From the IMG/VR virus record IMGVR_UViG_3300028601_000020: a stretch of 64,000 bases of DNA; one strand, written 5' to 3'. Below the pieces are notes generated by a model. That model made no database searches. It was not told the origin of the DNA and saw only the letters and a program-made list of their open reading frames with translations. This DNA is from a virus. Lineage: Duplodnaviria > Caudoviricetes. Both the position numbers and the translations under genes were made by a program. This document shows, one piece after another, positions 1-64,000 of this stretch; within the stretch, counting starts at the first letter, position 1; every line of letters starts with the position of its first letter.

Positions 1-278
1 AGACATGCCATATTCTCCAGAAGCGTGGAAAGTTTTATATCGTTCATTTCAAGGAACTGTTGCTGCTTGACGGAAAAGAGGCGAACTTTTCTGAAGAGGA
101 TGCTATGCGCCGCAACACCATTGCTCAGATGCTTGAAGATTGGGGACTTGTAGAAGTGGTTGATATTGACAAGATTCAGGATCAGTTGAAACATTCCTCT
201 GTCAAGGTCGTTCCGTTTAAAGAAAAAGATAAGTGGGAACTTGTTCCCAAGTACAATATTGGCGGACGCAAGAATTAA
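1..278 (+). CDS. regA: RegA translational repressor (5'-truncated by window)
   Basis: Frame from nt 3 reads TCHILQKRGKFYIVHFKELLLLDGK...RRNTIAQMLEDWGL...WELVPKYNIG, matching T4 RegA motifs. Confidence 0.93.
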   Translation, partial: TCHILQKRGKFYIVHFKELLLLDGKEANFSEEDAMRRNTIAQMLEDWGLVEVVDIDKIQDQLKHSSVKVVPFKEKDKWELVPKYNIGGRKN

Positions 279-303
279 TTTTTGATTTTTGAAAGGAGAA
301 GCA

Positions 304-852
304 ATGCATATTAATATAAAAATTGTTCCTGTCGGTAATGCTGAATTCGTTGTTCCAGAAGTTCAAACCGCCGAATCCGCTTGTGCTGATGTTGCTGTTT
401 GTCTAAATCATGTTGATAAAGTGAAAATGTACGATTCTGATAACAATGAATATTTTCAGCCAGTAGAAAATCGTGATGGGGTGATGATGTTTGTTATTCT
501 TCGCCCTAATCATCGGGCATTGATTCCTACAGGAATGCGATTTATTATCAAGCATGGTTTTCAGTTCAAAATGATTCCTCGGAGCGGTCTTTCTCTGAAG
601 CACGGGGTGACTCTTATTAATTCTCCAGGCACTATTGATTCTGATTACACGAATGAAACCATGATCCTTCTTCATAATACATCAAATGTTCCGTTTATAT
701 GCTCCCATCATGAGCGTGTTGCACAACTGGAACTTCGGGAAAATACAATGCGAAATATGTTTTTCAGTAGCGGAACGGAAGAAGAAATTGAGAAACACAA
801 AGCATCGTCAAACAGGAAAGGTGGGTTTGGTTCTACAGGACGAAAAGCCTAA
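304..852 (+). CDS. dut: Trimeric dUTPase
   Basis: Motifs PRSGLS, NSPGTIDSDY, RKGGFGSTG; AAGGAG RBS before ATG 304. Confidence 0.95.
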   Translation: MHINIKIVPVGNAEFVVPEVQTAESACADVAVCLNHVDKVKMYDSDNNEYFQPVENRDGVMMFVILRPNHRALIPTGMRFIIKHGFQFKMIPRSGLSLKHGVTLINSPGTIDSDYTNETMILLHNTSNVPFICSHHERVAQLELRENTMRNMFFSSGTEEEIEKHKASSNRKGGFGSTGRKA

Positions 853-878
853 ATCGTAAAACTTTTTTGTGATTTTTG

Positions 879-915
879 AAAAGAGGACAGAGATTCGTTT
901 CTGCCCTCTTTTTTT
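879..915 (+). terminator. Rho-independent terminator
   Basis: aagaggacaga...tctgccctctt stem followed by a T run. Confidence 0.7.
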
Positions 916-916
916 A

Positions 917-960
917 TTTACAAGTACGATAATTTATAGTATTGTATTCTTGAAAGTGAG
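917..960 (+). promoter_or_regulatory. Sigma70-like early promoter
   Basis: TTTACA-N17-TATTGT followed by the recurring TGAAAGT motif. Confidence 0.6.
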
Positions 961-992
961 CGTAAACATAAAATTTTGATGAAGGAGAAAAA

Positions 993-1190
993 ATGAAGCC
1001 CAAATATGACATTTCTGTGCAGTTGATTGGTGAGAACGGTAATGCATTTTATATTATCGGAAAGGTTCGCAAAGAAATGAAGCGAAACGGTGTTCCTAAT
1101 AATGAAATTGATTTGTTCATAAACGAAGCAATGTCAGGAGATTACAATAACCTTCTCCGTACTTGCATGAAATATGTCAACGTTGAATAA
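993..1190 (+). CDS. Hypothetical early protein
   Basis: 65-aa ORF with strong AAGGAG RBS downstream of a promoter. Confidence 0.75.
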   Translation: MKPKYDISVQLIGENGNAFYIIGKVRKEMKRNGVPNNEIDLFINEAMSGDYNNLLRTCMKYVNVE

Positions 1191-2328
1191 GGAGAAAAAT
1201 ATGGTTCATATAGTTCAAGGTATCCATGATTGTAATTTTGTCATGACAGATGGGGATCCTACAAACGCAAAATGTATTGTTTGTGGGAAATCCATTCTTG
1301 CTGATGTTGTTCTTCCGCCTCCGAAGGAAGAAAAAGAACTTCAGTTCATGAAGTATCCAAGCATTGAAAACACTTATCGTGTAAAGACAATTCAAGAGAT
1401 TGAAAAGCAAGGTCTTAACAGTGGGGTTTGGGTTGCGACAAACAAACTTCATGGATCTAATTTTCAAGTATGTGCCGATGCCGAAAAGGTGAAGTTTGCA
1501 AAGCGAACTTCATTTATTGAAGAGAATGAGAATTTTTATGGGCTGCATTCAAATCTTTCTAATATGAAAGCATTTCTCGTTGATCGTATCAAGAGAATGC
1601 AGAACTATTTTGGAGAAACCCTGAATGTTTTCTTTGAAATTTATGGTGGTAGTTATCCACATCCTGATGTAAAGAAATTTCCTGTATCAAGAATTCAAAA
1701 AGGCGTATGGTATACTCCATCTGTTGATATCAGGGTGATTGATGTTGCTGTGGATTTTGAGTTTTTGCCGTTTGATGAAATGTCAGCAATAGTAAAACAC
1801 TATAACCTCAAACCGGCAATGGAACTTCATCGTGGATCGTTCAAAGAAATGATTGATCTTGATCCTGTTTTTGAAGATCCTACTTATAAAGAATATAATC
1901 TTCCGCCACTCGAAAATAACTATTCTGAAGGGCTGGTTATTCGTCCTGTTGAAGAAAAAATGTTTGGCAACGGAAGTCGGGTTATGATCAAAAAGAAAAA
2001 CCCTAAATTCTCAGAAAAACAACGATCGCCAAAAGTTCACAAACAACCATTGGTGCTTGCTGAAAACGTCAAAGAAATTTATGAAGAACTTTCACAATCA
2101 ATTACTGAAAATCGGTTGAGGAATATTCTTTCACACGGAGAAGAAATCACAAACAAAGACTTTGGTAAACTTCAAGGAATGCTTGTTCAAGACGTTTTAA
2201 AGGAGGAAGGTGATTGTCTTGAAACGCTTGAAAAAGACGAACGGAAGCAGGTAAATAAACTTCTCAGTCAAGACGCCGCTGAACTAATCAGAGAAAATTT
2301 TCTGAATATTCTTGACAAAACCTTTTAA
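1174..2328 (+). CDS. RNA ligase 2 (Rnl2 family); true start uncertain (1174, 1201 or 1348)
   Basis: Motif I KLHGSN, FEIYG, EGLVIRP, IKKKN..FSEK and the C-terminal ITENRLRNILSH typical of Rnl2. Confidence 0.9.
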   Translation: MSTLNKEKNMVHIVQGIHDCNFVMTDGDPTNAKCIVCGKSILADVVLPPPKEEKELQFMKYPSIENTYRVKTIQEIEKQGLNSGVWVATNKLHGSNFQVCADAEKVKFAKRTSFIEENENFYGLHSNLSNMKAFLVDRIKRMQNYFGETLNVFFEIYGGSYPHPDVKKFPVSRIQKGVWYTPSVDIRVIDVAVDFEFLPFDEMSAIVKHYNLKPAMELHRGSFKEMIDLDPVFEDPTYKEYNLPPLENNYSEGLVIRPVEEKMFGNGSRVMIKKKNPKFSEKQRSPKVHKQPLVLAENVKEIYEELSQSITENRLRNILSHGEEITNKDFGKLQGMLVQDVLKEEGDCLETLEKDERKQVNKLLSQDAAELIRENFLNILDKTF

Positions 2329-2338
2329 GGAGAGTAAA

Positions 2339-2572
2339 ATGGAAATCATAAAGAAAGGCATTTCTGAAGATAGGTTTGTGGGAAAATGCGGAGCGTGTTT
2401 TTGTGAGGCTCAAACAACTCGGCAAGAATTGTCTGAAATTCGTCCGTATGATTCACTATTTCCTCTTTACGCCGGAGATAAAATAACAGAAAAAATTACA
2501 ATAAATTGTCCTGTTTGTGGTCAATACAGAATGTTAATGGAGTGTGTTGAGGAGGAGGATAATGAAATTTAG
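2339..2572 (+). CDS. Small zinc-ribbon hypothetical protein
   Basis: CGAC and CPVC pairs; AAGGAG RBS. Confidence 0.65.
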   Translation: MEIIKKGISEDRFVGKCGACFCEAQTTRQELSEIRPYDSLFPLYAGDKITEKITINCPVCGQYRMLMECVEEEDNEI

Positions 2573-3089
2573 TGAAATTCCCAAATTGACCCGATCTGCT
2601 TCTTATCGTGTTCACCAATCTTGGAAATACTTGGACGAAACTCTTGAACGGTATCAGTCAAAGGAATATTCTGCTAAACTTGATATTGATCCTGAATTTC
2701 AGCGGGGTCATGTATGGACCGAAAAACAACAGATTGCGTATGTTGAATTTAAGTTGAAAGGAGGTGAAGGAGCAGAGTTGTTATTTTTCAATTGTATTGG
2801 GTGGATGGTTGATTTTAAAGGGCCGTTTGTTCTGGTAGACGGGAAACAAAGACTTCAAGCAGTAACCAAGTTTATGAATAATGAACTTGCTATTTTTGGC
2901 GGGCATTATTATAAAGATTTTGAAGACAAAATGAGCGGCATGGAACCAAGTTTTGTGTTTTGCGTCAATAATCTTCCTAATATGCAGATGGTTTTGCAGT
3001 GGTATCTTGAACTGAATTCTGGCGGGACTCCCCACACAAAAGAAGAATTGAACAAAGTAAAGAAAATGCTTTCTCACTACGAAAAATAA
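2562..3089 (+). CDS. DUF262/ParB-like domain protein
   Basis: PEFQRGHVW and LVDGKQRL motifs, LNSGGTP tail. Confidence 0.8.
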   Translation: MKFSEIPKLTRSASYRVHQSWKYLDETLERYQSKEYSAKLDIDPEFQRGHVWTEKQQIAYVEFKLKGGEGAELLFFNCIGWMVDFKGPFVLVDGKQRLQAVTKFMNNELAIFGGHYYKDFEDKMSGMEPSFVFCVNNLPNMQMVLQWYLELNSGGTPHTKEELNKVKKMLSHYEK

Positions 3090-3099
3090 GGAGACACAA

Positions 3100-3390
3100 A
3101 TGGTTCTTGAACCGGATACTATGAAGTATTATTATTGGAGTGATGTTGAAAAATTTTTCATTGAACAAACAGATTGTGACGGGTCAGACATTTGGGACAT
3201 GTGGCTTGGCTTGTTTGAAGACGTGGTAAAGAACGATAGTTATTGTACCCATTGGTTTGATATCACAAATATGAATGAATCTGAATTTTGTGGTGAATAC
3301 GGATACAATGGGTCAAAATTCCTCACTGCGCTTGGTGTATTGAAAGAATATATAAACGAAGATAATATTATCATTTACTACAGTTGGTGA
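3100..3390 (+). CDS. Hypothetical protein
   Basis: ORF with AAGGAG RBS in a packed operon. Confidence 0.7.
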
Positions 3391-3394
3391 GAAA

Positions 3395-3643
3395 ATGACA
3401 ACAAACGCAAAATGTGTTTTGTGTGCCGGAGAATTGTTGTCAGGCGACGTGAATGATATTTGTCGTAAATGCAGCGAAAAAGTTGCTGAACTTTTCCCTG
3501 TTATAAAATATAATACCCTGCAGCAGAAAGAAATGTATCTTATGGGATGGATTTGTCCGAAATGTGGGGCGATTCATTCTCCTAATACGCTAGAATGTTG
3601 GCTGTGTTCTGGTCATTATAAAGTTACTTGCAAAGGAGCATAA
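3395..3643 (+). CDS. Cys-rich zinc-finger hypothetical protein
   Basis: Four CxxC pairs, GWICPKCG motif. Confidence 0.7.
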
Positions 3644-3645
3644 AC

Positions 3646-4026
3646 GTGAAAGAAGCCAATACACTGCGTTTTGTTTGCTTCATTGAAAAACGTTTTTATC
3701 ATCGTCGGGTAGTGACCGAAAACGAAGATCATTGTGGAGTTAAAGAAATAGACGGTAAATTGAATTTGTGTGGTGCGTACTTGAACGAATTAGGAGAGTA
3801 TGTTTTCCTTCCAATTTCTGTAGACGTTTCCGACCCTGTAAATTTGATTACTGATAATTGTTTTACTGATAACGGAAAGATTGAAAATGATGAATTTATT
3901 GGAGGCATCGTTTCTATGAAATATTATGAAAATGAAGCTGTTGAGGGATCCAAAATGTTGCCCACAGATATTAAAATTGATTTTTACACTAAAAGGAATC
4001 AAAAAGCATGTGAAGGAGAATTTTAA
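3646..4026 (+). CDS. Hypothetical protein
   Basis: ORF in operon with probable GTG start after AAGGAG; C-terminus shared with the next ORF. Confidence 0.55.
   Translation: MKEANTLRFVCFIEKRFYHRRVVTENEDHCGVKEIDGKLNLCGAYLNELGEYVFLPISVDVSDPVNLITDNCFTDNGKIENDEFIGGIVSMKYYENEAVEGSKMLPTDIKIDFYTKRNQKACEGEF
3895..3999 (+). repeat. 105-bp direct repeat, copy 1
   Basis: Matches 4158-4262 with 5 mismatches. Confidence 0.95.
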
Positions 4027-4265
4027 TGAAATTTACTTTTTTTGTTTTGTTTTTCCTTGCTTTTGTGTGTTCTGGTATGAATCTTGGGTGTCTTATTATC
4101 GGATGGTTTTTGTATGATAAAATTTTTTATGATTTGGCAATCATGGTTATTTTGTGTTTTATTGGAGGCATCGTTTCTATGAAATATTATGAAAATGAAG
4201 CTGTTATGGAATCCAAAAGGTTGCTCACAGATATTAAAATTGATTTTTACACTAAAAGGAATTGA
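4026..4265 (+). CDS. Small membrane protein
   Basis: Two hydrophobic segments; AAGGAG RBS. Confidence 0.65.
   Translation: MKFTFFVLFFLAFVCSGMNLGCLIIGWFLYDKIFYDLAIMVILCFIGGIVSMKYYENEAVMESKRLLTDIKIDFYTKRN
4158..4262 (+). repeat. 105-bp direct repeat, copy 2
   Basis: Matches 3895-3999 with 5 mismatches. Confidence 0.95.
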
Positions 4266-4268
4266 AAA

Positions 4269-4658
4269 ATGTATAAAGGAATCATTAATTGGGCGTTTGT
4301 TTGCTTTTTTGTTGCATTGGCTATTTTGGGGTCATTTTATCTTGCATTTGACAAGATGGATTCATCCTCAACAGATGAAATTGACGCTTCACAGATAAAA
4401 TTGTATGGGATTACTGATTCCCGAGAATGGGTATATAATTATCTTCGGGTTATAAAAGAACTTGAAAGCATTGAGTCGGGCCTCGGCAAAAAGTTTGCTG
4501 ATAATGCATTGAAAGACCTTCAGAATGATGGGGCAGAATACAAACCTGACTTGGTTCTTTTGAGTGCGTTTTCATGGAAAGAAAGCCCAGAGGGTTCTGA
4601 ATATTGGGCCGAAGTCTCTTCAAAAATATTGGAGAAAAATGATGGCAAAGTTAATTGA
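4269..4658 (+). CDS. Membrane-anchored hypothetical protein
   Basis: N-terminal hydrophobic helix; FSWKESPEGSEYW motif. Confidence 0.7.
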   Translation: MYKGIINWAFVCFFVALAILGSFYLAFDKMDSSSTDEIDASQIKLYGITDSREWVYNYLRVIKELESIESGLGKKFADNALKDLQNDGAEYKPDLVLLSAFSWKESPEGSEYWAEVSSKILEKNDGKVN

Positions 4659-5241
4659 CAAACTTGTTTCAAAGAAACTATGCACTCCGCCACATTGGTT
4701 ATCGTCAAATACAATGTACTTGTGTATAATGGGATCCGCTGCATATGGTGTGCAAACAGATAAATCAGACAATGACGTTTATGGATTCTGCATCCCTCCT
4801 AAACGTATGCTTGTTCAACCATTCAATGATTGCGTTCCGGGATTTGATAAGATGGAAACGTTTGAACAGTGGCAGGAGCACGGGATAAATGATCGTTCAG
4901 AAGGAAAAGAATACGATTTCTCTGTGTATAATATAACTAAGTATTTTCGTCTGGTGATGGAAAATAATCCGAATATGATTGACTCTTTGTTTGTTCCAAG
5001 GAATTGTGTTATTCATTCTACTCCTATTTCTGAAAAGATCCGCGAAAACAGAAAAATGTTTCTTCATCGTGGAGCATGGCATAAGTTCAAGGGATACGCC
5101 TATTCATCTATACACAAAATGAATTTTAAATACAAAGATGTTTTGGAACCAATAAGAGAATGGGAAAAACAAAAAGGAATATCTAAGAATTCATTTCATG
5201 ACGTTGAAAAAGAAATGAAAAGAAGGGGAATTAATATATAA
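4639..5241 (+). CDS. Pol-beta-superfamily nucleotidyltransferase, N-terminal part of a fractured gene
   Basis: GSAAYG...SDNDVYG catalytic motif, NNPNMIDSLF, FKGYA; stops before the C-terminal helical part. Confidence 0.85.
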   Translation: MMAKLIDKLVSKKLCTPPHWLSSNTMYLCIMGSAAYGVQTDKSDNDVYGFCIPPKRMLVQPFNDCVPGFDKMETFEQWQEHGINDRSEGKEYDFSVYNITKYFRLVMENNPNMIDSLFVPRNCVIHSTPISEKIRENRKMFLHRGAWHKFKGYAYSSIHKMNFKYKDVLEPIREWEKQKGISKNSFHDVEKEMKRRGINI

Positions 5242-5252
5242 ATTTAAAGGGT

Positions 5253-5310
5253 ATGGCATTTCTTCATTTATATAAATAATATTATATAAATTTAAAAGAG
5301 GAAATGTCAT
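5253..5310 (+). promoter_or_regulatory. Late promoter (TATAAATA 5271-5278) inside an RBS-sequestering hairpin
   Basis: atggcatttcttc pairs with gaggaaatgtcat, covering the SD and start of the endonuclease gene. Confidence 0.75.
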
Positions 5311-6256
5311 GATAGAAGAAAGGAAAGAATTTTTATTAAAACATAAACTCATTTCATTTAGAAAGGGCTTTATAGTTTTAAGTCCACATTTCACTAATTG
5401 CCATTGGAAAAAATTTGATCAAAAAGAACTTATAGAAAGAATTAAAGGAGATTCTATAACTGAAAAAATCTATAGGTATTTATATGATTATAATGAGGAC
5501 GTTTATTGTATTTGGTGCGGAAAGAAAAAAGTAAAATTCAAAACAATAACCGATGGTTTTGCTGATTTCTGTTCTAAGAGATGTGTTGAAGAATATGTGA
5601 AAGCAAGAGGAAATTTTACGACCCTTGGATGGAAACACACCAAGGAATCAAAACAGAAGATGAAAGATGGTCATGCGGATTTCACTGGTGATAATAATCC
5701 TTTTAAAAAAGCAATTGAAAGAGACCCAACCATAAGAAAACGGTGCAGTCAAAATAAAAAGAATTGGTGGAAGTCTTTATCGGATGAGAGAAGAAAGGAA
5801 ATCAGTAAAATTTTTTCAATTGCTCAAGCAAACAATGTAAATTTTTCTACAATACATAGAAATCATAGGTGTGGATGTTTTATATCTAAAAAGATGAAAA
5901 GAAAATTTTTCTTTAGAAGTTCTTGGGAATTGTTTGTTTGTGAATTCTTGGAAGATTGTGATGGTGTTATTGAATATTGTTTGGAAAAATTTTGTATTCC
6001 TTATATTAAAGATAAAAAACAAAGACACACAAGAATTGATTTTTGGATAAAAACAAACAACAATGAAATGATAGTTGAAGTGAAACCAGAGGGATTTATT
6101 CCATCAGCAATAAATCGTATCCAAGCAATGCAACAATATTGTATTGATAATTCAATGAATTTTTTTGTGGTTAGTAAGAATAGACTGAATGAGGAATCAT
6201 TGTGTGGAATTATTAAAGGAGAAATTCAGAATGAAAATTTTAAAAGATTTGAGTGA
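5309..6256 (+). CDS. Putative homing endonuclease, C-terminal TnsA-like PD-(D/E)xK domain
   Basis: FRSSWE...IPY...RIDF...VEVKP; NUMOD-like HTKESKQKM; lies between two halves of a gene. Confidence 0.75.
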   Translation: MIEERKEFLLKHKLISFRKGFIVLSPHFTNCHWKKFDQKELIERIKGDSITEKIYRYLYDYNEDVYCIWCGKKKVKFKTITDGFADFCSKRCVEEYVKARGNFTTLGWKHTKESKQKMKDGHADFTGDNNPFKKAIERDPTIRKRCSQNKKNWWKSLSDERRKEISKIFSIAQANNVNFSTIHRNHRCGCFISKKMKRKFFFRSSWELFVCEFLEDCDGVIEYCLEKFCIPYIKDKKQRHTRIDFWIKTNNNEMIVEVKPEGFIPSAINRIQAMQQYCIDNSMNFFVVSKNRLNEESLCGIIKGEIQNENFKRFE

Positions 6257-6668
6257 TGACGAATTAAAGGAATATTATCAATTATTCTTGAACTTAAACA
6301 AAAGACACCATTTTACGAATGAATTTGGTTATGATTTAAAATTTGCATATCACACCATAAGGCTTTTAAATGAAGTTGAACAGATTTTGACAGAAGGCGA
6401 TCTTGATCTTTTGCGAAACAAAGAGCAGTTGAAAAGCATTCGCCGAGGTGAATGGTCAAAAGAAAAAGTAATCCAGTATTTTGAAGATAAAGAAAAATCT
6501 CTTGAAGAACTTTATTTGAAGTCAGAACTTCCTTATGGTCCGGACAAAGATGCCATTCGGAAATTGCTTGTAGAATGTATAGAAATGCACTATGATCTTT
6601 CTGAATTTAAAGATTCACGAAGCGAGTCAGAAGTTAAATTGGATCAAATCAAAAAAATTCTTTGGTGA
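6231..6668 (+). CDS. Nucleotidyltransferase, C-terminal part of the fractured gene
   Basis: GYDLKFAYHTIRLL...LKSIRRGEW...SELPYGPD typical of this family's C-terminus; own AAGGAG RBS. Confidence 0.85.
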   Translation: MKILKDLSDDELKEYYQLFLNLNKRHHFTNEFGYDLKFAYHTIRLLNEVEQILTEGDLDLLRNKEQLKSIRRGEWSKEKVIQYFEDKEKSLEELYLKSELPYGPDKDAIRKLLVECIEMHYDLSEFKDSRSESEVKLDQIKKILW

Positions 6669-6856
6669 ATAGGAAATCAATGGAAGAAAAAATGAACGTT
6701 AAGACTTATGTTGAACTTGCAAAGAAAGAACTTGATAAATTTGAATCTATGTGGAATGAAGAAATGGTAAAAAAACCAAAAAATTGGCCAGAAAAACTAA
6801 CTGAAATGGAATGGGCAGAACAAGAGGTGGCCACCCGTTTTGATCTTGAATTTTGA
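6662..6856 (+). CDS. Hypothetical protein
   Basis: Short ORF ending at a terminator-like hairpin. Confidence 0.55.
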   Translation: MVNRKSMEEKMNVKTYVELAKKELDKFESMWNEEMVKKPKNWPEKLTEMEWAEQEVATRFDLEF

Positions 6857-6861
6857 AAAAA

Positions 6862-6895
6862 CCTGACACAAAAAGATATTCGTTTTTGTGTCAGG
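6862..6895 (+). terminator. Hairpin, probable terminator
   Basis: cctgacacaaaaa / tttttgtgtcagg inverted repeat. Confidence 0.6.
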
Positions 6896-6911
6896 AAAGT
6901 TTAAAAAAGTG

Positions 6912-6996
6912 TTGACTGTATCCACATAATAGTTTATTCTGTTTGTGAAAGTTAAGTGATGCTTTTGATTGAGACTAATTCTGAAAGAGGTTGATC
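6912..6996 (+). promoter_or_regulatory. Early promoter plus conserved leader
   Basis: TTGACT-N17-TATTCT then gtttgtgaaagttaagtga leader, shared with 33587 and 59756. Confidence 0.8.
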
Positions 6997-7188
6997 ATGA
7001 AAAATGCAAAAATTAGTGAAATGATTAACAAGAAAGTCATTGCAGGTATGTCCGTTTCTGCTGCGTATGACGCGGTACTGGGAGAAGGTGCGTATAATCG
7101 CATGGTAGGCGAATTGTACGATGCTTTGAAGACGAAGGAAAATATCAAGGCTTTTCGTGAAGGCTTTGAAGAAATTATGGAGGGTTAA
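6997..7188 (+). CDS. Hypothetical early protein
   Basis: ATG after GAGGT RBS at the end of the conserved leader. Confidence 0.7.
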   Translation: MKNAKISEMINKKVIAGMSVSAAYDAVLGEGAYNRMVGELYDALKTKENIKAFREGFEEIMEG

Positions 7189-7378
7189 TCATGCCTGATT
7201 TTGAAGTCGTTCTTGATAGAATTGTTGTCTATGAATCTGATTTTGACGAAGCATGTGCATTGGCAAGGGAAGCAGCGGATGAATACTTTTCGCCAGAAGC
7301 GATTCTAAGTTGGCCGGCTGTAGGAGATTCTGGTATGTGTTACGTTTTTGAAGTTTCATTCCCATAAGGAGAATAATC

Positions 7379-7624
7379 ATGAAAGAAATTACAAAAGAAG
7401 ACATTGGATGGATTTATCATTTGGCTGAAATCGGGCTCCCAATTGTAAAGGAAGCCGACAAACTAAAATTCATGCTTGAAGAAATTGAGGAAATGAAACG
7501 TCGGGTAGCTGAACGCTATGAAGTAGTTGAAGAAATGATTAGAGGAAGTTGGATTCCTCTTGAAATTGAGGACGCGAAACGCCGTCATAAACTTTCTTCT
7601 GACATTGAGGAGTCAATGAAATGA
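7379..7624 (+). CDS. Hypothetical protein
   Basis: ORF with AAGGAG RBS. Confidence 0.7.
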   Translation: MKEITKEDIGWIYHLAEIGLPIVKEADKLKFMLEEIEEMKRRVAERYEVVEEMIRGSWIPLEIEDAKRRHKLSSDIEESMK

Positions 7625-8121
7625 AAGCCGGTGATATCATCAAAGCTAAGTACAATGGACACAAACAAAAATTTCAAATTCTTGGAGTGAATGACGTTAT
7701 TACTGATGGTTGCCTAAATCTTGCTGTTCTTGATTTCGCGCCGTATTGTTATGAAGAAACAATTAACGTTTTTGCCGAACAGTGGAAACCATCTTATTCT
7801 CTAAATAAAATGGGATTTTCTCCTACTTTCTGTCGGGAAGAAACAGTTAATGACGATCACTCCCATCGTGTTTATCTGAAACCTATTCTTGGTGATAAAA
7901 TGGTAATTCCGCTTAAAGTTCAAGAAATTGTGGCCGAAGCAGTAGAAGAACATAATGCTGATGTTCGTTTTACGGCAACAGAAGATGGATATGCTTTTTT
8001 GATTTTGTATACAGGTTCTTATAAAGGATTAACAATCCTCTCGTTTTTGCCTGATACATCTGAATACAATATTTCCTATCTTTCTGGAAAGGCGCTTGAT
8101 GCACTGAAATCTTTGTTATAA
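7621..8121 (+). CDS. Hypothetical protein
   Basis: 166-aa ORF coupled to the upstream stop (ATGA). Confidence 0.75.
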   Translation: MKAGDIIKAKYNGHKQKFQILGVNDVITDGCLNLAVLDFAPYCYEETINVFAEQWKPSYSLNKMGFSPTFCREETVNDDHSHRVYLKPILGDKMVIPLKVQEIVAEAVEEHNADVRFTATEDGYAFLILYTGSYKGLTILSFLPDTSEYNISYLSGKALDALKSLL

Positions 8122-8146
8122 AATTCAAAAAGACTAAATAAAACAG

Positions 8147-8175
8147 TTGACGATTTAAACAAAACAGTTTATACT
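8147..8175 (+). promoter_or_regulatory. Sigma70-like early promoter
   Basis: TTGACG-N17-TATACT. Confidence 0.75.
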
Positions 8176-8214
8176 GTTCTTGAAGCTGAGAGAGAACAAA
8201 AGAAGAGGAGAAAA

Positions 8215-8454
8215 ATGAAAGTTAAGGAACTAATTGAATTGCTGTCCACTGAATTTCCCGAAGATGAAGTAGTTCTGTCAATTGACGAAGAAGGAAACGG
8301 TTTTTCAAGCATAAACGGGATTTCAAAGTCTGTTTTTGACGGTGAATATATTTATCTTCGTGAATTGACTCCTGAGCTTGAAACTCAGGGATTTACTGAA
8401 GAAGACATGTATACTGGAGAAGATGGAAAGAATTGTGTTGTTCTTTGGCCGTAA
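8215..8454 (+). CDS. Hypothetical protein
   Basis: MKVKELIELL...DEEGNGF...VVLWP; strong RBS. Confidence 0.75.
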   Translation: MKVKELIELLSTEFPEDEVVLSIDEEGNGFSSINGISKSVFDGEYIYLRELTPELETQGFTEEDMYTGEDGKNCVVLWP

Positions 8455-8461
8455 ATAAATT

Positions 8462-8494
8462 GCCCGAGTAGCTCCAATGGTAGAGCAATGCTCT
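8462..8494 (+). pseudogene. Truncated tRNA 5' half
   Basis: GCCCGAG TA GCTC CAATGGTA GAGC is an acceptor 5' strand plus canonical D arm; breaks off at the endonuclease cassette. Confidence 0.8.
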
Positions 8495-8502
8495 ACCAAT
8501 TT

Positions 8503-8547
8503 TCTATTTGTATAAATACTAGAAAGACAATTTATACAAATAGAGGA
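8503..8547 (+). promoter_or_regulatory. Late promoter TATAAATA (8511-8518) in a hairpin overlapping the RBS
   Basis: tctatttgtataaa / tttatacaaataga 14-bp inverted repeat. Confidence 0.75.
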
Positions 8548-8550
8548 TAA

Positions 8551-9354
8551 ATGGAACGAAATAAAAAACAGTGTTCAAAATGCGGCAAGGAAATATCCCT
8601 CTCCAACATTAAAAAGCATGAAAAATCATGTGGACAGAAGAAACATTCTTCTATTGATGAAAGTTGGAAACAACAGAGCGGAAAATACAAATGCCCGTTT
8701 TGTTCAAAAGAATACACGAAAGCAGGAATATCAACTCATATATGGAGAACACATGGAGAAGGGAAAGATTTTGATCCAAACATAGGATATAAAAATGGAA
8801 GGGTTGTGTGGAATAAAGGATTAACGAAAGAAGATGAACGAATTTTGAAACGAATCAAAACAATCAAAGAAAGATTCAAAACAGGAATGTATGGAAACAG
8901 ATTTTCATTTCCTCATTCCGAAAAAACAAAAATGCGTCTTTCTGAATTAGCGATAAAAAGAAAATTTGGTGGAGTGACAAGATCCAGAAGAATTAAATAT
9001 AAAAATAAAATTCTCGGAAGTTCTTATGAACTTGAGGTTGCAGTTTCATTAGAAGAGAATGGTATCAAATGGGAAACTTGTGACAGATTTAATTATGTTG
9101 ATGTGAATGGGAAAAAAAGAACTTACACCCCTGATTTTTATTTACCTGATTATGACGTGTATCTTGATCCAAAAAATGATTTTTTGATAAATAATATAAA
9201 TCCAGCATTGGGATACAAGGATTCTGAAAAAATAAAGTGGGCAGAGGAACAAAATGGTGTGATCATAATTATTCTAAATAAGAAAGAATTGAATTGGAAT
9301 TCAATAAAAGAAAAAATAGCCACAATTGTTCAAGGTGAACACGCCGTTTTGTAG
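8551..9354 (+). CDS. Putative homing endonuclease (zinc fingers, NUMOD, PD-(D/E)xK)
   Basis: CSKC and CPFC..H fingers, WNKGLTK, SSYE...YTPDFYL...YLDPK; 3' end overlaps a tRNA. Confidence 0.8.
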   Translation: MERNKKQCSKCGKEISLSNIKKHEKSCGQKKHSSIDESWKQQSGKYKCPFCSKEYTKAGISTHIWRTHGEGKDFDPNIGYKNGRVVWNKGLTKEDERILKRIKTIKERFKTGMYGNRFSFPHSEKTKMRLSELAIKRKFGGVTRSRRIKYKNKILGSSYELEVAVSLEENGIKWETCDRFNYVDVNGKKRTYTPDFYLPDYDVYLDPKNDFLINNINPALGYKDSEKIKWAEEQNGVIIIILNKKELNWNSIKEKIATIVQGEHAVL

Positions 9355-9390
9355 TCGGCTAAGGGGGTTCAATTCCTCATTGTGGCTCCA
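9319..9390 (+). tRNA. tRNA-Thr(UGU), divergent
   Basis: GCCACAA/TTGTGGC acceptor, anticodon loop TTTGTAG, GGTTCAATTCC, CCA; one mismatch each in anticodon and T stems. Confidence 0.7.
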
Positions 9391-9402
9391 TAAAAACAAA
9401 AC

Positions 9403-9490
9403 GGAAGATTGGCAGAACGGTAATGCATCGGTCTTGAAAACCGTAGTCTGGATAAAACCAGTGGGGGTTCAAATCCCTCATCTTCCGCCA
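9403..9490 (+). tRNA. tRNA-Ser(UGA)
   Basis: Cloverleaf with long variable arm, anticodon loop CTTGAAA, CCA. Confidence 0.92.
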
Positions 9491-9494
9491 TTTT

Positions 9495-9585
9495 GGGAGA
9501 CGCAAATAAGGATAGAGGGTTCTATCGGCTGGCTGTAAACCAGTTCCCTAAGGGCAAGGCGTTCAACTCGACCCGTCTCCCACCA
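9495..9585 (+). tRNA. tRNA-Tyr(GUA) with atypical D and T arms
   Basis: gctgg CTGTAAA ccagt anticodon arm, 8-bp acceptor GGGAGACG/CGTCTCCC, ACCA end. Confidence 0.75.
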
Positions 9586-9594
9586 TTTTTTCTG

Positions 9595-9636
9595 TTGACA
9601 GTCAAAACAAAATCAGATAATATACTTGTGAAAGTT
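9595..9636 (+). promoter_or_regulatory. Early promoter
   Basis: TTGACA-N17-TAATAT followed by TTGTGAAAGTT. Confidence 0.75.
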
Positions 9637-9664
9637 GATTGAATGAGTTTAAAAATCTCAAACT

Positions 9665-9925
9665 GTGGGGCACAAAATGATTACTTTCTCAAAAAACGAA
9701 ATTTCTGAAATCGCTAGCCTTATCCGGTCATGTGCTGTGTGGAGCGAAATGGTAAAAAACGGAATAAGGAAGCACTCGAATTTTGATGAAAAGACTGAAG
9801 AAGGACGTGAAGGTTTGCACAAAAATGTTGAAAAAGTTCGGGAGGCTATGAGGTGGCATGATGCTGATGCCAAAAAGCTGAATGAAATGTTAGGTGAGGA
9901 TGCCGTAACTCTTTTTAGATTATAA
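9665..9925 (+). CDS. Hypothetical early protein
   Basis: ORF directly after a promoter. Confidence 0.65.
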   Translation: MGHKMITFSKNEISEIASLIRSCAVWSEMVKNGIRKHSNFDEKTEEGREGLHKNVEKVREAMRWHDADAKKLNEMLGEDAVTLFRL

Positions 9926-10135
9926 CTGAGGAAAAAAGATGATTAAAGCAAAATCAGGAAAGTACAAACATGTTTGCTGGATAATTATTTTTGCCTGTCT
10001 GGTGATGGTTGGAAGAGCATCTTTCGTGACGTTCTCTTCTCCATCTGAAACACCGCCGCTTTATTTGAACGGGAGGGTTGTCATGAAGTAAATTTGTTTG
10101 TTCTTCTCCGCAACAAAAGGAGATGAATATAGTAC

Positions 10136-10705
10136 ATGCAAAAATGGAATGAATTTATTGATCTAATTCATTCCCCGGATTTCTTAATGACTTTTTCTAA
10201 TTATGTTGAAGACCACAAAAGGATATATGATCATGTAAAAATCAAAGGGGAAATGTTTGAGGAGATTTTGTATAAATCATTAAAAACGTATTCGTCGGGA
10301 ATTGAATGGAACCCGGGTGGGCATCAAGTTGGGTATGACATAAAGTTTTTTGATATTGGGATTTCTTGTAAGTGTGGTTCTGTAAAAAGCAACAAACTAA
10401 TAATTTCAGGTAGCAGAACCACACTACATAAAACAATAAAAGAAAAGATTGATTTTTTGAACAAAAACCATTATGATGTAATTGTTTCATTTGCAGAAAA
10501 TAAGAAAAAATATGAATTATATTGCCTTCCTCTTTCTTTCATTGAAATTGGAAAGCCAGAAGATTGGACAGAAACAGAAAAAGCGTGGGTTTACGAAAAT
10601 AAAAAAGGGCGTTACAGAATAGCAAAATCCACAAGTGACCAAATGTGGTACAGTTTTTTCATTGAAACGGTTGTTGACAAAAAAATTTTAATATTAGACA
10701 TTTGA
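10136..10705 (+). CDS. Hypothetical protein, possibly a PD-(D/E)xK nuclease
   Basis: GEMFE...YDI...ISCK spacing resembles a restriction-endonuclease fold; weak. Confidence 0.5.
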   Translation: MQKWNEFIDLIHSPDFLMTFSNYVEDHKRIYDHVKIKGEMFEEILYKSLKTYSSGIEWNPGGHQVGYDIKFFDIGISCKCGSVKSNKLIISGSRTTLHKTIKEKIDFLNKNHYDVIVSFAENKKKYELYCLPLSFIEIGKPEDWTETEKAWVYENKKGRYRIAKSTSDQMWYSFFIETVVDKKILILDI

Positions 10706-10720
10706 ATAGGAGACTGAAAA

Positions 10721-11194
10721 ATGATACTTTTTACTTGCCTTCCTCATTCTTGGGTTGATGTTATCACGAACAGTTCATCGGAACTGTTTACTTGTCGTGG
10801 TGAGTCAAAAGAAAGAATTGAAGAGCTAATTAAGAATGTGTATCCTGATTATTGGAAAGAATACGAACCAGTCAAAAGCATTGACGAATTGACAGCAGCC
10901 GATTTGTATACTTATATTTCTTATAGATATGAACGTTGGTCAAACTCTGCTCAAAAATTTATCCGTGACACTCCTTGTGGTATTTCAAAAGATGATTTTT
11001 GGGTTACAAAAAAGTCTGGTATTAATGAATATACCACTCTCAATGAAGATTATGTGATTGAGAATAAAGAAAAGATTATTGATGCAATTGATCCTAATCG
11101 GGAAATGTTTTTCTTGTTTTCTCTTGATAGTAACCCTAATTATGAAAAACAAGAATTGCTCTGTATGTTTATGGATCGTTATCATTTGGGGTAA
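10721..11194 (+). CDS. Hypothetical protein with N-terminal HSxVDVITNSSS motif
   Basis: Motif shared with 15339..15815. Confidence 0.75.
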   Translation: MILFTCLPHSWVDVITNSSSELFTCRGESKERIEELIKNVYPDYWKEYEPVKSIDELTAADLYTYISYRYERWSNSAQKFIRDTPCGISKDDFWVTKKSGINEYTTLNEDYVIENKEKIIDAIDPNREMFFLFSLDSNPNYEKQELLCMFMDRYHLG

Positions 11195-11203
11195 AAAGAC
11201 AAA

Positions 11204-11279
11204 TCCCGTATAGCTCAACGGTTAGAGTCGCCCGCTCATGACGGGTCGGTTACAGGTTCGAGTCCTGTTGCGGGAACCA
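11204..11279 (+). tRNA. tRNA with CAU anticodon (Met or Ile2)
   Basis: Cloverleaf, loop CTCATGA, GGTTCGAGTCC, CCA. Confidence 0.88.
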
Positions 11280-11287
11280 TTAAATGT

Positions 11288-11364
11288 CTCTCATTAGTTC
11301 AGTCTGGTAGAACACCTGCTTTGGGAGCAGGGGGTCGGCGGTTCAAATCCGTCATGGGAGACCA
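11288..11364 (+). tRNA. tRNA-Pro(UGG)
   Basis: Cloverleaf, loop TTTGGGA, GGTTCAAATCC, CCA. Confidence 0.92.
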
Positions 11365-11539
11365 TTTATTTTGGTACTAAAATGAAAAGCACAAAGAAGA
11401 AACTAAAAGAACTTGATGATATGATTCATCGTTTAAAAAATGTTGCAGACAAATATCCAGAAATGGATTGGTTTCTTCTTAGACAACTAAAAAGAGATCG
11501 GGATTTAGTGGCATCTACAATAGGCAAAAAGGAGAAAAA

Positions 11540-12454
11540 ATGAGGGTCGTCAACCATGAAGTTCAAGAAATCGTTGAAGTTCCAGACGATTTTGAAGAAA
11601 TGCTCCGACATATTGAAAAAGTTGGAAGAATTTGTTATCAGTCACAAGAGAGAATTACAGAAGATTCAGCAGAAAAATTTGTCAAAATGCTTTTTCGCCG
11701 GGGTCATTGGGCAATGCTTGAGCATTCTTGGCTTGTATTCACTTCGTATCCTCTTGATTGGGACCAATGGCACCAGCTTTATGAGTTGACTGATAGCCGA
11801 TTTTTACAAGTTCTAGTTGATGACAGAGATGAAAGAATTCCTATTATATGTGGAAATTGGCGGGCTTGGTTTGAGCAAATTATCGGACCGGCAAAAGACA
11901 ACAAAAACAAATTTGAACTTTTCAAACAATTGCCAGATATTATTAAGGATCTTTTTTCAGTGTATGACATTACGCTTGATCGGGTTCATTTGAACGAAGT
12001 TGAAGATCCGTACCTTTACCCGAAAGCATACACTGCAACGTTTTTGACTGATCGTGCTGTTACTCATGAAATGGTAAGGCATCGGCCATGTGCTTTTGCT
12101 CAAAAGTCGCAACGTTTTTGCGCTGATCGTGAATATCTTGAATTTGTTGCTCCTTATTATCTTGATTTGACTTCTGACTCTTCAACTGGTGTGTCCACGT
12201 GGACGTGCCTAATGAACAGGATTGAAGAGGATTATCATTTTGCATTGCGAAATGGGCAGACAGCGCAAGAGGCACGTTCTATGCTTCCTAATTGCACTGC
12301 AACACAGATTGCGATGACCGCAGATAGTGTAGAATGGGAACATGTGTTTGATATGAGATGTGCATCGGATGCATATCCACCAATCAGAAAACTTATGAGA
12401 GAAGTCAAAGAAACATTCAAGCACCGTGGATACATAAAGGACGAACAAAAATGA
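11540..12454 (+). CDS. thyX: Flavin-dependent thymidylate synthase
   Basis: GHWAMLEH, HEMVRHRPCAFAQKSQRF (RHRx7SxR), EARSMLPN. Confidence 0.93.
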   Translation: MRVVNHEVQEIVEVPDDFEEMLRHIEKVGRICYQSQERITEDSAEKFVKMLFRRGHWAMLEHSWLVFTSYPLDWDQWHQLYELTDSRFLQVLVDDRDERIPIICGNWRAWFEQIIGPAKDNKNKFELFKQLPDIIKDLFSVYDITLDRVHLNEVEDPYLYPKAYTATFLTDRAVTHEMVRHRPCAFAQKSQRFCADREYLEFVAPYYLDLTSDSSTGVSTWTCLMNRIEEDYHFALRNGQTAQEARSMLPNCTATQIAMTADSVEWEHVFDMRCASDAYPPIRKLMREVKETFKHRGYIKDEQK

Positions 12455-12528
12455 AAAAATATATCTTGCATCAAAACGGAGGATTTGTTTAAGTTATTCA
12501 CCTTAAAAACAAAGGGAGGCTTAAACAA

Positions 12529-12721
12529 AATGAAGTCTGTTACATTGATGGCAACGACAATTGATTCTAAGATTTACAACCGGGCAAGAAAATTTTATCT
12601 TGAAAGTATGGGAGAAATTTCTTGTGCTTTTTGTCCTTATCATGATGGAGAGAATTGGCGTCGGCATCGGAAATCAAAATGCTGGAAGCGTTTTCGCAAG
12701 ACTCAATACAAAACTAAATAA
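12529..12721 (+). CDS. Small basic hypothetical protein
   Basis: GGAGG RBS; CAFCPYH...WKRFRKTQYK. Confidence 0.6.
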
Positions 12722-12731
12722 GGAAACTTCC

Positions 12732-12802
12732 CGGGCACCTCTCAAAGCATGAAGTGCAAACCCGACTTGAATTGACAAGTATCGCCGTTAGGACGCTAAC
12801 GG
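12732..12802 (+). ncRNA. Candidate structured RNA upstream of tRNA-Arg
   Basis: GC-rich intergenic stretch with three successive stems (gcac/gtgc, acttg/caagt, ccgttag/ctaacgg). Confidence 0.35.
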
Positions 12803-12819
12803 AATGGGTATTTAAAAAA

Positions 12820-12907
12820 GCTCGGTATCCCCACCATGGTCTTCTAAACCATTCACGTTAAAAAAGTGGGAAGGAGTGGAGAGGTTCAATTCCTCTACCG
12901 AGTTCCA
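12820..12907 (+). tRNA. tRNA-Arg(UCU)-like RNA lacking a canonical D arm
   Basis: GCTCGGT/ACCGAGT acceptor, atggt CTTCTAA accat anticodon arm, agagg TTCAATT cctct T arm, CCA. Confidence 0.7.
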
Positions 12908-13629
12908 ACGTCTTTCTTTTTCTTGGTGTTAATTATATTTTTTTCTGTTATCAGCCCAAATTTTTTGAAACGAGTGTGCAAATTAACAAAACTATACGGA
13001 TATTTTATTTTTTTACAAAAATCAACATAAGAGAGGTTTGAATTTCTAAAATCAGTGTATAAAGAAATTATATGTTCTTTCTCTTTTTGAGTTTTCTTTT
13101 GCAGTTCTTTTTGTGTTTTGTGTTTTTCTGAATATAAACTTTTATTTTTTTGAATGAATTTTTGAATATCAACTATTCTTCCTTTTTCGCAACCATTGTC
13201 TAAATATGTCTGAAGATCGGATTTTTGAACTTTTCTTGAAATAAGAGTATAAGGACAGTAAATCCATGTTGTGCCGTATTGAGAGTTGTTAGATCCTTGT
13301 TGGAGAACTGACATGGATTCGGCAAAAAGTTTTCTGTGTTTTTCGTAAAGGTGAGAATTCCAGTATCTTTCTTGATTGCCACTTGCTGAATTCATCATGT
13401 TAAATGCTTTAATGAGTTTCCAAAATTTGGGGGATTTTGTTGGAACCATTTTAATTAAAAGATAATGACAAAGAAAATGTTTTCGTGCTGTAAGAGAAAC
13501 GATGTTGGTGGTATCGTCGGAACCGCCCATACATCTTGGAATGATATGATGGTTTTCAGTATAACCACTTGAATCGGAAGATGAAGTCAGTTTGAAATAA
13601 AGTTTTGTGTATTTGTTTTTTAGAAACAT
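12895..13629 (-). CDS. HNH homing endonuclease (Mob-like), antisense
   Basis: ENHHIIPRCMGGSDD..N...LTARKHFLCH; minus-strand TATAAATA upstream; stop overlaps the tRNA T arm. Confidence 0.88.
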   Translation of the reverse strand: MFLKNKYTKLYFKLTSSSDSSGYTENHHIIPRCMGGSDDTTNIVSLTARKHFLCHYLLIKMVPTKSPKFWKLIKAFNMMNSASGNQERYWNSHLYEKHRKLFAESMSVLQQGSNNSQYGTTWIYCPYTLISRKVQKSDLQTYLDNGCEKGRIVDIQKFIQKNKSLYSEKHKTQKELQKKTQKEKEHIISLYTDFRNSNLSYVDFCKKIKYPYSFVNLHTRFKKFGLITEKNIINTKKKKDVGTR

Positions 13630-13686
13630 GATGGTGTTTTAACCGTTAAATTTTAGTTTATATTATTATTTATATTTTTAAAATTT

Positions 13687-13701
13687 CCGGCCGGAGCACC
13701 A
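13687..13701 (+). pseudogene. tRNA 3'-end remnant
   Basis: ccggccggagcACCA followed by a T run, GC-rich in an AT-rich context, right at the HNH cassette edge. Confidence 0.55.
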
Positions 13702-13719
13702 TTTTCTTTCTCTTTTTTG

Positions 13720-13765
13720 TTGACGCGGATTTAAAAAGAATGTATTGTGTTTGTGAAAGTTAAGC
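13720..13765 (+). promoter_or_regulatory. Early promoter
   Basis: TTGACG-N17-TATTGT then gtttgtgaaagttaag. Confidence 0.75.
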
Positions 13766-13797
13766 GAAGTTCAAAACAATTTTTATGGAGGTTGATC

Positions 13798-14139
13798 ATG
13801 TCTTACATTTCTGAAGAAAGCAAAGCGAAAATTGTTGAAATCGTTACCAAGAAAGGCAAGGGTCTTCGGGCGACGAAACCGAAGACTGTTGATAATGATA
13901 CGGGCCGCGCTGCATACATTTGGCGATATGTTGCTTTCTGTGTTTCGCCAAAATCAATTCATCATTGTCTGCCAATGATGGCATTTTGCTATCTGTCAAA
14001 TGAAGATTTCAAGATTGCTCAGGACGACAAAAAGTTTTATGATGAACTTCATGCCATTGTAAATGAGATTGTTGATTCTTTCCCGAAAGAATCGTGGCAT
14101 GGTGTTCGTCGTTGGGGCACTGTTCTTGGTCGGATTTAA
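13798..14139 (+). CDS. Hypothetical early protein
   Basis: GGAGGT RBS before ATG 13798. Confidence 0.75.
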   Translation: MSYISEESKAKIVEIVTKKGKGLRATKPKTVDNDTGRAAYIWRYVAFCVSPKSIHHCLPMMAFCYLSNEDFKIAQDDKKFYDELHAIVNEIVDSFPKESWHGVRRWGTVLGRI

Positions 14140-14147
14140 TTAAAAGA

Positions 14148-14221
14148 GCGGGTATCGTATAATGGTAATACTTCTGACTTCCAATCAGATAATCTCGGTT
14201 CAATTCCGGGTACCCGCTCCA
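14148..14221 (+). tRNA. tRNA-Gly(UCC)
   Basis: Canonical cloverleaf, loop CTTCCAA, CCA. Confidence 0.95.
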
Positions 14222-14242
14222 AATTTTTAAGGAATCAAGACG

Positions 14243-14749
14243 ATGCAAACAGTTCTTGTCTTAAATGGTGATTATTCTTTCCTTAGTGTTGTTTCACTGA
14301 AAAAAGCAATGCAGTATATTATTAAAGGAAAGGTGCAAGTTGAAAAATATCTTGAATCCACTATCTGTTCAGCGACAGAAACTTTTCAGATTCCTTTAGT
14401 TGTTCGTTTTGTTAAATTCATCCGGCAAATGTATAAAAAGAAAGTTCCATGGAGCAAGAAAAATGTACTTCTTCGGGATGATGGTGTTTGTCAGTATTGT
14501 GGACAGACCGAAGGAGTAATGACAGTTGATCACGTCATTCCGAAATCACGAGGAGGACGAAATTCTTTTGAAAATGCTGTCTGTTCTTGTTTTCATTGCA
14601 ATAATAAAAAAGGTGATCGGCTTCCATCCGAGGCAAATATGTTCTTGACAAAGAAGCCCATCCATCCTACAATAGCGGAGTTCACTCAAAAAGTATTGAA
14701 GAAATCAAACATTGAAAATATTTTCAAAACATGGTTCGGTGAAAATTAA
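14243..14749 (+). CDS. HNH endonuclease (McrA-like)
   Basis: RDDGVCQYCG...TVDHVIPKSRGG...CFHCNNKKG. Confidence 0.92.
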   Translation: MQTVLVLNGDYSFLSVVSLKKAMQYIIKGKVQVEKYLESTICSATETFQIPLVVRFVKFIRQMYKKKVPWSKKNVLLRDDGVCQYCGQTEGVMTVDHVIPKSRGGRNSFENAVCSCFHCNNKKGDRLPSEANMFLTKKPIHPTIAEFTQKVLKKSNIENIFKTWFGEN

Positions 14750-14938
14750 ATGAAACCTTACTTGACACAATATTGGAATAAGTGTACAGTGTGTGGAAGA
14801 TTCATTCCGTTTGAAGACTTTAATGATAAGAAAGCATTTTCAAAATTGGTTTCGCCTGATTCTGCATTTAGTGTTGAACGGATTGAGTATTTTTGTAAAA
14901 AATGTGCTATTAAGGAGAAAAACGAAAATGAGTGTTGA
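14750..14938 (+). CDS. Small zinc-finger protein
   Basis: CTVCG and CKKC pairs. Confidence 0.6.
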   Translation: MKPYLTQYWNKCTVCGRFIPFEDFNDKKAFSKLVSPDSAFSVERIEYFCKKCAIKEKNENEC

Positions 14939-15170
14939 CCATTATACCACTGAAATGCGTTTACTGGTTCATAATGATAATACCGGAGATTATGTCATTG
15001 TAAAAGAAGATCCTGATGGTCTTGACATGGTAGGTATATCTTATGTTGACGGAGAAGGAAGCAAAGCAGAACGATTTCCTTTTATGGACATTGAAATGGC
15101 AGAAATTGTTGCCAGAAATATTCTTCAGGTTTGCGCGTTTGTTAAAAATAGGAAGTTAAAGGATGCATAA
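14928..15170 (+). CDS. Hypothetical protein
   Basis: AAGGAG RBS before ATG 14928. Confidence 0.6.
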   Translation: MSVDHYTTEMRLLVHNDNTGDYVIVKEDPDGLDMVGISYVDGEGSKAERFPFMDIEMAEIVARNILQVCAFVKNRKLKDA

Positions 15171-15354
15171 ACTTTCAAAACGACTAAGAGAAGGAGTTGA
15201 AGCCGCGCCATGGGTAATTGAAGAAATTAAAAAACTCGAACAAGAATTAAACGATGCTTATCTTGAAATGTATAAACTTCGTTTAAAGTTTCTTAGTGAC
15301 AAAGAAATCCACATTGAAGCGAAAAGGAGACATGACGAATGGTGCAAACAATAA
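15163..15354 (+). CDS. Hypothetical protein
   Basis: KLSKRLREGVEAAPWVIEEIKKLE; coupled ORF. Confidence 0.65.
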   Translation: MHKLSKRLREGVEAAPWVIEEIKKLEQELNDAYLEMYKLRLKFLSDKEIHIEAKRRHDEWCKQ

Positions 15355-15815
15355 AGATTCATTCAGTTGTAGATGTTATAACTAATAGTTCTTCAGTGAT
15401 TTATACTTATTCTGACAATGCTGTTAAACCACTAAAAGAACTTTTCACCGAAATTTTTAAGCTGCTTGGCGATCCTCAACACGTTGATGATGTTTTTGAT
15501 ATCGTAGCCATACCAGATGACGATGTTTTGTATGATCATTTTATTAATTTTGTTGAAGATTTGGATCCTGAATGGCCTTTTTATGAAAGATACAAAAAAA
15601 TCAGTGAAATGTCTCCTTCTTCAAGACAAGATTCTGAATTGGTGAATCTTTTTGTTGAAAAATATAAACGAGGAATCAAAGAAGATTGGATGGATGTTGG
15701 CGAAGATAGTGGTACCAAGTTGAAAATTTTCGTCAAAGATGAAAAATATAATGAACTGGCGAATAAAGCAATTAAGTTTCTTTATTCAACCCAACACGAA
15801 TCTATTTATAATTAA
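15339..15815 (+). CDS. Hypothetical protein with HSxVDVITNSSS motif
   Basis: Motif shared with 10721..11194; directly upstream of the radical SAM gene. Confidence 0.75.
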   Translation: MVQTIKIHSVVDVITNSSSVIYTYSDNAVKPLKELFTEIFKLLGDPQHVDDVFDIVAIPDDDVLYDHFINFVEDLDPEWPFYERYKKISEMSPSSRQDSELVNLFVEKYKRGIKEDWMDVGEDSGTKLKIFVKDEKYNELANKAIKFLYSTQHESIYN

Positions 15816-15829
15816 TTTTGAGGAGTAAT

Positions 15830-16693
15830 ATGAAATCCCGTTCGTTTTCTGAAAGTAATTACAAAGCAATGTTTGTTGGTGGCAAAACTTTCCGTTTCGC
15901 AATCAATCCTGATAAACCGATTTCGCCGCTTGAATATCCTGAATTTTCTGATGTGAAAATCACTTCGTTCTGTATGGGTCAGTGTTCTTATTGTTATCAA
16001 GACAGTGACCTTGAATCTTCTCATTCTGATAAACTGCTTGAAAAGATCAAAGATTTTTATGGGCCTATGACACAGAACCAAAGACCTTTTCAGGTTGCAA
16101 TTGGTGGAGGCGAGCCGACTTCTCATCCTGATTTTGTGAAAGTGCTTGAACTGTTTGCTTCTCTTGGAATTGTTCCTAACTACACAACAAACGGAATGTT
16201 TGCTCTGAACATGCCTTATGATGAACGAGAAACCTTGTATAATATGACAAAGAAGGTTTCTGGTGGTGTTGCTGTTTCTTGTCATGATCATTTGGAGATG
16301 TATTGGAAATTCGCCGTTGAACGTTTCGTTGAACGAAATATTAAAACAAATCTTCATATCATTATTTCTGATGAAAAGAGCGTGATTCAATTCAGAGAAA
16401 TTTATGATGAATACAAAGACTCTGTTGATCATTTTGTCTTGCTGCCTTATCAGGTTATGGGAAGAGCAACACAGAAAACAATTGATTATGAAGCATTGAA
16501 ACGTCATTCTCCAGAAAACACAGATAAGATTGCATTCGGAGCAGACTTTTATCCTTATCTTGTTTCTGATCCGGGTCCATTTAATGTTTCTCTTTATGAG
16601 CCTGAGATTTTTTCGTCTTATATTGATTTCACGTTTGACGAACCTAAGGTGTTTTATTCATCTTTTGACTTACGGGAAAAGGTTTTTGCTTAA
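15830..16693 (+). CDS. Radical SAM protein
   Basis: CMGQCSYC (CxxxCxxC), GGGEPT, YTTNG. Confidence 0.92.
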   Translation: MKSRSFSESNYKAMFVGGKTFRFAINPDKPISPLEYPEFSDVKITSFCMGQCSYCYQDSDLESSHSDKLLEKIKDFYGPMTQNQRPFQVAIGGGEPTSHPDFVKVLELFASLGIVPNYTTNGMFALNMPYDERETLYNMTKKVSGGVAVSCHDHLEMYWKFAVERFVERNIKTNLHIIISDEKSVIQFREIYDEYKDSVDHFVLLPYQVMGRATQKTIDYEALKRHSPENTDKIAFGADFYPYLVSDPGPFNVSLYEPEIFSSYIDFTFDEPKVFYSSFDLREKVFA

Positions 16694-16699
16694 TAAAAT

Positions 16700-16778
16700 C
16701 TCCGGGTAGCCCAACTGGCAGGAGGCAAGGGACTTAAAATCCCTTAAGTGATGGGTTCAAATCCCTCCCCGGAGACCA
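16700..16778 (+). tRNA. tRNA-Leu(UAA), short variable arm
   Basis: CTCCGGG acceptor, loop CTTAAAA, GGTTCAAATCC, CCA. Confidence 0.88.
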
Positions 16779-16865
16779 ACAAATAAAAAGAGAAGAAGGT
16801 CAAAATGTCTTGACTGACTTCTCTTTTTTCGTTATTATGAAAATAAAAAACAACCGGAGAATATA

Positions 16866-17717
16866 ATGGAAGAGAAAAAGATTATTAATGTTACGATCAA
16901 AGACCCGCGGAAAAACATGTTTGCAGCCAAGAATGGCCGTCAATCCGTTATGATTTTGCGATGTTCTCATTCTGATAATTGCGATATCTTTAAGAAAAAA
17001 CAGTGCATCCGTCTTGAAATATTCAAGCATTTTTGTCCTTATGGTGATTATGAAGTAATTGAGGGATTTACACCAAGAGCAAAAAATTATGTCAAGTTTT
17101 TGAATGACGCAAAAGAAAAGTATTCTGAATACGTCAATCAATTGACTTGTATTTCAAAGGTAGGGTTTGAAAATGTTGGTGATTATGTTTATGTTCCTTA
17201 TTCGTTCGTTCATCTTATTCCTGGAATGGACAAATATTTTCTTTCTGTTGGCCACATGTTTATGTCTGAACGACCGTTTGTCAAAAAAGAAGACTTCACG
17301 GTTGAATTCGTTCGTATGCTGATTAAAGGCAAACCAATAGCATATTTGGGTGATTTGATTACTGCTTATCAAAAAGAAGAGGTTCCAAAAATTGTTTATG
17401 ATCTAAAATTGTTTTCTCCTGATCTTTATGAACAGATCAAAGACGAAGTTCAGACAAATCAAATGTTCAATCCAATCGGCAAAAAAGCCTTGCTTAAAAC
17501 CCTTTCTCCGTGTACAATTGTGAAAGGAGAAGGCAAAAGTTTTGAAAGTACATGGGAATGGGATGGAGAAAGAATGCATTATCAAAGTGGATTTATTTCA
17601 TTGCCAACTAATGCTTTTCCTGAAACGGTTTCTTGTTCTTATGTTCCTTCTGACAAAGAGGAAGAAATAGTTTCTTCTCTTGACCAAGTGAACGAGAATA
17701 CAAAATATGTTTGGTAG
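16866..17717 (+). CDS. Hypothetical protein
   Basis: 283-aa ORF after TTGACT-N17-TATTAT promoter and GGAG RBS. Confidence 0.8.
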   Translation: MEEKKIINVTIKDPRKNMFAAKNGRQSVMILRCSHSDNCDIFKKKQCIRLEIFKHFCPYGDYEVIEGFTPRAKNYVKFLNDAKEKYSEYVNQLTCISKVGFENVGDYVYVPYSFVHLIPGMDKYFLSVGHMFMSERPFVKKEDFTVEFVRMLIKGKPIAYLGDLITAYQKEEVPKIVYDLKLFSPDLYEQIKDEVQTNQMFNPIGKKALLKTLSPCTIVKGEGKSFESTWEWDGERMHYQSGFISLPTNAFPETVSCSYVPSDKEEEIVSSLDQVNENTKYVW

Positions 17718-17731
17718 TGCTTTTCTTTGCT

Positions 17732-17815
17732 CTAGGATTAACGAGGATTGTCTGTGTTCAAGATTTGAAAGATTTTGATATCAGTGTATGCATCCAATAG
17801 AAAATTGATTACAAG
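17732..17815. repeat. Bipartite intergenic motif, copy 1
   Basis: ctaggattaacgaggattgtct...aaaattgattacaag, similar to 61732-61816 with nearly the same spacing. Confidence 0.65.
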
Positions 17816-17840
17816 CGATTTTAACATGAAAGGAGAAAAA

Positions 17841-18029
17841 ATGAAGATGCCGAAATTTTATACCATTGAAATAAAAAAGGCGAATGCGTATGATCACATT
17901 AGTTTTCGGTTCAGGAGTTTGTATAATGGTATGGTAGGAACTTCAAATGAAAATATTGATGATGCAATATTAGAAGGAGAGGCCCATGAAAAGATTGTTC
18001 GTTTCTTGCATGGAAAAACAAATTGCTGA
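17841..18029 (+). CDS. Hypothetical protein
   Basis: AAGGAG RBS before ATG 17841. Confidence 0.55.
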   Translation: MKMPKFYTIEIKKANAYDHISFRFRSLYNGMVGTSNENIDDAILEGEAHEKIVRFLHGKTNC

Positions 18030-18163
18030 TTCATTTGTAAAAAAATGTTCTAATTGTGGTTCAAGAAATGCTTGCTGTGATATTAACGATGATTTGAAAC
18101 CTTGCGAATATTGGTATTACGGAAATGGATATGGAAGTTCAATTTCAATGAAGGAGATGTAAA

Positions 18164-18874
18164 GTGGCGAAAAAAACACTGAAAGACATTGGTATTAACG
18201 GAGTGTTTGCATTGTCCAGCAAGAACAAAGGACGATTGCTTCACCAAATTCTTAAAAATAAACTTGAGGTTCAATCAGAGTGGCTTAAAGACAACACCGT
18301 TGAACTTGGTGTTGAATTGATGGAATATTATTTGCCAGCAGAAGACAGGCAAACAATCATTCGGTGTTTTAACAAATTCAAAGAAAAAACAAAGCGACAA
18401 AGCACGGATCGCCACGAACCAATGTATGATGTTTTTTCTTCTACGAACAAGTTTTATCTTTATGTTGATGATAATTTAAACCAAAGTGTTGGTATTGGTA
18501 ACCCCTGTCAAATTGGATTTGAAACAGAGGAAGATGCATGGGGACGACGGTGGGAATCCCCTTATGTTGAATATTTTAAATGGATGTCACGGTCAAAAAA
18601 CGTTCATGATTTGCCGGAAAAACTCAAAAGAGAGGTTTTGCGATTTTATGAACACGAAAAGCATTTTGAAAGACAGCGGAAAGAAATTACCGATAACTTC
18701 CGCAAAGCAACGAATAACGTCAAATCTGTTTTTGAACTATGCGACCGAATCCCGCAAATGGTAGAAATTATCAACCAAGTTCTAGGGAAACCAAAATATG
18801 AGCCGAAAGTAAAGGCAAACTGTTCTGATGTTCTTGATGTTGACGCAGCGAAAAGGCTTTCCGATTTGCTCTAA
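18164..18874 (+). CDS. Hypothetical protein
   Basis: 236-aa ORF, GTG start with AAGGAG RBS. Confidence 0.75.
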   Translation: MAKKTLKDIGINGVFALSSKNKGRLLHQILKNKLEVQSEWLKDNTVELGVELMEYYLPAEDRQTIIRCFNKFKEKTKRQSTDRHEPMYDVFSSTNKFYLYVDDNLNQSVGIGNPCQIGFETEEDAWGRRWESPYVEYFKWMSRSKNVHDLPEKLKREVLRFYEHEKHFERQRKEITDNFRKATNNVKSVFELCDRIPQMVEIINQVLGKPKYEPKVKANCSDVLDVDAAKRLSDLL

Positions 18875-18888
18875 GTAGATCAAAAGCA

Positions 18889-18935
18889 TTGACAACGAAT
18901 GGGTATGATGATATGTTTCATCATGCCCATTTTAT
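18889..18935 (+). promoter_or_regulatory. gp43 promoter overlapped by a 14-bp inverted repeat or terminator
   Basis: TTGACA-N17-TATGTT; the -10 box forms the loop of aatgggtatgatga/tcatcatgcccatt. Confidence 0.6.
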
Positions 18936-18949
18936 TTTAAGGAGAACGA

Positions 18950-20476
18950 ATGAACCAATACTTGACAGTTTCAAGACACAAAAACTGTATTTATTCAAAA
19001 GAGGTTGATCAGGATTCAAAAACAATTTATCTGAAAAAAATAACCAAATATCCTTTTCGTTTTTTTGGTCCGTCTAAAGAAAAAACGGGATGGATTGACG
19101 TAAAAGGAAAGCCGCTCAAAGAAATCAATGCTGATTCTGTTGCAGACTTCAAGAACAAAACAAAATCAGTCCTTGAATATGGATACACGCTTTATGGAAC
19201 AGATAAACTCGAATATCAATACATTTATGAAGAATTTAAAGACGTAACCCCGAAAAATGATCTTATTATATCAGGGTTTTTTGATATTGAAACAGCAAGG
19301 GACGAGATTACTGGTTATTCTTCGCCAGCAGAAGCAAAAAATGAAATTATATCCATTTCATTGGTTGTCAAAGATAAAATTTATTATTGGGGAATGAAAG
19401 ACTTATCAAGTGAATTTTGCAAGAAACTGAATTTTGAATATTTTTGGTTCATGAATGAAGACGAAATGTTGGTTCATTTTGCAACTTTCATTCGTAATTC
19501 GGGAATCACTGTTCTATCAGGATGGAATATTGTTCAGTATGATATTCCATATTTCATGAATCGTATGAATAATTTGGAGATTGACAGAACAAAAATATCT
19601 CCTTTTGGTAAAGTGTTTGAACGTATGTTTAAAGATTCGTTCGGAAATGATGTTCAAACATTCAATATTGTCGGTATTGAGCTTCTTGATTACTTGGATC
19701 TTTATAAGAAATTTACTTACGTTACCCGCGACAATTACAAACTCAATACAATTGCACGGGTTGAACTACACGAAGAAAAAGTTGACTATTCAGAAGAAAG
19801 GAATCTTCAAGAGTTATATGAAAATGATTTTTACAAGTTCACTGAATACAACATTAAAGACTCTTTGTTAGTAAAACGACTTGATGAAAAACTGAAACTA
19901 ATTGACCTTTGTGTAACTATTGCATACAAGGCAAACGTGAATTTTGCAGACGCTCTTGGAACTGTAAAAATGTGGCAGTTTTATTTGTACAAAGAAATGT
20001 TGAATCAATACATGGTTCCTCCGATGAAACCGCAGAACACGGATGATTCGTCAATTATCGGTGCTTTTGTAAAAGATCCTCTTGTAGGAATGCACGAATG
20101 GATTGTTTCGTTTGACTTGGCTTCTCTGTATCCTCATAATCAAATGGGCTGTAATATCAGTCCAGATACTTTGCTTGATGACGATGAACTTCCTTCTGAG
20201 GTTCTTGATTTACGAAAGAAAATAATGTCAGAGTACCAAACGCTTGAAAATATTATTGAAGCGTTATCAAAGAAACAAATTGACTTAACAATCTTAAAGA
20301 AATATGATATAGGCATGACACCGAATGTCCAGTTTTATAAACGCGACAAACAAGGATTCATTCCCGAAATTCTTCATAAAGTTTATGATGACCGATCAAA
20401 AGCGAAAAAGAAAATGCTCTTGAAAAAGCAGGAATTAGAAAACCTCAAAGCGGAGTATAAGCATTATGAAAATTAA
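18950..20476 (+). CDS. 43: Family B DNA polymerase, N-terminal subunit (gp43A: exonuclease, palm motif A, first fingers helix)
   Basis: FDIET, GWNIVQYDIPY, YNIKDS, SFDLASLYP; ends within the fingers domain. Confidence 0.93.
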   Translation: MNQYLTVSRHKNCIYSKEVDQDSKTIYLKKITKYPFRFFGPSKEKTGWIDVKGKPLKEINADSVADFKNKTKSVLEYGYTLYGTDKLEYQYIYEEFKDVTPKNDLIISGFFDIETARDEITGYSSPAEAKNEIISISLVVKDKIYYWGMKDLSSEFCKKLNFEYFWFMNEDEMLVHFATFIRNSGITVLSGWNIVQYDIPYFMNRMNNLEIDRTKISPFGKVFERMFKDSFGNDVQTFNIVGIELLDYLDLYKKFTYVTRDNYKLNTIARVELHEEKVDYSEERNLQELYENDFYKFTEYNIKDSLLVKRLDEKLKLIDLCVTIAYKANVNFADALGTVKMWQFYLYKEMLNQYMVPPMKPQNTDDSSIIGAFVKDPLVGMHEWIVSFDLASLYPHNQMGCNISPDTLLDDDELPSEVLDLRKKIMSEYQTLENIIEALSKKQIDLTILKKYDIGMTPNVQFYKRDKQGFIPEILHKVYDDRSKAKKKMLLKKQELENLKAEYKHYEN

Positions 20477-20663
20477 AGTTATACAATGTCCATTGTGTTG
20501 CATGGAGTTGCCTGTTGAAATCTTTTTACATCATATGGCATCGGATCATGATATTGAAGCAAGTTCACTTCAGGAAGTAAACGACAGATTAAAAAATGTT
20601 GGGTTTCCAAATATTGAAATTTACGAAACTGACAATTCAGAAGAGAAACGGTTCTTTGTATGA
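20466..20663 (+). CDS. Small C2H2-type zinc-finger protein between the polymerase halves
   Basis: CPLC-x9-HMASDH; overlaps the gp43A stop and the gp43B start. Confidence 0.65.
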   Translation: MKIKVIQCPLCCMELPVEIFLHHMASDHDIEASSLQEVNDRLKNVGFPNIEIYETDNSEEKRFFV

Positions 20664-21980
20664 AACTGACTAAAGAAGAATACTTTAAAAAGAAAAATGA
20701 GCTTGAATCAGAAATTGCTCAATTAAATGCCTATCAAATGGCAGCTAAAATCATGATGAACAGTTGATAAAATTTGCTGTTCTAAAACTCCTCTAATTCA
20801 GGGAACCTCCTTAAAATCAAGGACAATCCTGAGCCAAGACCAGAATGGTACGGTGCAACGACTAGCCGAAAGGCGTAGGGTGTAAGCGAATGACACCCGA
20901 AACGGGGAGGGACAGAAAACGTCCAAGATATAGTCTGATCTATATGGCAACATATAGCTGGATTCGTTCCGGGGCAAGATTTGCGCTCTTGTTTGAACAT
21001 AGATGGAATATGGAGCAATGGCCAATGCAAATTTTATTTTTTACGATTCAAGAAATGCTGAGGCTATCACGTCAACAGGACAGGTGGCAATTAAATTCAT
21101 TGAAAGAAAGTTCAATGAATACTTCCACAAATTGCTTGGTACTGATACTGATGTTGTCTTGGCAGTGGATACCGACTCAAATTATCTTCGTTTCGGCCCT
21201 GTTGTCAGAAAGTTTTTTAAGAACAAATCAGAAGCCGAAATTGTTGATTTGCTTGATAAGATAGCAAATGAACAGATTCAGCCTTATATTGATAAGTCTT
21301 ATCATGAATTGTCTGATTATTTGAATTCATTTGATATGCAATGGAAAATGAAACGGGAAGCAATTGCTTCAAAAGGTGTTTTTGTTGCAAAAAAGCGTTA
21401 TTTCATGCATATTTTGGATGATGAAGGAGTCAGAATGAAATCTCCAAAATTGAAAGTGACAGGACTTGAAGCGGTTCGTTCAAGCACTCCTGAAATTTGT
21501 CGTGAAGCATTAAAGAAAGCAATGAAAATCATTCTTGATAAAAATGAGGAAGCAGTTCAGCGATTTATTCAAGAATTTAAAAAAGAATTCTTTGAGGCTC
21601 ATGTCCTTGATATTTGTTTTCCTCGTTCTGTGTCAGATATTGAAAAGTGGATTGATTCGTCTGGCAATGCTTTGAAAGGAATGCCTATTGCGGTTCGTGG
21701 TGCTTATGTTTATAATAAAACAATTAGGGCGATTGACCAGAAAGAAGAAACCATTAAATCGGGTGATAAAGTTTCTTTTGTGTACATGAAGCAGCCGAAC
21801 AGATTTAAATCAAACGTTTTGGCGTTTCCTAATTATATTCCGAAGTGTCTTGAAATAGAAGATACTGAAATTGACAAAAACACCCAATTTGAAAAATCTT
21901 TCTTGACTTCATTGAGGATCATTCTTGGTGTTGTCGGATGGAAAGAGGAAGTCGTGAACGATTTGACCGCGTTTTTCTGA
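20660..21980 (+). CDS. 43: Family B DNA polymerase, C-terminal subunit (gp43B); exons 20660-20764 and 21006-21980
   Basis: Exon 1 ends QMAAKIMMNS, exon 2 begins EYGAMAN, restoring motif B KxxxNSxYG; also DTDS, KKRY, GLEAVRSSTP. Confidence 0.9.
20765..21005 (+). mobile_element. Group I self-splicing intron, 241 nt, no ORF
   Basis: P1: exon GAACAGU pairs with GCUGUUC (U-G at splice site); core elements aattcagggaa, aatcctgagc, gcaacgactag, aagatatagtc; terminal G; splicing restores the frame. Confidence 0.9.
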
Positions 21981-22029
21981 TAGAGATAATTTACGAAGAA
22001 TAAATACATATAAGGCGAGGAATACGAAT

Positions 22030-22155
22030 ATGAAAACGAAAAAACTCAAAATCAGGATTCCTATTCCTCGCCCCGGTGTTCCGTTTAAACACAAAAAACG
22101 GTATTCGCGTAAATCAAAACACAAAAGAGAAAAATGCTCAAATTACAACGATTGA
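22030..22155 (+). CDS. 41-aa basic peptide, not in the ORF track
   Basis: MKTKKLKIRIPIPRPGVPFKHKKRYSRKSKHK...; GAGG RBS and AATAAATA late-like promoter upstream. Confidence 0.5.
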   Translation: MKTKKLKIRIPIPRPGVPFKHKKRYSRKSKHKREKCSNYND

Positions 22156-22589
22156 TTCAGGAAGCCAGAATTGTTGGCAAAATTGAACTGCAAGGTGGAA
22201 AGAAGGATGATCGTGGATCGTCTTCTGGAAAAGTTTCACAGTCTGATTTGAAAGAACTCGAAAAAGTTCTTGACAAATTGTTTGCGACTGTTAAAATTGA
22301 TGTGGAATTTACCCGCCATTTCTTGGATCGCGTAAATGATCCAAGAAACAAAAAGCAAATCACAATTGAAGAACTTCGGTCACTCTTTCAGAAAACGTAT
22401 CAGAAATATAAAGATCGTCTTGTGAAAATGGGGCCAGATACGGAAGCTGTCTTGAACGATTTGCAAACAGATATTAATACCCCATTTGCCCTTGTATGGG
22501 ACAAGAAAAACAATGAACTTGATCTTGTGGCAAAAACCACAATGAGAAAGAAAGATTTTAAGACTAGTAACGTTAAACTGAAAGTTTAA
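22134..22589 (+). CDS. Hypothetical protein
   Basis: 151-aa ORF; FTRHFLDRVNDPRN...KTTMRKKDF. Confidence 0.75.
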   Translation: MLKLQRLIQEARIVGKIELQGGKKDDRGSSSGKVSQSDLKELEKVLDKLFATVKIDVEFTRHFLDRVNDPRNKKQITIEELRSLFQKTYQKYKDRLVKMGPDTEAVLNDLQTDINTPFALVWDKKNNELDLVAKTTMRKKDFKTSNVKLKV

Positions 22590-22614
22590 TTATTAACATT
22601 AAATAGGTGATTTT

Positions 22615-22974
22615 ATGACTCTTTTAAGGGTTAAAGTGGCTGTTATTGGTTCAAGAAATTTCAATGATTATGAACTTGTCAAGAAAACTCTTGATGAAAT
22701 GAACATTTCGTTAATCGTTTCTGGTGGCGCAAAAGGTGCTGATTCTTTTGGTGAAAAATACGCCAAAGAGAAAGACATTAATACGCTTATTTTCTATCCT
22801 GATTGGAAGAAATACGGAAAAGCCGCTGGGATGATAAGAAACACCGAAATCGTCAAAAATTCTGATATCATTGTTGCTTTTTGGGATGGTGTTTCAAAAG
22901 GAACAAAGGATTCAATTAATAAAGCAAAAAAATTAAACAAACAAGTCAAGGTGGTATTGTTTGAAAACGTTTAA
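22615..22974 (+). CDS. SLOG / YspA-like (DUF2493) protein
   Basis: AVIGSRNF, IVSGGAKGAD, AGMIRN, FWDGVSKGT. Confidence 0.88.
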   Translation: MTLLRVKVAVIGSRNFNDYELVKKTLDEMNISLIVSGGAKGADSFGEKYAKEKDINTLIFYPDWKKYGKAAGMIRNTEIVKNSDIIVAFWDGVSKGTKDSINKAKKLNKQVKVVLFENV

Positions 22975-23740
22975 AGATTTCCAGAATGATCTTGATGAAG
23001 CCTTTAAGATGAAAGATGGAAAAGTTCAGTTTGATTATAAATCAGACGATCCTGAAGGTATTTCATCAAGATTAGGTAAAACTGTAGGCAAGTTGCGAAA
23101 ATTTGAACCTTATGTTACGACAACACAAACGTCCACAAAACATAAAGTTTTTTCTGTTTACAGTTCTCAAGGTCCAAACTCGACCACAATTCTTAAAGGG
23201 CTCAAAAAGCATACAGGCGAAGTTGACGCAAATGAATACGAACAGTTCCTCAAACGGACTGGTCTGTTCATTACTGCAAAAATAATGAAGAAAGAAAATA
23301 TTGACATTGTTGTTTATCCTGCAAGCTCGTCCAATCTTATTAATGATGTAGTTGAAAACATAAAAGACAGAAGTTCCGGTATTAAGGTTTTTTCAAACTC
23401 ATTTGTCAAGACAATTCCTTCAAAGATTGAAATTGATCGGGATGATCCAAAAATCACTCCTGAAATGATCAAATATCTTGAAAAAGAAATGGAGAAAGCA
23501 AAAAAAGCTGGTTACTTCGCAATGAAAGAAATCAAACAAGTCAGAGCAAGAAAATTCATTAAAAACTTTCTTGAACTTGCTCCTGATCCTCGTTTGAGAA
23601 AGTCTCTTGAAGGAAGAAATATTATGGTGATGGATGATGTTCTTGCGTCAGGAAATACTCTTGCTGAAATGTGTCGGCAAATTGAAATGTACTCTCCTAA
23701 TAAAGTTATTATCGTAACTTTGTTCAAATCTGCAAAATAA
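22961..23740 (+). CDS. Phosphoribosyltransferase-like protein
   Basis: PRPP-binding loop IMVMDDVLASGNT. Confidence 0.8.
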   Translation: MKTFKDFQNDLDEAFKMKDGKVQFDYKSDDPEGISSRLGKTVGKLRKFEPYVTTTQTSTKHKVFSVYSSQGPNSTTILKGLKKHTGEVDANEYEQFLKRTGLFITAKIMKKENIDIVVYPASSSNLINDVVENIKDRSSGIKVFSNSFVKTIPSKIEIDRDDPKITPEMIKYLEKEMEKAKKAGYFAMKEIKQVRARKFIKNFLELAPDPRLRKSLEGRNIMVMDDVLASGNTLAEMCRQIEMYSPNKVIIVTLFKSAK

Positions 23741-23750
23741 GAGGAATATC

Positions 23751-24314
23751 ATGAAAACAGCCATTGTTACATACGGAAGATTCAATCCTGTAACGAAAGG
23801 CCATATGAAGATGTTTACGAAAATGCATTCTTTGAAAGTTAAAGAAGGCGGAGACTTATACGTTTTCCCTTCAAGACAAGAAAAGAATTCAACAAATCCT
23901 CTGTCTTTTCACGACAAGAAAGGATTGCTGAAACGGGTTCTTCCGGGATTTATTATTTTTGACAACATTAAAGTCCGTACTCCTTATGATGCAATGAAAT
24001 ATTTGTCCAATAAAGGATATGGGAAAGTTATTTTTGTTGTTGGCGAAGATAGGATTCATATGGCAAAGAACATTGAAAAATATATTAATCACCCTGATCC
24101 TGAAAAGTCTTTTTTCTTTACAGAATATATTGTTGTGAATGCAGGAAAACGGAAACCAGAATCAAATGGAATTATTGGAATTTCCGGTTCTAAAGTTAGA
24201 CAATTTGCATTTGATAATGAATATGAAAAATTCAGGAAAGATTTCGTTGATATGCCGGATGAATTTGTAAAACAATATTTCAAGAAAATCAAAACAGCAA
24301 TGGCAAAAGAATGA
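23751..24314 (+). CDS. Cytidylyltransferase-like (HIGH-family) nucleotidyltransferase
   Basis: YGRFNPVTKGH, NPLSF, VVGEDR, ISGSKVR. Confidence 0.88.
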   Translation: MKTAIVTYGRFNPVTKGHMKMFTKMHSLKVKEGGDLYVFPSRQEKNSTNPLSFHDKKGLLKRVLPGFIIFDNIKVRTPYDAMKYLSNKGYGKVIFVVGEDRIHMAKNIEKYINHPDPEKSFFFTEYIVVNAGKRKPESNGIIGISGSKVRQFAFDNEYEKFRKDFVDMPDEFVKQYFKKIKTAMAKE

Positions 24315-25762
24315 AAGGTTTTTTAGAATACTTGACAGAGTTATCAATCCAAGCAGCGGCAAGTTTTGCTGCCACTTATCATAAAGGACAGACAAGAAAA
24401 CTTTCCGGGGATCCTTATGTGGTACACCCGGAAGCTGTTTTCAATTCAATTAAGAAACTTGGTATCAAAGATAGAAATATATTGACCGCTATTTATATTT
24501 GCAATTATTTCCGTGCCATCTTTTATAATTTGCACGATCAAATGATTTACCACAAAATTCACAATTAATTTTATTTGATGATCTATTCGGGTTTAATTTG
24601 CAATTATCATTATGGTGTATTTTTAAATTTGCAGTATCCATTTTCACTCCACAATAAATGCATATGTCATAATGAAGCTTTCGTTTTTCTCTAATGGTTC
24701 TATTGGGATTATATTTACAAAATTCACCATGAAATTGAAATCCGTTAGAGGGTATATATTTATTACAATGTTCACAAAATATTAATTCCGGAGATTTTCT
24801 GTTTTTATAAGGACTTTCTTTTCTATTAGGATTATGTTTACAAAATTCGCCATGCCACATTTTAAAATTAGAAGTTAGAATAAATTCTTCACAAAATTCA
24901 CAAAAAGTAAACCTAGAAGATTTACGCAAATCTCTATTAGGATTATGTTTACAAAATTCGCCATGATGTTGAGAATAATGTAAAATATCAGTTTCTATTT
25001 TACAAAATTCGCAAATATAAGGGATGTTGAAATTGTTCATTCCAACATAGGCAAATAACATTTTACATTTAAATTTATTTTTTGAAAATATCTTTGGTAT
25101 TAATTTATGAATTTCTAAATGATTGGAAATAGAAACTCCAATTAAATTTCTGTTATCATTTTTTAATTCTGGAAAAATTGATTTGGGCAGAATGTGATGA
25201 ATATGATTTCGTGTATCATTTGTTGATGATATCAATAAATTATAATATTCATCCATAAAAGTTTCATTTGAATTTTTATCAACATTTTTGAAATAATTGT
25301 TGATTTCTTCTTTTGTATAAATATTTTTATATAATGACATTTTAATCTCCTTTTGTTTATAATATTATTTATACTTTTGGAAAATATGATACTGTTGAAG
25401 ACACCCCAGCAACTTATAATAAAATCAAAAATGAGTTTAATAAAGAGGTTGCTGATCTTGTCAAAGAGTTAACCAGTTCAGACAAAGAAATCAAGACAAT
25501 GGGCAAACCTGAGTATCTTGCAAAGAAAATGATTCAAATGTCAGATAATGCTCTGGTTATCAAGCTGGCAGACAGGTGGCATAATATTCAGGATGTTTTT
25601 CAAATGCCAGAGAACAAAGCCAAGAAAATGATCATGCAGACAAATTTTATTCTTGGCGAACTGAAAGCAAAGAGAAATTTGAACAAAAATCACAAAAAAA
25701 TCATCCGAGAAATTGAAAAAACACTTGAAAGAAGCGGAGTCACTGTGTATAGTCTTAATTGA
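24311..25762 (+). pseudogene. HD-domain (p)ppGpp-hydrolase-like gene interrupted by an antisense HNH gene
   Basis: 5' part HKGQTRKLSGDPYVVHP...ILTA; 3' part DTVEDT...VKELT...IKLADRWHN resumes at about 25388; His of the HD motif is missing at the junction. Confidence 0.8.
24489..25340 (-). CDS. HNH homing endonuclease with repeated CxxC...H..xC zinc modules, antisense
   Basis: HIHHILPKSIFP...N...NHLEIH plus about 5 CEFC...HGEFCKHNPNR-like repeats; minus-strand GGAG RBS and TATAAATA. Confidence 0.85.
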   Translation of the reverse strand: MSLYKNIYTKEEINNYFKNVDKNSNETFMDEYYNLLISSTNDTRNHIHHILPKSIFPELKNDNRNLIGVSISNHLEIHKLIPKIFSKNKFKCKMLFAYVGMNNFNIPYICEFCKIETDILHYSQHHGEFCKHNPNRDLRKSSRFTFCEFCEEFILTSNFKMWHGEFCKHNPNRKESPYKNRKSPELIFCEHCNKYIPSNGFQFHGEFCKYNPNRTIREKRKLHYDICIYCGVKMDTANLKIHHNDNCKLNPNRSSNKINCEFCGKSFDRANYKRWHGNNCKYK

Positions 25763-25952
25763 GAGTTGAGGGTTAGTTGATTAAATGATTTTTTAATGAT
25801 TTTTGTGAGGTTCAAAATGATTGCTTCCGCTCTTCGTATTGTTGAAATGCTTAAAAACGCAATTTTTTGGAACGCCGTTCTTGCCAGTGTTTTGATGCTG
25901 CAAGTCGGTTTTGTTAAAGTTATGTGTGAACTCTTCATTTAAGGAGATAGTT

Positions 25953-26207
25953 ATGAAAGACATGAAAGATATGAATGTTCAAGAAAGAATTGCCCGAATC
26001 AATGAACTTCGTGAAGAATTGGAAAACCATTGTATGTGCGCTGATTTCATGGATCGTGGTAATGTTTATGTTGTGATTTATCCTCCCGGTTATACCAATT
26101 ATCAGGGAATTCAGCACAACTTGGACAAAGGAAAAATTCATGCACTTGAACAGCTAATTAAACGCTGCGAAGATGATTGGCAAGAGTCCATGTTTTGGAA
26201 AAATTAA
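25953..26207 (+). CDS. Hypothetical protein
   Basis: AAGGAG RBS before ATG 25953. Confidence 0.65.
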   Translation: MKDMKDMNVQERIARINELREELENHCMCADFMDRGNVYVVIYPPGYTNYQGIQHNLDKGKIHALEQLIKRCEDDWQESMFWKN

Positions 26208-26231
26208 ATCCAAGAATCAAGAAACAAAAAA

Positions 26232-27251
26232 ATGAAAAATTATAAAAATTTTATAATGGAAATCAAAATGACAGTCCAAGATGCCTTGAAGGTGTTTGGG
26301 CTTACTTCTGTTCCTACTGACAAGGAACTTTCAATTCGTTATAAAGAACTTGCAAAAAAGTTTCATCCGGATCGTGGTGGTTCTGTCTCTGATATGCAAC
26401 GGTTGAATGCCGCGAACGATTACTTGAAAAGTTATGCCGGAACCGATCACCAACAAGCGTTTACTTCTTATAAAGATTCAGCAAAAGAATACTGGGCACT
26501 GGCCGCAGGAGTAAAAGCGATTCTCAAGAAAAAATTTAAGCCCGAAGTGTACACGGCTTATTTTGAGAATATCTTTCAAAAACGCTTTACTGCAACTGTG
26601 AATTTTTATCCAGAAAAGACAAGCGGAACCCATCCGTATTATGCTGGTTTGAAAGCAAAGTTTTCATCGGACGATGGTGAGTCTTATTTTGATCTTGATA
26701 TCTCCATTTATCTGACTGATATGCGCCGGAATACAAGTCTTTCTGGAGCAGATATTGACATTAACTTGCATGTTGTGGCTTATGGGTTCCACAATAATCG
26801 TAAGCAAAAAATGGCACAAAGAGATTGGAAATATACCAATACTCATTCAATTCTTGAAGATCCTAAATCGGTCTTTCCTGAAGCAAAATTGAAAAAAAGC
26901 ATTTCAGCAAAAAACAAGAAATTCACACGAAAAGACGCCCAGCTTTTCTTGGAGAAGAAACTGAATGCTAATGTTACAAATGATTGTGCGTGGATTCCGC
27001 TTGAGGATGGCATTCAAATTGTAATTTGTCGTCAAGTCTATATGCGGGTGCCTGTTTGGATTCCTAATGGAATTTATAAGAAAGGCAACATGATAAGCAA
27101 ACGTGTCCGAATGTTGTCTGTGTGGACCATGCCAGAAACCGAAGCTGCCATGAAAGAACTTGAAAAACTGATAAATAAAGCAAAGAAGACAACAGATTTG
27201 GATGAAATTGACAAAATTCTCCATAACCTCAAAAACACAAAATTTGAATGA
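26232..27251 (+). CDS. J-domain (DnaJ-like) protein
   Basis: ALKVFGL...YKELAKKFHPDRGG...MQRLNAA. Confidence 0.85.
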   Translation: MKNYKNFIMEIKMTVQDALKVFGLTSVPTDKELSIRYKELAKKFHPDRGGSVSDMQRLNAANDYLKSYAGTDHQQAFTSYKDSAKEYWALAAGVKAILKKKFKPEVYTAYFENIFQKRFTATVNFYPEKTSGTHPYYAGLKAKFSSDDGESYFDLDISIYLTDMRRNTSLSGADIDINLHVVAYGFHNNRKQKMAQRDWKYTNTHSILEDPKSVFPEAKLKKSISAKNKKFTRKDAQLFLEKKLNANVTNDCAWIPLEDGIQIVICRQVYMRVPVWIPNGIYKKGNMISKRVRMLSVWTMPETEAAMKELEKLINKAKKTTDLDEIDKILHNLKNTKFE

Positions 27252-27697
27252 TTCATAGAATAAAGGCTTTCAGAGATTATCTGAAAGAACAAACCATTAC
27301 GATTCAAGGCAAGAAACTTGATTTGACTGTTCCTAAAAGAGCGGTCAAATCAAGCAAAATTGTTTTTGTTGATGCCAATAAATTTGATTCAATGTACAAG
27401 AAAGAAGAAATGTATGTTGGTTCAAAAGGGAAAGGCGGAAACAGAGATAAATACAACAGAATCAATCTTTTTGTTTTTGGTGGGTATGAAGATGTAGGTG
27501 GAGGAATAAAAATTCCTTATAAACCGTTTTCTGGTACATTTGAAGTTTCAGAAGTTTCAGTTAGCAATGAAGGCCGTATTTCTTTTACTGATGGGAGACA
27601 TAGGTTCGCATGGTTTAAAGATTCAGGATTGAAAAAAATACCAGTAGCAATGAGCAAAGAATCAATTCAAAACGCCAAAAAATTTAATTTACTCTAA
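27248..27697 (+). CDS. ParB/Srx-like domain protein
   Basis: FTDGRHRF...G...IPV motif. Confidence 0.6.
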   Translation: MIHRIKAFRDYLKEQTITIQGKKLDLTVPKRAVKSSKIVFVDANKFDSMYKKEEMYVGSKGKGGNRDKYNRINLFVFGGYEDVGGGIKIPYKPFSGTFEVSEVSVSNEGRISFTDGRHRFAWFKDSGLKKIPVAMSKESIQNAKKFNLL

Positions 27698-27700
27698 AAG

Positions 27701-27742
27701 ATGAAACACTACAAAGAATTTATTGTTGAGGACAATTGTTAA
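27701..27742 (+). pseudogene. Orphaned original N-terminus (MKHYKEFIVE) of the gene now starting at 28607
   Basis: Aligns with MKHFSSFIVE; tttattgttga shared at both junctions. Confidence 0.75.
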
Positions 27743-28484
27743 AATGCCATCTTCTCATTGCTGGTATTCCGCCTGATTTTCCGCAATGGGGGCAAACAAT
27801 TTTAGGTTTTATTTTTCCTTTGTTTTTTGATTGTTTTCCTAATTTAGCAAGTCTCGTTTTATTCCTTGTTTCTTCTGAAATATGTTTACCAAACATAGGA
27901 TTATTTTCACCAGATTTTGCTTTGCTCATTTTTTGTTTTGTTTCTTCAGACATGACTTTTCCATTATGAGAATCGCTCATTTTTTGTTTAGTTTCTGAAG
28001 AGTGATTTTTTCCAAACAGAGGATGATTTACCCCAGTTTTTGCGATTCTCATTTTTTGTTTTGCTTCTTCAGACATGACTTTTCCTTTATGTGCTTTACT
28101 TAATCGCTGTCTTGTTTCTTCTGATTTTATTATGCCTTTATGAGAATTGCTCATTTTTTGTTTAGTTTCTGAAGAAATTTTTGAAGCACCATAACCGCCT
28201 CCAATAACATTATATGTGTCGGTACGATTAATAAAATTTTCATCAACAAGTTCTTTCTCTTTCTGGTATGCTTTCTCAGGAGTATAAAAGACATGAAGAG
28301 TTTCACGGATGAAATTCTCTTTGCCGTATTTCTTTATTGCTCTGTTGATTCCAACCCCTGAACCGAAATATCCATCAAATAAAATGGGGAAATGAAATTT
28401 CTGTTTATGTTTGCCAATATAAAATTTTCCGTTGACAAGATTGGTAGTTTTGTATACAATATAAATATGTTTAGATTCTGACAT
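27720..28484 (-). CDS. GIY-YIG (Seg-like) homing endonuclease with NUMOD3 repeats, antisense
   Basis: IYIVYKTTNLVNGKFYIGKH...YFGSG; SEETKQKMS repeats; CPHC tail. Confidence 0.92.
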   Translation of the reverse strand: MSESKHIYIVYKTTNLVNGKFYIGKHKQKFHFPILFDGYFGSGVGINRAIKKYGKENFIRETLHVFYTPEKAYQKEKELVDENFINRTDTYNVIGGGYGASKISSETKQKMSNSHKGIIKSEETRQRLSKAHKGKVMSEEAKQKMRIAKTGVNHPLFGKNHSSETKQKMSDSHNGKVMSEETKQKMSKAKSGENNPMFGKHISEETRNKTRLAKLGKQSKNKGKIKPKIVCPHCGKSGGIPAMRRWHFNNCPQQ

Positions 28485-28568
28485 GCTATACCTCGAATAT
28501 AGATGTTGGGGTTTAGTCTTTCACAAGAATTGGCGTTCTTGTGAAAGACGTTATACATAGTATTTATA
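28485..28568 (-). promoter_or_regulatory. Late promoter plus structured leader of the GIY-YIG gene
   Basis: TATAAATA (28561-28568, minus strand), 14-bp hairpin 28516-28549, small ctata/tatag stem around the SD. Confidence 0.75.
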
Positions 28569-28606
28569 ACAATTAACAATTAACAATTATTAAAAAGATG
28601 AAAAAG

Positions 28607-28945
28607 ATGAAACATTTTAGTTCGTTTATTGTTGAAATGTCCGAGGAAATTCTTGATGCCGAAGTAACTTTTACTCCGTATGATGTAAAGACAGACAAAA
28701 ACGGAAAAGTAACTTCATTTAAAATCAGAACCGCTTTTGAAGAAGGACGCAATTCCATTGTCATGAAAGACAAAGGACTCGAACGTGCATTTATTGCGTG
28801 GTACGGAGAAGCAAAAATTAAAAAAGCACTCGAAAAAGGTGGCGTTTCTTCTCTTCACAAAACCGAAGTTTATTCCAGTATTTCAAATAAAGGACTTGAT
28901 ATGTATATTTACTTTGATAATAAGAAAATATCGCTTAAAGTATAA
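28607..28945 (+). CDS. Hypothetical protein with capsid-targeting-like leader
   Basis: Starts MKHFSSFIVE. Confidence 0.7.
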   Translation: MKHFSSFIVEMSEEILDAEVTFTPYDVKTDKNGKVTSFKIRTAFEEGRNSIVMKDKGLERAFIAWYGEAKIKKALEKGGVSSLHKTEVYSSISNKGLDMYIYFDNKKISLKV

Positions 28946-28957
28946 GGATAAACAAAA

Positions 28958-29539
28958 ATGGCATGGCATATTATAGAAGAAAAACCCAATTGGGAATATT
29001 CTGATACTCCAAACACAGATAAAAAACCAATTGATCATTATGATTATGATAATAATGCGGTTCATGTAAATGGAACGAAGCATGTTTTTTCTGGTGAGAA
29101 ATTTGTTTTAGCAAGACAGCGTTTTCATGAACATCCGGGACATGGAGAATTGTATGTGAAATATGCTCCAATTACGGCGATTTATGATTCTGGAATTCTT
29201 TCTTGGGTGTATACTCTTCCTGATGATATAGAAATAAAAAATGCAACTGGGTGGGAAGCAGGAGAAGCAAATTTGTTTTATGACGCAAGCGGAAATCCAA
29301 TATCAGTAAGTGGGACCGATATACTGGACGATCAATTTATAAATACTTGGAACGTGTTTTTTGTTGAAGTTGATGAAGTATTAGAAACAGGAAGATTGAT
29401 AATCTATCCAGAAGATATTTCTTATACTGAAGCCGCTTCGTTAATGCGAAAACATGATTTGCCCGTGATGAAAACTTTATATATAGATTATTCACCATTA
29501 ACTATTAACGGTGATATTTTAACAATAAATCAAATTTAA
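28958..29539 (+). CDS. Hypothetical protein, possibly virion-associated, upstream of the DGR target
   Basis: 193-aa ORF with AAGGA RBS. Confidence 0.7.
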   Translation: MAWHIIEEKPNWEYSDTPNTDKKPIDHYDYDNNAVHVNGTKHVFSGEKFVLARQRFHEHPGHGELYVKYAPITAIYDSGILSWVYTLPDDIEIKNATGWEAGEANLFYDASGNPISVSGTDILDDQFINTWNVFFVEVDEVLETGRLIIYPEDISYTEAASLMRKHDLPVMKTLYIDYSPLTINGDILTINQI

Positions 29540-29548
29540 GGAAAGAAT

Positions 29549-30904
29549 ATGCCTAACATTGATACAAATGCGAAACCTCTAACGGGGTTTAATTCAAAGG
29601 TTTTTGGTATGGATTCGTCTGGAACGCCGGGATGGATTCAAGCATCTTTTTTTGCTCCTGAAGTGTATTCAATAGGAATTCCCGGAACGGCGGGGTTTGG
29701 GGTAGGGGTTGCTCCTGAATTGCCGGATGGTATGTCTCCTCTCCCCGGAACGAATTCTGTATTATCTCCAGAATTCGGGAATTATCAATATTCAGACGGG
29801 TCAATTTGTTGTTTCGTCCCAACGTACTTTTACAAGTACGGAACAGGATCAAACGGTCTCTCAGTAAACCAAGTTGACATTAAGCCGTACTCGTTTTTCA
29901 ATAGTGTAGCCGAAGCAAACGCAAATGGGTATACTGTTCACCGAGCGTTTTATAATGGCGGGGTGTTGCGAAGGGGCTATTTTCTTGATAAATGGCATAA
30001 CTCTGCAAATGGAACGGTTGCTAGTTCATTGAAAAATGGAATTCCTATTTCTTCGGCAACAAGAGGTACTTTGATTGGCCAAGATTTCGCTTCTTTGGGA
30101 GTCGCCGCAAATTATTCAGGAGCGATTGATCTTGCCAAAAAACGTGGACCGGGGTGGCATTGTGCAACATTGTTCCAGTTTACGGCCGTTGCATTAGCAC
30201 AACTGGCACACGGGCAAGCGTCAACAAACAGTACTTATTGTGGTTGGTATGATCCTGCTGGAGTAACGAATTTCCCGAAAGGATACAACAACAACGCATA
30301 TAAAGATCATCTGGACGCAACGGTTATTTATCAGCCAGACGGCAGCGGTACTACATGCGGATTGACTGGTTCAGCTAGTATCCCTTCAAAGGTTTCCCAT
30401 AATGGCCAAGAATGCGGCGTGATGGATTTGAACGGACTGGTATATAACATTGCACTTGGTTTGACTTCTGATGGAACAAATTATTATATTTTGAAGCCAG
30501 ATGTTAATATTAGCGCATTGACTTCTGGAGCATCGTTATCAACAGATGTGTGGGGAGCATCGTCGTATGCAGCGAATTACACGAACGTTGGATCTTCTTA
30601 TGGTGCAATGGACAACGCGGCCGTTAATAAAATAATGGGCAGTGCAAATCAAGTTTTAAGTGAAGATGTAAGTGGTTTAGGCTGGGAAATGACGGGGGCA
30701 GGAATTCCGTTGCTTAATGGCGTGGGAGGAAGTAATATGTTTGGCAATGATTATTTTTATCCTAAATTGGTTTCCGCATTGTGTCCGGTTGTTGGTGGGC
30801 GTTGGAACTCCACTGCGTCTGCTGGTTGTTGGGCTTTGATTTTGGATACTTCGCGTGCTAATGCGAACTTCGGTGTTGGGCTTCGCTCTGCCTTGTATCT
30901 TTGA
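29549..30904 (+). CDS. DGR target protein (probable CLec-fold receptor-binding or fibre protein) with C-terminal VR
   Basis: HNGQECGVMDLNG and the terminal GGRW...AG...GLRSA pattern typical of CLec DGR targets; VR matches TR. Confidence 0.9.
   Translation: MPNIDTNAKPLTGFNSKVFGMDSSGTPGWIQASFFAPEVYSIGIPGTAGFGVGVAPELPDGMSPLPGTNSVLSPEFGNYQYSDGSICCFVPTYFYKYGTGSNGLSVNQVDIKPYSFFNSVAEANANGYTVHRAFYNGGVLRRGYFLDKWHNSANGTVASSLKNGIPISSATRGTLIGQDFASLGVAANYSGAIDLAKKRGPGWHCATLFQFTAVALAQLAHGQASTNSTYCGWYDPAGVTNFPKGYNNNAYKDHLDATVIYQPDGSGTTCGLTGSASIPSKVSHNGQECGVMDLNGLVYNIALGLTSDGTNYYILKPDVNISALTSGASLSTDVWGASSYAANYTNVGSSYGAMDNAAVNKIMGSANQVLSEDVSGLGWEMTGAGIPLLNGVGGSNMFGNDYFYPKLVSALCPVVGGRWNSTASAGCWALILDTSRANANFGVGLRSALYL
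30782..30893 (+). repeat. DGR variable repeat (VR)
   Basis: 112 bp colinear with TR 31378-31489; 17 mismatches, all at TR adenines. Confidence 0.97.
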
Positions 30905-30929
30905 GTCGTCTCGCGGTAGCGAAGACGAC
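30905..30929 (+). promoter_or_regulatory. DGR target-recognition hairpin / cruciform
   Basis: gtcgtc-tcgc-GGTA-gcga-a-gacgac immediately after the target stop codon. Confidence 0.8.
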
Positions 30930-30956
30930 ATAACACGAATAGATTTGGAGATAAGA

Positions 30957-31349
30957 ATGAACGTAAATTATGAAGCAACGTTAGATCATAAATACATAGA
31001 GTTTGCAAAGTTGCTTAATTGTTATCTTAATCATTTTCCTAAATTTGAAAAATATGCATTAACCCAAGAAATAAGAAAAACATCGTATGAAATGTATTGT
31101 TTGATGATTGAAGCCCAAAAAAGATATCACAAGAAAACAACTTTGTCTAATCTCAACATCAAACACGAACAACTTAGAATGTTGGTTCGCTTGGCTTATT
31201 CTCTTGAATATTTTAAATACAATGATGGTTCAAAAACGAACACAGAAGATAAAGCCACTCATAGATATTTCGCTTTGTCTCGGATGATAGATGAAATTGG
31301 AAGAATGATAGGAGGATGGATGAAGTCACTCAAATCTGAAAAGATATAA
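30957..31349 (+). CDS. avd: DGR accessory variability determinant
   Basis: FPKFEKYALTQEIRK...LRMLVRLA...IDEIGRMIGGW four-helix Avd signature, located between VR and TR. Confidence 0.93.
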   Translation: MNVNYEATLDHKYIEFAKLLNCYLNHFPKFEKYALTQEIRKTSYEMYCLMIEAQKRYHKKTTLSNLNIKHEQLRMLVRLAYSLEYFKYNDGSKTNTEDKATHRYFALSRMIDEIGRMIGGWMKSLKSEKI

Positions 31350-31377
31350 TGATGTTTGAAAAGGAATCATCTTAACA

Positions 31378-31489
31378 TGTCCGATTGTTGGTAGGAATTG
31401 GAACAACAATGCGAATGCTGGTTGTTGGGCTTTGAATTTGAATAATTCGCGTGCTAATGCGAACAACAATGTTGGGCTTCGCTCTGACT
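31378..31489 (+). repeat. DGR template repeat (TR)
   Basis: AAC/AAT-rich non-coding copy of VR between avd and RT. Confidence 0.97.
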
Positions 31490-31610
31490 CGGAACTACCT
31501 CGTATTCTAAAAAGAAATGGTGGATCCAAGGGAGATGGTTTCTTGGGGTTTCCCGAAATCGGTTTGGTATTATTTTTCTAGTAGGATTAAATTCTCGAAA
31601 GTCAAATGAT

Positions 31611-32597
31611 ATGAAGCGCGTAGGATTTTTGTTTGAGAAAACATTTACAAAAGAATCTCTTTTTGATGCGTATTTAGTTGCTTCAAAAGGAAAACACAAT
31701 AAAAGGCAATTCTTTGAATTTGAGAAAAATTTAGCACACAATATTGATTTATTATATGAATCAATTCATGACGGGTCATATAAACCGAAAAAATATTTTA
31801 AATTTGAAGTCTATGAACCAAAGAAAAGAACCATTTATGCTCCTGCTTTTAGAGACATTGTTGTTCAACATGCAATTTATAAAGTGATATATCCTATTTT
31901 CAATAAAACCTTTATTGATCAATCATTCGCTTGTAGAGTGGGATATGGAACACACAAAGCGGCAGATTATGCTCAAGAATCCATGAGAAAATCGGCTATT
32001 GATAGTTATACGATCAAACTTGATATACGAAAATTCTTTTATAGAATTGATAGAAGTGTTCTAAGAAAATTGATTGAAAAGAAAATTAAAGATAAACAAT
32101 TTGTTGATATCATGATATTGTTTTGCGACTATCCAGATCCTATTGGAATTCCAATAGGAAATTTATTAAGTCAAATTTATGCTCTTATATTTTTAAATCC
32201 TCTTGATCATTTCATAAAAAGAACACTTAAAATAAAATATTATTGCAGATACGTTGATGATTTTGTTTTATTTGATTTAACCTCTGATCAATGCAAATGT
32301 TGTTTAAATAAAATTCGAGAATTCATCAATAAAGAGTTAAACTTACAGCTTTCACACTATACAATAGCGAAAACAATAAAAGGAATAAATTTTGTAGGAT
32401 ATAGAACATGGAGATCAAAAAGATTTATTCGTAAAAGAAGCCTTTATATTTTTAAAAAAGCACTCAAAAATAAATTATATAAATCTTTGGCATCTTGTCT
32501 AGGACACGCAAAAAGAACTCATTCCTTAAAAAGAATGCTAACCATGATACAAGAGGAAATAAATGGCAATAATTTATCAGTACAAAAAACACATTGA
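31611..32597 (+). CDS. DGR reverse transcriptase
   Basis: EPKKRTIYAPAFRDIVVQHA, LDIRKFF, GIPIGNLLSQ, RYVDDF, FVGY. Confidence 0.96.
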   Translation: MKRVGFLFEKTFTKESLFDAYLVASKGKHNKRQFFEFEKNLAHNIDLLYESIHDGSYKPKKYFKFEVYEPKKRTIYAPAFRDIVVQHAIYKVIYPIFNKTFIDQSFACRVGYGTHKAADYAQESMRKSAIDSYTIKLDIRKFFYRIDRSVLRKLIEKKIKDKQFVDIMILFCDYPDPIGIPIGNLLSQIYALIFLNPLDHFIKRTLKIKYYCRYVDDFVLFDLTSDQCKCCLNKIREFINKELNLQLSHYTIAKTIKGINFVGYRTWRSKRFIRKRSLYIFKKALKNKLYKSLASCLGHAKRTHSLKRMLTMIQEEINGNNLSVQKTH

Positions 32598-32997
32598 TTC
32601 CGTTACTACAATTTATATAAAACTTCCAGAAGATACTATTTATAATGAACTTGCTGTAATTGATGGCATAACTTATGTTTCTGTTCCGGATAATGTTGTT
32701 CTTCCTGAACAACCAACAGAAATTTCCGTAACTGTTGCAGAAATAACAGATGATTTGCGATCCCGTTTAAGGAAAGAATCGGCTCATTTGCAATTGATTG
32801 ATAATCAATTCACAGAAAAACTACGGAAAAAATATTCCGTTGAAGATGAACTTTATTTCAGTAGGATTGCAATTGGTTTCCTTCTTGGTAAATATGTTTT
32901 TGAAGATGATGAAATGGGGTTGCTTTCTGAATATCAACAATTCGTTGAAGATTTGCGCGAATGGGCAAGGAACGAGAGAAAAAATCTTGGTTTGTGA
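32563..32997 (+). CDS. Hypothetical protein coupled to the RT gene (possible fibre chaperone)
   Basis: Overlaps the RT stop; LRKKYSVEDE motif; function inferred from position only. Confidence 0.65.
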   Translation: MAIIYQYKKHIDSVTTIYIKLPEDTIYNELAVIDGITYVSVPDNVVLPEQPTEISVTVAEITDDLRSRLRKESAHLQLIDNQFTEKLRKKYSVEDELYFSRIAIGFLLGKYVFEDDEMGLLSEYQQFVEDLREWARNERKNLGL

Positions 32998-33011
32998 GAC
33001 AATCATAAAAG

Positions 33012-33590
33012 ATGAATATTGAAACAAATTTGTGGATTACATCCGATCATCATTTTTTACATTCAAATATTGCAAAGTATTGTAACAGACCAGAGAATTT
33101 CAATAAAATTCTTGTGAATAATTGGAATTCTCTGGTTCATGATGATGATATTGTCTTACACTTAGGCGATTTTTCTGCTGGTGTTGGTTCTTATCCGAAC
33201 GGTTACAAGACACTAAAAATAATTTCTGCTTCTTTAAAAGGAACAAGATTTCTTATCAGAGGCAATCATGATCATAAACCAGTGAATTATTTCACTGATG
33301 AATTGTGGTTCAATGAAGTTTATCAACATTTTATTATTGACGAATACTTTTTCTCCCATTATCCTTTGGTTGTCTTTCCTAGTGATTCACGACGAATCAT
33401 GAACAAGAAAAAACATCTTCTTTCTGTTTTCAAGAAAGAAAAATGCCGGTATGTCATTCACGGACATACCCACGCTCCTCATCCTAACCTACCAAATCAT
33501 TTTAACGTTTGTGTTGATTTGCATGGTTACTCACCCGTTTTATTCTCCGACATAAAAAAATATTTTCATCAAAACAAAGAAATTGCTTGA
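33012..33590 (+). CDS. Calcineurin-like metallophosphoesterase
   Basis: SDHHF, HLGDF, RGNHD, SHYP, HGHTH, NVCVD. Confidence 0.92.
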   Translation: MNIETNLWITSDHHFLHSNIAKYCNRPENFNKILVNNWNSLVHDDDIVLHLGDFSAGVGSYPNGYKTLKIISASLKGTRFLIRGNHDHKPVNYFTDELWFNEVYQHFIIDEYFFSHYPLVVFPSDSRRIMNKKKHLLSVFKKEKCRYVIHGHTHAPHPNLPNHFNVCVDLHGYSPVLFSDIKKYFHQNKEIA

Positions 33591-33681
33591 AAAGTTCTTC
33601 TGGATAGTTTATTCTGTTTGTGAAAGTTAAGTGAGACGTTTGATTGAGTTGATTGAGTTGATTCTGAAAGAGAGGTTAATC
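33587..33681 (+). promoter_or_regulatory. Early promoter plus conserved leader
   Basis: TTGAAA-N17-TATTCT; leader nearly identical to 59785-59841. Confidence 0.75.
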
Positions 33682-33996
33682 ATGGGCGCAAAAGAAATGA
33701 AAGAGTCTTTAATCAAGTCGCGTGAAAATAATATTGCTCACCTTCGCGCTGCAAAACCTGACGGGCGTAAAAGTTATGGCAGTTACAAACCAGTGATTGT
33801 TTATCCGCCTGTTCCGGGTTCTGGATACGCAAAAAAGACAGAAGTTCTCTGTCGTGATTGGACCGAAAGCAAGTATGAACGCGGAGAAACGTTCAACACA
33901 AAAAAAGAAGCAGCCGCGTTTGCTGCCGGCGTCATTGAAGATCGTGTTGCCGCTCTTAAAAAAGACATTGAAAAAATTGAAGCGAGGTACAAATAA
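33682..33996 (+). CDS. Hypothetical early protein
   Basis: ATG after GAGGT in the leader; the track's upstream start lies inside the leader. Confidence 0.7.
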   Translation: MGAKEMKESLIKSRENNIAHLRAAKPDGRKSYGSYKPVIVYPPVPGSGYAKKTEVLCRDWTESKYERGETFNTKKEAAAFAAGVIEDRVAALKKDIEKIEARYK

Positions 33997-34202
33997 TGAA
34001 AGCACTAAGCGGTTGTGACTTTGTTCGTAACTCTAAATGGGATCCGCAAGAACGAACCGAAAAAGGTTGGGCTTTGTGGGCGAAGCGTGAAGCCGCTCGG
34101 TTGAGCAAACGAGATGGTTTCAAGTGGAATGCTTCACTTTGTCATATTGAGCGTGACGGCGAAAAAATGCTACGAATCAGTTTTGGGGGACAGCCAGAAT
34201 GA
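33996..34202 (+). CDS. Hypothetical protein
   Basis: Coupled ORF (TAATG). Confidence 0.6.
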   Translation: MKALSGCDFVRNSKWDPQERTEKGWALWAKREAARLSKRDGFKWNASLCHIERDGEKMLRISFGGQPE

Positions 34203-34426
34203 GTCAATCTATTATAAGAGACATGATCCGTGAACTTGAAAATATGATTCAGGACGCCGAATTTTTGAAAAAAGATGTTGACGATTACAATGAAAAATTT
34301 TATGATAGAGGCCAGCATCTTTCTTATGAAGAGCAAAAAGAAATTAATGAATTAAGCGAAAAACTTGAAACAGTTGTATATTCTATTCTTGATAATGAAG
34401 ATAATGGAGATGACGAGGAGGTTTAA
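34199..34426 (+). CDS. Acidic hypothetical protein
   Basis: Coupled ORF (ATGA). Confidence 0.6.
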   Translation: MSQSIIRDMIRELENMIQDAEFLKKDVDDYNEKFYDRGQHLSYEEQKEINELSEKLETVVYSILDNEDNGDDEEV

Positions 34427-34598
34427 CAGAATGACAATATCAAGGCGCTTGAAAAAGTTTGCATGGCAAGGACGGTTGCAATGGCATGAATCTGAAGATC
34501 GGTCGTGGTTTTATTATCGCTGCAAAGAAGCTGTACAACTTTATTTGTTTCTTCATGGTGATCATGAAGAATATTACATGCATGTTTAAGGAGAAAGT

Positions 34599-35687
34599 AT
34601 GGGAGGCAATATTTGCGTGAACGAAAATTATGCCGATGCACTTGATGTTCGGCAGCATAATCGGGAAAAGTTCATTTGTCTTTTCATGGGAATGATTGGA
34701 CATTTGAATTATCTTTTTAATGAAAAAGAAGATGAATTGATTTGGGATTTGTCTGTTCCGTTTAAGTATCTTGCAAGCGGATCGTCAAAATTTCTTTTTA
34801 CGAAAGACTTGTTTGATCTTTATGCAGCGAAACCGACTTTTGGAGATATTGATTTTTTTGTTCCGAAAGAAAAGAAAGATAAATTTATTTCTTTCATTGA
34901 TTCTCTGAAAGGAAGAGAATTGAGTCGGTATTTCACTTTCATTGGACACAACAAAGAAGGTAAGAAAGCGAATAATCAAATCAATTGCCTTTTCCGATAT
35001 TTTCCAGGCGAACATGCTCCGTTGAATATTCAAGTTGATTTTGAATTCGTTGAATTTCAAAAAGGAGCAATTCCATCCGTCTTTTCTGTGTTTTCTCGTT
35101 CGTCTTCATGGGAAGATGTTGAAATGGGAATTAAAGGGGTTCAACATAAATATCTTATCACTTCAATTTTTCAAACGGGACAACAGATTGACGGGATAAT
35201 CGTAACTCCCAAAAGCACAGAACAAAACTTCACTATTTCAAAGAAAATCATCAATCCTTCTGAATATTGCTTTTCCGTGTCTCATGGAGCAAGACGAAAA
35301 TTTTCATGGGCATTTACTGCTTATGGAAATGATTATTATAAAGAAATCCCGCCTAATGAACGTAAATATTTCAATGATTTGCATGTAATTTATGATTTAA
35401 TGTTTGAAGAATATGACATGTATTGTGAAGATATTGATTATTTGTGGTCATTTGTCGGAATTGTTAATATTATCAAAAAATTGCAGGTACCCGATAAACG
35501 AATTGAAAGAATCTTTCGGGCACTCATTGAAATTAATTTTGGAAAGAAAGCGCAGAAATTGAGTCGTGATCCTAAGGTGGATGCAGAAATTAAATTGAAT
35601 GCCGTAAAATACTTTGCAAATCATTTCAAATTTTTGTATTATGAAGCATATTTGGCAAAGATAAATCAGTATTATAAAAATTTCTAG
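34599..35687 (+). CDS. Putative Pol-beta-like nucleotidyltransferase
   Basis: MGGN start, SGSS...FGDIDF, IQVDFE acidic triad, KGVQHK. Confidence 0.65.
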   Translation: MGGNICVNENYADALDVRQHNREKFICLFMGMIGHLNYLFNEKEDELIWDLSVPFKYLASGSSKFLFTKDLFDLYAAKPTFGDIDFFVPKEKKDKFISFIDSLKGRELSRYFTFIGHNKEGKKANNQINCLFRYFPGEHAPLNIQVDFEFVEFQKGAIPSVFSVFSRSSSWEDVEMGIKGVQHKYLITSIFQTGQQIDGIIVTPKSTEQNFTISKKIINPSEYCFSVSHGARRKFSWAFTAYGNDYYKEIPPNERKYFNDLHVIYDLMFEEYDMYCEDIDYLWSFVGIVNIIKKLQVPDKRIERIFRALIEINFGKKAQKLSRDPKVDAEIKLNAVKYFANHFKFLYYEAYLAKINQYYKNF

Positions 35688-35695
35688 GAGGAAAT

Positions 35696-37162
35696 ATGGC
35701 GAAACTTCAAAGTGATATCACGCTTGCGGACTTTGTTAAATTGAACACAGGACAGCAAGCAACAGTTTTAAAACAACCATATGAAGTTTTTGAGAAATAC
35801 GATGGAGTAAAAATTTCTGTTGTGTATAATCCGTTCGTTGATTCAAAGGAGTTTTTTGATCATATTACTGTTTCGTATAAAGGATTTGAAATTTTCCCGT
35901 TTGAAAAAATCGGAACGGTTCCACAAGAGTCGTATGGATATATTCAGTTCAGTGAAATTTGGGACACCCTTAAATTCATTGAGTCAGAAATTAAAAATTT
36001 TGCAGGGAGTGAGCCGACAGAATTTCTTTTTGAATTCATTATGCGAAAGAACACAATTGCAACCGAATATAAGCGATACCACAAAATGATTCTGGTTGGT
36101 TCCCGTAGGATTAAACAACTTTCTAATAAACTTGGGATGGTGACGATTATCCCTAAAACGAACGAGGATTGCTTCAGATTGCATGATTCGTTTAAGCATA
36201 CTTGCGTATACCCTAACCTTATTTTTACTGGCACAACAAATCCTAGTGCTATTCTTTCACTTGCATATAATTTGGAGTCAGAACTTGGAGGTAAAGCAGA
36301 AGGAATTGTTCTGAAATCAAATTTTGGTGTATCGTATAAAGTAGTTGATCCAGAAAAACGAACAAAGCGATACAGACGCGAAAAGACAGCGAAATACTTT
36401 TTCCCTGATCCTGATCAACAGCGTTATTATGAAGAATTCGTTGAAGGAGAAGCGACTAGACTTGTTTCTTCTTATTGTCAATTTCCCGACATGGAAAAAC
36501 ATTCGTTCAAAAAAATGCTTGAAACAATGTTTTATTATGTGTATGGTCCTCCTTATTCGTACTCGGTGATTTCTGGCGGGCATCAAAAACACCAAATCAA
36601 TATCAAGGATGACGTTTACGTTAAAGTGAGGAATAAAATGATCAAAAAGTACATGGATTTTTACGGTTTCAATTACAAGATTGATTCCAAGACAGAAATC
36701 AAGACTACTCATCCGCTTCCCAAAGCATCGTTCCCGTCTTTGCTTCTGGTTCGTGGTCTTCCGGGTTCTGGCAAGTCAACTCTTGCTTATGCGATGGTAA
36801 AAGCGTCCAAGGTCAAAACGTATCATTATGAAGCAGATCAGTTTTTCATAAACGAAGAAGGAGAATATAAGTTCATTCATGATGAAATCACAGATGCCCA
36901 TAATTGGTGTTTTACGAATGCAATCAAGGCTCTCAAGAATGGACATTCGGTTATTGTGGCGAACACGTTTGTCAATTATAAAGAGATTGAAGATTATTTT
37001 CTTTTTTGCCTTGACAATGACATTAAATTTGATATCATTGAAGCTCAAGGAAATTATGGTAGTGTTCACGGTGTTCCAGATTACGCAATTGAGCGTATGA
37101 AGAGCAAATGGGAAAGTCTTGCGACAATCAAAGAGAAGATGAAAAATGAACCTTTTAAGTAA
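35696..37162 (+). CDS. Fusion of a ligase-like nucleotidyltransferase domain and a C-terminal P-loop kinase (AAA_33/PNK-like)
   Basis: EKYDG...EGIVLK...YKVV; RGLPGSGKST, EADQFF, VANTF, HGVP. Confidence 0.75.
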   Translation: MAKLQSDITLADFVKLNTGQQATVLKQPYEVFEKYDGVKISVVYNPFVDSKEFFDHITVSYKGFEIFPFEKIGTVPQESYGYIQFSEIWDTLKFIESEIKNFAGSEPTEFLFEFIMRKNTIATEYKRYHKMILVGSRRIKQLSNKLGMVTIIPKTNEDCFRLHDSFKHTCVYPNLIFTGTTNPSAILSLAYNLESELGGKAEGIVLKSNFGVSYKVVDPEKRTKRYRREKTAKYFFPDPDQQRYYEEFVEGEATRLVSSYCQFPDMEKHSFKKMLETMFYYVYGPPYSYSVISGGHQKHQINIKDDVYVKVRNKMIKKYMDFYGFNYKIDSKTEIKTTHPLPKASFPSLLLVRGLPGSGKSTLAYAMVKASKVKTYHYEADQFFINEEGEYKFIHDEITDAHNWCFTNAIKALKNGHSVIVANTFVNYKEIEDYFLFCLDNDIKFDIIEAQGNYGSVHGVPDYAIERMKSKWESLATIKEKMKNEPFK

Positions 37163-37186
37163 TAAGACGAAAGGAGAAATGAGAGT

Positions 37187-37519
37187 ATGAGCATTCAGAA
37201 TAATTTTTTGTTTCTGACACGGGAAGAGATTAAAGCTGTATTCAAGAAAATCAGGGAAGAACACGGTATCAGCAAGCCATATAAAACTTACTGTGATCCT
37301 CGGTTTTCTTTTCATCCTTCCAGTATTGGTGGAAGGAACTTGAAATATTATGTTCTTCAAGCAAAAAATGAAAAGCAGTTCAAGAAATTCAAGAAACATC
37401 TTGACAAAGTATTGAATGCTTTTAACCATTCGTCAAAAGAAATTTTTGAAGGATACGGTGATGATAAGGAATATTATTTCTCAATTCAGATTTACAACAA
37501 TACAGGAGATCAAAAATAA
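37187..37519 (+). CDS. Hypothetical protein
   Basis: ORF with AAGGAG RBS. Confidence 0.65.
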   Translation: MSIQNNFLFLTREEIKAVFKKIREEHGISKPYKTYCDPRFSFHPSSIGGRNLKYYVLQAKNEKQFKKFKKHLDKVLNAFNHSSKEIFEGYGDDKEYYFSIQIYNNTGDQK

Positions 37520-37521
37520 AC

Positions 37522-37782
37522 ATGGCAAAAGACGATAATATGTTTGATTTTGCAAAAGAAATTTTCAAGATCAATGAATACGCTTCTGTCGCAAGTGATG
37601 GTATTATTGCTGGAGACTTTGACGGATTTCTTGATTCCGGATCATATTCTCTGAATGCTCTTCTTTCTGGTTCAATTTATGGCGGGTTTCCTCTTGGAAA
37701 AGTATCTGCTTTAGTTGGCCCATCAAAAGTGGGGAAATGTGCAAGGGGAACTGAGATTATAGAAATTTATACTAGAGAATAA
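37522..37782 (+). CDS. uvsX: UvsX/RecA N-extein plus 14-aa N-intein
   Basis: DSGSYSLNALLSG...GPSKVGK followed by CARGTEIIEIYTRE and stop. Confidence 0.9.
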   Translation: MAKDDNMFDFAKEIFKINEYASVASDGIIAGDFDGFLDSGSYSLNALLSGSIYGGFPLGKVSALVGPSKVGKCARGTEIIEIYTRE

Positions 37783-37805
37783 ACAATACTTTTTCTTGAT
37801 TTAGA

Positions 37806-37856
37806 CACTCCTGTTTTTATAAATAAAAGAAACAATTTTTTATAAAAACAGGAGTG
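37806..37856 (+). promoter_or_regulatory. Late promoter TATAAATA in an 18-bp RBS-sequestering hairpin
   Basis: cactcctgtttttataaa / tttataaaaacaggagtg. Confidence 0.8.
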
Positions 37857-38849
37857 AAAATGAGAAGAGAAAAAAATTGGAGATGTATAGAATATTGGTT
37901 AAGTAAGAATTACACAGAAGCCGAAGCAAAAATATTGATTTCCCAAAAACAAAAGGAATTAAATTATTTTTGTGTTGAATATTGGATTAAAAGAGGATGC
38001 ACAGAAAAAGAAGCCCTATTAGAAATTGAAAAGAAAAAAGCTGAATTTAAAGAAAGAGTCAACGAACCTGATCACCGCAAAAAATTGTCAACTGCACAAA
38101 AAAATCTTCACAAAAAAGAATACTGGATAGAAAAATGGGGCGACGAAGGGGAAAATAAATTTATTGAATTCAAACAAGCGAATTTCAAAAATTTATCAGA
38201 AGGACAAAAACAGTTTCAACTTGAAATAAAAGAAAATCCATCTGGATTTAGAGAATATAATAGATTATGTGTTGAATATTGGACCAAAAAAGGTTATGAT
38301 GAAGAGTCTGCGAAAAATCAAATATCAAAAATACAAAAACGAGATTTGTTGTATTTTGTTGAGAAATACGGAGAATCTGATGGTTATGAAAAGTGGAAAC
38401 ACAAAATTAACACCTGGCAATCATCTATCTCTAACCAAAAAGAAGAAATTAACGAAAAACAAAGAAAAAACAGTCATTGCGGGTATTACACAGAAGAATT
38501 ATTAAAAAGAAAAAATATAGATTTTCTTAATTTTTATTTACTTGAATTTGAGGATGACAAAGGTAAATTTTATAAATTTGGTATCACAAAAAGAAACAAA
38601 ATTCATAAACGATGGAAGGCGTGTTTGGACTATAAAGTATTGTTTTTCAATAAAAAGAAAGCTAGTGAGGCACTAAAAAAAGAAAATGAAATAAAAAATT
38701 TGATAAAATGCGGAAGATTGCAGACAAGAGAAACGAGCTTAATAAAATCAAAAGAAATAATTGATGAATCAGAAAAAGACATTTTGTTTAAAATACTAAA
38801 GGAGGAATTTCGTGAAAAAGCACACAATGACTTATCAGAATTTATATGA
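37854..38849 (+). CDS. Free-standing putative homing endonuclease between the split-intein halves
   Basis: Three C(I/V)EYW repeats plus C-terminal FYLLEF...YKFGITK (GIY-YIG/T5orf172-like). Confidence 0.7.
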   Translation: MKMRREKNWRCIEYWLSKNYTEAEAKILISQKQKELNYFCVEYWIKRGCTEKEALLEIEKKKAEFKERVNEPDHRKKLSTAQKNLHKKEYWIEKWGDEGENKFIEFKQANFKNLSEGQKQFQLEIKENPSGFREYNRLCVEYWTKKGYDEESAKNQISKIQKRDLLYFVEKYGESDGYEKWKHKINTWQSSISNQKEEINEKQRKNSHCGYYTEELLKRKNIDFLNFYLLEFEDDKGKFYKFGITKRNKIHKRWKACLDYKVLFFNKKKASEALKKENEIKNLIKCGRLQTRETSLIKSKEIIDESEKDILFKILKEEFREKAHNDLSEFI

Positions 38850-40089
38850 ACAATATGGTGAAGGTGATTATGAAGTGCCGTATCCAGTAAATGATGAAAT
38901 TTTTGTTAAAACTCCTACAGGGAAATCAAAAATTTTGGCGGTGATCAAAAAACGAAGTAATGTAATTCGTGTTTGTTTTGAAGATGATGAAATTTTTGAA
39001 TGCTCAGAAAATCATGTTTTCTCTTGTGATGGTGAAACGGTTTTAGCAAAAAACGCAAAAATCGTGGACACCATTCACGGAAAGAAAAGAATTGATAAAA
39101 TTATTGACATTGGTGAGGAAGACGTATTTGATGTTAGCATTGAATCCCCACATTGGTACATTGCTAAAGAAAGCAGTGGATTGATTCATCATAATACTTT
39201 CTTTGTCTTGACAACAATGAAGGGATTTCTTACTGCGAATCCTAAGGCGATTGTTGTTTTGTTTGAATCTGAATCAGCCATAACGAAAACCTCTCTTGAA
39301 AATTTCGGTATTGACACAAAAAGAGTAATGGTTCTTCCTGTTGAAACTGTTGAACGTTTCAGACACCAATGTTTAAGCCTTCTGATTAAATACGGAGAGC
39401 AACCAGAATCAGAAAGGAGACCGATTCTTATCATTCTTGATTCCCTTGGAATGTTGTCCACTGAAAAAGAAATGGGTGATATTACAGAAGGGAAGGACAC
39501 AAAAGACATGACAAGAGCGCAGATCATTAAAGCGGCTTTTCGTGTCTTGACATTAAAACTAGGCAAACTTGGAATTCCGTTTCTTCTAACGAACCATTCT
39601 TATCAGACCATGGGAATGTTTGCTCAAACTGTTCAAGGTGGCGGGTCCGGCCCTGAGTATGCGGCGTCCACAATCGTTTTCTTGTCAAAGAAGAAAGACA
39701 AGTTAGGAAACGAAGTCGTGGGTAATATCATTCATTGTAAGCTGAATAAAGGCAGACTAACAAAAGAAAATTCCGCTGTTGATACTGCTATCAATTATCA
39801 AACCGGCCTAAATCGCTGGCACGGAATGATTGAATTTGCTCTTGAAACGGGTGTTTGGGAAAAGTCTGGAACACGGATAAAAATCCACACAGACGAATTA
39901 CTTTTTCCCAAAGCAATAATGAATAATGTTGAAAATATTTTCAGTTCTGATATACTATCTAAAATTGATTCATATTGTAACAAGAAATTCCTTTACGGGA
40001 ATGCACAAGAAAATTCACAAGAAAAGGAGAACCATGATGGAGAATCCAGTTCAGACAGTGATAACAACGATTCGGGCGAAGAAGTCTAA
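38812..40089 (+). CDS. uvsX: C-intein (128 aa, ends HHN at 39195) plus UvsX C-extein
   Basis: ECSENHVF (block B), VFDVSI (block F), IHHN/T (block G); then FESESA, LDSLG, DMTRAQ, GGGSG. Confidence 0.92.
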   Translation: MKKHTMTYQNLYEQYGEGDYEVPYPVNDEIFVKTPTGKSKILAVIKKRSNVIRVCFEDDEIFECSENHVFSCDGETVLAKNAKIVDTIHGKKRIDKIIDIGEEDVFDVSIESPHWYIAKESSGLIHHNTFFVLTTMKGFLTANPKAIVVLFESESAITKTSLENFGIDTKRVMVLPVETVERFRHQCLSLLIKYGEQPESERRPILIILDSLGMLSTEKEMGDITEGKDTKDMTRAQIIKAAFRVLTLKLGKLGIPFLLTNHSYQTMGMFAQTVQGGGSGPEYAASTIVFLSKKKDKLGNEVVGNIIHCKLNKGRLTKENSAVDTAINYQTGLNRWHGMIEFALETGVWEKSGTRIKIHTDELLFPKAIMNNVENIFSSDILSKIDSYCNKKFLYGNAQENSQEKENHDGESSSDSDNNDSGEEV

Positions 40090-40318
40090 CGACAAACTGG
40101 TTTTTGAAATTCTTGATGGTCCGTTTGAAGGAGTGGAATATTCTATTAATGAAGATTCACTTTCAGTAGAAGGCGAAGATGTTACATTTATGTATGAAAT
40201 CAGCAATCCAGACATTTATCGTGCTGCTGCAAGAAATATGCTGGAGCGTATTATCAAGTCGGATGTTATCAAGCGGATTGAAAATCATGTAAACGAAAAA
40301 CTTGGTACAAATGGGTGA
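40034..40318 (+). CDS. Hypothetical protein at the gp40 position between uvsX and 41
   Basis: AAGGAG RBS; synteny only. Confidence 0.55.
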   Translation: MMENPVQTVITTIRAKKSNDKLVFEILDGPFEGVEYSINEDSLSVEGEDVTFMYEISNPDIYRAAARNMLERIIKSDVIKRIENHVNEKLGTNG

Positions 40319-41756
40319 TATAGACACACAAGAATTGTCAAGAGTAGAAGACCTTATATTTAATGGATTGGTTAATAATGACAACTATTTTTATAAGGTC
40401 TTTCCTTTCCTCAAAGAAGAATATTTTGACGATAAAGAAAAGGTAATATTCAAAATATTCAAATTTCATCATGATAAGTTTGATAAAAAAGCAACACCAG
40501 AAATTCTTGAGGTTTATCTTGACAAATACAGAAATACCAACGAAACACTCTTTTCTGCTGCAACTGATTTTTTCTTTAAGATTAAACCAGAACGACCAAC
40601 TTTAGATTATGATTGGTTGACCGATGCAACAGAAGAATATTGTCAGGATAAAGCATTATATAATGCACTTGCAAAAGCAGTTTCAATTTATGACAGGGAA
40701 ACAGACGAACAACCAAAATCAAGCATTCCTGAAATTCTCCAAGAGGCACTAGGAGTAACATTTGATAATGACAATGGTCTTGATTATTTTGAGGACGCAC
40801 AAAAAAGATTTGAACGTCTTCATTTAAAATATGATAAAGTTCCTTTTTTGTGTGACGTATTAAATGAAATTACTGATGGCGGATTTGAACTAAAGACGGT
40901 TAACTGTTTTTTGTCCGCAACAAACGTCGGAAAGTCTGCCATGATGACATGGCTTTCAACAGAGTATTCATTACAAGGAAAGAAGGTTCTTTACTTGACA
41001 ATGGAAATGGCTGAAGAAAAGATTGCTCAACGAATGGATGCTTGTTTGTTCAATCGTACTTTATCGCAAGTCAAAAACATGGATGAAGATGAATTTCTTG
41101 GTAGTGTTCATAATTTGACAAAAAAGGGAATGGGCAAGATCATAGTGAAAGAGTTTCCAACAGCATCCGTTCATATGGGACATGTTGAAGCGTATTTGCG
41201 GGAGTTGAAATTAAAAAAGAATTTTGAACCCGATGTGGTAATGCTTGACTATTTGAATATTTGTTTATCAAAGCGCGTTTCTTTGAATAAAGGAACATAT
41301 ATGTTCGTCAAATCAATTGCGGAAGAATTTCGTGGTTTAGCAGTGAAAAACAATTTTTGTGGCATTACGGCTGTTCAGGGGGACCGTTCAACCATTGAGT
41401 CTTCTGATATTGGATTACAGAATGTTGGCGAGTCAAAGGGTATTAACGATACAGTGGATTTCATGCTTGGTCTTATGGCACCTGAAGAAATAAAAGCGCA
41501 GGGTATTATGCTCTGCAAACAACTCAAAAGTCGTTATGGTGATGTAAACAGAAAGAAGCGATTCGCTTTGATATTTGATTCTGAAAAAATGAAGTTTGAA
41601 GACAGTTCCGATTTAAAAATAGAAGGATTCAATGCTCCTAAAGGAGATAAGAACAAAGATGTCCCTTTATTTGATAAAAGCACAAACAACAGAATTATTG
41701 AAGAAAATTTAGGAGATAAGACCAACGATTTATTAAACAGTGGTATCAAGTGGTAA
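40311..41756 (+). CDS. 41: Replicative helicase gp41 (DnaB-like)
   Basis: TNVGKS Walker A, TMEMAEEKIAQRMDA, KEFPT, LDYLNIC, IAEEFRGLA, KQLKSRY. Confidence 0.95.
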   Translation: MGDIDTQELSRVEDLIFNGLVNNDNYFYKVFPFLKEEYFDDKEKVIFKIFKFHHDKFDKKATPEILEVYLDKYRNTNETLFSAATDFFFKIKPERPTLDYDWLTDATEEYCQDKALYNALAKAVSIYDRETDEQPKSSIPEILQEALGVTFDNDNGLDYFEDAQKRFERLHLKYDKVPFLCDVLNEITDGGFELKTVNCFLSATNVGKSAMMTWLSTEYSLQGKKVLYLTMEMAEEKIAQRMDACLFNRTLSQVKNMDEDEFLGSVHNLTKKGMGKIIVKEFPTASVHMGHVEAYLRELKLKKNFEPDVVMLDYLNICLSKRVSLNKGTYMFVKSIAEEFRGLAVKNNFCGITAVQGDRSTIESSDIGLQNVGESKGINDTVDFMLGLMAPEEIKAQGIMLCKQLKSRYGDVNRKKRFALIFDSEKMKFEDSSDLKIEGFNAPKGDKNKDVPLFDKSTNNRIIEENLGDKTNDLLNSGIKW

Positions 41757-42683
41757 AATGAAAGATGGTGTTTTGGTTTTACAATTATCAAAATGCCATC
41801 TTTTCATTGCTGATATTCCTCCTTCTTTACCACAAACGGGGCAAATAACAATTTCTGTTTGTTTATGTTTTTTGTGGGTTTTACGTCGTCGCTCCATTTT
41901 GATTCTTTCAATATCCTGATTTGGTTTTAATAAACAGTTATCAAAATGATTTCTAGTCATTGCCGGTTTTCCGCCCTCTTTATTACAATGAGGGCATTTT
42001 ACAATTTCATGTTTAGTGCCAAGGTGTGCTTTGCTCATATTTTGTTTTGCTGTATCTGTGTGTTTATATCCTTTTATTGCTAAAGCGTTATTCCTTTTAT
42101 GTTCTTCAGTTCTTGGTGGTTTCTTTTTCCCAGCATTCTTTTTACTAATTTTCTGTTTTGTTTCTTCTGTATGATGTTTCCCATACATTGGATGATTTTC
42201 GCCAGAACGAGAAAGACTCATCTTCTTTTTTGCTTCTTCCGTGTGTTTTCTTCCTCTATTGGCATCACCAATTTTTTGTTTAGTTTCTTCAGTATGTTCT
42301 TTGTCATAAAAACTATTTAACTCTCCTTTTTTGGTTTTGCCTATTTTGCTTAATTTCTTCTTTGTTTCTTCGGAATGAAAACTCGGTCCCATGCCGCCGC
42401 CACAACAATTATATGTATCTTTACGTGCAATAAATGCTTTATTTACAATTTCTCTTTCTTTGGCATAAGCCTCTTCGGAAGTATAATAAACAAAAAGAGT
42501 TTCACGAATAAAATTTTCTTTACCGTATTTTTTAATAGCCATATTTAATGCCATACCACTTCCTAGGTAACCTTCAAAGAGAATTGGGAAATGAAATTTT
42601 TGGTGATGCACGCCAATATAGATTTTCTGATTGACAAGATTGGTAGTTTTGTATACAATATAAATATGATTAGATTCTGACAT
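41733..42683 (-). CDS. GIY-YIG (Seg-like) homing endonuclease with NUMOD3 repeats, antisense
   Basis: IYIVYKTTNLVNQKIYIGVH...YLGSG; HTEETKQKI repeats; two CPxC..WHFDNC-type modules. Confidence 0.92.
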   Translation of the reverse strand: MSESNHIYIVYKTTNLVNQKIYIGVHHQKFHFPILFEGYLGSGMALNMAIKKYGKENFIRETLFVYYTSEEAYAKEREIVNKAFIARKDTYNCCGGGMGPSFHSEETKKKLSKIGKTKKGELNSFYDKEHTEETKQKIGDANRGRKHTEEAKKKMSLSRSGENHPMYGKHHTEETKQKISKKNAGKKKPPRTEEHKRNNALAIKGYKHTDTAKQNMSKAHLGTKHEIVKCPHCNKEGGKPAMTRNHFDNCLLKPNQDIERIKMERRRKTHKKHKQTEIVICPVCGKEGGISAMKRWHFDNCKTKTPSFILPLDTTV

Positions 42684-42765
42684 GCTATATCTCCAGTATA
42701 GAAGTTAGGATTTAGGTTTATGGGGAATTCCCGTTCCCCATAAACCGTTTCTTATATTATTTATA
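42684..42765 (-). promoter_or_regulatory. Late promoter plus structured leader of the GIY-YIG gene
   Basis: TATAAATA (42758-42765, minus strand), 13-bp hairpin 42715-42746. Confidence 0.75.
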
Positions 42766-42775
42766 CAAATCAAAC

Positions 42776-42913
42776 AATGCTCCTAAAGACGGAAAACAGG
42801 AAAGTGATACACCAATTTTTGACAGAGGAACAAATAATAGAATTCTTGAAGAGAAACCAGATTTAACAGGAGATGCAACAAAAGCACTTCTTTCAGGAGG
42901 GATAAAATGGTAA
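42776..42913 (+). pseudogene. Orphaned original C-terminus of the gp41 helicase
   Basis: NAPKDGKQESDTPIFDRGTNNRILEE...LLSGGIKW aligns with the helicase tail NAPKGDKNKDVPLFDKSTNNRIIEE...LLNSGIKW. Confidence 0.9.
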
Positions 42914-43101
42914 TTTATCAATGGTTCAACACAGTAAAAGGAACTGATATATACGGAAGAGAGGTTCCTATTAGAATTCTATGCGAACTTCCGGATGTTG
43001 ACATTCCCAGTTATATGAGAAAGAGACTTCCGCCTTCTTTTAAAACAGATTTTGATTTAATTGACGAATTTATAAAGGAAAACGACGCATGGGAAAAATG
43101 A
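42907..43101 (+). CDS. Hypothetical protein
   Basis: ATG overlaps the orphan helicase stop; GGAGG RBS. Confidence 0.65.
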   Translation: MVIYQWFNTVKGTDIYGREVPIRILCELPDVDIPSYMRKRLPPSFKTDFDLIDEFIKENDAWEK

Positions 43102-43928
43102 AAGGAGTAAACGTTTATGTGATTTCCGACATTCATCTTGAATTTTATGATGGTATCGGTGGTGATGAAGTAATGAAAAAGATTGCTGATCAAGTAAACC
43201 AATTTGAATGTAATGTTGTCGTGATTGCCGGTGATCTTTGCCCTATTAGGTGGGCAAGACAAGTTTTGAATAAATTTGCTGAAATGGTTCCTGATAGTGA
43301 TATTTTGTATGTTCCGGGGAACCATGAATTTTATGGAGAAAATTATGCAAGAATAAATAGAGACAAGCTCAATATTATTGTTCGGGAAGATTTGAATGAT
43401 CGGGTTTTTATGTTGGATCGTTCAACGTATAGTAAGAATGATGTTGTTTTTCATGGAATTACCGGATGGATAGACGAATCATGGCAACGAATTCATTTTG
43501 ATGAAGATATGGTTGAATATGATTTTTACAGAAAGCGGTATTCTGATTTTTCTCAAATTAAGAATTTTCAATTGACTCTTGAAAAAGGAAAGTCAGACTT
43601 TAAGTGGCTTTGTAACCAATTGAATAATTACAAAGAGTATAATGCTCGAATTCAAGAATATAATGTTTATCAGAATCAAATTGTGATAACTCATTTCATG
43701 CCATGTAAAGAATTCGTTCATCCAAGGTTTCTCAAAAGCAAAATAAATAATTGTTTTGCGAACGATTGGAAAGAGAAGATCAAAAATCTTGGGGTGGATT
43801 ATTGGATTTATGGTCATACGCACGATAAAAGCATTAAGACTGAAAACAGCACAAAATTTATTTGCAACCCAGTTGGTTATCCCCATGAGCCAACTTATTC
43901 ATTAACGGCTTACGTCATTAACCTCTAA
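43089..43928 (+). CDS. Calcineurin-like metallophosphoesterase
   Basis: SDIHLE, AGD, PGNHE, THFMP, YGHTH, NPVGY. Confidence 0.92.
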   Translation: MGKMKGVNVYVISDIHLEFYDGIGGDEVMKKIADQVNQFECNVVVIAGDLCPIRWARQVLNKFAEMVPDSDILYVPGNHEFYGENYARINRDKLNIIVREDLNDRVFMLDRSTYSKNDVVFHGITGWIDESWQRIHFDEDMVEYDFYRKRYSDFSQIKNFQLTLEKGKSDFKWLCNQLNNYKEYNARIQEYNVYQNQIVITHFMPCKEFVHPRFLKSKINNCFANDWKEKIKNLGVDYWIYGHTHDKSIKTENSTKFICNPVGYPHEPTYSLTAYVINL

Positions 43929-43939
43929 AAGGAAGAAAA

Positions 43940-44191
43940 ATGGAAACACCACAGGAATCAACCCTTGACATTTTTGATTATTACACTATAATGGACAGAA
44001 CGTCGGTTATTTTAAACAATTTCGGAGATGTTGCGGTTCTGGCTGAAAGCTGTCCCGAATTGTCTGCTAAAGCAGATTCGTTGGCAGAAGCGATTGCCGA
44101 TTTTTATCAAAGTGCTGCTAATCGTTTCAATGAGGAACTTGATGAAATTGATGATAGTGGAGAATATGATGAAGAGGATGAAGAGAGTTAA
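43940..44191 (+). CDS. Acidic hypothetical protein
   Basis: ORF with AAGGA RBS. Confidence 0.7.
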   Translation: METPQESTLDIFDYYTIMDRTSVILNNFGDVAVLAESCPELSAKADSLAEAIADFYQSAANRFNEELDEIDDSGEYDEEDEES

Positions 44192-44220
44192 ACTGTCTTC
44201 AATTATTACTGATTGACACA

Positions 44221-44254
44221 AAAAGCAGAAGGAAATCCTTCTGCTTTTCTTTTT
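44221..44254. terminator. Bidirectional-looking Rho-independent terminator
   Basis: aaaagcagaagg-aaat-ccttctgctttt. Confidence 0.8.
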
Positions 44255-44268
44255 AAAGGAGAAAAGGA

Positions 44269-44295
44269 ATGATTAAAACCTTTCATCGTTTTTGA
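44269..44295 (+). pseudogene. Orphaned original N-terminus (MIKTFH) of the DHH gene
   Basis: AAGGAG RBS plus ATG; tttca shared with the new start LKIGIFH at 45131. Confidence 0.65.
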
Positions 44296-45017
44296 CATTT
44301 CTCGCCGTGATGTTGTTTAAAATTTCCAGCATCAAAGAATCCGCCACAATGTTCACATTCAAATTTTGGTATATTTCTTGATGCTGGGTCAAAATTAGGA
44401 TTTTCTTTACACTTTTCACCGTGCCATTTATGATAATTTAAAGAACAGATATATTTACCACAGTATTCACATAATATATCTGGTCTTTCTGACATGATTT
44501 TTCTTTGTTGCCGTGATCGTTTTTTTCGGTTTTCTGGATTAGCCCACCGTCTTCTGTTTTGTTCACTATGTTTACTTCGTGTTTCTATGGACCTTTTGAT
44601 CCCACAATTTGCTTGTTTCAACTCCCCGGAGATGTATCTTTCATCTAATACGGATATTCTAAAAATTTTGCCACTGTCATCTTTGACAGAAACCTTTCCT
44701 TTTGCTGCTTTCCAAGCATCTCCTCTACCTCCGGTGCAGAGATTATATGTGTCTTTCCGTTTTACAAATGCTTCATTTACAAGTTCTGCTTCTTTAGCAA
44801 ATGCTTCTTTTTTGTTATAGAAAACAAAGAGGGTTTCACGAATGAAGTTTTCTTCACCATATTTCTTGATTGCTTTTTTCAAATCTTTCCCGCTTCCTAA
44901 ATAACCATCAAATAAAATAGGAAAGAAAAATTTTTGTTTATGTACACCAATATAGATTTTCTGATTGACAAGATTGGTTGTTTTGTATACAATATAAATA
45001 TGCTTAGATTCTGACAT
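44283..45017 (-). CDS. GIY-YIG (Seg-like) homing endonuclease, antisense
   Basis: MSESKHIYIVYKTTNLVNQKIYIGVH...YLGSG; C-terminal CExC..HGEKC modules. Confidence 0.92.
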   Translation of the reverse strand: MSESKHIYIVYKTTNLVNQKIYIGVHKQKFFFPILFDGYLGSGKDLKKAIKKYGEENFIRETLFVFYNKKEAFAKEAELVNEAFVKRKDTYNLCTGGRGDAWKAAKGKVSVKDDSGKIFRISVLDERYISGELKQANCGIKRSIETRSKHSEQNRRRWANPENRKKRSRQQRKIMSERPDILCEYCGKYICSLNYHKWHGEKCKENPNFDPASRNIPKFECEHCGGFFDAGNFKQHHGEKCQKR

Positions 45018-45103
45018 GCTATACCTCGAATATAGTGTGGAAGAGTTTAGGTTCACAGAAGAATTGACGGTTCTTCTGTGAACTGTTTATAATATTATTT
45101 ATA
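45018..45103 (-). promoter_or_regulatory. Late promoter plus structured leader of the GIY-YIG gene
   Basis: TATAAATA (45096-45103, minus strand), 13-bp hairpin 45051-45083. Confidence 0.75.
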
Positions 45104-45115
45104 TAAGGAGATATT

Positions 45116-46063
45116 TTGAAAATAGGAATTTTTCACTATGATTTAGACGGAGTTTCTTGTGCCATCGTATTAAACAAAGTTTTTGAATTTGATCAGATTT
45201 TAAGGGGAGGATACGGTCGTATTCCAGAATTGATTGACCAGATTCCTGATGATGCTTCCATTATTGTCTCTGATTTAGTCATTTCAGAAAGTGATTATGA
45301 AAAACTTTTAGACAAGTCTAAAGGAAAATTGATAATCATTGACCATCATCCTGAAACCAATAAGCTCAAAGAAAAATATCCAAAGCATCCAATTTATTAC
45401 GCAGAAGACAAAGCAGGAGTAATGCTCTGTTATGAATTACTGCAAAAGAAAGGAATGAAATTTTCGCTTGACATGTATGAGTTATCAAGATATGCTAACG
45501 CATACGATTTGTTTAAGCGTAAAGAAGAGAAAGCATTATTCACTGAAGGGTTTAACTTGAATCTTCTTTTCTGGAAATATCATTTTGATGCTTTTTTTGA
45601 TCGTTTTCAGCACGGATTTGATGGATACACCGAAGAGGAACTTAAATTTATCGGATATTCGCGGAAGATGCAGAAAGAAATGTTAGAATCCGCAAACTAT
45701 CACGAATTTTTGGGGAACAATTCAAAAGCTCTTGTTTCTGTTCTTGACAATTCTTCAATAATCAATGAAGTTCCTTACTATAAGACTGGATATGATGTTT
45801 ATTTTATGATCACCAAGTTCAAAAATAACATTAATATCAGTGTCCGGGCAGGAGATAACGGCCTCATTATAAATTCTCCATGCAAAGAAATTGAAAAATC
45901 AAAATACGTTTCAAGCGCAGGCGGACATCCTCAAGCGTGTGGAATTACAGTTGACGCGGACACTCCTGATGAAGCTCTAACCCGAATTATTTTGACTTAT
46001 TATAAACTATTAGAGGAAACGAATGCCGATATCCTTAACAGAAAAACAAAAAGCCGCAGTTGA
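45116..46063 (+). CDS. DHH-family phosphoesterase
   Basis: HYDLDG, SD, IDHH, SVR, GGHPQACG. Confidence 0.92.
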   Translation: MKIGIFHYDLDGVSCAIVLNKVFEFDQILRGGYGRIPELIDQIPDDASIIVSDLVISESDYEKLLDKSKGKLIIIDHHPETNKLKEKYPKHPIYYAEDKAGVMLCYELLQKKGMKFSLDMYELSRYANAYDLFKRKEEKALFTEGFNLNLLFWKYHFDAFFDRFQHGFDGYTEEELKFIGYSRKMQKEMLESANYHEFLGNNSKALVSVLDNSSIINEVPYYKTGYDVYFMITKFKNNINISVRAGDNGLIINSPCKEIEKSKYVSSAGGHPQACGITVDADTPDEALTRIILTYYKLLEETNADILNRKTKSRS

Positions 46064-46754
46064 AGCAGTTCTGAACTTGATCACTAAAAAGAATCTTGCT
46101 GGAGAGATTCCAGAAGATTCTTGGAAAAAAGCAATCGTTGATTGTGATTTGCGGGTTCCGTGGAAAGTTTTTAAGCCGTATCTTCGTGAAGATAATTCTA
46201 TTTGGTATGAAGACTTTCTGGAACTATGTAAAGAAGCCAACATTGCTTATGTTTCTAATGCTGACATGGATGCTGCTGCTAATACCCTGATTGACGAAAT
46301 GATATCTTCTGATGAAGAATTGAAAGAAGATCAGGAAGATGACCAAGAAGAAACTGAGGACACTGAGGAAATTGATACAACTCCAAAGAAACTTCTGAAA
46401 GATATTGGGATAGATAAATTTCATTATCCGGAAATTGTTCTTGAATCTGATACAGAAGATAAGTATATTAAGTCAAGAAAACGCCACCGGATCAAAGAAC
46501 GAGATCGGTTAAACTTCAATAATCCAATTTACATATTAGAAGTTATTGACTCTTTGAATGAATCAAGCGTTATCGGTGCAACTCTCAGTTTGGTTAATGC
46601 TTGGAAAATGAGAAAGCGAGCATTACACGACCACGGAGATACAGAGTTTGAGGATTTTGAATTTGAACTTGAAACAAAAGGGGCGATTGTGATACGGTCA
46701 GGGCAAATTAAGACTCTCCGTTGTCGTATTCAAAAATTTGAACTTGCGAGGTAA
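46023..46754 (+). CDS. Hypothetical protein with acidic linker
   Basis: 243-aa ORF with GAGG RBS. Confidence 0.75.
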   Translation: MPISLTEKQKAAVEAVLNLITKKNLAGEIPEDSWKKAIVDCDLRVPWKVFKPYLREDNSIWYEDFLELCKEANIAYVSNADMDAAANTLIDEMISSDEELKEDQEDDQEETEDTEEIDTTPKKLLKDIGIDKFHYPEIVLESDTEDKYIKSRKRHRIKERDRLNFNNPIYILEVIDSLNESSVIGATLSLVNAWKMRKRALHDHGDTEFEDFEFELETKGAIVIRSGQIKTLRCRIQKFELAR

Positions 46755-46757
46755 ATA

Positions 46758-47204
46758 ATGGAATTAGACCACACAGATTTTGAAGAAATGAAAGATGCTC
46801 TTTTTTCAGAAATGTATAAAGAATTAGACGCAAAAGATTTTAAAGAATTATTTAAACATGGTTTTGTGTTTGGTTCTGCTGTTTTTGGTGATAAAAAAAC
46901 AGCAAAAGATTATGATATTGCCGTGTATTTTGAAAGCCGGTCTTTTATTCAAGACTTATTGGACGAAAAGAAAATTATTTACACAAACGGTTATAACAGT
47001 GACGATTACTTTGGATGTTTTTATGGAAAATGTCGCGGTGTTGTCGTTAATATTCTTGAATTTTATACAAAAGAGCGATTTGAAAAATATATGAAAGCAA
47101 CAGAAATAATGACATATCTATATAAACACGATGGGTTTAAACCCCGGATGAATGATAAGCGTTTTCGGGTTCGTTTGTTTGAATTTTTTGTTGACGAATT
47201 ATAA
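46758..47204 (+). CDS. Minimal nucleotidyltransferase-like protein
   Basis: VFGS...KDYDIAV motif. Confidence 0.6.
   Translation: MELDHTDFEEMKDALFSEMYKELDAKDFKELFKHGFVFGSAVFGDKKTAKDYDIAVYFESRSFIQDLLDEKKIIYTNGYNSDDYFGCFYGKCRGVVVNILEFYTKERFEKYMKATEIMTYLYKHDGFKPRMNDKRFRVRLFEFFVDEL
47145..47198 (+). repeat. 54-bp identical direct repeat, left flank of the glycosyltransferase cassette
   Basis: Identical to 48892-48945. Confidence 0.95.
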
Positions 47205-47222
47205 AAAACAAAAGAAAGTGGA

Positions 47223-47519
47223 ATGAAAAAAACACAAAAAAGTTCTTATAATAATTCTCTTGACTCGTTTGTTGATATTCAGAACGAGAGTGATGATTGG
47301 GAAAATCTGTGGGTGAATATGCCCGAGTATATTCAAGACGACGAGAAAAAATATTCTTGTCTTCAGGTTCATTTTAAAACAAAAGATGATTTTGATGATT
47401 TTGTGCAAAAGATGAATCAACCGCTAACCGAAAAAACTAAGTCAATTTGGATTCCAGAAAGAAAAAAAGAACAAAATAGGCTATTTAGGTGGGTAGAGAG
47501 AAATGAAAACAAAACCTGA
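47223..47519 (+). CDS. Small protein associated with the glycosyltransferase (paralog 1)
   Basis: WVNMPEY...VHFKTKDDFDDF...Q.LT..TKSIW. Confidence 0.75.
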   Translation: MKKTQKSSYNNSLDSFVDIQNESDDWENLWVNMPEYIQDDEKKYSCLQVHFKTKDDFDDFVQKMNQPLTEKTKSIWIPERKKEQNRLFRWVERNENKT

Positions 47520-47835
47520 CATGAATCCAATGTATGAAAACTGTATGGACTTGCTTGGTGACGAACACGAAAAAACAACCCTTGAGGGTTTTGTTGAAAT
47601 ACAGTCTAAAAATGATACTGACCTAAAAATTATCTGGGATGAGATTTCTGATATTGTAAAAGATAGTGACAAGAAATATAAAAGTTTGTGTGTTCATTTT
47701 GAGACGAAAAAGGACATGGAAGATTTTTCAAAATCAATTAACCAAAAGATCAATAAATCATCCAAAGAAATGTGGTACACAAAAAACAAACAAGAAAATA
47801 ATTCAATTTTAGAGGATTTTTTAGGTGCTGATTAA
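47503..47835 (+). CDS. Small protein associated with the glycosyltransferase (paralog 2)
   Basis: VHFETKKDMEDF...NQKI...SKEMW, similar to paralog 1. Confidence 0.7.
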   Translation: MKTKPDMNPMYENCMDLLGDEHEKTTLEGFVEIQSKNDTDLKIIWDEISDIVKDSDKKYKSLCVHFETKKDMEDFSKSINQKINKSSKEMWYTKNKQENNSILEDFLGAD

Positions 47836-48856
47836 TTCAAAATTCACAAATCCAAAATATCCAGTTTACATTATTTCCAAAAATAGAGCAGATTCAATGC
47901 TTACCTCAAGGGCACTTGCACGAATGAGAATTCCTCATTTTATAGCAATTGAGCCTTTTAATCTCAAAGAGTATGATGAGGCATTAGACAATTTTGATAT
48001 AAGAAAATATGTTACTCTTTTGGTTCTTCCTTTTGAGAATCACGGCGATGGTCCCGGAAGAGCAAGAAATTGGTGCTGGGATCATTCAATCTCTGTTGGT
48101 GCAGAAAAACACTGGGTCATGGATGATAATATCCATGATTTTTATCGTCTTCATAATAACACACGATACAGAGTTGAAACAGGTGCTTTGTTTAGGGCGG
48201 CAGAAGATTTTGTTGATAGATTTGAAAATGTTCCTGTGTCTGGGTTAAATTATAAATTTTTTTGCCCCAAAGGCCAAAAAAGGCCGCCGTTCGTCAAAAA
48301 CACAAGGATTTATTCGTGTTTGCTGATCAGCAACGATTGCAAATACAGATGGAGAGGCAGATACAACGAGGACACCGATCTTTCATTAAGGATATTAAAA
48401 GACGGTGATTGTACGATTCAGTTTAATTTTTTTCTTCAAGATAAAGCAGCTACACAAACCCTGGGAGGAGGAAACACCGAAGAATTTTATGCAAAGGAAC
48501 TTGCCGATGTGCTTGATGATGACAAGAAAGGTGAATTGTCTACCATGCTGAAAGATAAATTCATTCAACATTTGAACCCCACGGGCACAAAAAACAAGAC
48601 CGAAATGTTGGTAAGAATGCATCCTGACGTGACGAAATCAGTATGGAGATACGGCCGCATTCATCATTTCGTGGACTATACTCCATTCAAGAAAAACAAA
48701 CTTAAATTGAAAGATGGATTGAATATTCCAAAGACAGTAAATAACTATGGATTGTCTCTTGTTAAATTCAAAGACTACGAAGAACTAGAATTGTATTTAA
48801 AAACTAAAGCTGATTTGCCCGCCCTGGAGAACAATATAAAAAAGAAACCGAAATGA
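47825..48856 (+). CDS. GT-A glycosyltransferase (TET-associated / GREB1-like family)
   Basis: YPVYIISKNR, GPGRARNW, HWVMDDNI, RIYSC, WRGRYNEDTDLSLR, GGNT, HHFVDY. Confidence 0.8.
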   Translation: MLINSKFTNPKYPVYIISKNRADSMLTSRALARMRIPHFIAIEPFNLKEYDEALDNFDIRKYVTLLVLPFENHGDGPGRARNWCWDHSISVGAEKHWVMDDNIHDFYRLHNNTRYRVETGALFRAAEDFVDRFENVPVSGLNYKFFCPKGQKRPPFVKNTRIYSCLLISNDCKYRWRGRYNEDTDLSLRILKDGDCTIQFNFFLQDKAATQTLGGGNTEEFYAKELADVLDDDKKGELSTMLKDKFIQHLNPTGTKNKTEMLVRMHPDVTKSVWRYGRIHHFVDYTPFKKNKLKLKDGLNIPKTVNNYGLSLVKFKDYEELELYLKTKADLPALENNIKKKPK

Positions 48857-48891
48857 TGAAATATCTTTATAAAAATAATGACATCAAACCA

Positions 48892-48945
48892 CGGATGAAT
48901 GATAAGCGTTTTCGGGTTCGTTTGTTTGAATTTTTTGTTGACGAA
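48892..48945 (+). repeat. 54-bp direct repeat, right flank; contains the -35 box of the next promoter
   Basis: Identical to 47145-47198; TTGACG followed by TATAAT at 48960. Confidence 0.95.
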
Positions 48946-49007
48946 CTCTAAAAATCAGTTATAATAAAAGAATAAAACGTTTTCAACTCAAATACAAAGG
49001 AGAAATT

Positions 49008-49202
49008 ATGTCAACTGCATCCTCGTCGTCTTCTAGTGGTATTGGTTTTACTGGTCTTCTGACCATCGCATTCATCGTGCTTAAATTGACTGGGCATATT
49101 ACATGGTCTTGGTTGTGGGTACTTTCGCCAATCTGGATTTCTATCTGTATTGCAATCGTGTTTCTTATTGGATTTGGTATTTACATTTGGAGTAATAACT
49201 GA
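49008..49202 (+). CDS. Small membrane protein
   Basis: GIGFTGLLTIAFIVLKLTGHITWSWLWVLSPIW. Confidence 0.8.
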   Translation: MSTASSSSSSGIGFTGLLTIAFIVLKLTGHITWSWLWVLSPIWISICIAIVFLIGFGIYIWSNN

Positions 49203-49630
49203 TGTATAAAGTTAGAAAGTTGTTCAAATTTGAAGCTGCTCATGTTCTGGAAAGTAGTTATTCGCTTGATTGTCAGAACATTCATGGGCATTCGTATGAA
49301 GTTGAAGTTATCCTCAAAAGTAAAAAGCTGAATAAAGATGGAATGGTTTGTGATTTTGGAGAACTGAAGGATATTATCTCTTCTATTTTCATGGAATTTG
49401 ATCATTCTGTTATTGTTCCCGAATCCTTGTCGGAACATATTGTCAATACGGCATTCGTCAAACATGCCATCATCGTTAAGTATAATCCGACAGCGGAAAA
49501 TATGGCAAAATATTTCTATGATCTAATTGAAGATGAAATGTTGGTTTATGGGTTTGAAGATGTTAAAATTCACAAAGTAATTGTTCACGAAACAAAAACG
49601 GACTGGGCCTCGTATCAGGAGAGTAAGTAA
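49202..49630 (+). CDS. queD: 6-carboxy-5,6,7,8-tetrahydropterin synthase
   Basis: FEAAH...CQNIHGHSY, GMVCDF, FDHS, NPTAENMA, VHET. Confidence 0.93.
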   Translation: MYKVRKLFKFEAAHVLESSYSLDCQNIHGHSYEVEVILKSKKLNKDGMVCDFGELKDIISSIFMEFDHSVIVPESLSEHIVNTAFVKHAIIVKYNPTAENMAKYFYDLIEDEMLVYGFEDVKIHKVIVHETKTDWASYQESK

Positions 49631-50292
49631 TGTTGATTAATGAATCGTTTGTGTCTTATCAGGGTGAAGGACGATATTCAGGAAAGAAAACTCTTTTTGT
49701 TCGTCTTCAAGGATGCAATTTCCGATGCGTCTGGTGTGACACACCGGATGCTCTAAGTAAAGATGGTGGATCTGAAGTTGTAAATGATGAACTGGTAAAA
49801 AGGATCAATAAAGCAGAAGTGAACAATATTGTCTTCACTGGAGGCGAGCCTCTGTTGCAATATAAGGATCTTTTGTGTGTTATTCGGAAAATTGCTTCTG
49901 AAATCAAATACGAAAACCCGACAATTGAAATTGAAACAAACGGGACCATCCATCCTAAAGACTTGGTTTTTCAAACGGTCCATTTCAATGTGAGTCCGAA
50001 GCTGGAACATTCAGGAATGAAACGCTCTTCTGTCTTCAATGAACTTATTGCTGAATATGAAAAAAGCACGATCCGCCCTGATTACAAGTTTGTGGTTGAC
50101 CTAAATAGTGATAAACCGCTTGCGGAAGTTTTTAATTTTTACTATGATTTTGACATTCCGCCTGATCGTATTTGGTTGATGCCTCTTGGTACAGTAAATT
50201 ATGAAATTATTGAAAATGTGACAAAACTAATGCGAATGGATCACCCGTTTAATGTTTCGTCAAGAAACCATATCATCTACGGAGTAAAGTAA
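49630..50292 (+). CDS. queE: 7-carboxy-7-deazaguanine synthase (radical SAM)
   Basis: SYQGEG...FVRLQGCNFRCVWCDT, TGGEPLLQ, IETNG, VSPK. Confidence 0.93.
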   Translation: MLINESFVSYQGEGRYSGKKTLFVRLQGCNFRCVWCDTPDALSKDGGSEVVNDELVKRINKAEVNNIVFTGGEPLLQYKDLLCVIRKIASEIKYENPTIEIETNGTIHPKDLVFQTVHFNVSPKLEHSGMKRSSVFNELIAEYEKSTIRPDYKFVVDLNSDKPLAEVFNFYYDFDIPPDRIWLMPLGTVNYEIIENVTKLMRMDHPFNVSSRNHIIYGVK

Positions 50293-50657
50293 TGGACCCA
50301 GAAATCACGCTTAAAGAAATAAAGTCGCAAATTTTTGTAAAAACTTCATTTGAAGGATATCATCGTTATCTTGATGCTCCTGATGAAGTTTTTTATCTGA
50401 GGTCATTTCATCGTCATATTTTTCATGTAACAGTGATAATTGATGTTTTTCATAATGACAGAGACATAGAATTTCATTTGTTCAAGAAATTTGTAAACGG
50501 AATTATCAAAGATAATGATTTTGATTGTAAATCGTGTGAAGCAATTATTGATGATCTTGCCGAAGCAATTGCGTTGAAGTATCCTAATCGTGGGATGACC
50601 ATTTCTGTTTCTGAAGACGGTGAAAATGGTGCAATCAAAACTTTTGTTGCGGAGTAA
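50292..50657 (+). CDS. QueD-like / T-fold protein
   Basis: FEGYH...HRHIFH...DIEF...SCE...VSEDGENG; coupled to queE. Confidence 0.65.
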   Translation: MDPEITLKEIKSQIFVKTSFEGYHRYLDAPDEVFYLRSFHRHIFHVTVIIDVFHNDRDIEFHLFKKFVNGIIKDNDFDCKSCEAIIDDLAEAIALKYPNRGMTISVSEDGENGAIKTFVAE

Positions 50658-50785
50658 CATACAAGAAAATCAAATACGCTACTTCAGGATTTCGTTTGAT
50701 AAAGGCTCTAGAAAATTTGATGAATATGAAAGTATAAATACATATACAAAAGATGTTTTGGAATAAATCTACACCATAAAGGAAC

Positions 50786-51702
50786 ATGAAATCATTTAAC
50801 GAATTTAACGAATACTTGCTTGAAAAACTTATTACTTTTGGTGGCAAAGCATACCCAAAATTTGGTAATGTTGTCATTCTTGCTGGTGGTGGTGGCTCCG
50901 GAAAGGGTTTATACAGTCACAGCTAATGGGAATTCAAGGAAAGACGTTTGATGTTGACGCTTTGAAAAGCCTTGCAGTCAAAAGCGAAAAAATCGCCCAA
51001 AGAGTCAAGAAAGAACTTGGTGTTGATCTTAGTCAGTTCAATGTCAAAGGCGCGCTAAAAAATCCCGAAACCGTTTCATTGCTTCATGGTATTATTGGTG
51101 ACGAATTGAAGCTCCCGGATAAAGAAAAACGGGCTTTTTTCTCTTCAATTATGACAGCCGACCCTGAAAGAAAACCTAACGTTATTTTTGACGTAACACT
51201 AAAGTCTCTTCAAAAGTTTGACAATCTAATTTCAAATGTTACCCGTCTTGGATACGACAAGAAAAACATTCATCTTGTGTGGATCATCAATGATATTGAA
51301 ATTGCTCTGAAACAAAACGCAGAACGTGACCGTTTTGTTAAACCCGAAATTCTGATTAACACCCATGTTGGTGCCCAACAAACCGTTGCTGATGTTATTA
51401 AACTTGGAAATAAGTTGAAATCTTATATGGACGGTGATATAGTATTTGCGTTCAATAAAGTCGGGGTTGACACCACACTTATCAAGTCACCGAAAAAAGA
51501 AACAGATTTCAAATTCTTGACAACGAAAAACAAGAAAGGCGAAACCGTTAAAGTTGATGTGTCTGGTGGCGGTGGATATTTGAAGGACGCCAATTTCTTT
51601 TATATCAAACGTGCTGGAAAAGCGGTAATGAATTTTGATGACATTGATAAAGACATTCGAGCAAAAATAAGAGACTATGTTCCCAAAGGAGCAGAGTGGT
51701 AA
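50786..51702 (+). CDS. Zeta-toxin-like P-loop kinase, split by a -1 frameshift at 50905-50911
   Basis: LAGGGGSGKG Walker A in frame 0, continuing in the -1 frame as FIQSQLMGIQGKTFDVD...NVIFDVT...NAERDR. Confidence 0.7.
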
Positions 51703-51754
51703 TTCTTTAATACATTAAAAATCATTCTAAAAATCAAAATAAGGAAAAAATAAA

Positions 51755-52273
51755 ATGCCAGTTTCACGAATTAATCCTTCATCTTGGATGTATACTGACG
51801 GTAATGGTAAAGTTCAGTCAGATGATGTTGTTAAAGCAGCGGGCGGATGGTATAAAGTTCATCCGAATGGTTACAGAGAACTCATTCATTGTCTGAAAGA
51901 TATTGGAAATGCTGCTCCTACAATTGCGCTTATCACGAATCCAGCGGATGGTGATTATACAGAACTTGATCCGATTTCGCTTGTAATTGAGTTCTCCGAA
52001 CTTGTCAACGTTGTTACTACGGGTGGCACTCCGTATGTTTATTTGACAGATCCAGTTTCTGGTGCTACAGTAGAACTTGATTATGCTTCTGGAACAGGAA
52101 CAGACACCTTAACCTTTACAGGTGCAATGACAGACGTTGTGGCAGAATCTCTTCTTTTCTACCCTGAAATTCAACTTAATGGTGGAACTATCCTTGATGC
52201 AACATTGAATCCGATTGACAATGATTTCCCTTCAACTTATGAACAACCCGTAATTTCTGCAAATCAAGCATAA
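51755..52273 (+). CDS. Putative virion structural or decoration protein (beta-rich)
   Basis: FSELVNV..GGTP...YASGTGTDTLTF...LNGGTI pattern. Confidence 0.6.
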   Translation: MPVSRINPSSWMYTDGNGKVQSDDVVKAAGGWYKVHPNGYRELIHCLKDIGNAAPTIALITNPADGDYTELDPISLVIEFSELVNVVTTGGTPYVYLTDPVSGATVELDYASGTGTDTLTFTGAMTDVVAESLLFYPEIQLNGGTILDATLNPIDNDFPSTYEQPVISANQA

Positions 52274-52286
52274 TTGAGGACAGTGA

Positions 52287-52664
52287 ATGAAACCTTATAA
52301 GAGCATTACGACACTTCTAAAGGAAGTGAAAGCTCCGAAAATGTTGGCTGCCCATCGGAAGAAGGCTGTTACTGCTGTTCAAAAGGTACTCAAGCCGATT
52401 TATTTTGATCGTATCCCGATTAATGAAATCGCTGATGCACTTGCAAAAGTTGGTGTTGTCATTCTTCAAGAGGACAACACCGAATGGTCAGGAATCTTTG
52501 TTGGTTCGAGTGGTAATGTCACTCTTGCTCTTGGACCAATTGATTCTGGTGAAAAAGTAAACGGACTTATGACGTATCAATCTTACTCAAACGTCATGCT
52601 TGCTCTTCAGTGGTACAAAGAGCCGCCAAGAAAGAAGTTTGAAATAAACGGCTATATCACTTGA
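52287..52664 (+). CDS. Hypothetical protein
   Basis: 125-aa ORF with GAGG RBS. Confidence 0.7.
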   Translation: MKPYKSITTLLKEVKAPKMLAAHRKKAVTAVQKVLKPIYFDRIPINEIADALAKVGVVILQEDNTEWSGIFVGSSGNVTLALGPIDSGEKVNGLMTYQSYSNVMLALQWYKEPPRKKFEINGYIT

Positions 52665-52668
52665 TTTA

Positions 52669-52711
52669 ATGTCCTCCTTTGTTAATAAATACAAAAAACA
52701 AAGGAGGACAT
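52669..52711 (+). promoter_or_regulatory. RBS-sequestering hairpin with late-like AATAAATA in the loop
   Basis: atgtcctcctttgtt / aacaaaggaggacat 15-bp inverted repeat. Confidence 0.7.
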
Positions 52712-52717
52712 ACTTTT

Positions 52718-53080
52718 ATGATATACGATGATTTTTCATTCATACAAACAGCAAAAACCTTTTATGATAATGGTGATTGCAATTCATTAGAAGAATTTGA
52801 AGCTGATATTTCAAGAATTGTTTTTATTGGAAATCATTTCAATAGATTTGATAGACACGGAACAACTAATATTTCTTTGCTGTTGAACCATTTTATTTCT
52901 TTTATTAATTGTTTCGGATTTGTTAGTGAAGAACTATTGAACTACAAATTACCTCACCATTTTGAAAAGATAAATTCATTGTTTGTTTTTATAGGGAATA
53001 AAACATTTGACGGAGAAACAAAAATTGATGAAGAACTTTTTATTGCCCTTCAAATGAACGCAAAAAAGAAAAAAGCATAG
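52718..53080 (+). CDS. Hypothetical protein resembling a conserved T4-like family
   Basis: YDN..C...EEFEAD...LLLNH....NCFG motif. Confidence 0.7.
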   Translation: MIYDDFSFIQTAKTFYDNGDCNSLEEFEADISRIVFIGNHFNRFDRHGTTNISLLLNHFISFINCFGFVSEELLNYKLPHHFEKINSLFVFIGNKTFDGETKIDEELFIALQMNAKKKKA

Positions 53081-53087
53081 GCACTTC

Positions 53088-53840
53088 ATGTCCGCTTCAA
53101 GAGCTATTGATTACTATATGTCTTACCGTTTTATTCGAGAATTAACAAAATCTTGGACACAAATGGAGGCGTATAAACTTGGAATTATTGACGAAAAAGG
53201 AAACATATTAAAAAAGTCAAGAGAGTTGGAATCACAAGACGAACGTGATGCATATACTCCTTTTAATAGAATGGTATGGAATCTCAAAAAGTTACTTGAA
53301 AAACTTGGCGGTAAGTCAAAAATTGTTTCGTATTCAACCGCCGCTTGGATGTTGAAAGAAAACAAAGAGATGGTCCAAATGGAAATTGAAAAGATCCTCA
53401 GTGAAGAGGAAGCAGCAACAAATACTTCATCGGGAGTTGCAGACAAAGACAATCCGTTGTTTGTTGTAAGACGAAAGAAAAAGAAAAAAGAAGAACCCGA
53501 AGAAATCAAAGAAAAAACAGCTTTGTCTTTAAATAAACTTTTACTTGAACTTGATCCTGAAAAACGAATCAAGTCTTTAACTGAAGCAGCAAAAAAACCC
53601 CTTAAAAGACGAAGGAAAGTTGTTCGTAAAGGAAAAGTTAGATATAAAATTTTCTGTGGTCCGGGAAAGAAAGCCGAAGGAAACAGATGTGTAGCAAAAA
53701 CATCTAAAGACAAAATGCGATACAAAAAGTCTGCAAGACTTCGCAAAAAGAAAATGGCCGGAAAATCAAAAACTGCCATTATCAGGAAGGCTTTGAAGTC
53801 AAAGAAAAGAAGAAAAGCCATGGGGTTGAACAGGAAGTAA
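53088..53840 (+). CDS. Hypothetical protein with very basic C-terminus, resembling a conserved T4-like family
   Basis: YRFIRELT..W...AYKLGIIDEKG...AYTPFNRMVWNLKKLL. Confidence 0.75.
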   Translation: MSASRAIDYYMSYRFIRELTKSWTQMEAYKLGIIDEKGNILKKSRELESQDERDAYTPFNRMVWNLKKLLEKLGGKSKIVSYSTAAWMLKENKEMVQMEIEKILSEEEAATNTSSGVADKDNPLFVVRRKKKKKEEPEEIKEKTALSLNKLLLELDPEKRIKSLTEAAKKPLKRRRKVVRKGKVRYKIFCGPGKKAEGNRCVAKTSKDKMRYKKSARLRKKKMAGKSKTAIIRKALKSKKRRKAMGLNRK

Positions 53841-53929
53841 ATTTTTATTTTTCTTTCTTGCTTTTCTGATAAGTATCAATTACAATGAAATAAAAAGTCA
53901 AGGAGGGAATATGTTAAATTCGTTTTACC

Positions 53930-53967
53930 AAAAGCACGGACACCGAAATATATGTCCGTGCTTTTTT
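53930..53967 (+). terminator. Hairpin / terminator
   Basis: aaaaagcacggaca...tgtccgtgcttttt. Confidence 0.65.
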
Positions 53968-53980
53968 ATTGGAAAATGGC

Positions 53981-54985
53981 ATGATTAGTTTAAGAGACTT
54001 GTATTTTATGAATCTTTTGTCTTTAAGAATGGGTCTCAAGAAAATCCGTTCTGGTGTGTGGAACTGTAAGTGCGCTTTTGGGTGCGACAATAAAAATAGA
54101 AAAAAACGAATGTTCTTTCTCTTGAAAGATTCTGAAATAACTGTTTATTGCCACGATTGTGGATATTCAAGAAAACTCAAAGGATTCCTTGAAGACAAAT
54201 TTCCAGAATTAGTTGAAGAATATAATTTTTATGGGTTTAAAGCACCACTTAAAAAAGAAAACATTGCAGAAAGCCTTTTGAATATTTTGAACGAACCCCA
54301 AAACAAAACTCATAAAACATTCATTCATGATTCAGAATTATTCAAAATAACAAAAAGTTTCAATGATCTAAAAGATTCTCACCCAGCAAAAAAGTACACC
54401 AAAAAAAGATTAATTCCATTTGACCAAGTAAGATATTGTGCGAATTTGAAAAATCTACATGAACGTTTGTTCAATGAAGAATCAAAATTTTTGCCTGTTC
54501 CTTGTTTAGTCATTCCATTTTTCAGAAAGTCAGGTAATATTGAAATTCTTCAAGCAAGAATGTTTGATCCAAAATTAAAACCTAAGTACCTAACATTAAA
54601 ATTAAATCCAGAAGCAGAAAAAATTTATAATCAAGATTTTGTTGACTATTCTGAAGACGTGTTTATTCTTGAAGGGCCGATTGATTCTATGTTTGTTCCT
54701 AACGCAGTCGCAATGGCAGGTTCAGACGCTTCTCCGTCAATTCCCGGAAAATACATTTGGGTATTTGACAATGAACCCGGCAACAAAGAGATCGTTCACA
54801 AGATGATCAAAAAAATAGACGAAGGAGAAAGAATCGTTATTTGGCGCAAAGAAGACAATTTCAAAGATATTAATGAAGGTTTAGTTAAAAAAATGTTTGA
54901 CACTGCCGAAATTTTTGATATACTAAAACTGAGAGTTCAACAGGGCATTAAAGCCAAGCTAGAAATCACAAAATGGAGAAAATGA
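53981..54985 (+). CDS. 61: DNA primase gp61
   Basis: N-terminal Zn-binding CxC..C...CHDCG; TOPRIM EGPIDSMF, FDNEPGN, KDINE. Confidence 0.93.
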   Translation: MISLRDLYFMNLLSLRMGLKKIRSGVWNCKCAFGCDNKNRKKRMFFLLKDSEITVYCHDCGYSRKLKGFLEDKFPELVEEYNFYGFKAPLKKENIAESLLNILNEPQNKTHKTFIHDSELFKITKSFNDLKDSHPAKKYTKKRLIPFDQVRYCANLKNLHERLFNEESKFLPVPCLVIPFFRKSGNIEILQARMFDPKLKPKYLTLKLNPEAEKIYNQDFVDYSEDVFILEGPIDSMFVPNAVAMAGSDASPSIPGKYIWVFDNEPGNKEIVHKMIKKIDEGERIVIWRKEDNFKDINEGLVKKMFDTAEIFDILKLRVQQGIKAKLEITKWRK

Positions 54986-55341
54986 AAATGAAGCCATCCC
55001 AGTCAGAAATCAATGAATGTAATGAAAAAGCAACAAGCCTTTTGAACCGATTGAAAAAAGATTCTTTTGTCTCAAAACGCGCTATCAATAAAAAAGAGTA
55101 TGTTGAAGCGTATCTTATAAAAATCAATTATAAATCTGGCATCAGTGAATCTTTTTGGTGTACAAATTTTGAATGTAAATACTCCGGTAGTGACATTACT
55201 TCTATAAAATGGACTCGGTTGTTTGATGGTTATCATCCAATTCTTGTTGGAGTTGACAATATTGAATCCGTTTTTGTTGCTGATCGGGCCGCTCTTCCAA
55301 AAGAAACGTTTGATCTTATTGAGAATCACGAAACTGAATAA
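54982..55341 (+). CDS. Hypothetical protein
   Basis: Coupled to the primase stop. Confidence 0.65.
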   Translation: MKMKPSQSEINECNEKATSLLNRLKKDSFVSKRAINKKEYVEAYLIKINYKSGISESFWCTNFECKYSGSDITSIKWTRLFDGYHPILVGVDNIESVFVADRAALPKETFDLIENHETE

Positions 55342-55356
55342 AAGGAGAACACTGAA

Positions 55357-55629
55357 ATGAAACTGAAAGATATTTTGCTCCACAAGAAAGGTAACATTAC
55401 AATCGTGATCGTGGCTTTTATTATCGCCGTTTCTATAGTAAGCGGTTCTGCGAATCCCGCGGGAGGATTCATGTTTTTCTTCCCTGCGGCATGGGCACTT
55501 TTGTGGATGAAATGTATGTTCATTGCAGGACTGTTTTGGTTCATTAATGCTGCATGTGAAGCCATTAAGAAAGAAGTCAAGGAAGTTATCATTGACGCAA
55601 ATACTGAAATCAAGAAAGGAGAAAACTGA
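55357..55629 (+). CDS. Small membrane protein (paralog A)
   Basis: Hydrophobic; N-terminus similar to the next ORF. Confidence 0.65.
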   Translation: MKLKDILLHKKGNITIVIVAFIIAVSIVSGSANPAGGFMFFFPAAWALLWMKCMFIAGLFWFINAACEAIKKEVKEVIIDANTEIKKGEN

Positions 55630-55861
55630 AATGAAACTAGGCGAATTTTTGCGACACAAGAAACTTAATATTGCAATTTTTGTGGTTGCTGCTATAATTT
55701 CTGTGGCAAGCGTGATTTATGGAAATAAACCGGTAAGTGAAGCGGTTGTCAGATTTCCGCTCGGTTTGTTTAGTGTGTGGCTGTATGTCATGATTAACGG
55801 TTTTATTTGTCATAAAATTTATTGTTGGTTCAAGCGCAAAAAAACCACCGAAAATAATTGA
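55630..55861 (+). CDS. Small membrane protein (paralog B)
   Basis: MKLGEFLRHKKLNIAI; RBS context nearly the same as paralog A. Confidence 0.65.
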
Positions 55862-55869
55862 GGAAAACC

Positions 55870-56985
55870 ATGATTAGACTTTATAAGCGAGCAAAGAACA
55901 AAAAGGTTTCTGTTTGGTCGTGTTGGGTTGAGGAAGAAAACGGCGTGCCTGTTATTTTTCGGGAGTCTGGTTATACAGATGGAAAAAAGACAGTAAAGAA
56001 GAAATACGTCCGAAAAGGAACGAATAAAGGAAAGAGCAACGAAAATTCTCCTCTTGAAAATGCCCTTTTCATGGCCAACAATCTTATCAAGGACAAAATT
56101 GAAGAAAATTTTGTCAACAATATTCTTGATATTGATCTTCCGTCTAAGTTTCTTTATCCTGCTCTTGCTATCAGTGACACGAAAAAGGCAAAGTATCCAT
56201 GTTTCGTTCAGCCTAAGTTGAATGGGGCTAGGGCTGTTTCATTCAGACATTTGAAAGATAATCGTCTTCTTTCGCGGAACAGGAAAGAATTTGCAGGAGT
56301 TGATCATATCACGGAATCTTTGTTTTTGTTTGGCAGCCTTTCTCCTGACGGGGAAATTTACAAGCACGGTCTGACTTTTCAGCAACTTATTTCATTGATG
56401 AAGAAAGACTATAAAGAAGGAGAGAACGAGGATTATAAGGATCTTTCGTCAATTGATCTTGAATATCATGTATATGATCTTGCAATTCCGGATAAAACCT
56501 ATCTTGAACGAAAAGAAATTCTTGATAATATAATCCCTGATTGGCATCCTATTATCAAGCAAGTGGAAACGGTTCAAGTGAATTCGTTTGATGAAGTAAA
56601 GAAATATCATGATAAGTGGGTTGCCGAAGGATACGAAGGCATAATTATTCGTAACAAAGATGAAAAATATGCCTTTAATGATCGGAATAAGTCTCTCATT
56701 AAATACAAAGAATTCCAAGATGAAGAGTTTGAAATTGTTGGCTATGAAATTGAAGAATACGACGATTCTTTGAATAACCAAATGCTTGAATTGGTTATTT
56801 GGAAATGCAAAGCTGGAAACGAAACATTCACTGTTCGTCCTGTTGGATCGGTAATTGATCGTGCTGCGGCTCTCAAGACAGCGAATGAACAAATTGGCAA
56901 AATGTATACTGTCAGATTTCAAGAGAAGTCTAAAGACAGTGTGCCCATCTTCCCCACAGGTTTAGGGATTCGGGACTATGAATAA
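55870..56985 (+). CDS. ATP-dependent DNA ligase
   Basis: QPKLNGAR, DGEIY, YHVYD, GYEGIIIR, LIKYK, TVRFQE...PIFP. Confidence 0.93.
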   Translation: MIRLYKRAKNKKVSVWSCWVEEENGVPVIFRESGYTDGKKTVKKKYVRKGTNKGKSNENSPLENALFMANNLIKDKIEENFVNNILDIDLPSKFLYPALAISDTKKAKYPCFVQPKLNGARAVSFRHLKDNRLLSRNRKEFAGVDHITESLFLFGSLSPDGEIYKHGLTFQQLISLMKKDYKEGENEDYKDLSSIDLEYHVYDLAIPDKTYLERKEILDNIIPDWHPIIKQVETVQVNSFDEVKKYHDKWVAEGYEGIIIRNKDEKYAFNDRNKSLIKYKEFQDEEFEIVGYEIEEYDDSLNNQMLELVIWKCKAGNETFTVRPVGSVIDRAAALKTANEQIGKMYTVRFQEKSKDSVPIFPTGLGIRDYE

Positions 56986-57175
56986 TTTTTTGAAGTCGGC
57001 TACACCAAGAATCGTTGGATGTATTGGAGTTGTTTCTTTGCTTGGTATACTGAAGTGGATTTTTGGTGATGAATTCGGCATAGCAATGTTTATCCTTATT
57101 CTGCCGTTCATTGTTGTCGGGGTTCTTGCTGCTTTCGCCGGTCTTATTGATATGATTTTTACAGGGAAATGGTGA
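56978..57175 (+). CDS. Small membrane protein
   Basis: Two hydrophobic helices. Confidence 0.6.
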   Translation: MNNFLKSATPRIVGCIGVVSLLGILKWIFGDEFGIAMFILILPFIVVGVLAAFAGLIDMIFTGKW

Positions 57176-57308
57176 AGCAAAAATGACTAATATTCAAGTC
57201 ACCAAATAGGTTTATGACTAATATTCTAATCATCATGGGAATAATAATTTATGTTATAGGAGCATATTTTATTATTTCCCTTCAATTCAAAAAATTTGAA
57301 CAAGAACT

Positions 57309-57734
57309 ATGAAAATCATCGTCATGCCACGAAAAGCAGCGGAGAATACTGCTACCGGAAAGCCAAAATCTGAAATTATTGTGATTTCAATTTATTCTAG
57401 TGGCGACCCTCCAGCGGATATCAAATGCTGCGAAAAAATTTGTCGTTTGAATTTTGATGATGTTTCCAGCGATACGGTTCCCGGGACGGTTCCTTTTAAC
57501 AAAGGTTTTGCTGATCAGATCATTGATTTTATGGATGAAAATCTTGATGCAAAATATCTCTTGGTTCATTGTGATGCCGGAATTTCCCGTAGTCCAGCAG
57601 TCGCAACAGCCATTGCGGAATTTTATTTTAACGATTATGAATTTCATTTACACCATCCATGTTATAACAGAATGGTTTATCATATTCTTCGTTATAGAAT
57701 GGAAGACAGAAAGGAGAACGAATGTCAGAAGTAA
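57309..57734 (+). CDS. Protein-tyrosine / dual-specificity phosphatase-like protein
   Basis: VHCDAGISRS (CX5R), LNFDD. Confidence 0.88.
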   Translation: MKIIVMPRKAAENTATGKPKSEIIVISIYSSGDPPADIKCCEKICRLNFDDVSSDTVPGTVPFNKGFADQIIDFMDENLDAKYLLVHCDAGISRSPAVATAIAEFYFNDYEFHLHHPCYNRMVYHILRYRMEDRKENECQK

Positions 57735-57973
57735 AACATTATATTTTTGACCATGATAGGAAAGTCAGATATGATCAAAACGAATACCCCAAAGAATATT
57801 GGGTTTCTAAAGAACGAGGTGTAAAAGTTGGAGATGTGCGGGTTTTTGATGATCGGCTTCATTTTGCATGGTCAGTTGAAAAAAGACGTTGGCCGAGAAA
57901 AAATACAGTAAAATGGTGGCCCGTTCAAAAGTATCATCTAAAGCATGTTTTTGACACTATCGGGGAAGAATGA
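57722..57973 (+). CDS. Hypothetical protein
   Basis: ORF with AAGGAG RBS. Confidence 0.65.
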   Translation: MSEVKHYIFDHDRKVRYDQNEYPKEYWVSKERGVKVGDVRVFDDRLHFAWSVEKRRWPRKNTVKWWPVQKYHLKHVFDTIGEE

Positions 57974-58347
57974 TGGATTGGTTTGAAAAACAAATTGTCG
58001 GTCCTTTACGCGAAATCGCAAAAAATTGGGGAGGAGAAAGATCGTCATTGTGGAATGATGTACGAAAAGAACACTTGAAAAAGTTTCCGGCATGTGCTAT
58101 ATGTGGAAGGGAAGATGTTCAGATTAATGTTCATCATATTCATCCGTTTCATGTTCGTCCTGACTTGGAACTTGCATCTGACAATCTTATAACGCTTTGC
58201 CGGGATCATCATTTTGATTTTGGCCATCTACGAATGTGGAAATCATGGAATGTGAATATCAGAGAAGACGCCTTGATATGGAGCAACCGGTTTAAAAATC
58301 GTCCGGGATCAAAAGAGGATTATTTCAATCTTGGACATAAAGACTGA
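57970..58347 (+). CDS. Small HNH endonuclease
   Basis: CAICG...VHHIHP...NLITLCRDHH. Confidence 0.85.
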   Translation: MMDWFEKQIVGPLREIAKNWGGERSSLWNDVRKEHLKKFPACAICGREDVQINVHHIHPFHVRPDLELASDNLITLCRDHHFDFGHLRMWKSWNVNIREDALIWSNRFKNRPGSKEDYFNLGHKD

Positions 58348-58356
58348 GGAGAAATT

Positions 58357-58809
58357 ATGAAAAAAGTATTTGATCTTACAACCCTGACTTTTATTGAAGT
58401 ACCCGACGATTATATTAGATGTTCAATTTGTGAAAAGTGGGAGCCGCCCGTTGAATATTGTCGGAACAAAGGTGGAAAGCAGACACGGACCAACTGTGAA
58501 TCGTGTTATATGATGGATTTTGATGAAATGAAAAGGCTAGGTAGCACAACACACAAGATTCTTCATTCTGAAGGAGTTCAACGTATTTTGAGAGAAGAAT
58601 CAGACAAAAAAGCGTATTACGAAAATTCCGTTCCAGTTGAAATGATGATTGAATATCTTCAATCACTCCCTAAAAATTCTCGTTTGTTTGTCGGGCAGTC
58701 AGGATATTATGCAGAAGGAAAGTTTGGATTTGTTGAATTTCCAATTTTTAAAAAATCATTTGATGATATTCAATATTACCGTATAGGGTTTTCTTCCCAA
58801 GAAGCATAA
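58357..58809 (+). CDS. Hypothetical protein with zinc ribbon
   Basis: CSIC and CESC pairs; GAGGAG RBS. Confidence 0.7.
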   Translation: MKKVFDLTTLTFIEVPDDYIRCSICEKWEPPVEYCRNKGGKQTRTNCESCYMMDFDEMKRLGSTTHKILHSEGVQRILREESDKKAYYENSVPVEMMIEYLQSLPKNSRLFVGQSGYYAEGKFGFVEFPIFKKSFDDIQYYRIGFSSQEA

Positions 58810-58820
58810 AAGGAGCATAT

Positions 58821-59006
58821 TTGAAACAACGAATTTTTTACAGAGTCAAGGTTCAGTATCCAGATTCAGATAAATACTGGCTAGGAGCTAAATTCAGTTC
58901 AAGAGAAAAAGCAGAGAGGCATTCCGAGACTATTAGGAATGCCTCTGTTGTAATGTGTGTACCAATCAATACTAGGAGACGAAATGAAGGCGATTATTAT
59001 CGTTAA
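58821..59006 (+). CDS. Hypothetical protein
   Basis: TTG start after AAGGAG. Confidence 0.5.
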   Translation: MKQRIFYRVKVQYPDSDKYWLGAKFSSREKAERHSETIRNASVVMCVPINTRRRNEGDYYR

Positions 59007-59535
59007 TGGCTATCCAAGGGCCGGCAAGGATACATTCATTGATTGTTGTTTATCTCGTTTTTATCAACTTCCTTTTGGGGCAAATGTTTTCATTGAAAAA
59101 CATTCAACTGTTGATACAGTAAAAGATATTGCCAAACAGATGGGATGGAACGGAGAGAAAACCCCTGAAATGCGAAATATGCTTTCAGAGTTGAAGGATC
59201 TTTATACCAAGTATTTTAATGGTCCTTTGAATGAAATCAAAAATGCCATGAATTATGATGGCCTTGCCATTGACGTTGTTCTTTTCACTTGTATACGCGA
59301 ACCAGAAGAAATTAGAAAAACAGTTCAGTGGGCCGAAGAGAATGGTATTAAATGGTTTACCGTTCTTGTTGTGAATCCAAACAAAGAAGAAAATTACCAC
59401 ATGTCCCATAGTGATGCTCAGGTGCTCGAATTTAATTATTCTCATGTCATTATGAATGATGGAAATCTTGGAGAGTTGGCGGATAAAGCGTTGACTTTTT
59501 CCGAAAACGTTATTAAAATCTGTAATTTTAAGTGA
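58984..59535 (+). CDS. dNMP-kinase-like P-loop protein
   Basis: NGYPRAGKDT, AKQMGWNGEK, IREPEEI, NDG. Confidence 0.8.
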   Translation: MKAIIIVNGYPRAGKDTFIDCCLSRFYQLPFGANVFIEKHSTVDTVKDIAKQMGWNGEKTPEMRNMLSELKDLYTKYFNGPLNEIKNAMNYDGLAIDVVLFTCIREPEEIRKTVQWAEENGIKWFTVLVVNPNKEENYHMSHSDAQVLEFNYSHVIMNDGNLGELADKALTFSENVIKICNFK

Positions 59536-59729
59536 AAATGAAGATTCACAAAATCAAGAAATACAAAGATATTGCTGAAACAGATCATGAACCGGGTGAT
59601 ATATTCAGAGTCCAAGAACGAGAACGGGCATGGCGATGGGTGGTTGCTGTGAAATATAATCGCATGTCTTTCGGGACGAAGAAAGAGGCTGTGGAATTTT
59701 CTGAAAACTGGAGGAAATTAAACGAATAA
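59532..59729 (+). CDS. Hypothetical protein
   Basis: Coupled ORF. Confidence 0.55.
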   Translation: MKMKIHKIKKYKDIAETDHEPGDIFRVQERERAWRWVVAVKYNRMSFGTKKEAVEFSENWRKLNE

Positions 59730-59755
59730 AATTTCATTTTTTCTTTGAAAAAGTA

Positions 59756-59841
59756 TTGACGTTTCTCGGATAATCGTTTAATGTAGTTGTGAAAGTTAAG
59801 TGAGACGTTTGATTGAGTTAATTCTAAAAGAGAGGTTAGTC
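59756..59841 (+). promoter_or_regulatory. Early promoter plus conserved leader
   Basis: TTGACG-N17-TAATGT; leader as at 6941 and 33616. Confidence 0.8.
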
Positions 59842-60195
59842 ATGAAGAAAGAAATCGTTGTTGTTGTCACCCCCGAGACCGCCGAGTTCAAGACCTTTTT
59901 CGCCGGTCTTGTCAAGAAATATCACGCGCATTGCGACAAAGAAGGTTACACAATCCGCGATTTTCATTTCTTTACCGAAGGCAAGCGGTACATCAAGGTT
60001 TGCACCGGTATTGAAGAAACCAGCAAAGTAGGTTCTTCTTATTGCTTCATTGACAAGACCAACGGCAATGTTCTGAAGCCCGCCTCTTGGTCTTCTCCCG
60101 CAAAACATGCCCGAGGCAACATCTTTGCCGCTGACAACGGTCTTGATTGCTGCGGCCCTTACGGTGTTGCTTATCTTCGCGGAGGTAGTTATTAA
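59842..60195 (+). CDS. Hypothetical early protein
   Basis: GKRYIKV...FIDKTNGNVLKPASWSSPAKHARGNI; C-rich codon usage. Confidence 0.8.
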   Translation: MKKEIVVVVTPETAEFKTFFAGLVKKYHAHCDKEGYTIRDFHFFTEGKRYIKVCTGIEETSKVGSSYCFIDKTNGNVLKPASWSSPAKHARGNIFAADNGLDCCGPYGVAYLRGGSY

Positions 60196-60628
60196 AATGA
60201 AAAGTCTCTATTATAGACTGAAAGAAGAAGGAATTACTGATCTTGATTATCTTTTCTCTGATCAGGACAAATGGCAATATTATTCTGATCTTTATCTTTC
60301 CGTGACTCCCGAAACCACTCGAATCCTCAGAAAAGAATACCCGAAACAAAAGCCGAAATGTTCACAAACCTGATAACAAAGACTCCGTGGTATGACGTTT
60401 TTGGTGGATATGATCCTTATTGGGAAGATTGTGAACGAAAAGGCAAAGAGAGGGAAACAAAATGAAAGATGACCAGATTATTTTTGAACCCGGTGACATT
60501 CTCTGTTTTTACGGCAATGAATATGAAGTCATTCAAGGAAACCCTAATGGTGAGCCAGAAATTATCGCTATGCAAGGAATTCACGAAACAAGATTTTGGG
60601 TATTTCCCAGAAAAGGAGTTAGTAAAAA

Positions 60629-60838
60629 ATGAAATTTTATAACATTCTTATTCCCATTTTGATTCTAATTTTTCTTTCTGGTTGTGGGGTCCGACCAGAT
60701 GATTTTAAGAAAGCGGAAAAGGTGTGCGAACCAAACGGCGGGTTGAAAGCATTTACTGTTTTCCCGTTTCGGCAAATTGTTTGTAATAATGGATTGAAAA
60801 CAGAAAGTTTAGATGACGTTGAGGTGAAGGTTGACTGA
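60629..60838 (+). CDS. Putative lipoprotein
   Basis: Lipobox LSGC. Confidence 0.65.
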   Translation: MKFYNILIPILILIFLSGCGVRPDDFKKAEKVCEPNGGLKAFTVFPFRQIVCNNGLKTESLDDVEVKVD

Positions 60839-61238
60839 AAACAAAAGTAAAAAATTAAACAAAGAATACACGAATGATATTTTTTGGTGGAGCGTTTTCA
60901 CCACTATGCAAACAGGAATTTTATGGCACTTGGTTTCTTCCGGTCCGTCATGGATAATGAGAATTGCTCTTGCGCTTGCCGCCATAACAATATTCCTTTC
61001 TGTATCTTATTCAATTGCACTCTCTGATTTTATCACTGACAATTATCCATCTGATTATTCGTGGATATCGTCTATGCCAATTACTATAAAAGGAGCTTTT
61101 GCTTTAACAAACGGCACTCTATGGTGCATGTATGGTTTTCCGATTTTAGGAATAATTTTGTTTATTTCTGCTTCTTTCAATATGTTTGTTCACCATGAAA
61201 AGCTGAAATTTCACAAAAAGATGGGATGGATTGAGTAA
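60831..61238 (+). CDS. Membrane protein
   Basis: Several hydrophobic segments. Confidence 0.65.
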   Translation: MTENKSKKLNKEYTNDIFWWSVFTTMQTGILWHLVSSGPSWIMRIALALAAITIFLSVSYSIALSDFITDNYPSDYSWISSMPITIKGAFALTNGTLWCMYGFPILGIILFISASFNMFVHHEKLKFHKKMGWIE

Positions 61239-61241
61239 AAA

Positions 61242-61318
61242 CACCGGGTGAAGGTTGATAAGTACGTTCAAGCGTTCAAGTATTCAAATTTGAAACCTTT
61301 ATCAACCTTCACCCGGTG
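61242..61318. repeat. Perfect 20-bp inverted repeat with 37-nt spacer
   Basis: caccgggtgaaggttgataa / ttatcaaccttcacccggtg. Confidence 0.9.
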
Positions 61319-61325
61319 AAAAACA

Positions 61326-61724
61326 ATGAAATCAATTTATTTCGCTCCTTTTGTCATGGGAGCTTTTTTATTTTCTGCTTGTTCCCCAATGCCAAAACCG
61401 CAGTACGGATTCACGTCTGAATATGTACACGAAGAACAAGATTTATCCAAGATGGAAGTGGATATTAAAGTTGATAATGTCTTTTCAACGATGTATAATT
61501 GCAACAAAGAATCATTGAAAAAAGGCGAAGTCTTTCCAGTTTTATTTTCTCTTGGGATGATACCGGGGTGTGTCTGGACAGATATATGGGTTGAGAAGAA
61601 CGAGAACGATGAATGGGAAGGCACAATTAAACGATGTTATGGGTTCGCAACACCTTCAACGTATAAACATGAATTAGAACACTGCAAAGGTTATGACGAT
61701 CATCCTCTCTTCGGATGGTTCTAA
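61326..61724 (+). CDS. Putative lipoprotein with HExxH motif
   Basis: FSAC lipobox-like; HELEH near the C-terminus. Confidence 0.6.
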   Translation: MKSIYFAPFVMGAFLFSACSPMPKPQYGFTSEYVHEEQDLSKMEVDIKVDNVFSTMYNCNKESLKKGEVFPVLFSLGMIPGCVWTDIWVEKNENDEWEGTIKRCYGFATPSTYKHELEHCKGYDDHPLFGWF

Positions 61725-61731
61725 AGTTCCC

Positions 61732-61816
61732 CTAGGAATGACGAGGATCGTCTATCTTTGATTTTTTAATTAAAGTGCATACTCGACTATAAGTTTAATA
61801 AAAAATTGATTACAAG
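61732..61816. repeat. Bipartite intergenic motif, copy 2
   Basis: Similar to 17732-17815. Confidence 0.65.
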
Positions 61817-61851
61817 TCAAAATACAAACAAATAAAGGAGAACCCCAAAAA

Positions 61852-64000
61852 GTGAAAACAGAAGATTATTTTAAGAACAACCAAATGGCAGTTGACATTT
61901 TTAATGCGAAATATGCATTTGAGAAAGAAAATGGAGAAAAAGAAAACGTATTGGAGGTGTTTACTCGGGTAGCGCGAAATCTTGCTATCTATGAATCTGA
62001 ACCCGAGAAATGGGAAAAAATTTGGATTGATGATATGATGGAAGGATGGTACCGACCTGGTGGTTCTATTCTTTCGGGGGTCGGTAGCAAATCGGTTATT
62101 TCCTTGGCCAATTGTTTTTCGGCAGATACTCGGTTTATTACTGAACGAGGAACAAAAAGTTTTTCGGACTTCATAGACGGTGACAAAGTAAAGGTTTTAA
62201 CAAGGTACGGCAGTTACAAACAAGGAACAATTCGTAAACATGGCGAACAAGAAATAGTTTTTTTAACATTGAGGCAAAATTCAATTAAAAAAACTATTAA
62301 AACAACAGCCGATCATTTGTGGTTTACTGGTTCAGGTAATTTTGTAGAAAAAGAAACCCGTTATTTGATTGCACGACAGAACGAAAAAGCGGATTCTATA
62401 CCTGTATCCAGAAAACGATTAATGACAGGAATTGAAAATTCTCTTGATAACATTGGTATAATTCATGGGATGGTTTATGGTGATGGAAGCCTCAACAAGA
62501 CAACAGACAGAGCCAATATTGAATTGTTCGGAGAAAAAACTGAACTTTCTAAGTATTTTGATGGGTTTGGTTATGTTCATAAAGAGACAACCAGAGAATC
62601 AATTAGATTTGGCAACTTGCCAAAATTTTTAAAAGAATTGCCCGATTTTGAAAAGCATGATTTTTTGTATATTATTAGTTTCTTTGTTGGATATTTCTCG
62701 GTTGACGGAAGTTGCTCTGCTGGTAAATGTTGCATTTCTTCAACTAAACACCAAGAAATCAAATTGTTGTCAGATGTTTTGCAATCAGTTGGTATTTATG
62801 GGACGTTAAAAGAAAAGGAAGTCATTTCTAATTTAACAAACGCTCCCCACAAGACCACAAATTATTATATTAAAAAATCTTCAATGAAAGATTGGATGTT
62901 TTTGCGCGAAAAACACAAAGAAGATTTTTTGAATAACACCGCAACAAAAAATCCGAGAAGAGATGTTTGGTTTGTTGATAATATTGAATTTACAGGAAAA
63001 AAGGAAGTTGTGTGGTGCATTGACGAACCAGAAACAAATTCTTTTGTTCTTGAAGATGGCATACTAACCCACAATTGCACGACTATTCCTTTATCGGAAG
63101 ACTCTATTCAAGGAATTAATAAATGTGTTTCTGATATGATGCTTTGCGCTGCGAAACGTCAAGGTCTTGGTGTTGACGTTTCTGTTTTGCGACCCAAAGG
63201 AGCGAAAGTAAATAATGCAGCAAACGAATCCACAGGAGCAATTCCGTGGATGGACTATCTTCAGTCAATGGGCAATTATGTTGGTCAAGCAGGAAGGCGT
63301 CCGGCGGTTCTGCTTTCTATCAAGTGCAACCATCCTGATGTGATTGAATTTATTAAGTCAAAGACTGATTTGAATCTTATTCAGAATGCAAATATTTCTG
63401 TTCAGATTACAGACGCTTTTATGGAAGCCGTAATTGAAGACAATGATTGGGAATTGCATTTTGAAACCAAACACGAAATTATTTCCAAGATTGTCCGAGC
63501 AAAGGATATTTTCAGTCTTATTTCTGAATCTGCTCATGTTAGCGCGGAACCCGGTGTTCAGTTCATTGATCTAATGCGGAAAGGATCTATGATCCACCAA
63601 ATTTATCTTGCTGCTGGTGATAAACGTTTTTGTGTGGTCAGTACCAACGCTTGTTGTTTTGTTGAAGAAACAAAAGTCCTCACAATCAATGGAATGACGA
63701 AGATTTCCGAAATAAGAAAGAAACTCGAAAAAGGAGAAGCTGTTTTAGTTTATTCTTTTAATATTCACACTGGAAAAAACGAAATTAAACCAGTGATTGA
63801 TTGTTTTCCCCGCAACAATGGAGAACCTGTTCAAACAATTTCAATTGAACTCGAAAATGGGAAATCAATTGAATGCACTCCCGATCATAAATTCATGACG
63901 CAACACGGGTGGATCAAAGCCACCGATTTGGAAGAATCATATGATGAATTATCGGGCGTTGACGATAACGAAACAATAAAAATAAAAAATAAAACAAAAA
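61852..64000 (+). CDS. Ribonucleotide reductase large subunit (NrdJ/NrdA-like), 3'-truncated, with two inteins
   Basis: PGGSILSG, SLANC, GLGVDVSVLRPKG, GRRPA, HPDVIEFI, NANISV, AEPGVQFID, STNAC; absent from the ORF track because no stop occurs in the window. Confidence 0.92.
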   Translation, partial: MKTEDYFKNNQMAVDIFNAKYAFEKENGEKENVLEVFTRVARNLAIYESEPEKWEKIWIDDMMEGWYRPGGSILSGVGSKSVISLANCFSADTRFITERGTKSFSDFIDGDKVKVLTRYGSYKQGTIRKHGEQEIVFLTLRQNSIKKTIKTTADHLWFTGSGNFVEKETRYLIARQNEKADSIPVSRKRLMTGIENSLDNIGIIHGMVYGDGSLNKTTDRANIELFGEKTELSKYFDGFGYVHKETTRESIRFGNLPKFLKELPDFEKHDFLYIISFFVGYFSVDGSCSAGKCCISSTKHQEIKLLSDVLQSVGIYGTLKEKEVISNLTNAPHKTTNYYIKKSSMKDWMFLREKHKEDFLNNTATKNPRRDVWFVDNIEFTGKKEVVWCIDEPETNSFVLEDGILTHNCTTIPLSEDSIQGINKCVSDMMLCAAKRQGLGVDVSVLRPKGAKVNNAANESTGAIPWMDYLQSMGNYVGQAGRRPAVLLSIKCNHPDVIEFIKSKTDLNLIQNANISVQITDAFMEAVIEDNDWELHFETKHEIISKIVRAKDIFSLISESAHVSAEPGVQFIDLMRKGSMIHQIYLAAGDKRFCVVSTNACCFVEETKVLTINGMTKISEIRKKLEKGEAVLVYSFNIHTGKNEIKPVIDCFPRNNGEPVQTISIELENGKSIECTPDHKFMTQHGWIKATDLEESYDELSGVDDNETIKIKNKTK
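62113..63075 (+). mobile_element. Intein with LAGLIDADG endonuclease in RNR (321 aa)
   Basis: CFSADT start, TTADHLW block B, GMVYGDGS and GYFSVDGS, ends LTHN followed by C. Confidence 0.92.
63655..64000 (+). mobile_element. Second RNR intein (truncated by window)
   Basis: CFVEETKVLT directly after STNAC; ECTPDHKF block B. Confidence 0.9.

Follow-up and report, generated by a model that had tools for sequence, protein, structure and literature searches.

Selfish nuclease genes occupy the ends of three protein genes and a tRNA gene in a T4-like phage

The window analyzed here, a 64,000-nucleotide stretch from an uncultured T4-like phage (metagenomes from landfill, wastewater, and compost), carries at least seven free-standing nuclease cassettes, and selfish nuclease genes lie inside the ends of three of its protein genes and one of its tRNA genes. 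At these four loci (A to D), the nuclease gene separates a remnant of the resident gene end from a diverged replacement for it. A preliminary description of the same DNA had proposed five such loci. All five nuclease ORFs were confirmed at their claimed positions, each with a nuclease-family match; four of the five are antisense to the operon (A, B, C, and E on the minus strand, D on the plus strand), and, to judge from the coordinates, the nuclease stop codon falls within the remnant or the replacement at every locus. The proposed pairing of remnant and replacement held at loci A to D; at locus E, the piece at 13687 is at most a putative tRNA remnant. The relatives used for comparison were the IMG/VR contigs G001, G002, and L162, which are 94 to 98% identical to the window, together with additional allele contigs from runs X2, X5, X6, and X7. 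As had been predicted, relatives without a given cassette at loci A to D bear the orphan end joined to the gene, not the replacement end. Furthermore, two allele classes were found in the protein clusters of all three protein genes.

At locus A, the gene for a gp41-type replicative helicase (40302..41756, plus strand) ends in an apparently imported replacement tail made up of its last ~38 codons (41644-41756). Nuclease A (41733..42683, minus strand) overlaps the helicase gene tail to tail by 24 nt and is a GIY-YIG nuclease with NUMOD3 and zinc ribbons (family matches; TIGR01453 score of 70 bits, cut-off of 56 bits). Its cassette includes a hairpin (42715-42746) and a late promoter (42758-42765), beyond which lies the orphan native helicase tail (42775..42913, plus strand). 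The orphan still overlaps the next gene (start at 42907) as in the native arrangement, by ATGGTAA, and contains the ribosome-binding site of that gene. All 45/45 residues of the orphan match the C-terminus of the full-length helicase P0132 and naive full-length helicases, so the orphan is the naive tail, in line with the earlier claim. The replacement and orphan tails share 65% DNA identity and 25/45 residues, and local alignment of 41630-41756 with 42775-42913 gave a score of 42, which was reached by 0/300 shuffles (19.7 +/- 2.5).

Nuclease A is not in G001 or G002, and it is found in L162 together with both tail copies. Among helicase sequences at least 90% identical, 10 have the naive tail, 3 the replacement tail, and 2 a hybrid. 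In G001, which has no nuclease A, the tail is a replacement/orphan hybrid that switches within a short identical stretch, as expected if recombination between the two copies removed the nuclease gene. This hybrid is the sole cassette-free DNA among the sequences compared at locus A, the pure naive helicase alleles being known as proteins only.

The other two protein genes are occupied at their N-termini. At locus C, the orphan consists of the ribosome-binding site and first 10 codons (MKHYKEFIVE) of a 112-aa gene (about 27696..27730, plus strand), and the stop codon of nuclease C (27720..28484, minus strand), a GIY-YIG nuclease with NUMOD3 by its family matches, lies inside it. After a hairpin (28516-28549) and a late promoter (28561-28568) comes a replacement ribosome-binding site, start codon, and first codons (MKKMKHFSSFIVE; about 28598..28636, plus strand) fused to the gene body, giving a gene with a replacement N-terminus at 28598-28945 (plus strand). 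Orphan and replacement agree at 26/34 bases, a match reached by 4/300 shuffles. In G001, which lacks nuclease C, the uninterrupted gene starts with the orphan sequence (33/33 bases). The protein cluster likewise holds the orphan-type N-terminus, MKHYKEF, as its majority form, with MKKMKHFSSF as a minority 115-aa class.

At locus B, the ribosome-binding site and first 4 codons (MIKT) of a DHH phosphoesterase gene are orphaned (44255..44281, plus strand) beside the GIY-YIG nuclease B (44283..45056, minus strand; family matches), the true start of which is likely the ATG at 45017. A hairpin (~45051-45083) and a late promoter (45096-45103) precede the replacement start, a TTG, and first 7 codons (KIGIFH; 45116..45136, plus strand) of the DHH gene, which now runs from 45116 to 46063 (plus strand). 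This orphan is short (ribosome-binding site plus ~13 nt of coding sequence) and is not significant alone in a shuffle alignment; native codons 5-8 are absent rather than duplicated. The pairing is nonetheless confirmed by the empty allele of L162, which lacks nuclease B and starts its DHH gene at the orphan ribosome-binding site and ATG (MIKSCLTHYD...), and the filled layout is found in G001 and G002. In the protein cluster, the N-termini fall into the classes MIK(S/T)CLTHYD and MK(I/T)GIFHYD, and by length there are a native 316-aa class and a 315-aa class.

Such doubled ends could in principle have arisen locally, by tandem duplication of a gene end, later arrival of the nuclease between the copies, and divergence of the copies, without any foreign DNA. 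The copies do match perfectly at their edges, over 14 nt at locus A and over 12 and 11 nt at locus C, and the differences at locus C are confined to 12 nt and could reflect local selection instead of import. However, the copies differ by 35% in DNA, compared with 2-6% between whole genomes of relatives, and the divergence resides in one copy only, the orphan being 100% naive-type. Moreover, the replacement-type ends look like those of more distant relatives: LGDKTKDLL of the helicase P0002, MKHF in P0158 for the 112-aa gene, and MKT... in P0136 for the DHH protein. Together with the linkage of a tRNA to the nuclease D family described below, which accompanies the nuclease across unrelated phages, these observations make local duplication improbable. 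We give even less credence to the idea that chimeric assembly of two strains produced the duplicated ends. The window does derive from metagenome assembly, and alleles of both types occur side by side in nature, but filled layouts recur in independent assemblies, including separate ones from several studies (A in L162; B in G001 and G002; D in X5 and X7 contigs), the junctions are exact, with nuclease stop codons within the flanking copies, and replacement-type full-length proteins are found in JGI, ENA, and Logan sources.

Locus D lies in a tRNA cluster. Here, positions 1-27 of the resident tRNA-Thr(UGU), covering its acceptor strand and D arm, survive as a stump (8462..8488, plus strand) that is identical at 26/27 bases to the intact tRNA-Thr of G001; in G001 this intact old tRNA stands where the window has the 27-nt stump. 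A segment in which a motif was found (8499..8548, plus strand) separates the stump from nuclease D (8551..9354, plus strand), and the stretch 8462-8550 folds at -31.6 kcal/mol (z -7.3). The last 12 codons of nuclease D lie inside a replacement tRNA-Thr(UGU) (9319..9390, plus strand) that is diverged from the resident one; it was called by ARAGORN and has a cloverleaf fold, with an Rfam score of 26.9 bits, just under the 29-bit cut-off. Close relatives lack nuclease D and have a different tRNA region; the nuclease is present in X5 and X7 contigs, and one X6 contig skips it. The naive relative also has a tRNA-Asn, a tRNA-Glu, and a small ORF, all absent from the window, so the event at locus D was a larger replacement than a clean insertion.

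Matches to PHROG and Pfam indicate that nuclease D combines N-terminal zinc fingers with a C-terminal PD-(D/E)XK nuclease. The AlphaFold model (pLDDT 88) likewise predicts a PD-(D/E)XK fold for the C-terminal domain, with Foldseek matches to I-Bth0305I, Vsr, T7 endonuclease I, and TnsA. The best of these is I-Bth0305I (PDB 3r3p), a homing endonuclease with a Vsr-like PD-(D/E)XK domain, matched at a Foldseek probability of 0.99 and a TM-score of 0.56 on the target, with an E-value of only 0.011 and 19% identity. Unlike I-Bth0305I, nuclease D has N-terminal zinc fingers and a tie to tRNA genes. In 42/68 distinct IMG/VR loci of the nuclease D family, which is large, the ORF ends in a same-strand tRNA or at most 30 nt before one, and the closest relatives of nuclease D likewise precede a tRNA-Thr. 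A tRNA 5' stump (positions 1-28) was found just upstream in 12/38 loci, and 14/21 such stumps are located in the 290-nt zone just upstream of the nuclease. The tRNA moves together with nuclease D across many unrelated phages.

Locus E, put forward as a fifth break-and-replace case, is ambiguous: G001 lacks nuclease E yet keeps both the supposed replacement and the supposed remnant. The former is an odd tRNA-Arg(UCU)-like element (12820..12906, plus strand) that lacks a D arm and has an extended variable region; it has a weak Rfam match to tRNA-Sec (28.8 bits) and is identical in G001. Nuclease E (12895..13629, minus strand) is a putative HNH, Mob-like nuclease (phrog_655, E 1.5e-37; Pfam HNH and HNH_5 matches below cut-off) with a late promoter at 13667-13674, and the putative tRNA 3' remnant is a 17-nt piece ending in CCA (13687..13703, plus strand), present in G001 with one change. 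Nuclease E may therefore be a plain intergenic insertion behind a pre-existing odd tRNA-like gene, with a chance resemblance of the 17-mer to a tRNA end, a possibility that we rate slightly short of an even chance. In G001 the two elements stand ~55 nt apart, 13-14 nt near-repeats occur on both sides of the nuclease E insertion, the flank alignment was not significant in the shuffle test, and of 11 unrelated IMG/VR contigs containing the 17-mer, none holds an intact tRNA ending with it. On the other hand, the odd element is absent from X2 and X7 contigs, in which the block 12818-13684 (odd tRNA and nuclease E) is swapped for 143 other letters, with edges at most 2 nt from the first base of the odd tRNA and from the 17-mer. 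G001 also retains the final 48 nt of the reading frame of nuclease E, like a deletion derivative, and is a secondary-loss allele at locus A as well.

The description of these insertions as splice-free was upheld: no match to the group I intron model in Rfam was obtained at any of the five loci, and the host genes of nucleases A, B, and C, to which these nucleases are antisense, have their own starts and stops. The sole Intron_gpI match in the window (20722-20957) maps to the DNA polymerase gene, outside the five loci. Nucleases A, B, and C all match phrog_314 (E 3e-53, 4e-41, and 1e-61, respectively), with GIY-YIG motif residues invariant in the alignment; for B and C, a Pfam SegE_GIY-YIG match falls below cut-off. 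These three nucleases are variable among near-identical genomes, A being missing from G001 and G002, B from L162, and C from G001. A T4-type late promoter is present upstream of all seven nuclease ORFs, each with a ribosome-binding site, and the A to D cassettes contain hairpins (fold z -4 to -7); both features match the regulation of T4 endonucleases (PMC2988022).

End replacement had also been presented as systematic. This is borne out at four loci but not by two further nucleases, which show that insertion without end replacement also occurs here: nuclease F, a candidate HNH, Mob-like enzyme (phrog_12434, E 6e-11), disrupts an HD-domain gene without repair, and the seventh nuclease (5309-6256) splits an RlaP-like gene without replacing its end. 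As a control, a paralogous GIY-YIG nuclease located between genes in G002 has no flank duplication.

Collectively, these findings make it likely that cassettes A to D were formed by a nuclease break followed by one-sided co-conversion from a diverged donor, which orphaned the resident end. The nuclease would cut a naive genome near a gene end, and the repair template would come from a divergent donor phage carrying the nuclease next to the homologous gene. On the gene-body side, repair would run through homology, so that the donor gene end came in along with the nuclease. On the other side, a junction would form at or near the break without homology, and the resident end would consequently be pushed aside as an orphan. 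The resulting order is gene body, foreign end, nuclease, and orphan end, mirrored for N-termini, where the cassette also supplies a new ribosome-binding site and start codon; the tRNA cassette supplies an entire new tRNA-Thr. Once formed, the unit could spread by homing into naive alleles through ordinary repair of the double-strand break, since gene body and orphan offer flanking homology. The recognition site is probably missing from the diverged replacement end, which would render that end resistant to a nuclease specific for the naive end, and recombination between the two copies may delete the nuclease again, leaving a hybrid end. No donor genome with an intergenic nuclease beside a replacement-type end was found.

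The T4 Seg and Mob genes are, to our knowledge, intergenic and without duplicated or orphan gene ends. The window nucleases resemble those that spread by intronless homing with co-conversion of flanks (SegE, SegF, and SegG) as free-standing GIY-YIG and candidate HNH genes that are present or absent in close relatives, with late promoters and hairpin control and with flanking markers replaced along with the nuclease gene (PMC2330249, PMC2988022). Unlike the window nucleases, the Seg and Mob genes are described in these sources as intergenic, with no duplicated or orphan gene end (PMC2330249, PMC2988022), and the review text makes no mention of duplication or remnants at T4 endonuclease genes (PMC2988022). 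Nuclease D finds a parallel in T4 SegB, a GIY-YIG nuclease that recognizes tRNA genes at their 3' end, in the T-psi-C region; its gene also lies in a phage tRNA cluster, it targets tRNA genes, and its homing replaces the neighboring tRNA region of the recipient (PMC2330249). In contrast to SegB, nuclease D has a PD-(D/E)XK fold, the stumps stop at tRNA position 27-28, and the ORF runs into the replacement tRNA. In nrdA of Aeromonas phage Aeh1, mobE is likewise a free-standing nuclease within coding sequence without splicing, and sequences brought by the insertion maintain host function: the "genes in pieces" have tails that arose during insertion (PMC3045599). There, however, the gene is split mid-way and two proteins reassemble, whereas in the window the gene stays whole and its terminal piece is replaced; mobE is more closely matched by the window nuclease at 5309-6256.

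The preliminary description had not recognized end replacement as a described strategy, but mobile endonuclease ORFs (mORFs) of fungal mitochondria are an established case of the same layout. Hybrid genes of this kind are atp6 of Allomyces macrogynus; atp6, atp9, cox2, and nad3 of Glomus sp.; atp9 of Rhizopus; and cox2 of Mortierella (PMC3630166). In these, insertion of the endonuclease ORF into the 3' end of the gene brings along a foreign C-terminal piece in frame, the native C*-terminus stays downstream, and the native piece is near-identical to that of close relatives while the inserted piece is ~64-81% identical (PMC3630166). Similarly, loci A, B, and C have a foreign end in frame with the native body and keep the native end beyond the endonuclease ORF, and the native end is closer to relatives (45/45 versus 25/45 residues at A, 33/33 versus 26/34 bases at C), with 65% DNA identity between the two copies at A. 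Since the layout is that of the mORFs of Allomyces atp6 and Glomus, it is not a new principle. The window case differs in being phage-borne, in its N-terminal versions with a new ribosome-binding site and start codon, in its tRNA version, and in its hybrid loss alleles. Furthermore, nucleases A, B, and C are antisense with late promoters of their own, not in phase or cotranscribed, and the window nucleases are GIY-YIG, PD-(D/E)XK, and putative HNH enzymes, unlike the mORFs, which are mostly LAGLIDADG. No description of the end-replacement layout in phages was found in the literature searched, fungal mitochondria being the known case.

A wider reading, which in our view has an even chance of being correct, is that end-replacement homing is a widespread third way into phage genes, beside introns and inteins, and that nuclease D represents a large family, so far undescribed, of zinc-finger PD-(D/E)XK homing endonucleases that cleave tRNA genes where the D arm meets the anticodon stem and are obligately coupled to a replacement tRNA, the first bases of which encode the last residues of the enzyme. 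The loci described here indicate that free-standing homing endonucleases of phages are not limited to intergenic gaps, introns, and inteins, a substitute end permitting occupation of essential gene ends, such as that of the replicative helicase, and of tRNA genes. One phage population, in which several loci occur in filled, empty, and hybrid forms, provides a natural test set in which target sites, resistance changes, and recombinational loss are directly testable. When genomes are annotated, an orphan gene end, an odd start codon, or an aberrant "spare" tRNA beside a nuclease gene is to be read as a footprint of such an event, not as a separate gene. The ends of essential phage proteins can swap between lineages as passengers of selfish genes.

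The window derives from part of an uncultured T4-like phage that carries a tRNA cluster and encodes a gp41-type helicase, which, among the matches listed in scans of viral and metagenome contigs, is 42% identical to helicases of marine myophages. Near-identical DNA was present in landfill, wastewater, compost, digester, and soil metagenomes from 13 studies. No close cultured phage was found in INPHARED by megablast with window positions 7500-14500 and 40000-46500, where only a tRNA-Pro matched, and a degenerate-pattern scan of genome contigs gave no match. Three IMG/VR contigs matched a degenerate DNA pattern based on a helicase peptide: G001 and G002, overlapping parts of a single phage with 94-95% identity to the window, and L162, with 98% identity. 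G001 carries nucleases B and F and lacks A, C, D, and E; L162 carries A and lacks B. Three further blocks of the window are missing in G001: 9944-11273, 14925-16699, and 17767-18863. A tRNA-Met is among their contents, as is a radical-SAM gene, and none of the blocks gave a match to a nuclease family. Opposite the window's PFIN-like ORF (27248-27697), G001 has approximately 500 nt of GC-rich, foreign-looking DNA (L173, 1576-2074); this stretch could be a further mobile element or a product of chimeric assembly.

The GIY-YIG enzymes A (41733-42683), B (44283-45056), and C (27720-28484) are paralogues: their first ~100 residues are nearly alike, and their DNA-binding tails diverge (NUMOD3 repeats, zinc ribbons). 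Nuclease E (12895-13629) and a sixth enzyme, nuclease F (24489-25340, minus strand), matched HNH homing-endonuclease families, while a seventh nuclease ORF (5309-6256) contains a TnsA-like nuclease domain. Nuclease D (8551-9354) combines zinc fingers with a C-terminal PD-(D/E)XK-like domain. Sequence searches with nuclease D gave no match in NCBIfam and only weak T7 endonuclease I matches in the PDB; in an AlphaFold model (pLDDT 88), the C-terminal domain resembled PD-(D/E)XK nucleases, with I-Bth0305I the best, followed by Vsr, T7 endonuclease I, and TnsA. In the window, the T4 late-promoter motif TATAAATA occurred 18 times, against 4.15 expected, and lay immediately upstream, on the gene's own strand, of all seven nuclease ORFs. 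In nuclease D, the promoter falls within a hairpin that also covers the ribosome-binding site; in nucleases A, B, and C, promoter and ribosome-binding site are separated by a hairpin of 13-14 bp, whose sequence differs among the three. These late promoters and hairpins agree with the regulation described for T4 endonuclease genes (PMC2988022).

At locus A, the working C-terminus of the helicase reads ...NAPKGDKNKDVPLFDKSTNNRIIEENLGDKTNDLLNSGIKW, and a second helicase end without a start, NAPKDGKQESDTPIFDRGTNNRILEEKPDLTGDATKALLSGGIKW, lies past the antisense nuclease A. The two copies share 65% DNA identity and 25 of 45 residues, a DNA repeat far above chance, and the second copy still overlaps the following gene through the native ATGGTAA. 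Of the tails of helicases with at least 90% identity, ten were of the second-copy type, three of the first-copy type, and two hybrid; one tail of the second-copy type matched the window's orphan, the displaced resident end, at 45/45 residues. The DNA of G001 is a hybrid without the nuclease, of the replacement type through AACAGAATT and of the orphan type starting at CTTGAAGAG. Such a tail would be the expected product of recombination between the two copies, be it inside a single genome or with a naive one, meaning a genome whose gene has its own end and no nuclease.

The N-terminal loci possess the mirror-image arrangement of orphan and replacement. At locus B, the DHH phosphoesterase gene of L162 starts with the ribosome-binding site and ATG of the orphan (MIKSCLTHYDLGG...), of which only that ribosome-binding site and ATGATTAAAACCT are left in the window. 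Downstream of the orphan in the window come nuclease B and its promoter; a new ribosome-binding site with a TTG start then leads into KIGIFH, which is joined to YDLDG. The DHH protein cluster likewise holds two classes, one of 316 aa with an MIK(S/T)CLTH start and one of 315 aa with an MK(I/T)GIFH start; a relative at 50% identity has the N-terminus MKTLISHYD. At locus C, the 112-aa gene of G001 begins MKHYKEFIVEM, and its DNA equals the window's orphan at 33/33 positions, while the window's working copy begins MKKMKHFSSFIVEM. The naive class of this gene was in the majority, including relatives at 86%, and the replacement class in the minority.

At locus D, the disrupted gene is a tRNA-Thr(UGU) that is intact in G001 and of which the window retains only the first 27 bases. 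This stump is followed by the promoter-hairpin, nuclease D, and a distinct tRNA-Thr(UGU), which starts 36 nt ahead of the nuclease D stop codon. Because G001 additionally has a tRNA-Asn, a tRNA-Glu, and a small ORF at this locus, the exchange removed more than the remainder of the tRNA-Thr. The 5' half of the old tRNA-Thr was found only in G001. Nuclease D was carried by contigs of sequencing runs X5 and X7 and skipped in one of X6. In run X2, compared with window positions 8488-9394, a 240-nt piece resembling the 5' end of nuclease E (13390-13629) lies between the tRNA-Thr stump and a tRNA-Ser, which suggests a second nuclease type at this site.

The nuclease D family comprised 2247 representative clusters at an E value of 0.001 or better. 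At 42 of 68 distinct IMG/VR loci, the ORF ended in a same-strand tRNA or at most 30 nt before one, and in 32 of these 42 tRNA-linked loci the end lay within the tRNA, typically 10-24 nt in. At 12 of the 38 IMG/VR loci examined, an unannotated tRNA 5' stump (positions 1-28) preceded the ORF start by 6-175 nt, and of 21 such stumps, 14 lay in the 290-nt upstream zone. The stump usually had the amino-acid identity of the linked tRNA, and the nearest relatives of nuclease D are followed by tRNA-Thr. The tRNA linkage and the stumps therefore make tRNA break-and-replace a property of the family and not an accident of the window. Many members (L197, L203, L205, L209, and other IMG/VR loci) are linked to a long-armed tRNA-Ile(UAU) of 91-96 nt.

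The preliminary description had claimed break-and-replace at five loci. This was borne out at A, B, C, and D by naive-type ends, an intact tRNA, or allele classes in relatives. DNA-level flank alignments at B, D, E, and F were not significant, and it was the relatives that decided B and D. The claim was not supported at locus E, where an odd tRNA-Arg had been paired with a tRNA 3' remnant: G001 lacks nuclease E, yet has both the tRNA-Arg-like element and the 17-mer that terminates in CCA. In X2 and X7 contigs, the entire block 12818-13684 is swapped for 143 letters of other sequence, and its edges coincide with the odd tRNA start and the 17-mer. An older break-and-replace event, with the nuclease later lost in G001, would fit locus E. 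The 17-mer was not supported as a tRNA remnant: its 11 unrelated matches were all non-tRNA, and no tRNA counterpart was found elsewhere. The tRNA-Arg(UCU)-like RNA gene (12820-12906) has no D arm and a long variable region, is the same sequence in G001, and is not called by ARAGORN or by Rfam's tRNA model. IMG/VR did not contain a 30-mer taken from the X7 allele at this locus.

Other insertions were found without end replacement. Nuclease F (region 24311-25800) interrupts an HD-domain gene precisely at its HD-motif codons and breaks it in both the window and G001; the nuclease is absent from X2, X6, and X7 contigs, and joining the sequence across it gives an intact 187-aa protein with ...ILTAAYLHDTVEDT.... 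The seventh nuclease ORF divides an RlaP-like nucleotidyltransferase gene, and the two parts, 4564-5241 and 6231-6668, both have new tails; the gene is undivided in G001, and the split resembles that of nrdA by mobE in phage Aeh1 (PMC3045599). An ORF-less group I intron (20722-20957; Rfam, 76 bits) interrupts DNA polymerase motif B between KIMMNS and EYG and is missing in G001. Together with loci A to D, these cases show that four invasion outcomes, namely end replacement, gene splitting, gene breakage, and a true intron, coexist in one phage. An intergenic paralogue of nucleases A to C in G002 had no flank duplication. Within 18950-20700, the polymerase frame has an apparent stop at 20476 and resumes near 20640, a gap that may reflect another split, or a short insertion, ahead of the intron.

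In identity profiles of the cassette surroundings, a clear co-conversion tract was seen only over ~200-300 nt on the right side of B. Collectively, the sequences support end replacement as the probable mechanism, at the level of architecture and population genetics. In the searchable literature, with most subscription journals outside its scope, no account was found of a phage in which a free-standing endonuclease lies next to a duplicated or orphaned gene end. In mitochondrial mobile ORFs of Allomyces (atp6) and Glomus (atp6, atp9, cox2, and nad3), the native C*-terminus, retained downstream, is 91-98% identical to relatives, against 64-81% identity for the inserted C-terminus (PMC3630166). 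The layout and numbers of the phage cassettes agree with these (PMC3630166). However, the setting is a phage, the nucleases are antisense and have late promoters of their own, the N-terminal versions add a new start codon with its ribosome-binding site, and there is a tRNA version and a hybrid loss allele. This kind of system is already known from mitochondrial mobile ORFs, and the phage form is a variant of it.

Follow-up and report, generated by a model that had tools for sequence, protein, structure and literature searches.

A diversity-generating retroelement in the replication-gene region of a T4-like phage

Described retroelements and the layout of the locus

The prototype diversity-generating retroelement (DGR) is that of Bordetella phage BPP-1, in which the order is mtd - avd/bbp7 - TR - brt and Mtd is the fibre-tip protein. 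The locus analysed here lies within 64,000 nucleotides of viral DNA (IMG/VR record IMGVR_UViG_3300028601_000020; this whole stretch is referred to as the window), and shares with the BPP-1 element the gene order, a variable repeat (VR) in the 3'-terminal part of the target gene, a template repeat (TR) immediately downstream of avd, a TR-RT interval of about 120-145 nt, a reverse transcriptase (RT) of 328 aa, adenine-only mutagenesis, AAY codons, a 4-nt-loop hairpin behind VR, and a target with an Mtd-related lectin fold. It differs from BPP-1 in that (i) identity between its RT and Brt is as low as 33%, over 95% of the length, (ii) its target fold is nearer to TaqVP than to Mtd, (iii) the RT is followed by orf144, absent from BPP-1, (iv) the carrier is a T4-like phage of about 158 kb, whereas BPP-1 is a 42-kb temperate podovirus, and (v) the cassette sits among replication genes, whereas that of BPP-1 is found at the end of the tail module.

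The nearest RTs (54-64% identity) and likewise the nearest Avds (51-60%) belong to Pseudomonas phage Bise (OR683401, 38 kb) and to related prophage DGRs from IMG/VR or MAGs with the target family of ~448 aa. These Bise-type DGRs display the same order, a conserved spacer, a G[G/A]TA hairpin loop in most cases and, except for Bise, L007 and L008, orf144 after the RT. Unlike the present element, they reside in small phages, with an integrase or adjoining tail genes where the context is visible, carry different N-terminal 40 residues in their targets and are mostly G+C-richer. The best match to the target, both in structure and by profile, is TaqVP, the bacterial or prophage-encoded variable protein of the Thermus aquaticus DGR (PDB 5VF4; 10.1101/432187); it covers the whole module including the VR-bearing C-terminus, albeit at 17% identity and a TM of about 0.5-0.6.

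DGRs in phages without lysogeny genes, as may be the case here, are already published for crAss-like phages and a slurry virome (PMC7981956), whose crAss RTs belong to another clade (about 31-35% identical) and whose carriers are not of the T4-like group. The original prediction, made from the letters of the sequence, had called a DGR in a T4-like phage unusual. This holds for the carrier group, inasmuch as our literature search found no report of a DGR in T4-like, Straboviridae, Tevenvirinae or Kyanoviridae phages, but not for lytic phages at large, given the published cases. Likewise, among the matches listed (roughly 95 of 152) of deposited phages with a related RT, none was a T4-like record. 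Roux et al. 2021 (PMC8144416) give no breakdown of DGR phages according to lifestyle or kinship with T4. Mechanistically the element adds nothing new: the workings of DGRs are textbook, and only the T4-like carrier group is unusual, and that in part.

Table 1. Features of the retroelement and their positions in the window
Feature	Position	Strand	Remarks
DGR target (variable protein), 451 aa	29549-30904	+	intact ORF
VR (variable repeat)	30782-30893	+	codons 412-448 of the 451-aa target
IMH-like VR 3' end	30875-30904	+	G+C-rich stretch common to TR, then VR-specific end
Hairpin	30905-30929	+	directly 3' of target stop; 10-bp stem, one bulge, 4-nt GGTA loop
avd (accessory variability determinant), 130 aa	30957-31349	+	Pfam bAvd
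TR (template repeat), non-coding	31378-31489	+	27 adenines in 112 nt
IMH*-like TR end	31471-31500		differs from VR-specific end
TR-RT spacer	31490-31610	+	motifs conserved among 8 related DGRs, with compensatory pairs
DGR reverse transcriptase (RT), 328 aa	31611-32597	+	RVT_1, phrog_1423
orf144	32563-32997	+	overlaps RT stop by 35 nt

Repeats, gene products and the predicted tip of the target

A repeat search returned a single long direct-repeat pair in the window (30782-30900 / 31378-31496), which holds VR and TR. The two repeats differ at 17 of 112 positions, and each of these 17 is an adenine in TR (A to G, 6; A to C, 6; A to T, 5), an adenine-only pattern with a hypergeometric p of 1.6e-13. 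All 17 mismatches fall on codon positions 1 or 2 of the target reading frame. The adenine-bearing codons of VR number 15 (12 AAY, together with ATT, AGG and GAC); their mutagenesis at adenines cannot produce a stop codon, and allows ~6e15 protein variants. The original prediction had described a complete DGR in canonical order, with intact RT and Avd ORFs and with VR/TR differences confined to TR adenines. Target, VR, hairpin, avd, TR and RT were indeed all present in that order, the target ORF was found to be intact as well, our recount returned the same number at the same coordinates, and the codon changes quoted as examples (AAT to CGT, AAC to TCC, AAT to GGT) are correct.

The VR-type end and the TR-type end are each kept in relatives. 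By analogy with BPP-1, the IMH-like end of VR would represent the IMH, and the function of both IMH and hairpin may be assigned likewise. The hairpin (fold -10.3 kcal/mol; z -3.1) occurs at or near the equivalent place in relatives, where the loop reads G[G/A]TA in most while the stem sequences are quite different. The TR-RT spacer is likely the 3' part of the DGR RNA. No second VR was found in the window or in the sister contigs. According to the established BPP-1 mechanism, from which the steps are borrowed, an RNA across TR and spacer would be reverse-transcribed by an RT-Avd complex with random misincorporation opposite template adenines, and the IMH-like end and the hairpin would then direct the cDNA to VR, which it would replace.

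The RT matches RVT_1 (2.7e-15) and phrog_1423 (1.4e-95), is 59% identical to the RT of phage Bise, and contains the motifs IGNLLSQ and YVDD, corresponding to the [I/L/V]GxxxSQ motif and the YxDD catalytic site by which DGR-clade RTs are recognised. Avd scores 65.6 bits against Pfam bAvd (cut-off 40), matches phrog_3206 ('Avd protein of DGR') at 4e-21, and shares 53% identity with a four-helix-bundle protein of phage Bise.

The target protein consists of a lineage-specific N-terminus (residues 1-40) and a compact conserved module (residues 41-451) with a C-type-lectin-fold tip. AF2 modelling with a 30-sequence alignment gave a pLDDT of 35, and a good model (pLDDT 94.3; alignment of 90 sequences) was obtained only after representatives at 50% identity had been added. 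In Foldseek searches this model, a check proposed along with the original prediction, matched TaqVP (5VF4) at E 2.4e-17 and BPP-1 Mtd (1YU0-4) at E about 3e-5 as its nearest folds, as well as FGE-type folds and TvpA; a profile match to 5VF4 was also found (E 4.5e-7). On this model VR is the predicted variable face of the C-type-lectin fold, the rewritten codons being located on the tip. The target family comprises >800 representatives, from which the T4-like clade differs in the N-terminal 40 residues, and is found in genome assemblies of Rhodoferax, Dechloromonas, Halopseudomonas and others (mostly MAGs, with two isolates). No close relatives of the target were found in GTDB genomes.

Carrier genome and provenance of the cassette

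The T4-like context put forward in the original prediction was recovered, as the window encodes a split gp43 (18950-20476 and 21003-21980), UvsX, gp41 and gp61 (all by PHROG hits) and a DNA ligase, in addition to six tRNA genes, and is enriched in the T4 late-promoter motif TATAAATA (18 sites versus 4.15 expected; 0 of 100 shuffles reached 18). The best matches of gp41 are annotated g41 proteins of T4-like cyanophages at about 40% identity, and gp43 finds matches at about 34%. The gp23 capsid gene lies outside the window, at the start of the syntenic sister contig L001, about 33 kb upstream of the DGR; it matches PF07068 (E 1.3e-56) and T4-like capsid proteins at up to 56% identity, and the L001 gp23 fragment matches >2500 T4-like records. 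Members of the target protein cluster are carried by contigs of 157.8, 154.8, 135.9 and 107.5 kb. We regard the carrier as a T4-like myovirus of about 158 kb, uncultured and deep-branching, with the DGR in its replication-gene region. A marine origin, considered from the nearest deposited relatives (cyano- and pelagiphages), was dropped because the proteins are only about 35-40% identical and because one cluster member was binned in a Tissierellia MAG.

In the RT phylogeny, another check proposed at the outset, the window RT nests (SH-aLRT 97 and 99) among 46 RTs from contigs of at most 48 kb and phage Bise, that is among DGRs of smaller phage contigs, some of them shown to be temperate; the direction of transfer rests on the nesting, in a tree whose root lies on a long branch and whose T4-like rows are flagged for composition bias. 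In relatives an integrase, a Rha regulator and lysis genes accompany the DGR, or a tail-fibre gene directly precedes it. Because of this nesting the cassette was probably captured, and its low GC (avd 30.5%, RT 27.5%; window 35%) suggests that the capture took place long ago. We infer that the five-gene cassette came from a temperate phage, of a type that occurs as prophage in Pseudomonadota, and that a new 40-residue N-terminal anchor was fitted to the target.

Activity, alternative explanations and implications

Between the window and the sister lineage, TR is 96% identical while the target gene overall is about 14% diverged. The two TRs differ at 4 positions, all 4 of which are mirrored in the sister VR, whereas the adenine positions differ independently; 13 of the 14 VR/TR mismatches of the sister lineage are at TR adenines, with one non-adenine mismatch. 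Among 11 target proteins at least 90% identical, 10 distinct VR peptides were counted, differing almost only at TR-adenine codons; these variants come from different assemblies. With respect to the window target, P0281 differs at 11 sites, every one within the 15 TR-adenine codons, while the corresponding figures are 9 of 10 for P0272 and 10 of 11 for P0277. At the level of sequence, these comparisons show that TR information has been passed to VR since the two lineages split and that many VR variants exist in natural populations, and they point indirectly to a DGR that is active in nature, with ongoing mutagenic retrohoming. It seems very improbable that the element merely looks intact and is no longer active in this genome, VR being a frozen record of past homing: the window does show one VR state only, but ORFs, hairpin and spacer are all intact, none of the 112 nt carries a non-adenine mismatch despite the divergence of the target gene from its sister, and the diversity of VRs among nearly identical proteins speaks against it. 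Still less credit, indeed a negligible probability, is given to a mis-assembly joining the cassette to a T4-like contig. A chimera at the borders, which the original prediction had named as its refutation, is excluded by collinear independent assemblies and by avd and RT, whose AT-rich composition resembles that of their carrier. L001 (IMG/VR, 64.8 kb) is collinear with window positions 20678-44151 at 86-95% identity, has the DGR in the equivalent place and runs across both borders, and L002 (IMG/VR) spans the right flank and, from the target gene's 3' end onward, the cassette. A target GC (44.5%) above the window mean would fit a foreign join, but these junctions recur, gp23 and the DGR share one contig, avd, RT and orf144 are AT-rich and phage-like, and several >100-kb contigs encode the target cluster. 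A metagenome scan with the RT returned only L001 and L002 as close relatives, as did searches with orf193 and the downstream phosphoesterase, which yielded no relative with an 'empty site'.

Two further alternatives concern what the element does for its phage. A search of the two sister contigs (each about 65 kb), covering about 100 kb out of some 158-180 kb, gave no tyrosine integrase, which makes homing during lytic replication plausible. Diversification in a temperate or carrier state, the phage not being strictly lytic, is quite improbable in our estimation; the closest DGR relatives are in temperate phages and the lysogeny-gene search covered two-thirds or less of the genome, but besides the negative integrase search on those contigs the genes are such as lytic T4-like phages typically have, and no T4-like phage is known to lysogenise. 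As for the target, it would be a receptor-binding or tail-associated protein of the virion; this role is put no higher because replication genes and homing endonucleases surround the cassette, and not a fibre cluster. The same location, between gp43 and uvsX among small ORFs and without a recognisable tail module, favours a DGR diversifying a non-structural or decorative protein, such as a capsid-surface adhesin or an intracellular anti-defence binder, as do the neighbours orf193 and orf115, which have no homologues (orf193 had no match in Pfam, PHROG or any other search), and the want of a clear late promoter directly upstream, the nearest TATAAATA being at 29338, 210 nt away and inside orf193. 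We nevertheless consider such a target unlikely, since the fold is closest to TaqVP and Mtd, the gene sits after tail-fibre or baseplate genes in relatives, the module (~415 aa) elsewhere forms the C-terminus of fibre-like proteins of 500-2010 aa, VR-less homologues in T4-related Campylobacter phages adjoin a tail-fibre gene, and inspection of the N-terminus by eye revealed no evident signal peptide or membrane segment.

We therefore hold it very likely that the locus is a functional BPP-1-type DGR with orf144, placed in the replication region of a T4-like phage and rewriting 15 codons at a lectin-fold tip. A more extended scenario is advanced tentatively, in which a strictly lytic T4-like lineage took the cassette from temperate phages of Pseudomonadota, swapped the target anchor to fit a T4-type virion and retrohomes during lytic, recombination-driven replication, so that the usual T4 fibres are supplemented by a hypervariable, Mtd-like protein for receptor binding, orf144 being a hitherto undescribed partner or chaperone tied to the target family.

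Among large lytic phages the T4-like group is the best studied, and it abounds in many environments; the evolution of its host range is usually attributed to fibre adhesins that recombine or acquire point mutations. To this a working DGR would add a programmed route of about 1e15 variants. It would also mean that a DGR cassette from small temperate phages can remain active after its transfer to a virion and a replication system of a very different kind, in which case retrohoming within a single lytic cycle becomes directly testable. The presumed swap of the N-terminal anchor and the conserved orf144 offer concrete handles on the adaptation of a DGR target to a new particle. For orf144, no Pfam, PHROG, deposited-phage or named homologue was found, and the Atlas leads (XkdW, DUF4376, Caudo_TAP) were weak, all below 0.9. 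An orf144-like ORF is nonetheless present downstream of the RT in 74 of the 78 informative loci with the target family, at a median start of 14 nt after the RT, and by this recurrence orf144 is a conserved fifth gene of the cassette. The end coordinate of the original prediction, 32997, coincides with the end of orf144.

Template and variable repeats, and natural activity

The window carries a genuine, complete and naturally active diversity-generating retroelement (DGR), and its carrier is a T4-like phage. A repeat search revealed 30782-30900 / 31378-31496 as the sole long repeat within 28.5-33.5 kb. Over the 112 nt compared between variable repeat (VR) and template repeat (TR), there are 17 mismatches, every one at an adenine of the downstream copy (6 A>G, 6 A>C, 5 A>T), exactly as the original prediction had stated; given that 27 of the 112 nt are adenines, such adenine-only mismatches would arise by chance with a probability of 1.6e-13. 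All 17 fall at codon position 1 or 2 of the target ORF. In the target reading frame the TR presents 12 AAY codons plus ATT, AGG and GAC; third codon positions are free of adenine, adenine mutagenesis cannot produce a stop codon, and about 6e15 protein variants are possible.

Compared with the window, the TR of the sister lineage shows 4 differences, all 4 of which are also present in the sister VR, indicating a transfer of template information to VR after the lineages diverged; the two VRs differ mainly at TR-adenine positions. The 90%-identity cluster of the window target comprises 11 members, drawn from different assemblies, and 10 different VR peptides occur among them. In this comparison, which takes the place of the read-based check proposed beforehand but is between assemblies and not of within-sample reads, one member has 11 differences from the window target, none of them outside the 15 adenine-bearing codons, and two further members have 9/10 and 10/11 of their differing sites in such codons.

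The predicted parts list is likewise borne out, avd by Pfam and PHROG, the reverse transcriptase (RT) by its motifs and the hairpin by folding (Table). The layout matches that of the prototype DGR phage BPP-1 in every feature, and the RT is 33% identical to the BPP-1 Brt; the DGR mechanism here is ordinary. A hairpin at this position or close to it also occurs in related cassettes, mostly with a G[G/A]TA loop; the stem sequences of these cassettes are very dissimilar, which argues for selection on structure. In the 121-nt TR-RT spacer, motifs and compensatory pairs are conserved among eight related DGRs. The cassette's only nucleotide-level match in deposited phages is between TR nucleotides 31381-31482 and Aeromonas phage phiWae15 (LC778250, 35143-35244; 77% identity); it is located immediately upstream of the RT gene in phiWae15, so that TR sequence is conserved between distant DGRs whose targets are similar. 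In one related locus of 5.9 kb (L008, IMGVR_UViG_3300014208_000333), a single RT is surrounded by two matches to the target and two to avd; this DGR may have two targets or be arranged in tandem.

Table. Features of the DGR cassette, with window coordinates
Feature	Coordinates	Description
Target gene	29549-30904	
VR	30782-30893	
Hairpin	30905-30929	10-bp stem, GGTA loop, directly 3' of target stop codon; z -3.1
avd	30957-31349	Pfam bAvd, 65.6 bits (cut-off 40); PHROG "Avd protein of DGR"
TR	31378-31489	
RT	31611-32597	328 aa; reverse transcriptase motifs IGNLLSQ and YVDD
orf144	32563-32997	Overlaps RT stop

The target protein and orf144

The target protein has no Pfam match. Its family profile matches PDB 5VF4 (E 4.5e-7), the VR-bearing end included; this structure is TaqVP, a DGR variable protein of Thermus aquaticus (10.1101/432187). 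An AF2 model built from 90 sequences reached a pLDDT of 94.3, residues 1-40 alone being uncertain, and Foldseek placed it nearest to TaqVP (E 2.4e-17), followed by five BPP-1 Mtd structures (E ~3e-5) and then FGE-type lectin folds and TvpA. The family counts 828 representatives at 50% identity, and its ~415-residue module often forms the C-terminal end of longer proteins (500-2010 aa), as a fibre-tip domain would. In the targets of the T4-like clade the first 40 residues are unlike those of the rest of the family, which suggests a swapped virion anchor. Homologues of target residues 46-342 without VR occur in T4-related Campylobacter phages, adjoining an annotated tail-fibre gene. In one of these, CP220 (NC_027997, 90794-92545; L098 6569-8320), the homologue is a 583-aa protein of ~26% identity, without a VR tip and without any DGR.

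An orf144-like ORF lies right after the RT (median 14 nt) in 74 of the 78 informative loci with this target family (among L003-L127), and is present even in an RT subclade only ~40% identical. The DGR-bearing Pseudomonas phage Bise, the related loci L007 and L008, and BPP-1 lack it; orf144 has no Pfam or PHROG match, and Atlas leads are weak only. Because orf144 tracks the target family, a role as partner or chaperone of the target is likelier than one as RT cofactor, and it may be a previously undescribed partner or chaperone of this DGR target class.

The carrier phage and integrity of the assembly

Genes of the window include those for a split family-B DNA polymerase, UvsX, a gp61-type primase and a gp41-type helicase whose best matches, at ~40% identity, are T4-like cyanophage proteins annotated as g41; there are also DNA and RNA ligases, six tRNA genes and several homing endonucleases. 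The T4 late-promoter motif TATAAATA occurs 18 times, against 4.15 expected. The IMG/VR sister contig L001 (UViG_3300033175_000003) is collinear with window 20678-44151 at 86-95% identity, with the DGR equally placed, and a second, L002, spans the cassette from the target-gene end onward plus the right flank. L001 starts with the C-terminal part of the T4 gp23 capsid protein (PF07068, E 1.3e-56), a fragment that has matches in >2500 records of T4-like phages, with identities reaching 56%. The target's own contig measures 157,821 bp, and other cluster members lie on contigs of 154.8, 135.9 and 107.5 kb. Taken with the AT-rich avd (30.5% GC), RT (27.5%) and orf144 (33%; window, 35%), these data rule out a chimeric assembly at the cassette borders, the case named beforehand as able to overturn the prediction. 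Neither of the two sister contigs yielded an integrase.

That temperate phages carry DGRs is textbook knowledge. DGRs have also been published on lytic phages (PMC7981956; crAss-like phages); our literature search found no paper reporting a DGR in a T4-like phage, and no T4-like phage is among the ~95 matches listed of deposited phage records with a related RT. The points of moderate interest are that the carrier is T4-like, that the cassette is not part of a recognisable tail module, that the anchor is putatively swapped and that a fifth gene is conserved.

At 27720-28484 (- strand) the window encodes a homing endonuclease of the GIY-YIG/NUMOD3 type, and TATAAATA stands immediately upstream of it on the same strand; the endonuclease is missing from L001, which jumps from window 27272 to 28593. 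Matches to the HMC-glucosyltransferase family, QueE-like radical SAM enzymes and a thymidylate-synthase-like enzyme (47825-48856, 49630-50292, 15818-16693, 11540-12454) hint that the phage DNA may be modified; if so, the question arises how modified nucleotides are dealt with during DGR cDNA synthesis and integration. The middle of the open-ended ORF 61852-63999 matches the large subunit of ribonucleotide reductase, and its residues 598-696 match helicase/terminase-type families, which looks like an intein or other insertion. One protein of the sister target cluster (P0284, NCBI MDD4436480.1) comes from a contig of 85 kb that was assigned to a "Tissierellia bacterium" MAG, either a mis-binned phage contig or a hint at the host.

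Origin of the cassette

Among the matches listed, the closest deposited RT is that of Bise (38 kb; 59% identity), whose DGR comes after baseplate and tail genes. IMG/VR relatives of the RT (54-64% identity) are on contigs no longer than 48 kb. In one of them, genes for holin, endolysin, an integrase and a Rha-type regulator adjoin the DGR, and in another a tail-fibre gene stands immediately upstream of the target. Members of the target family are also present in bacterial assemblies, mostly MAGs but including two isolates, from Rhodoferax, Dechloromonas, Halopseudomonas, Spongiibacter and others. In an RT tree, whose root is a long branch and whose T4-like sequences are of deviant composition, the two T4-like RTs pair and nest in a clade of 28 (support 97) within a clade of 48 (support 99), the remaining RTs of which all come from such small contigs. 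The simplest reading is that the T4-like lineage captured the DGR. Since the flanking orf193 and phosphoesterase genes are missing from all other cassettes, the transferred unit is 29549-32997, precisely the span originally predicted.

Between orf193 and the target, the sister lineage has ~264 extra bases (L001 7677-7940), ending in a partial duplicate of the orf193 3' end, where the window gap is 9 nt (29540-29548). The metallophosphoesterase directly downstream of the cassette (33012-33590) is intact in the window and L002; in L001 (11403-11959) the match is broken into two parts that overlap (residues 1-82 and 71-192), suggesting a frameshift there.
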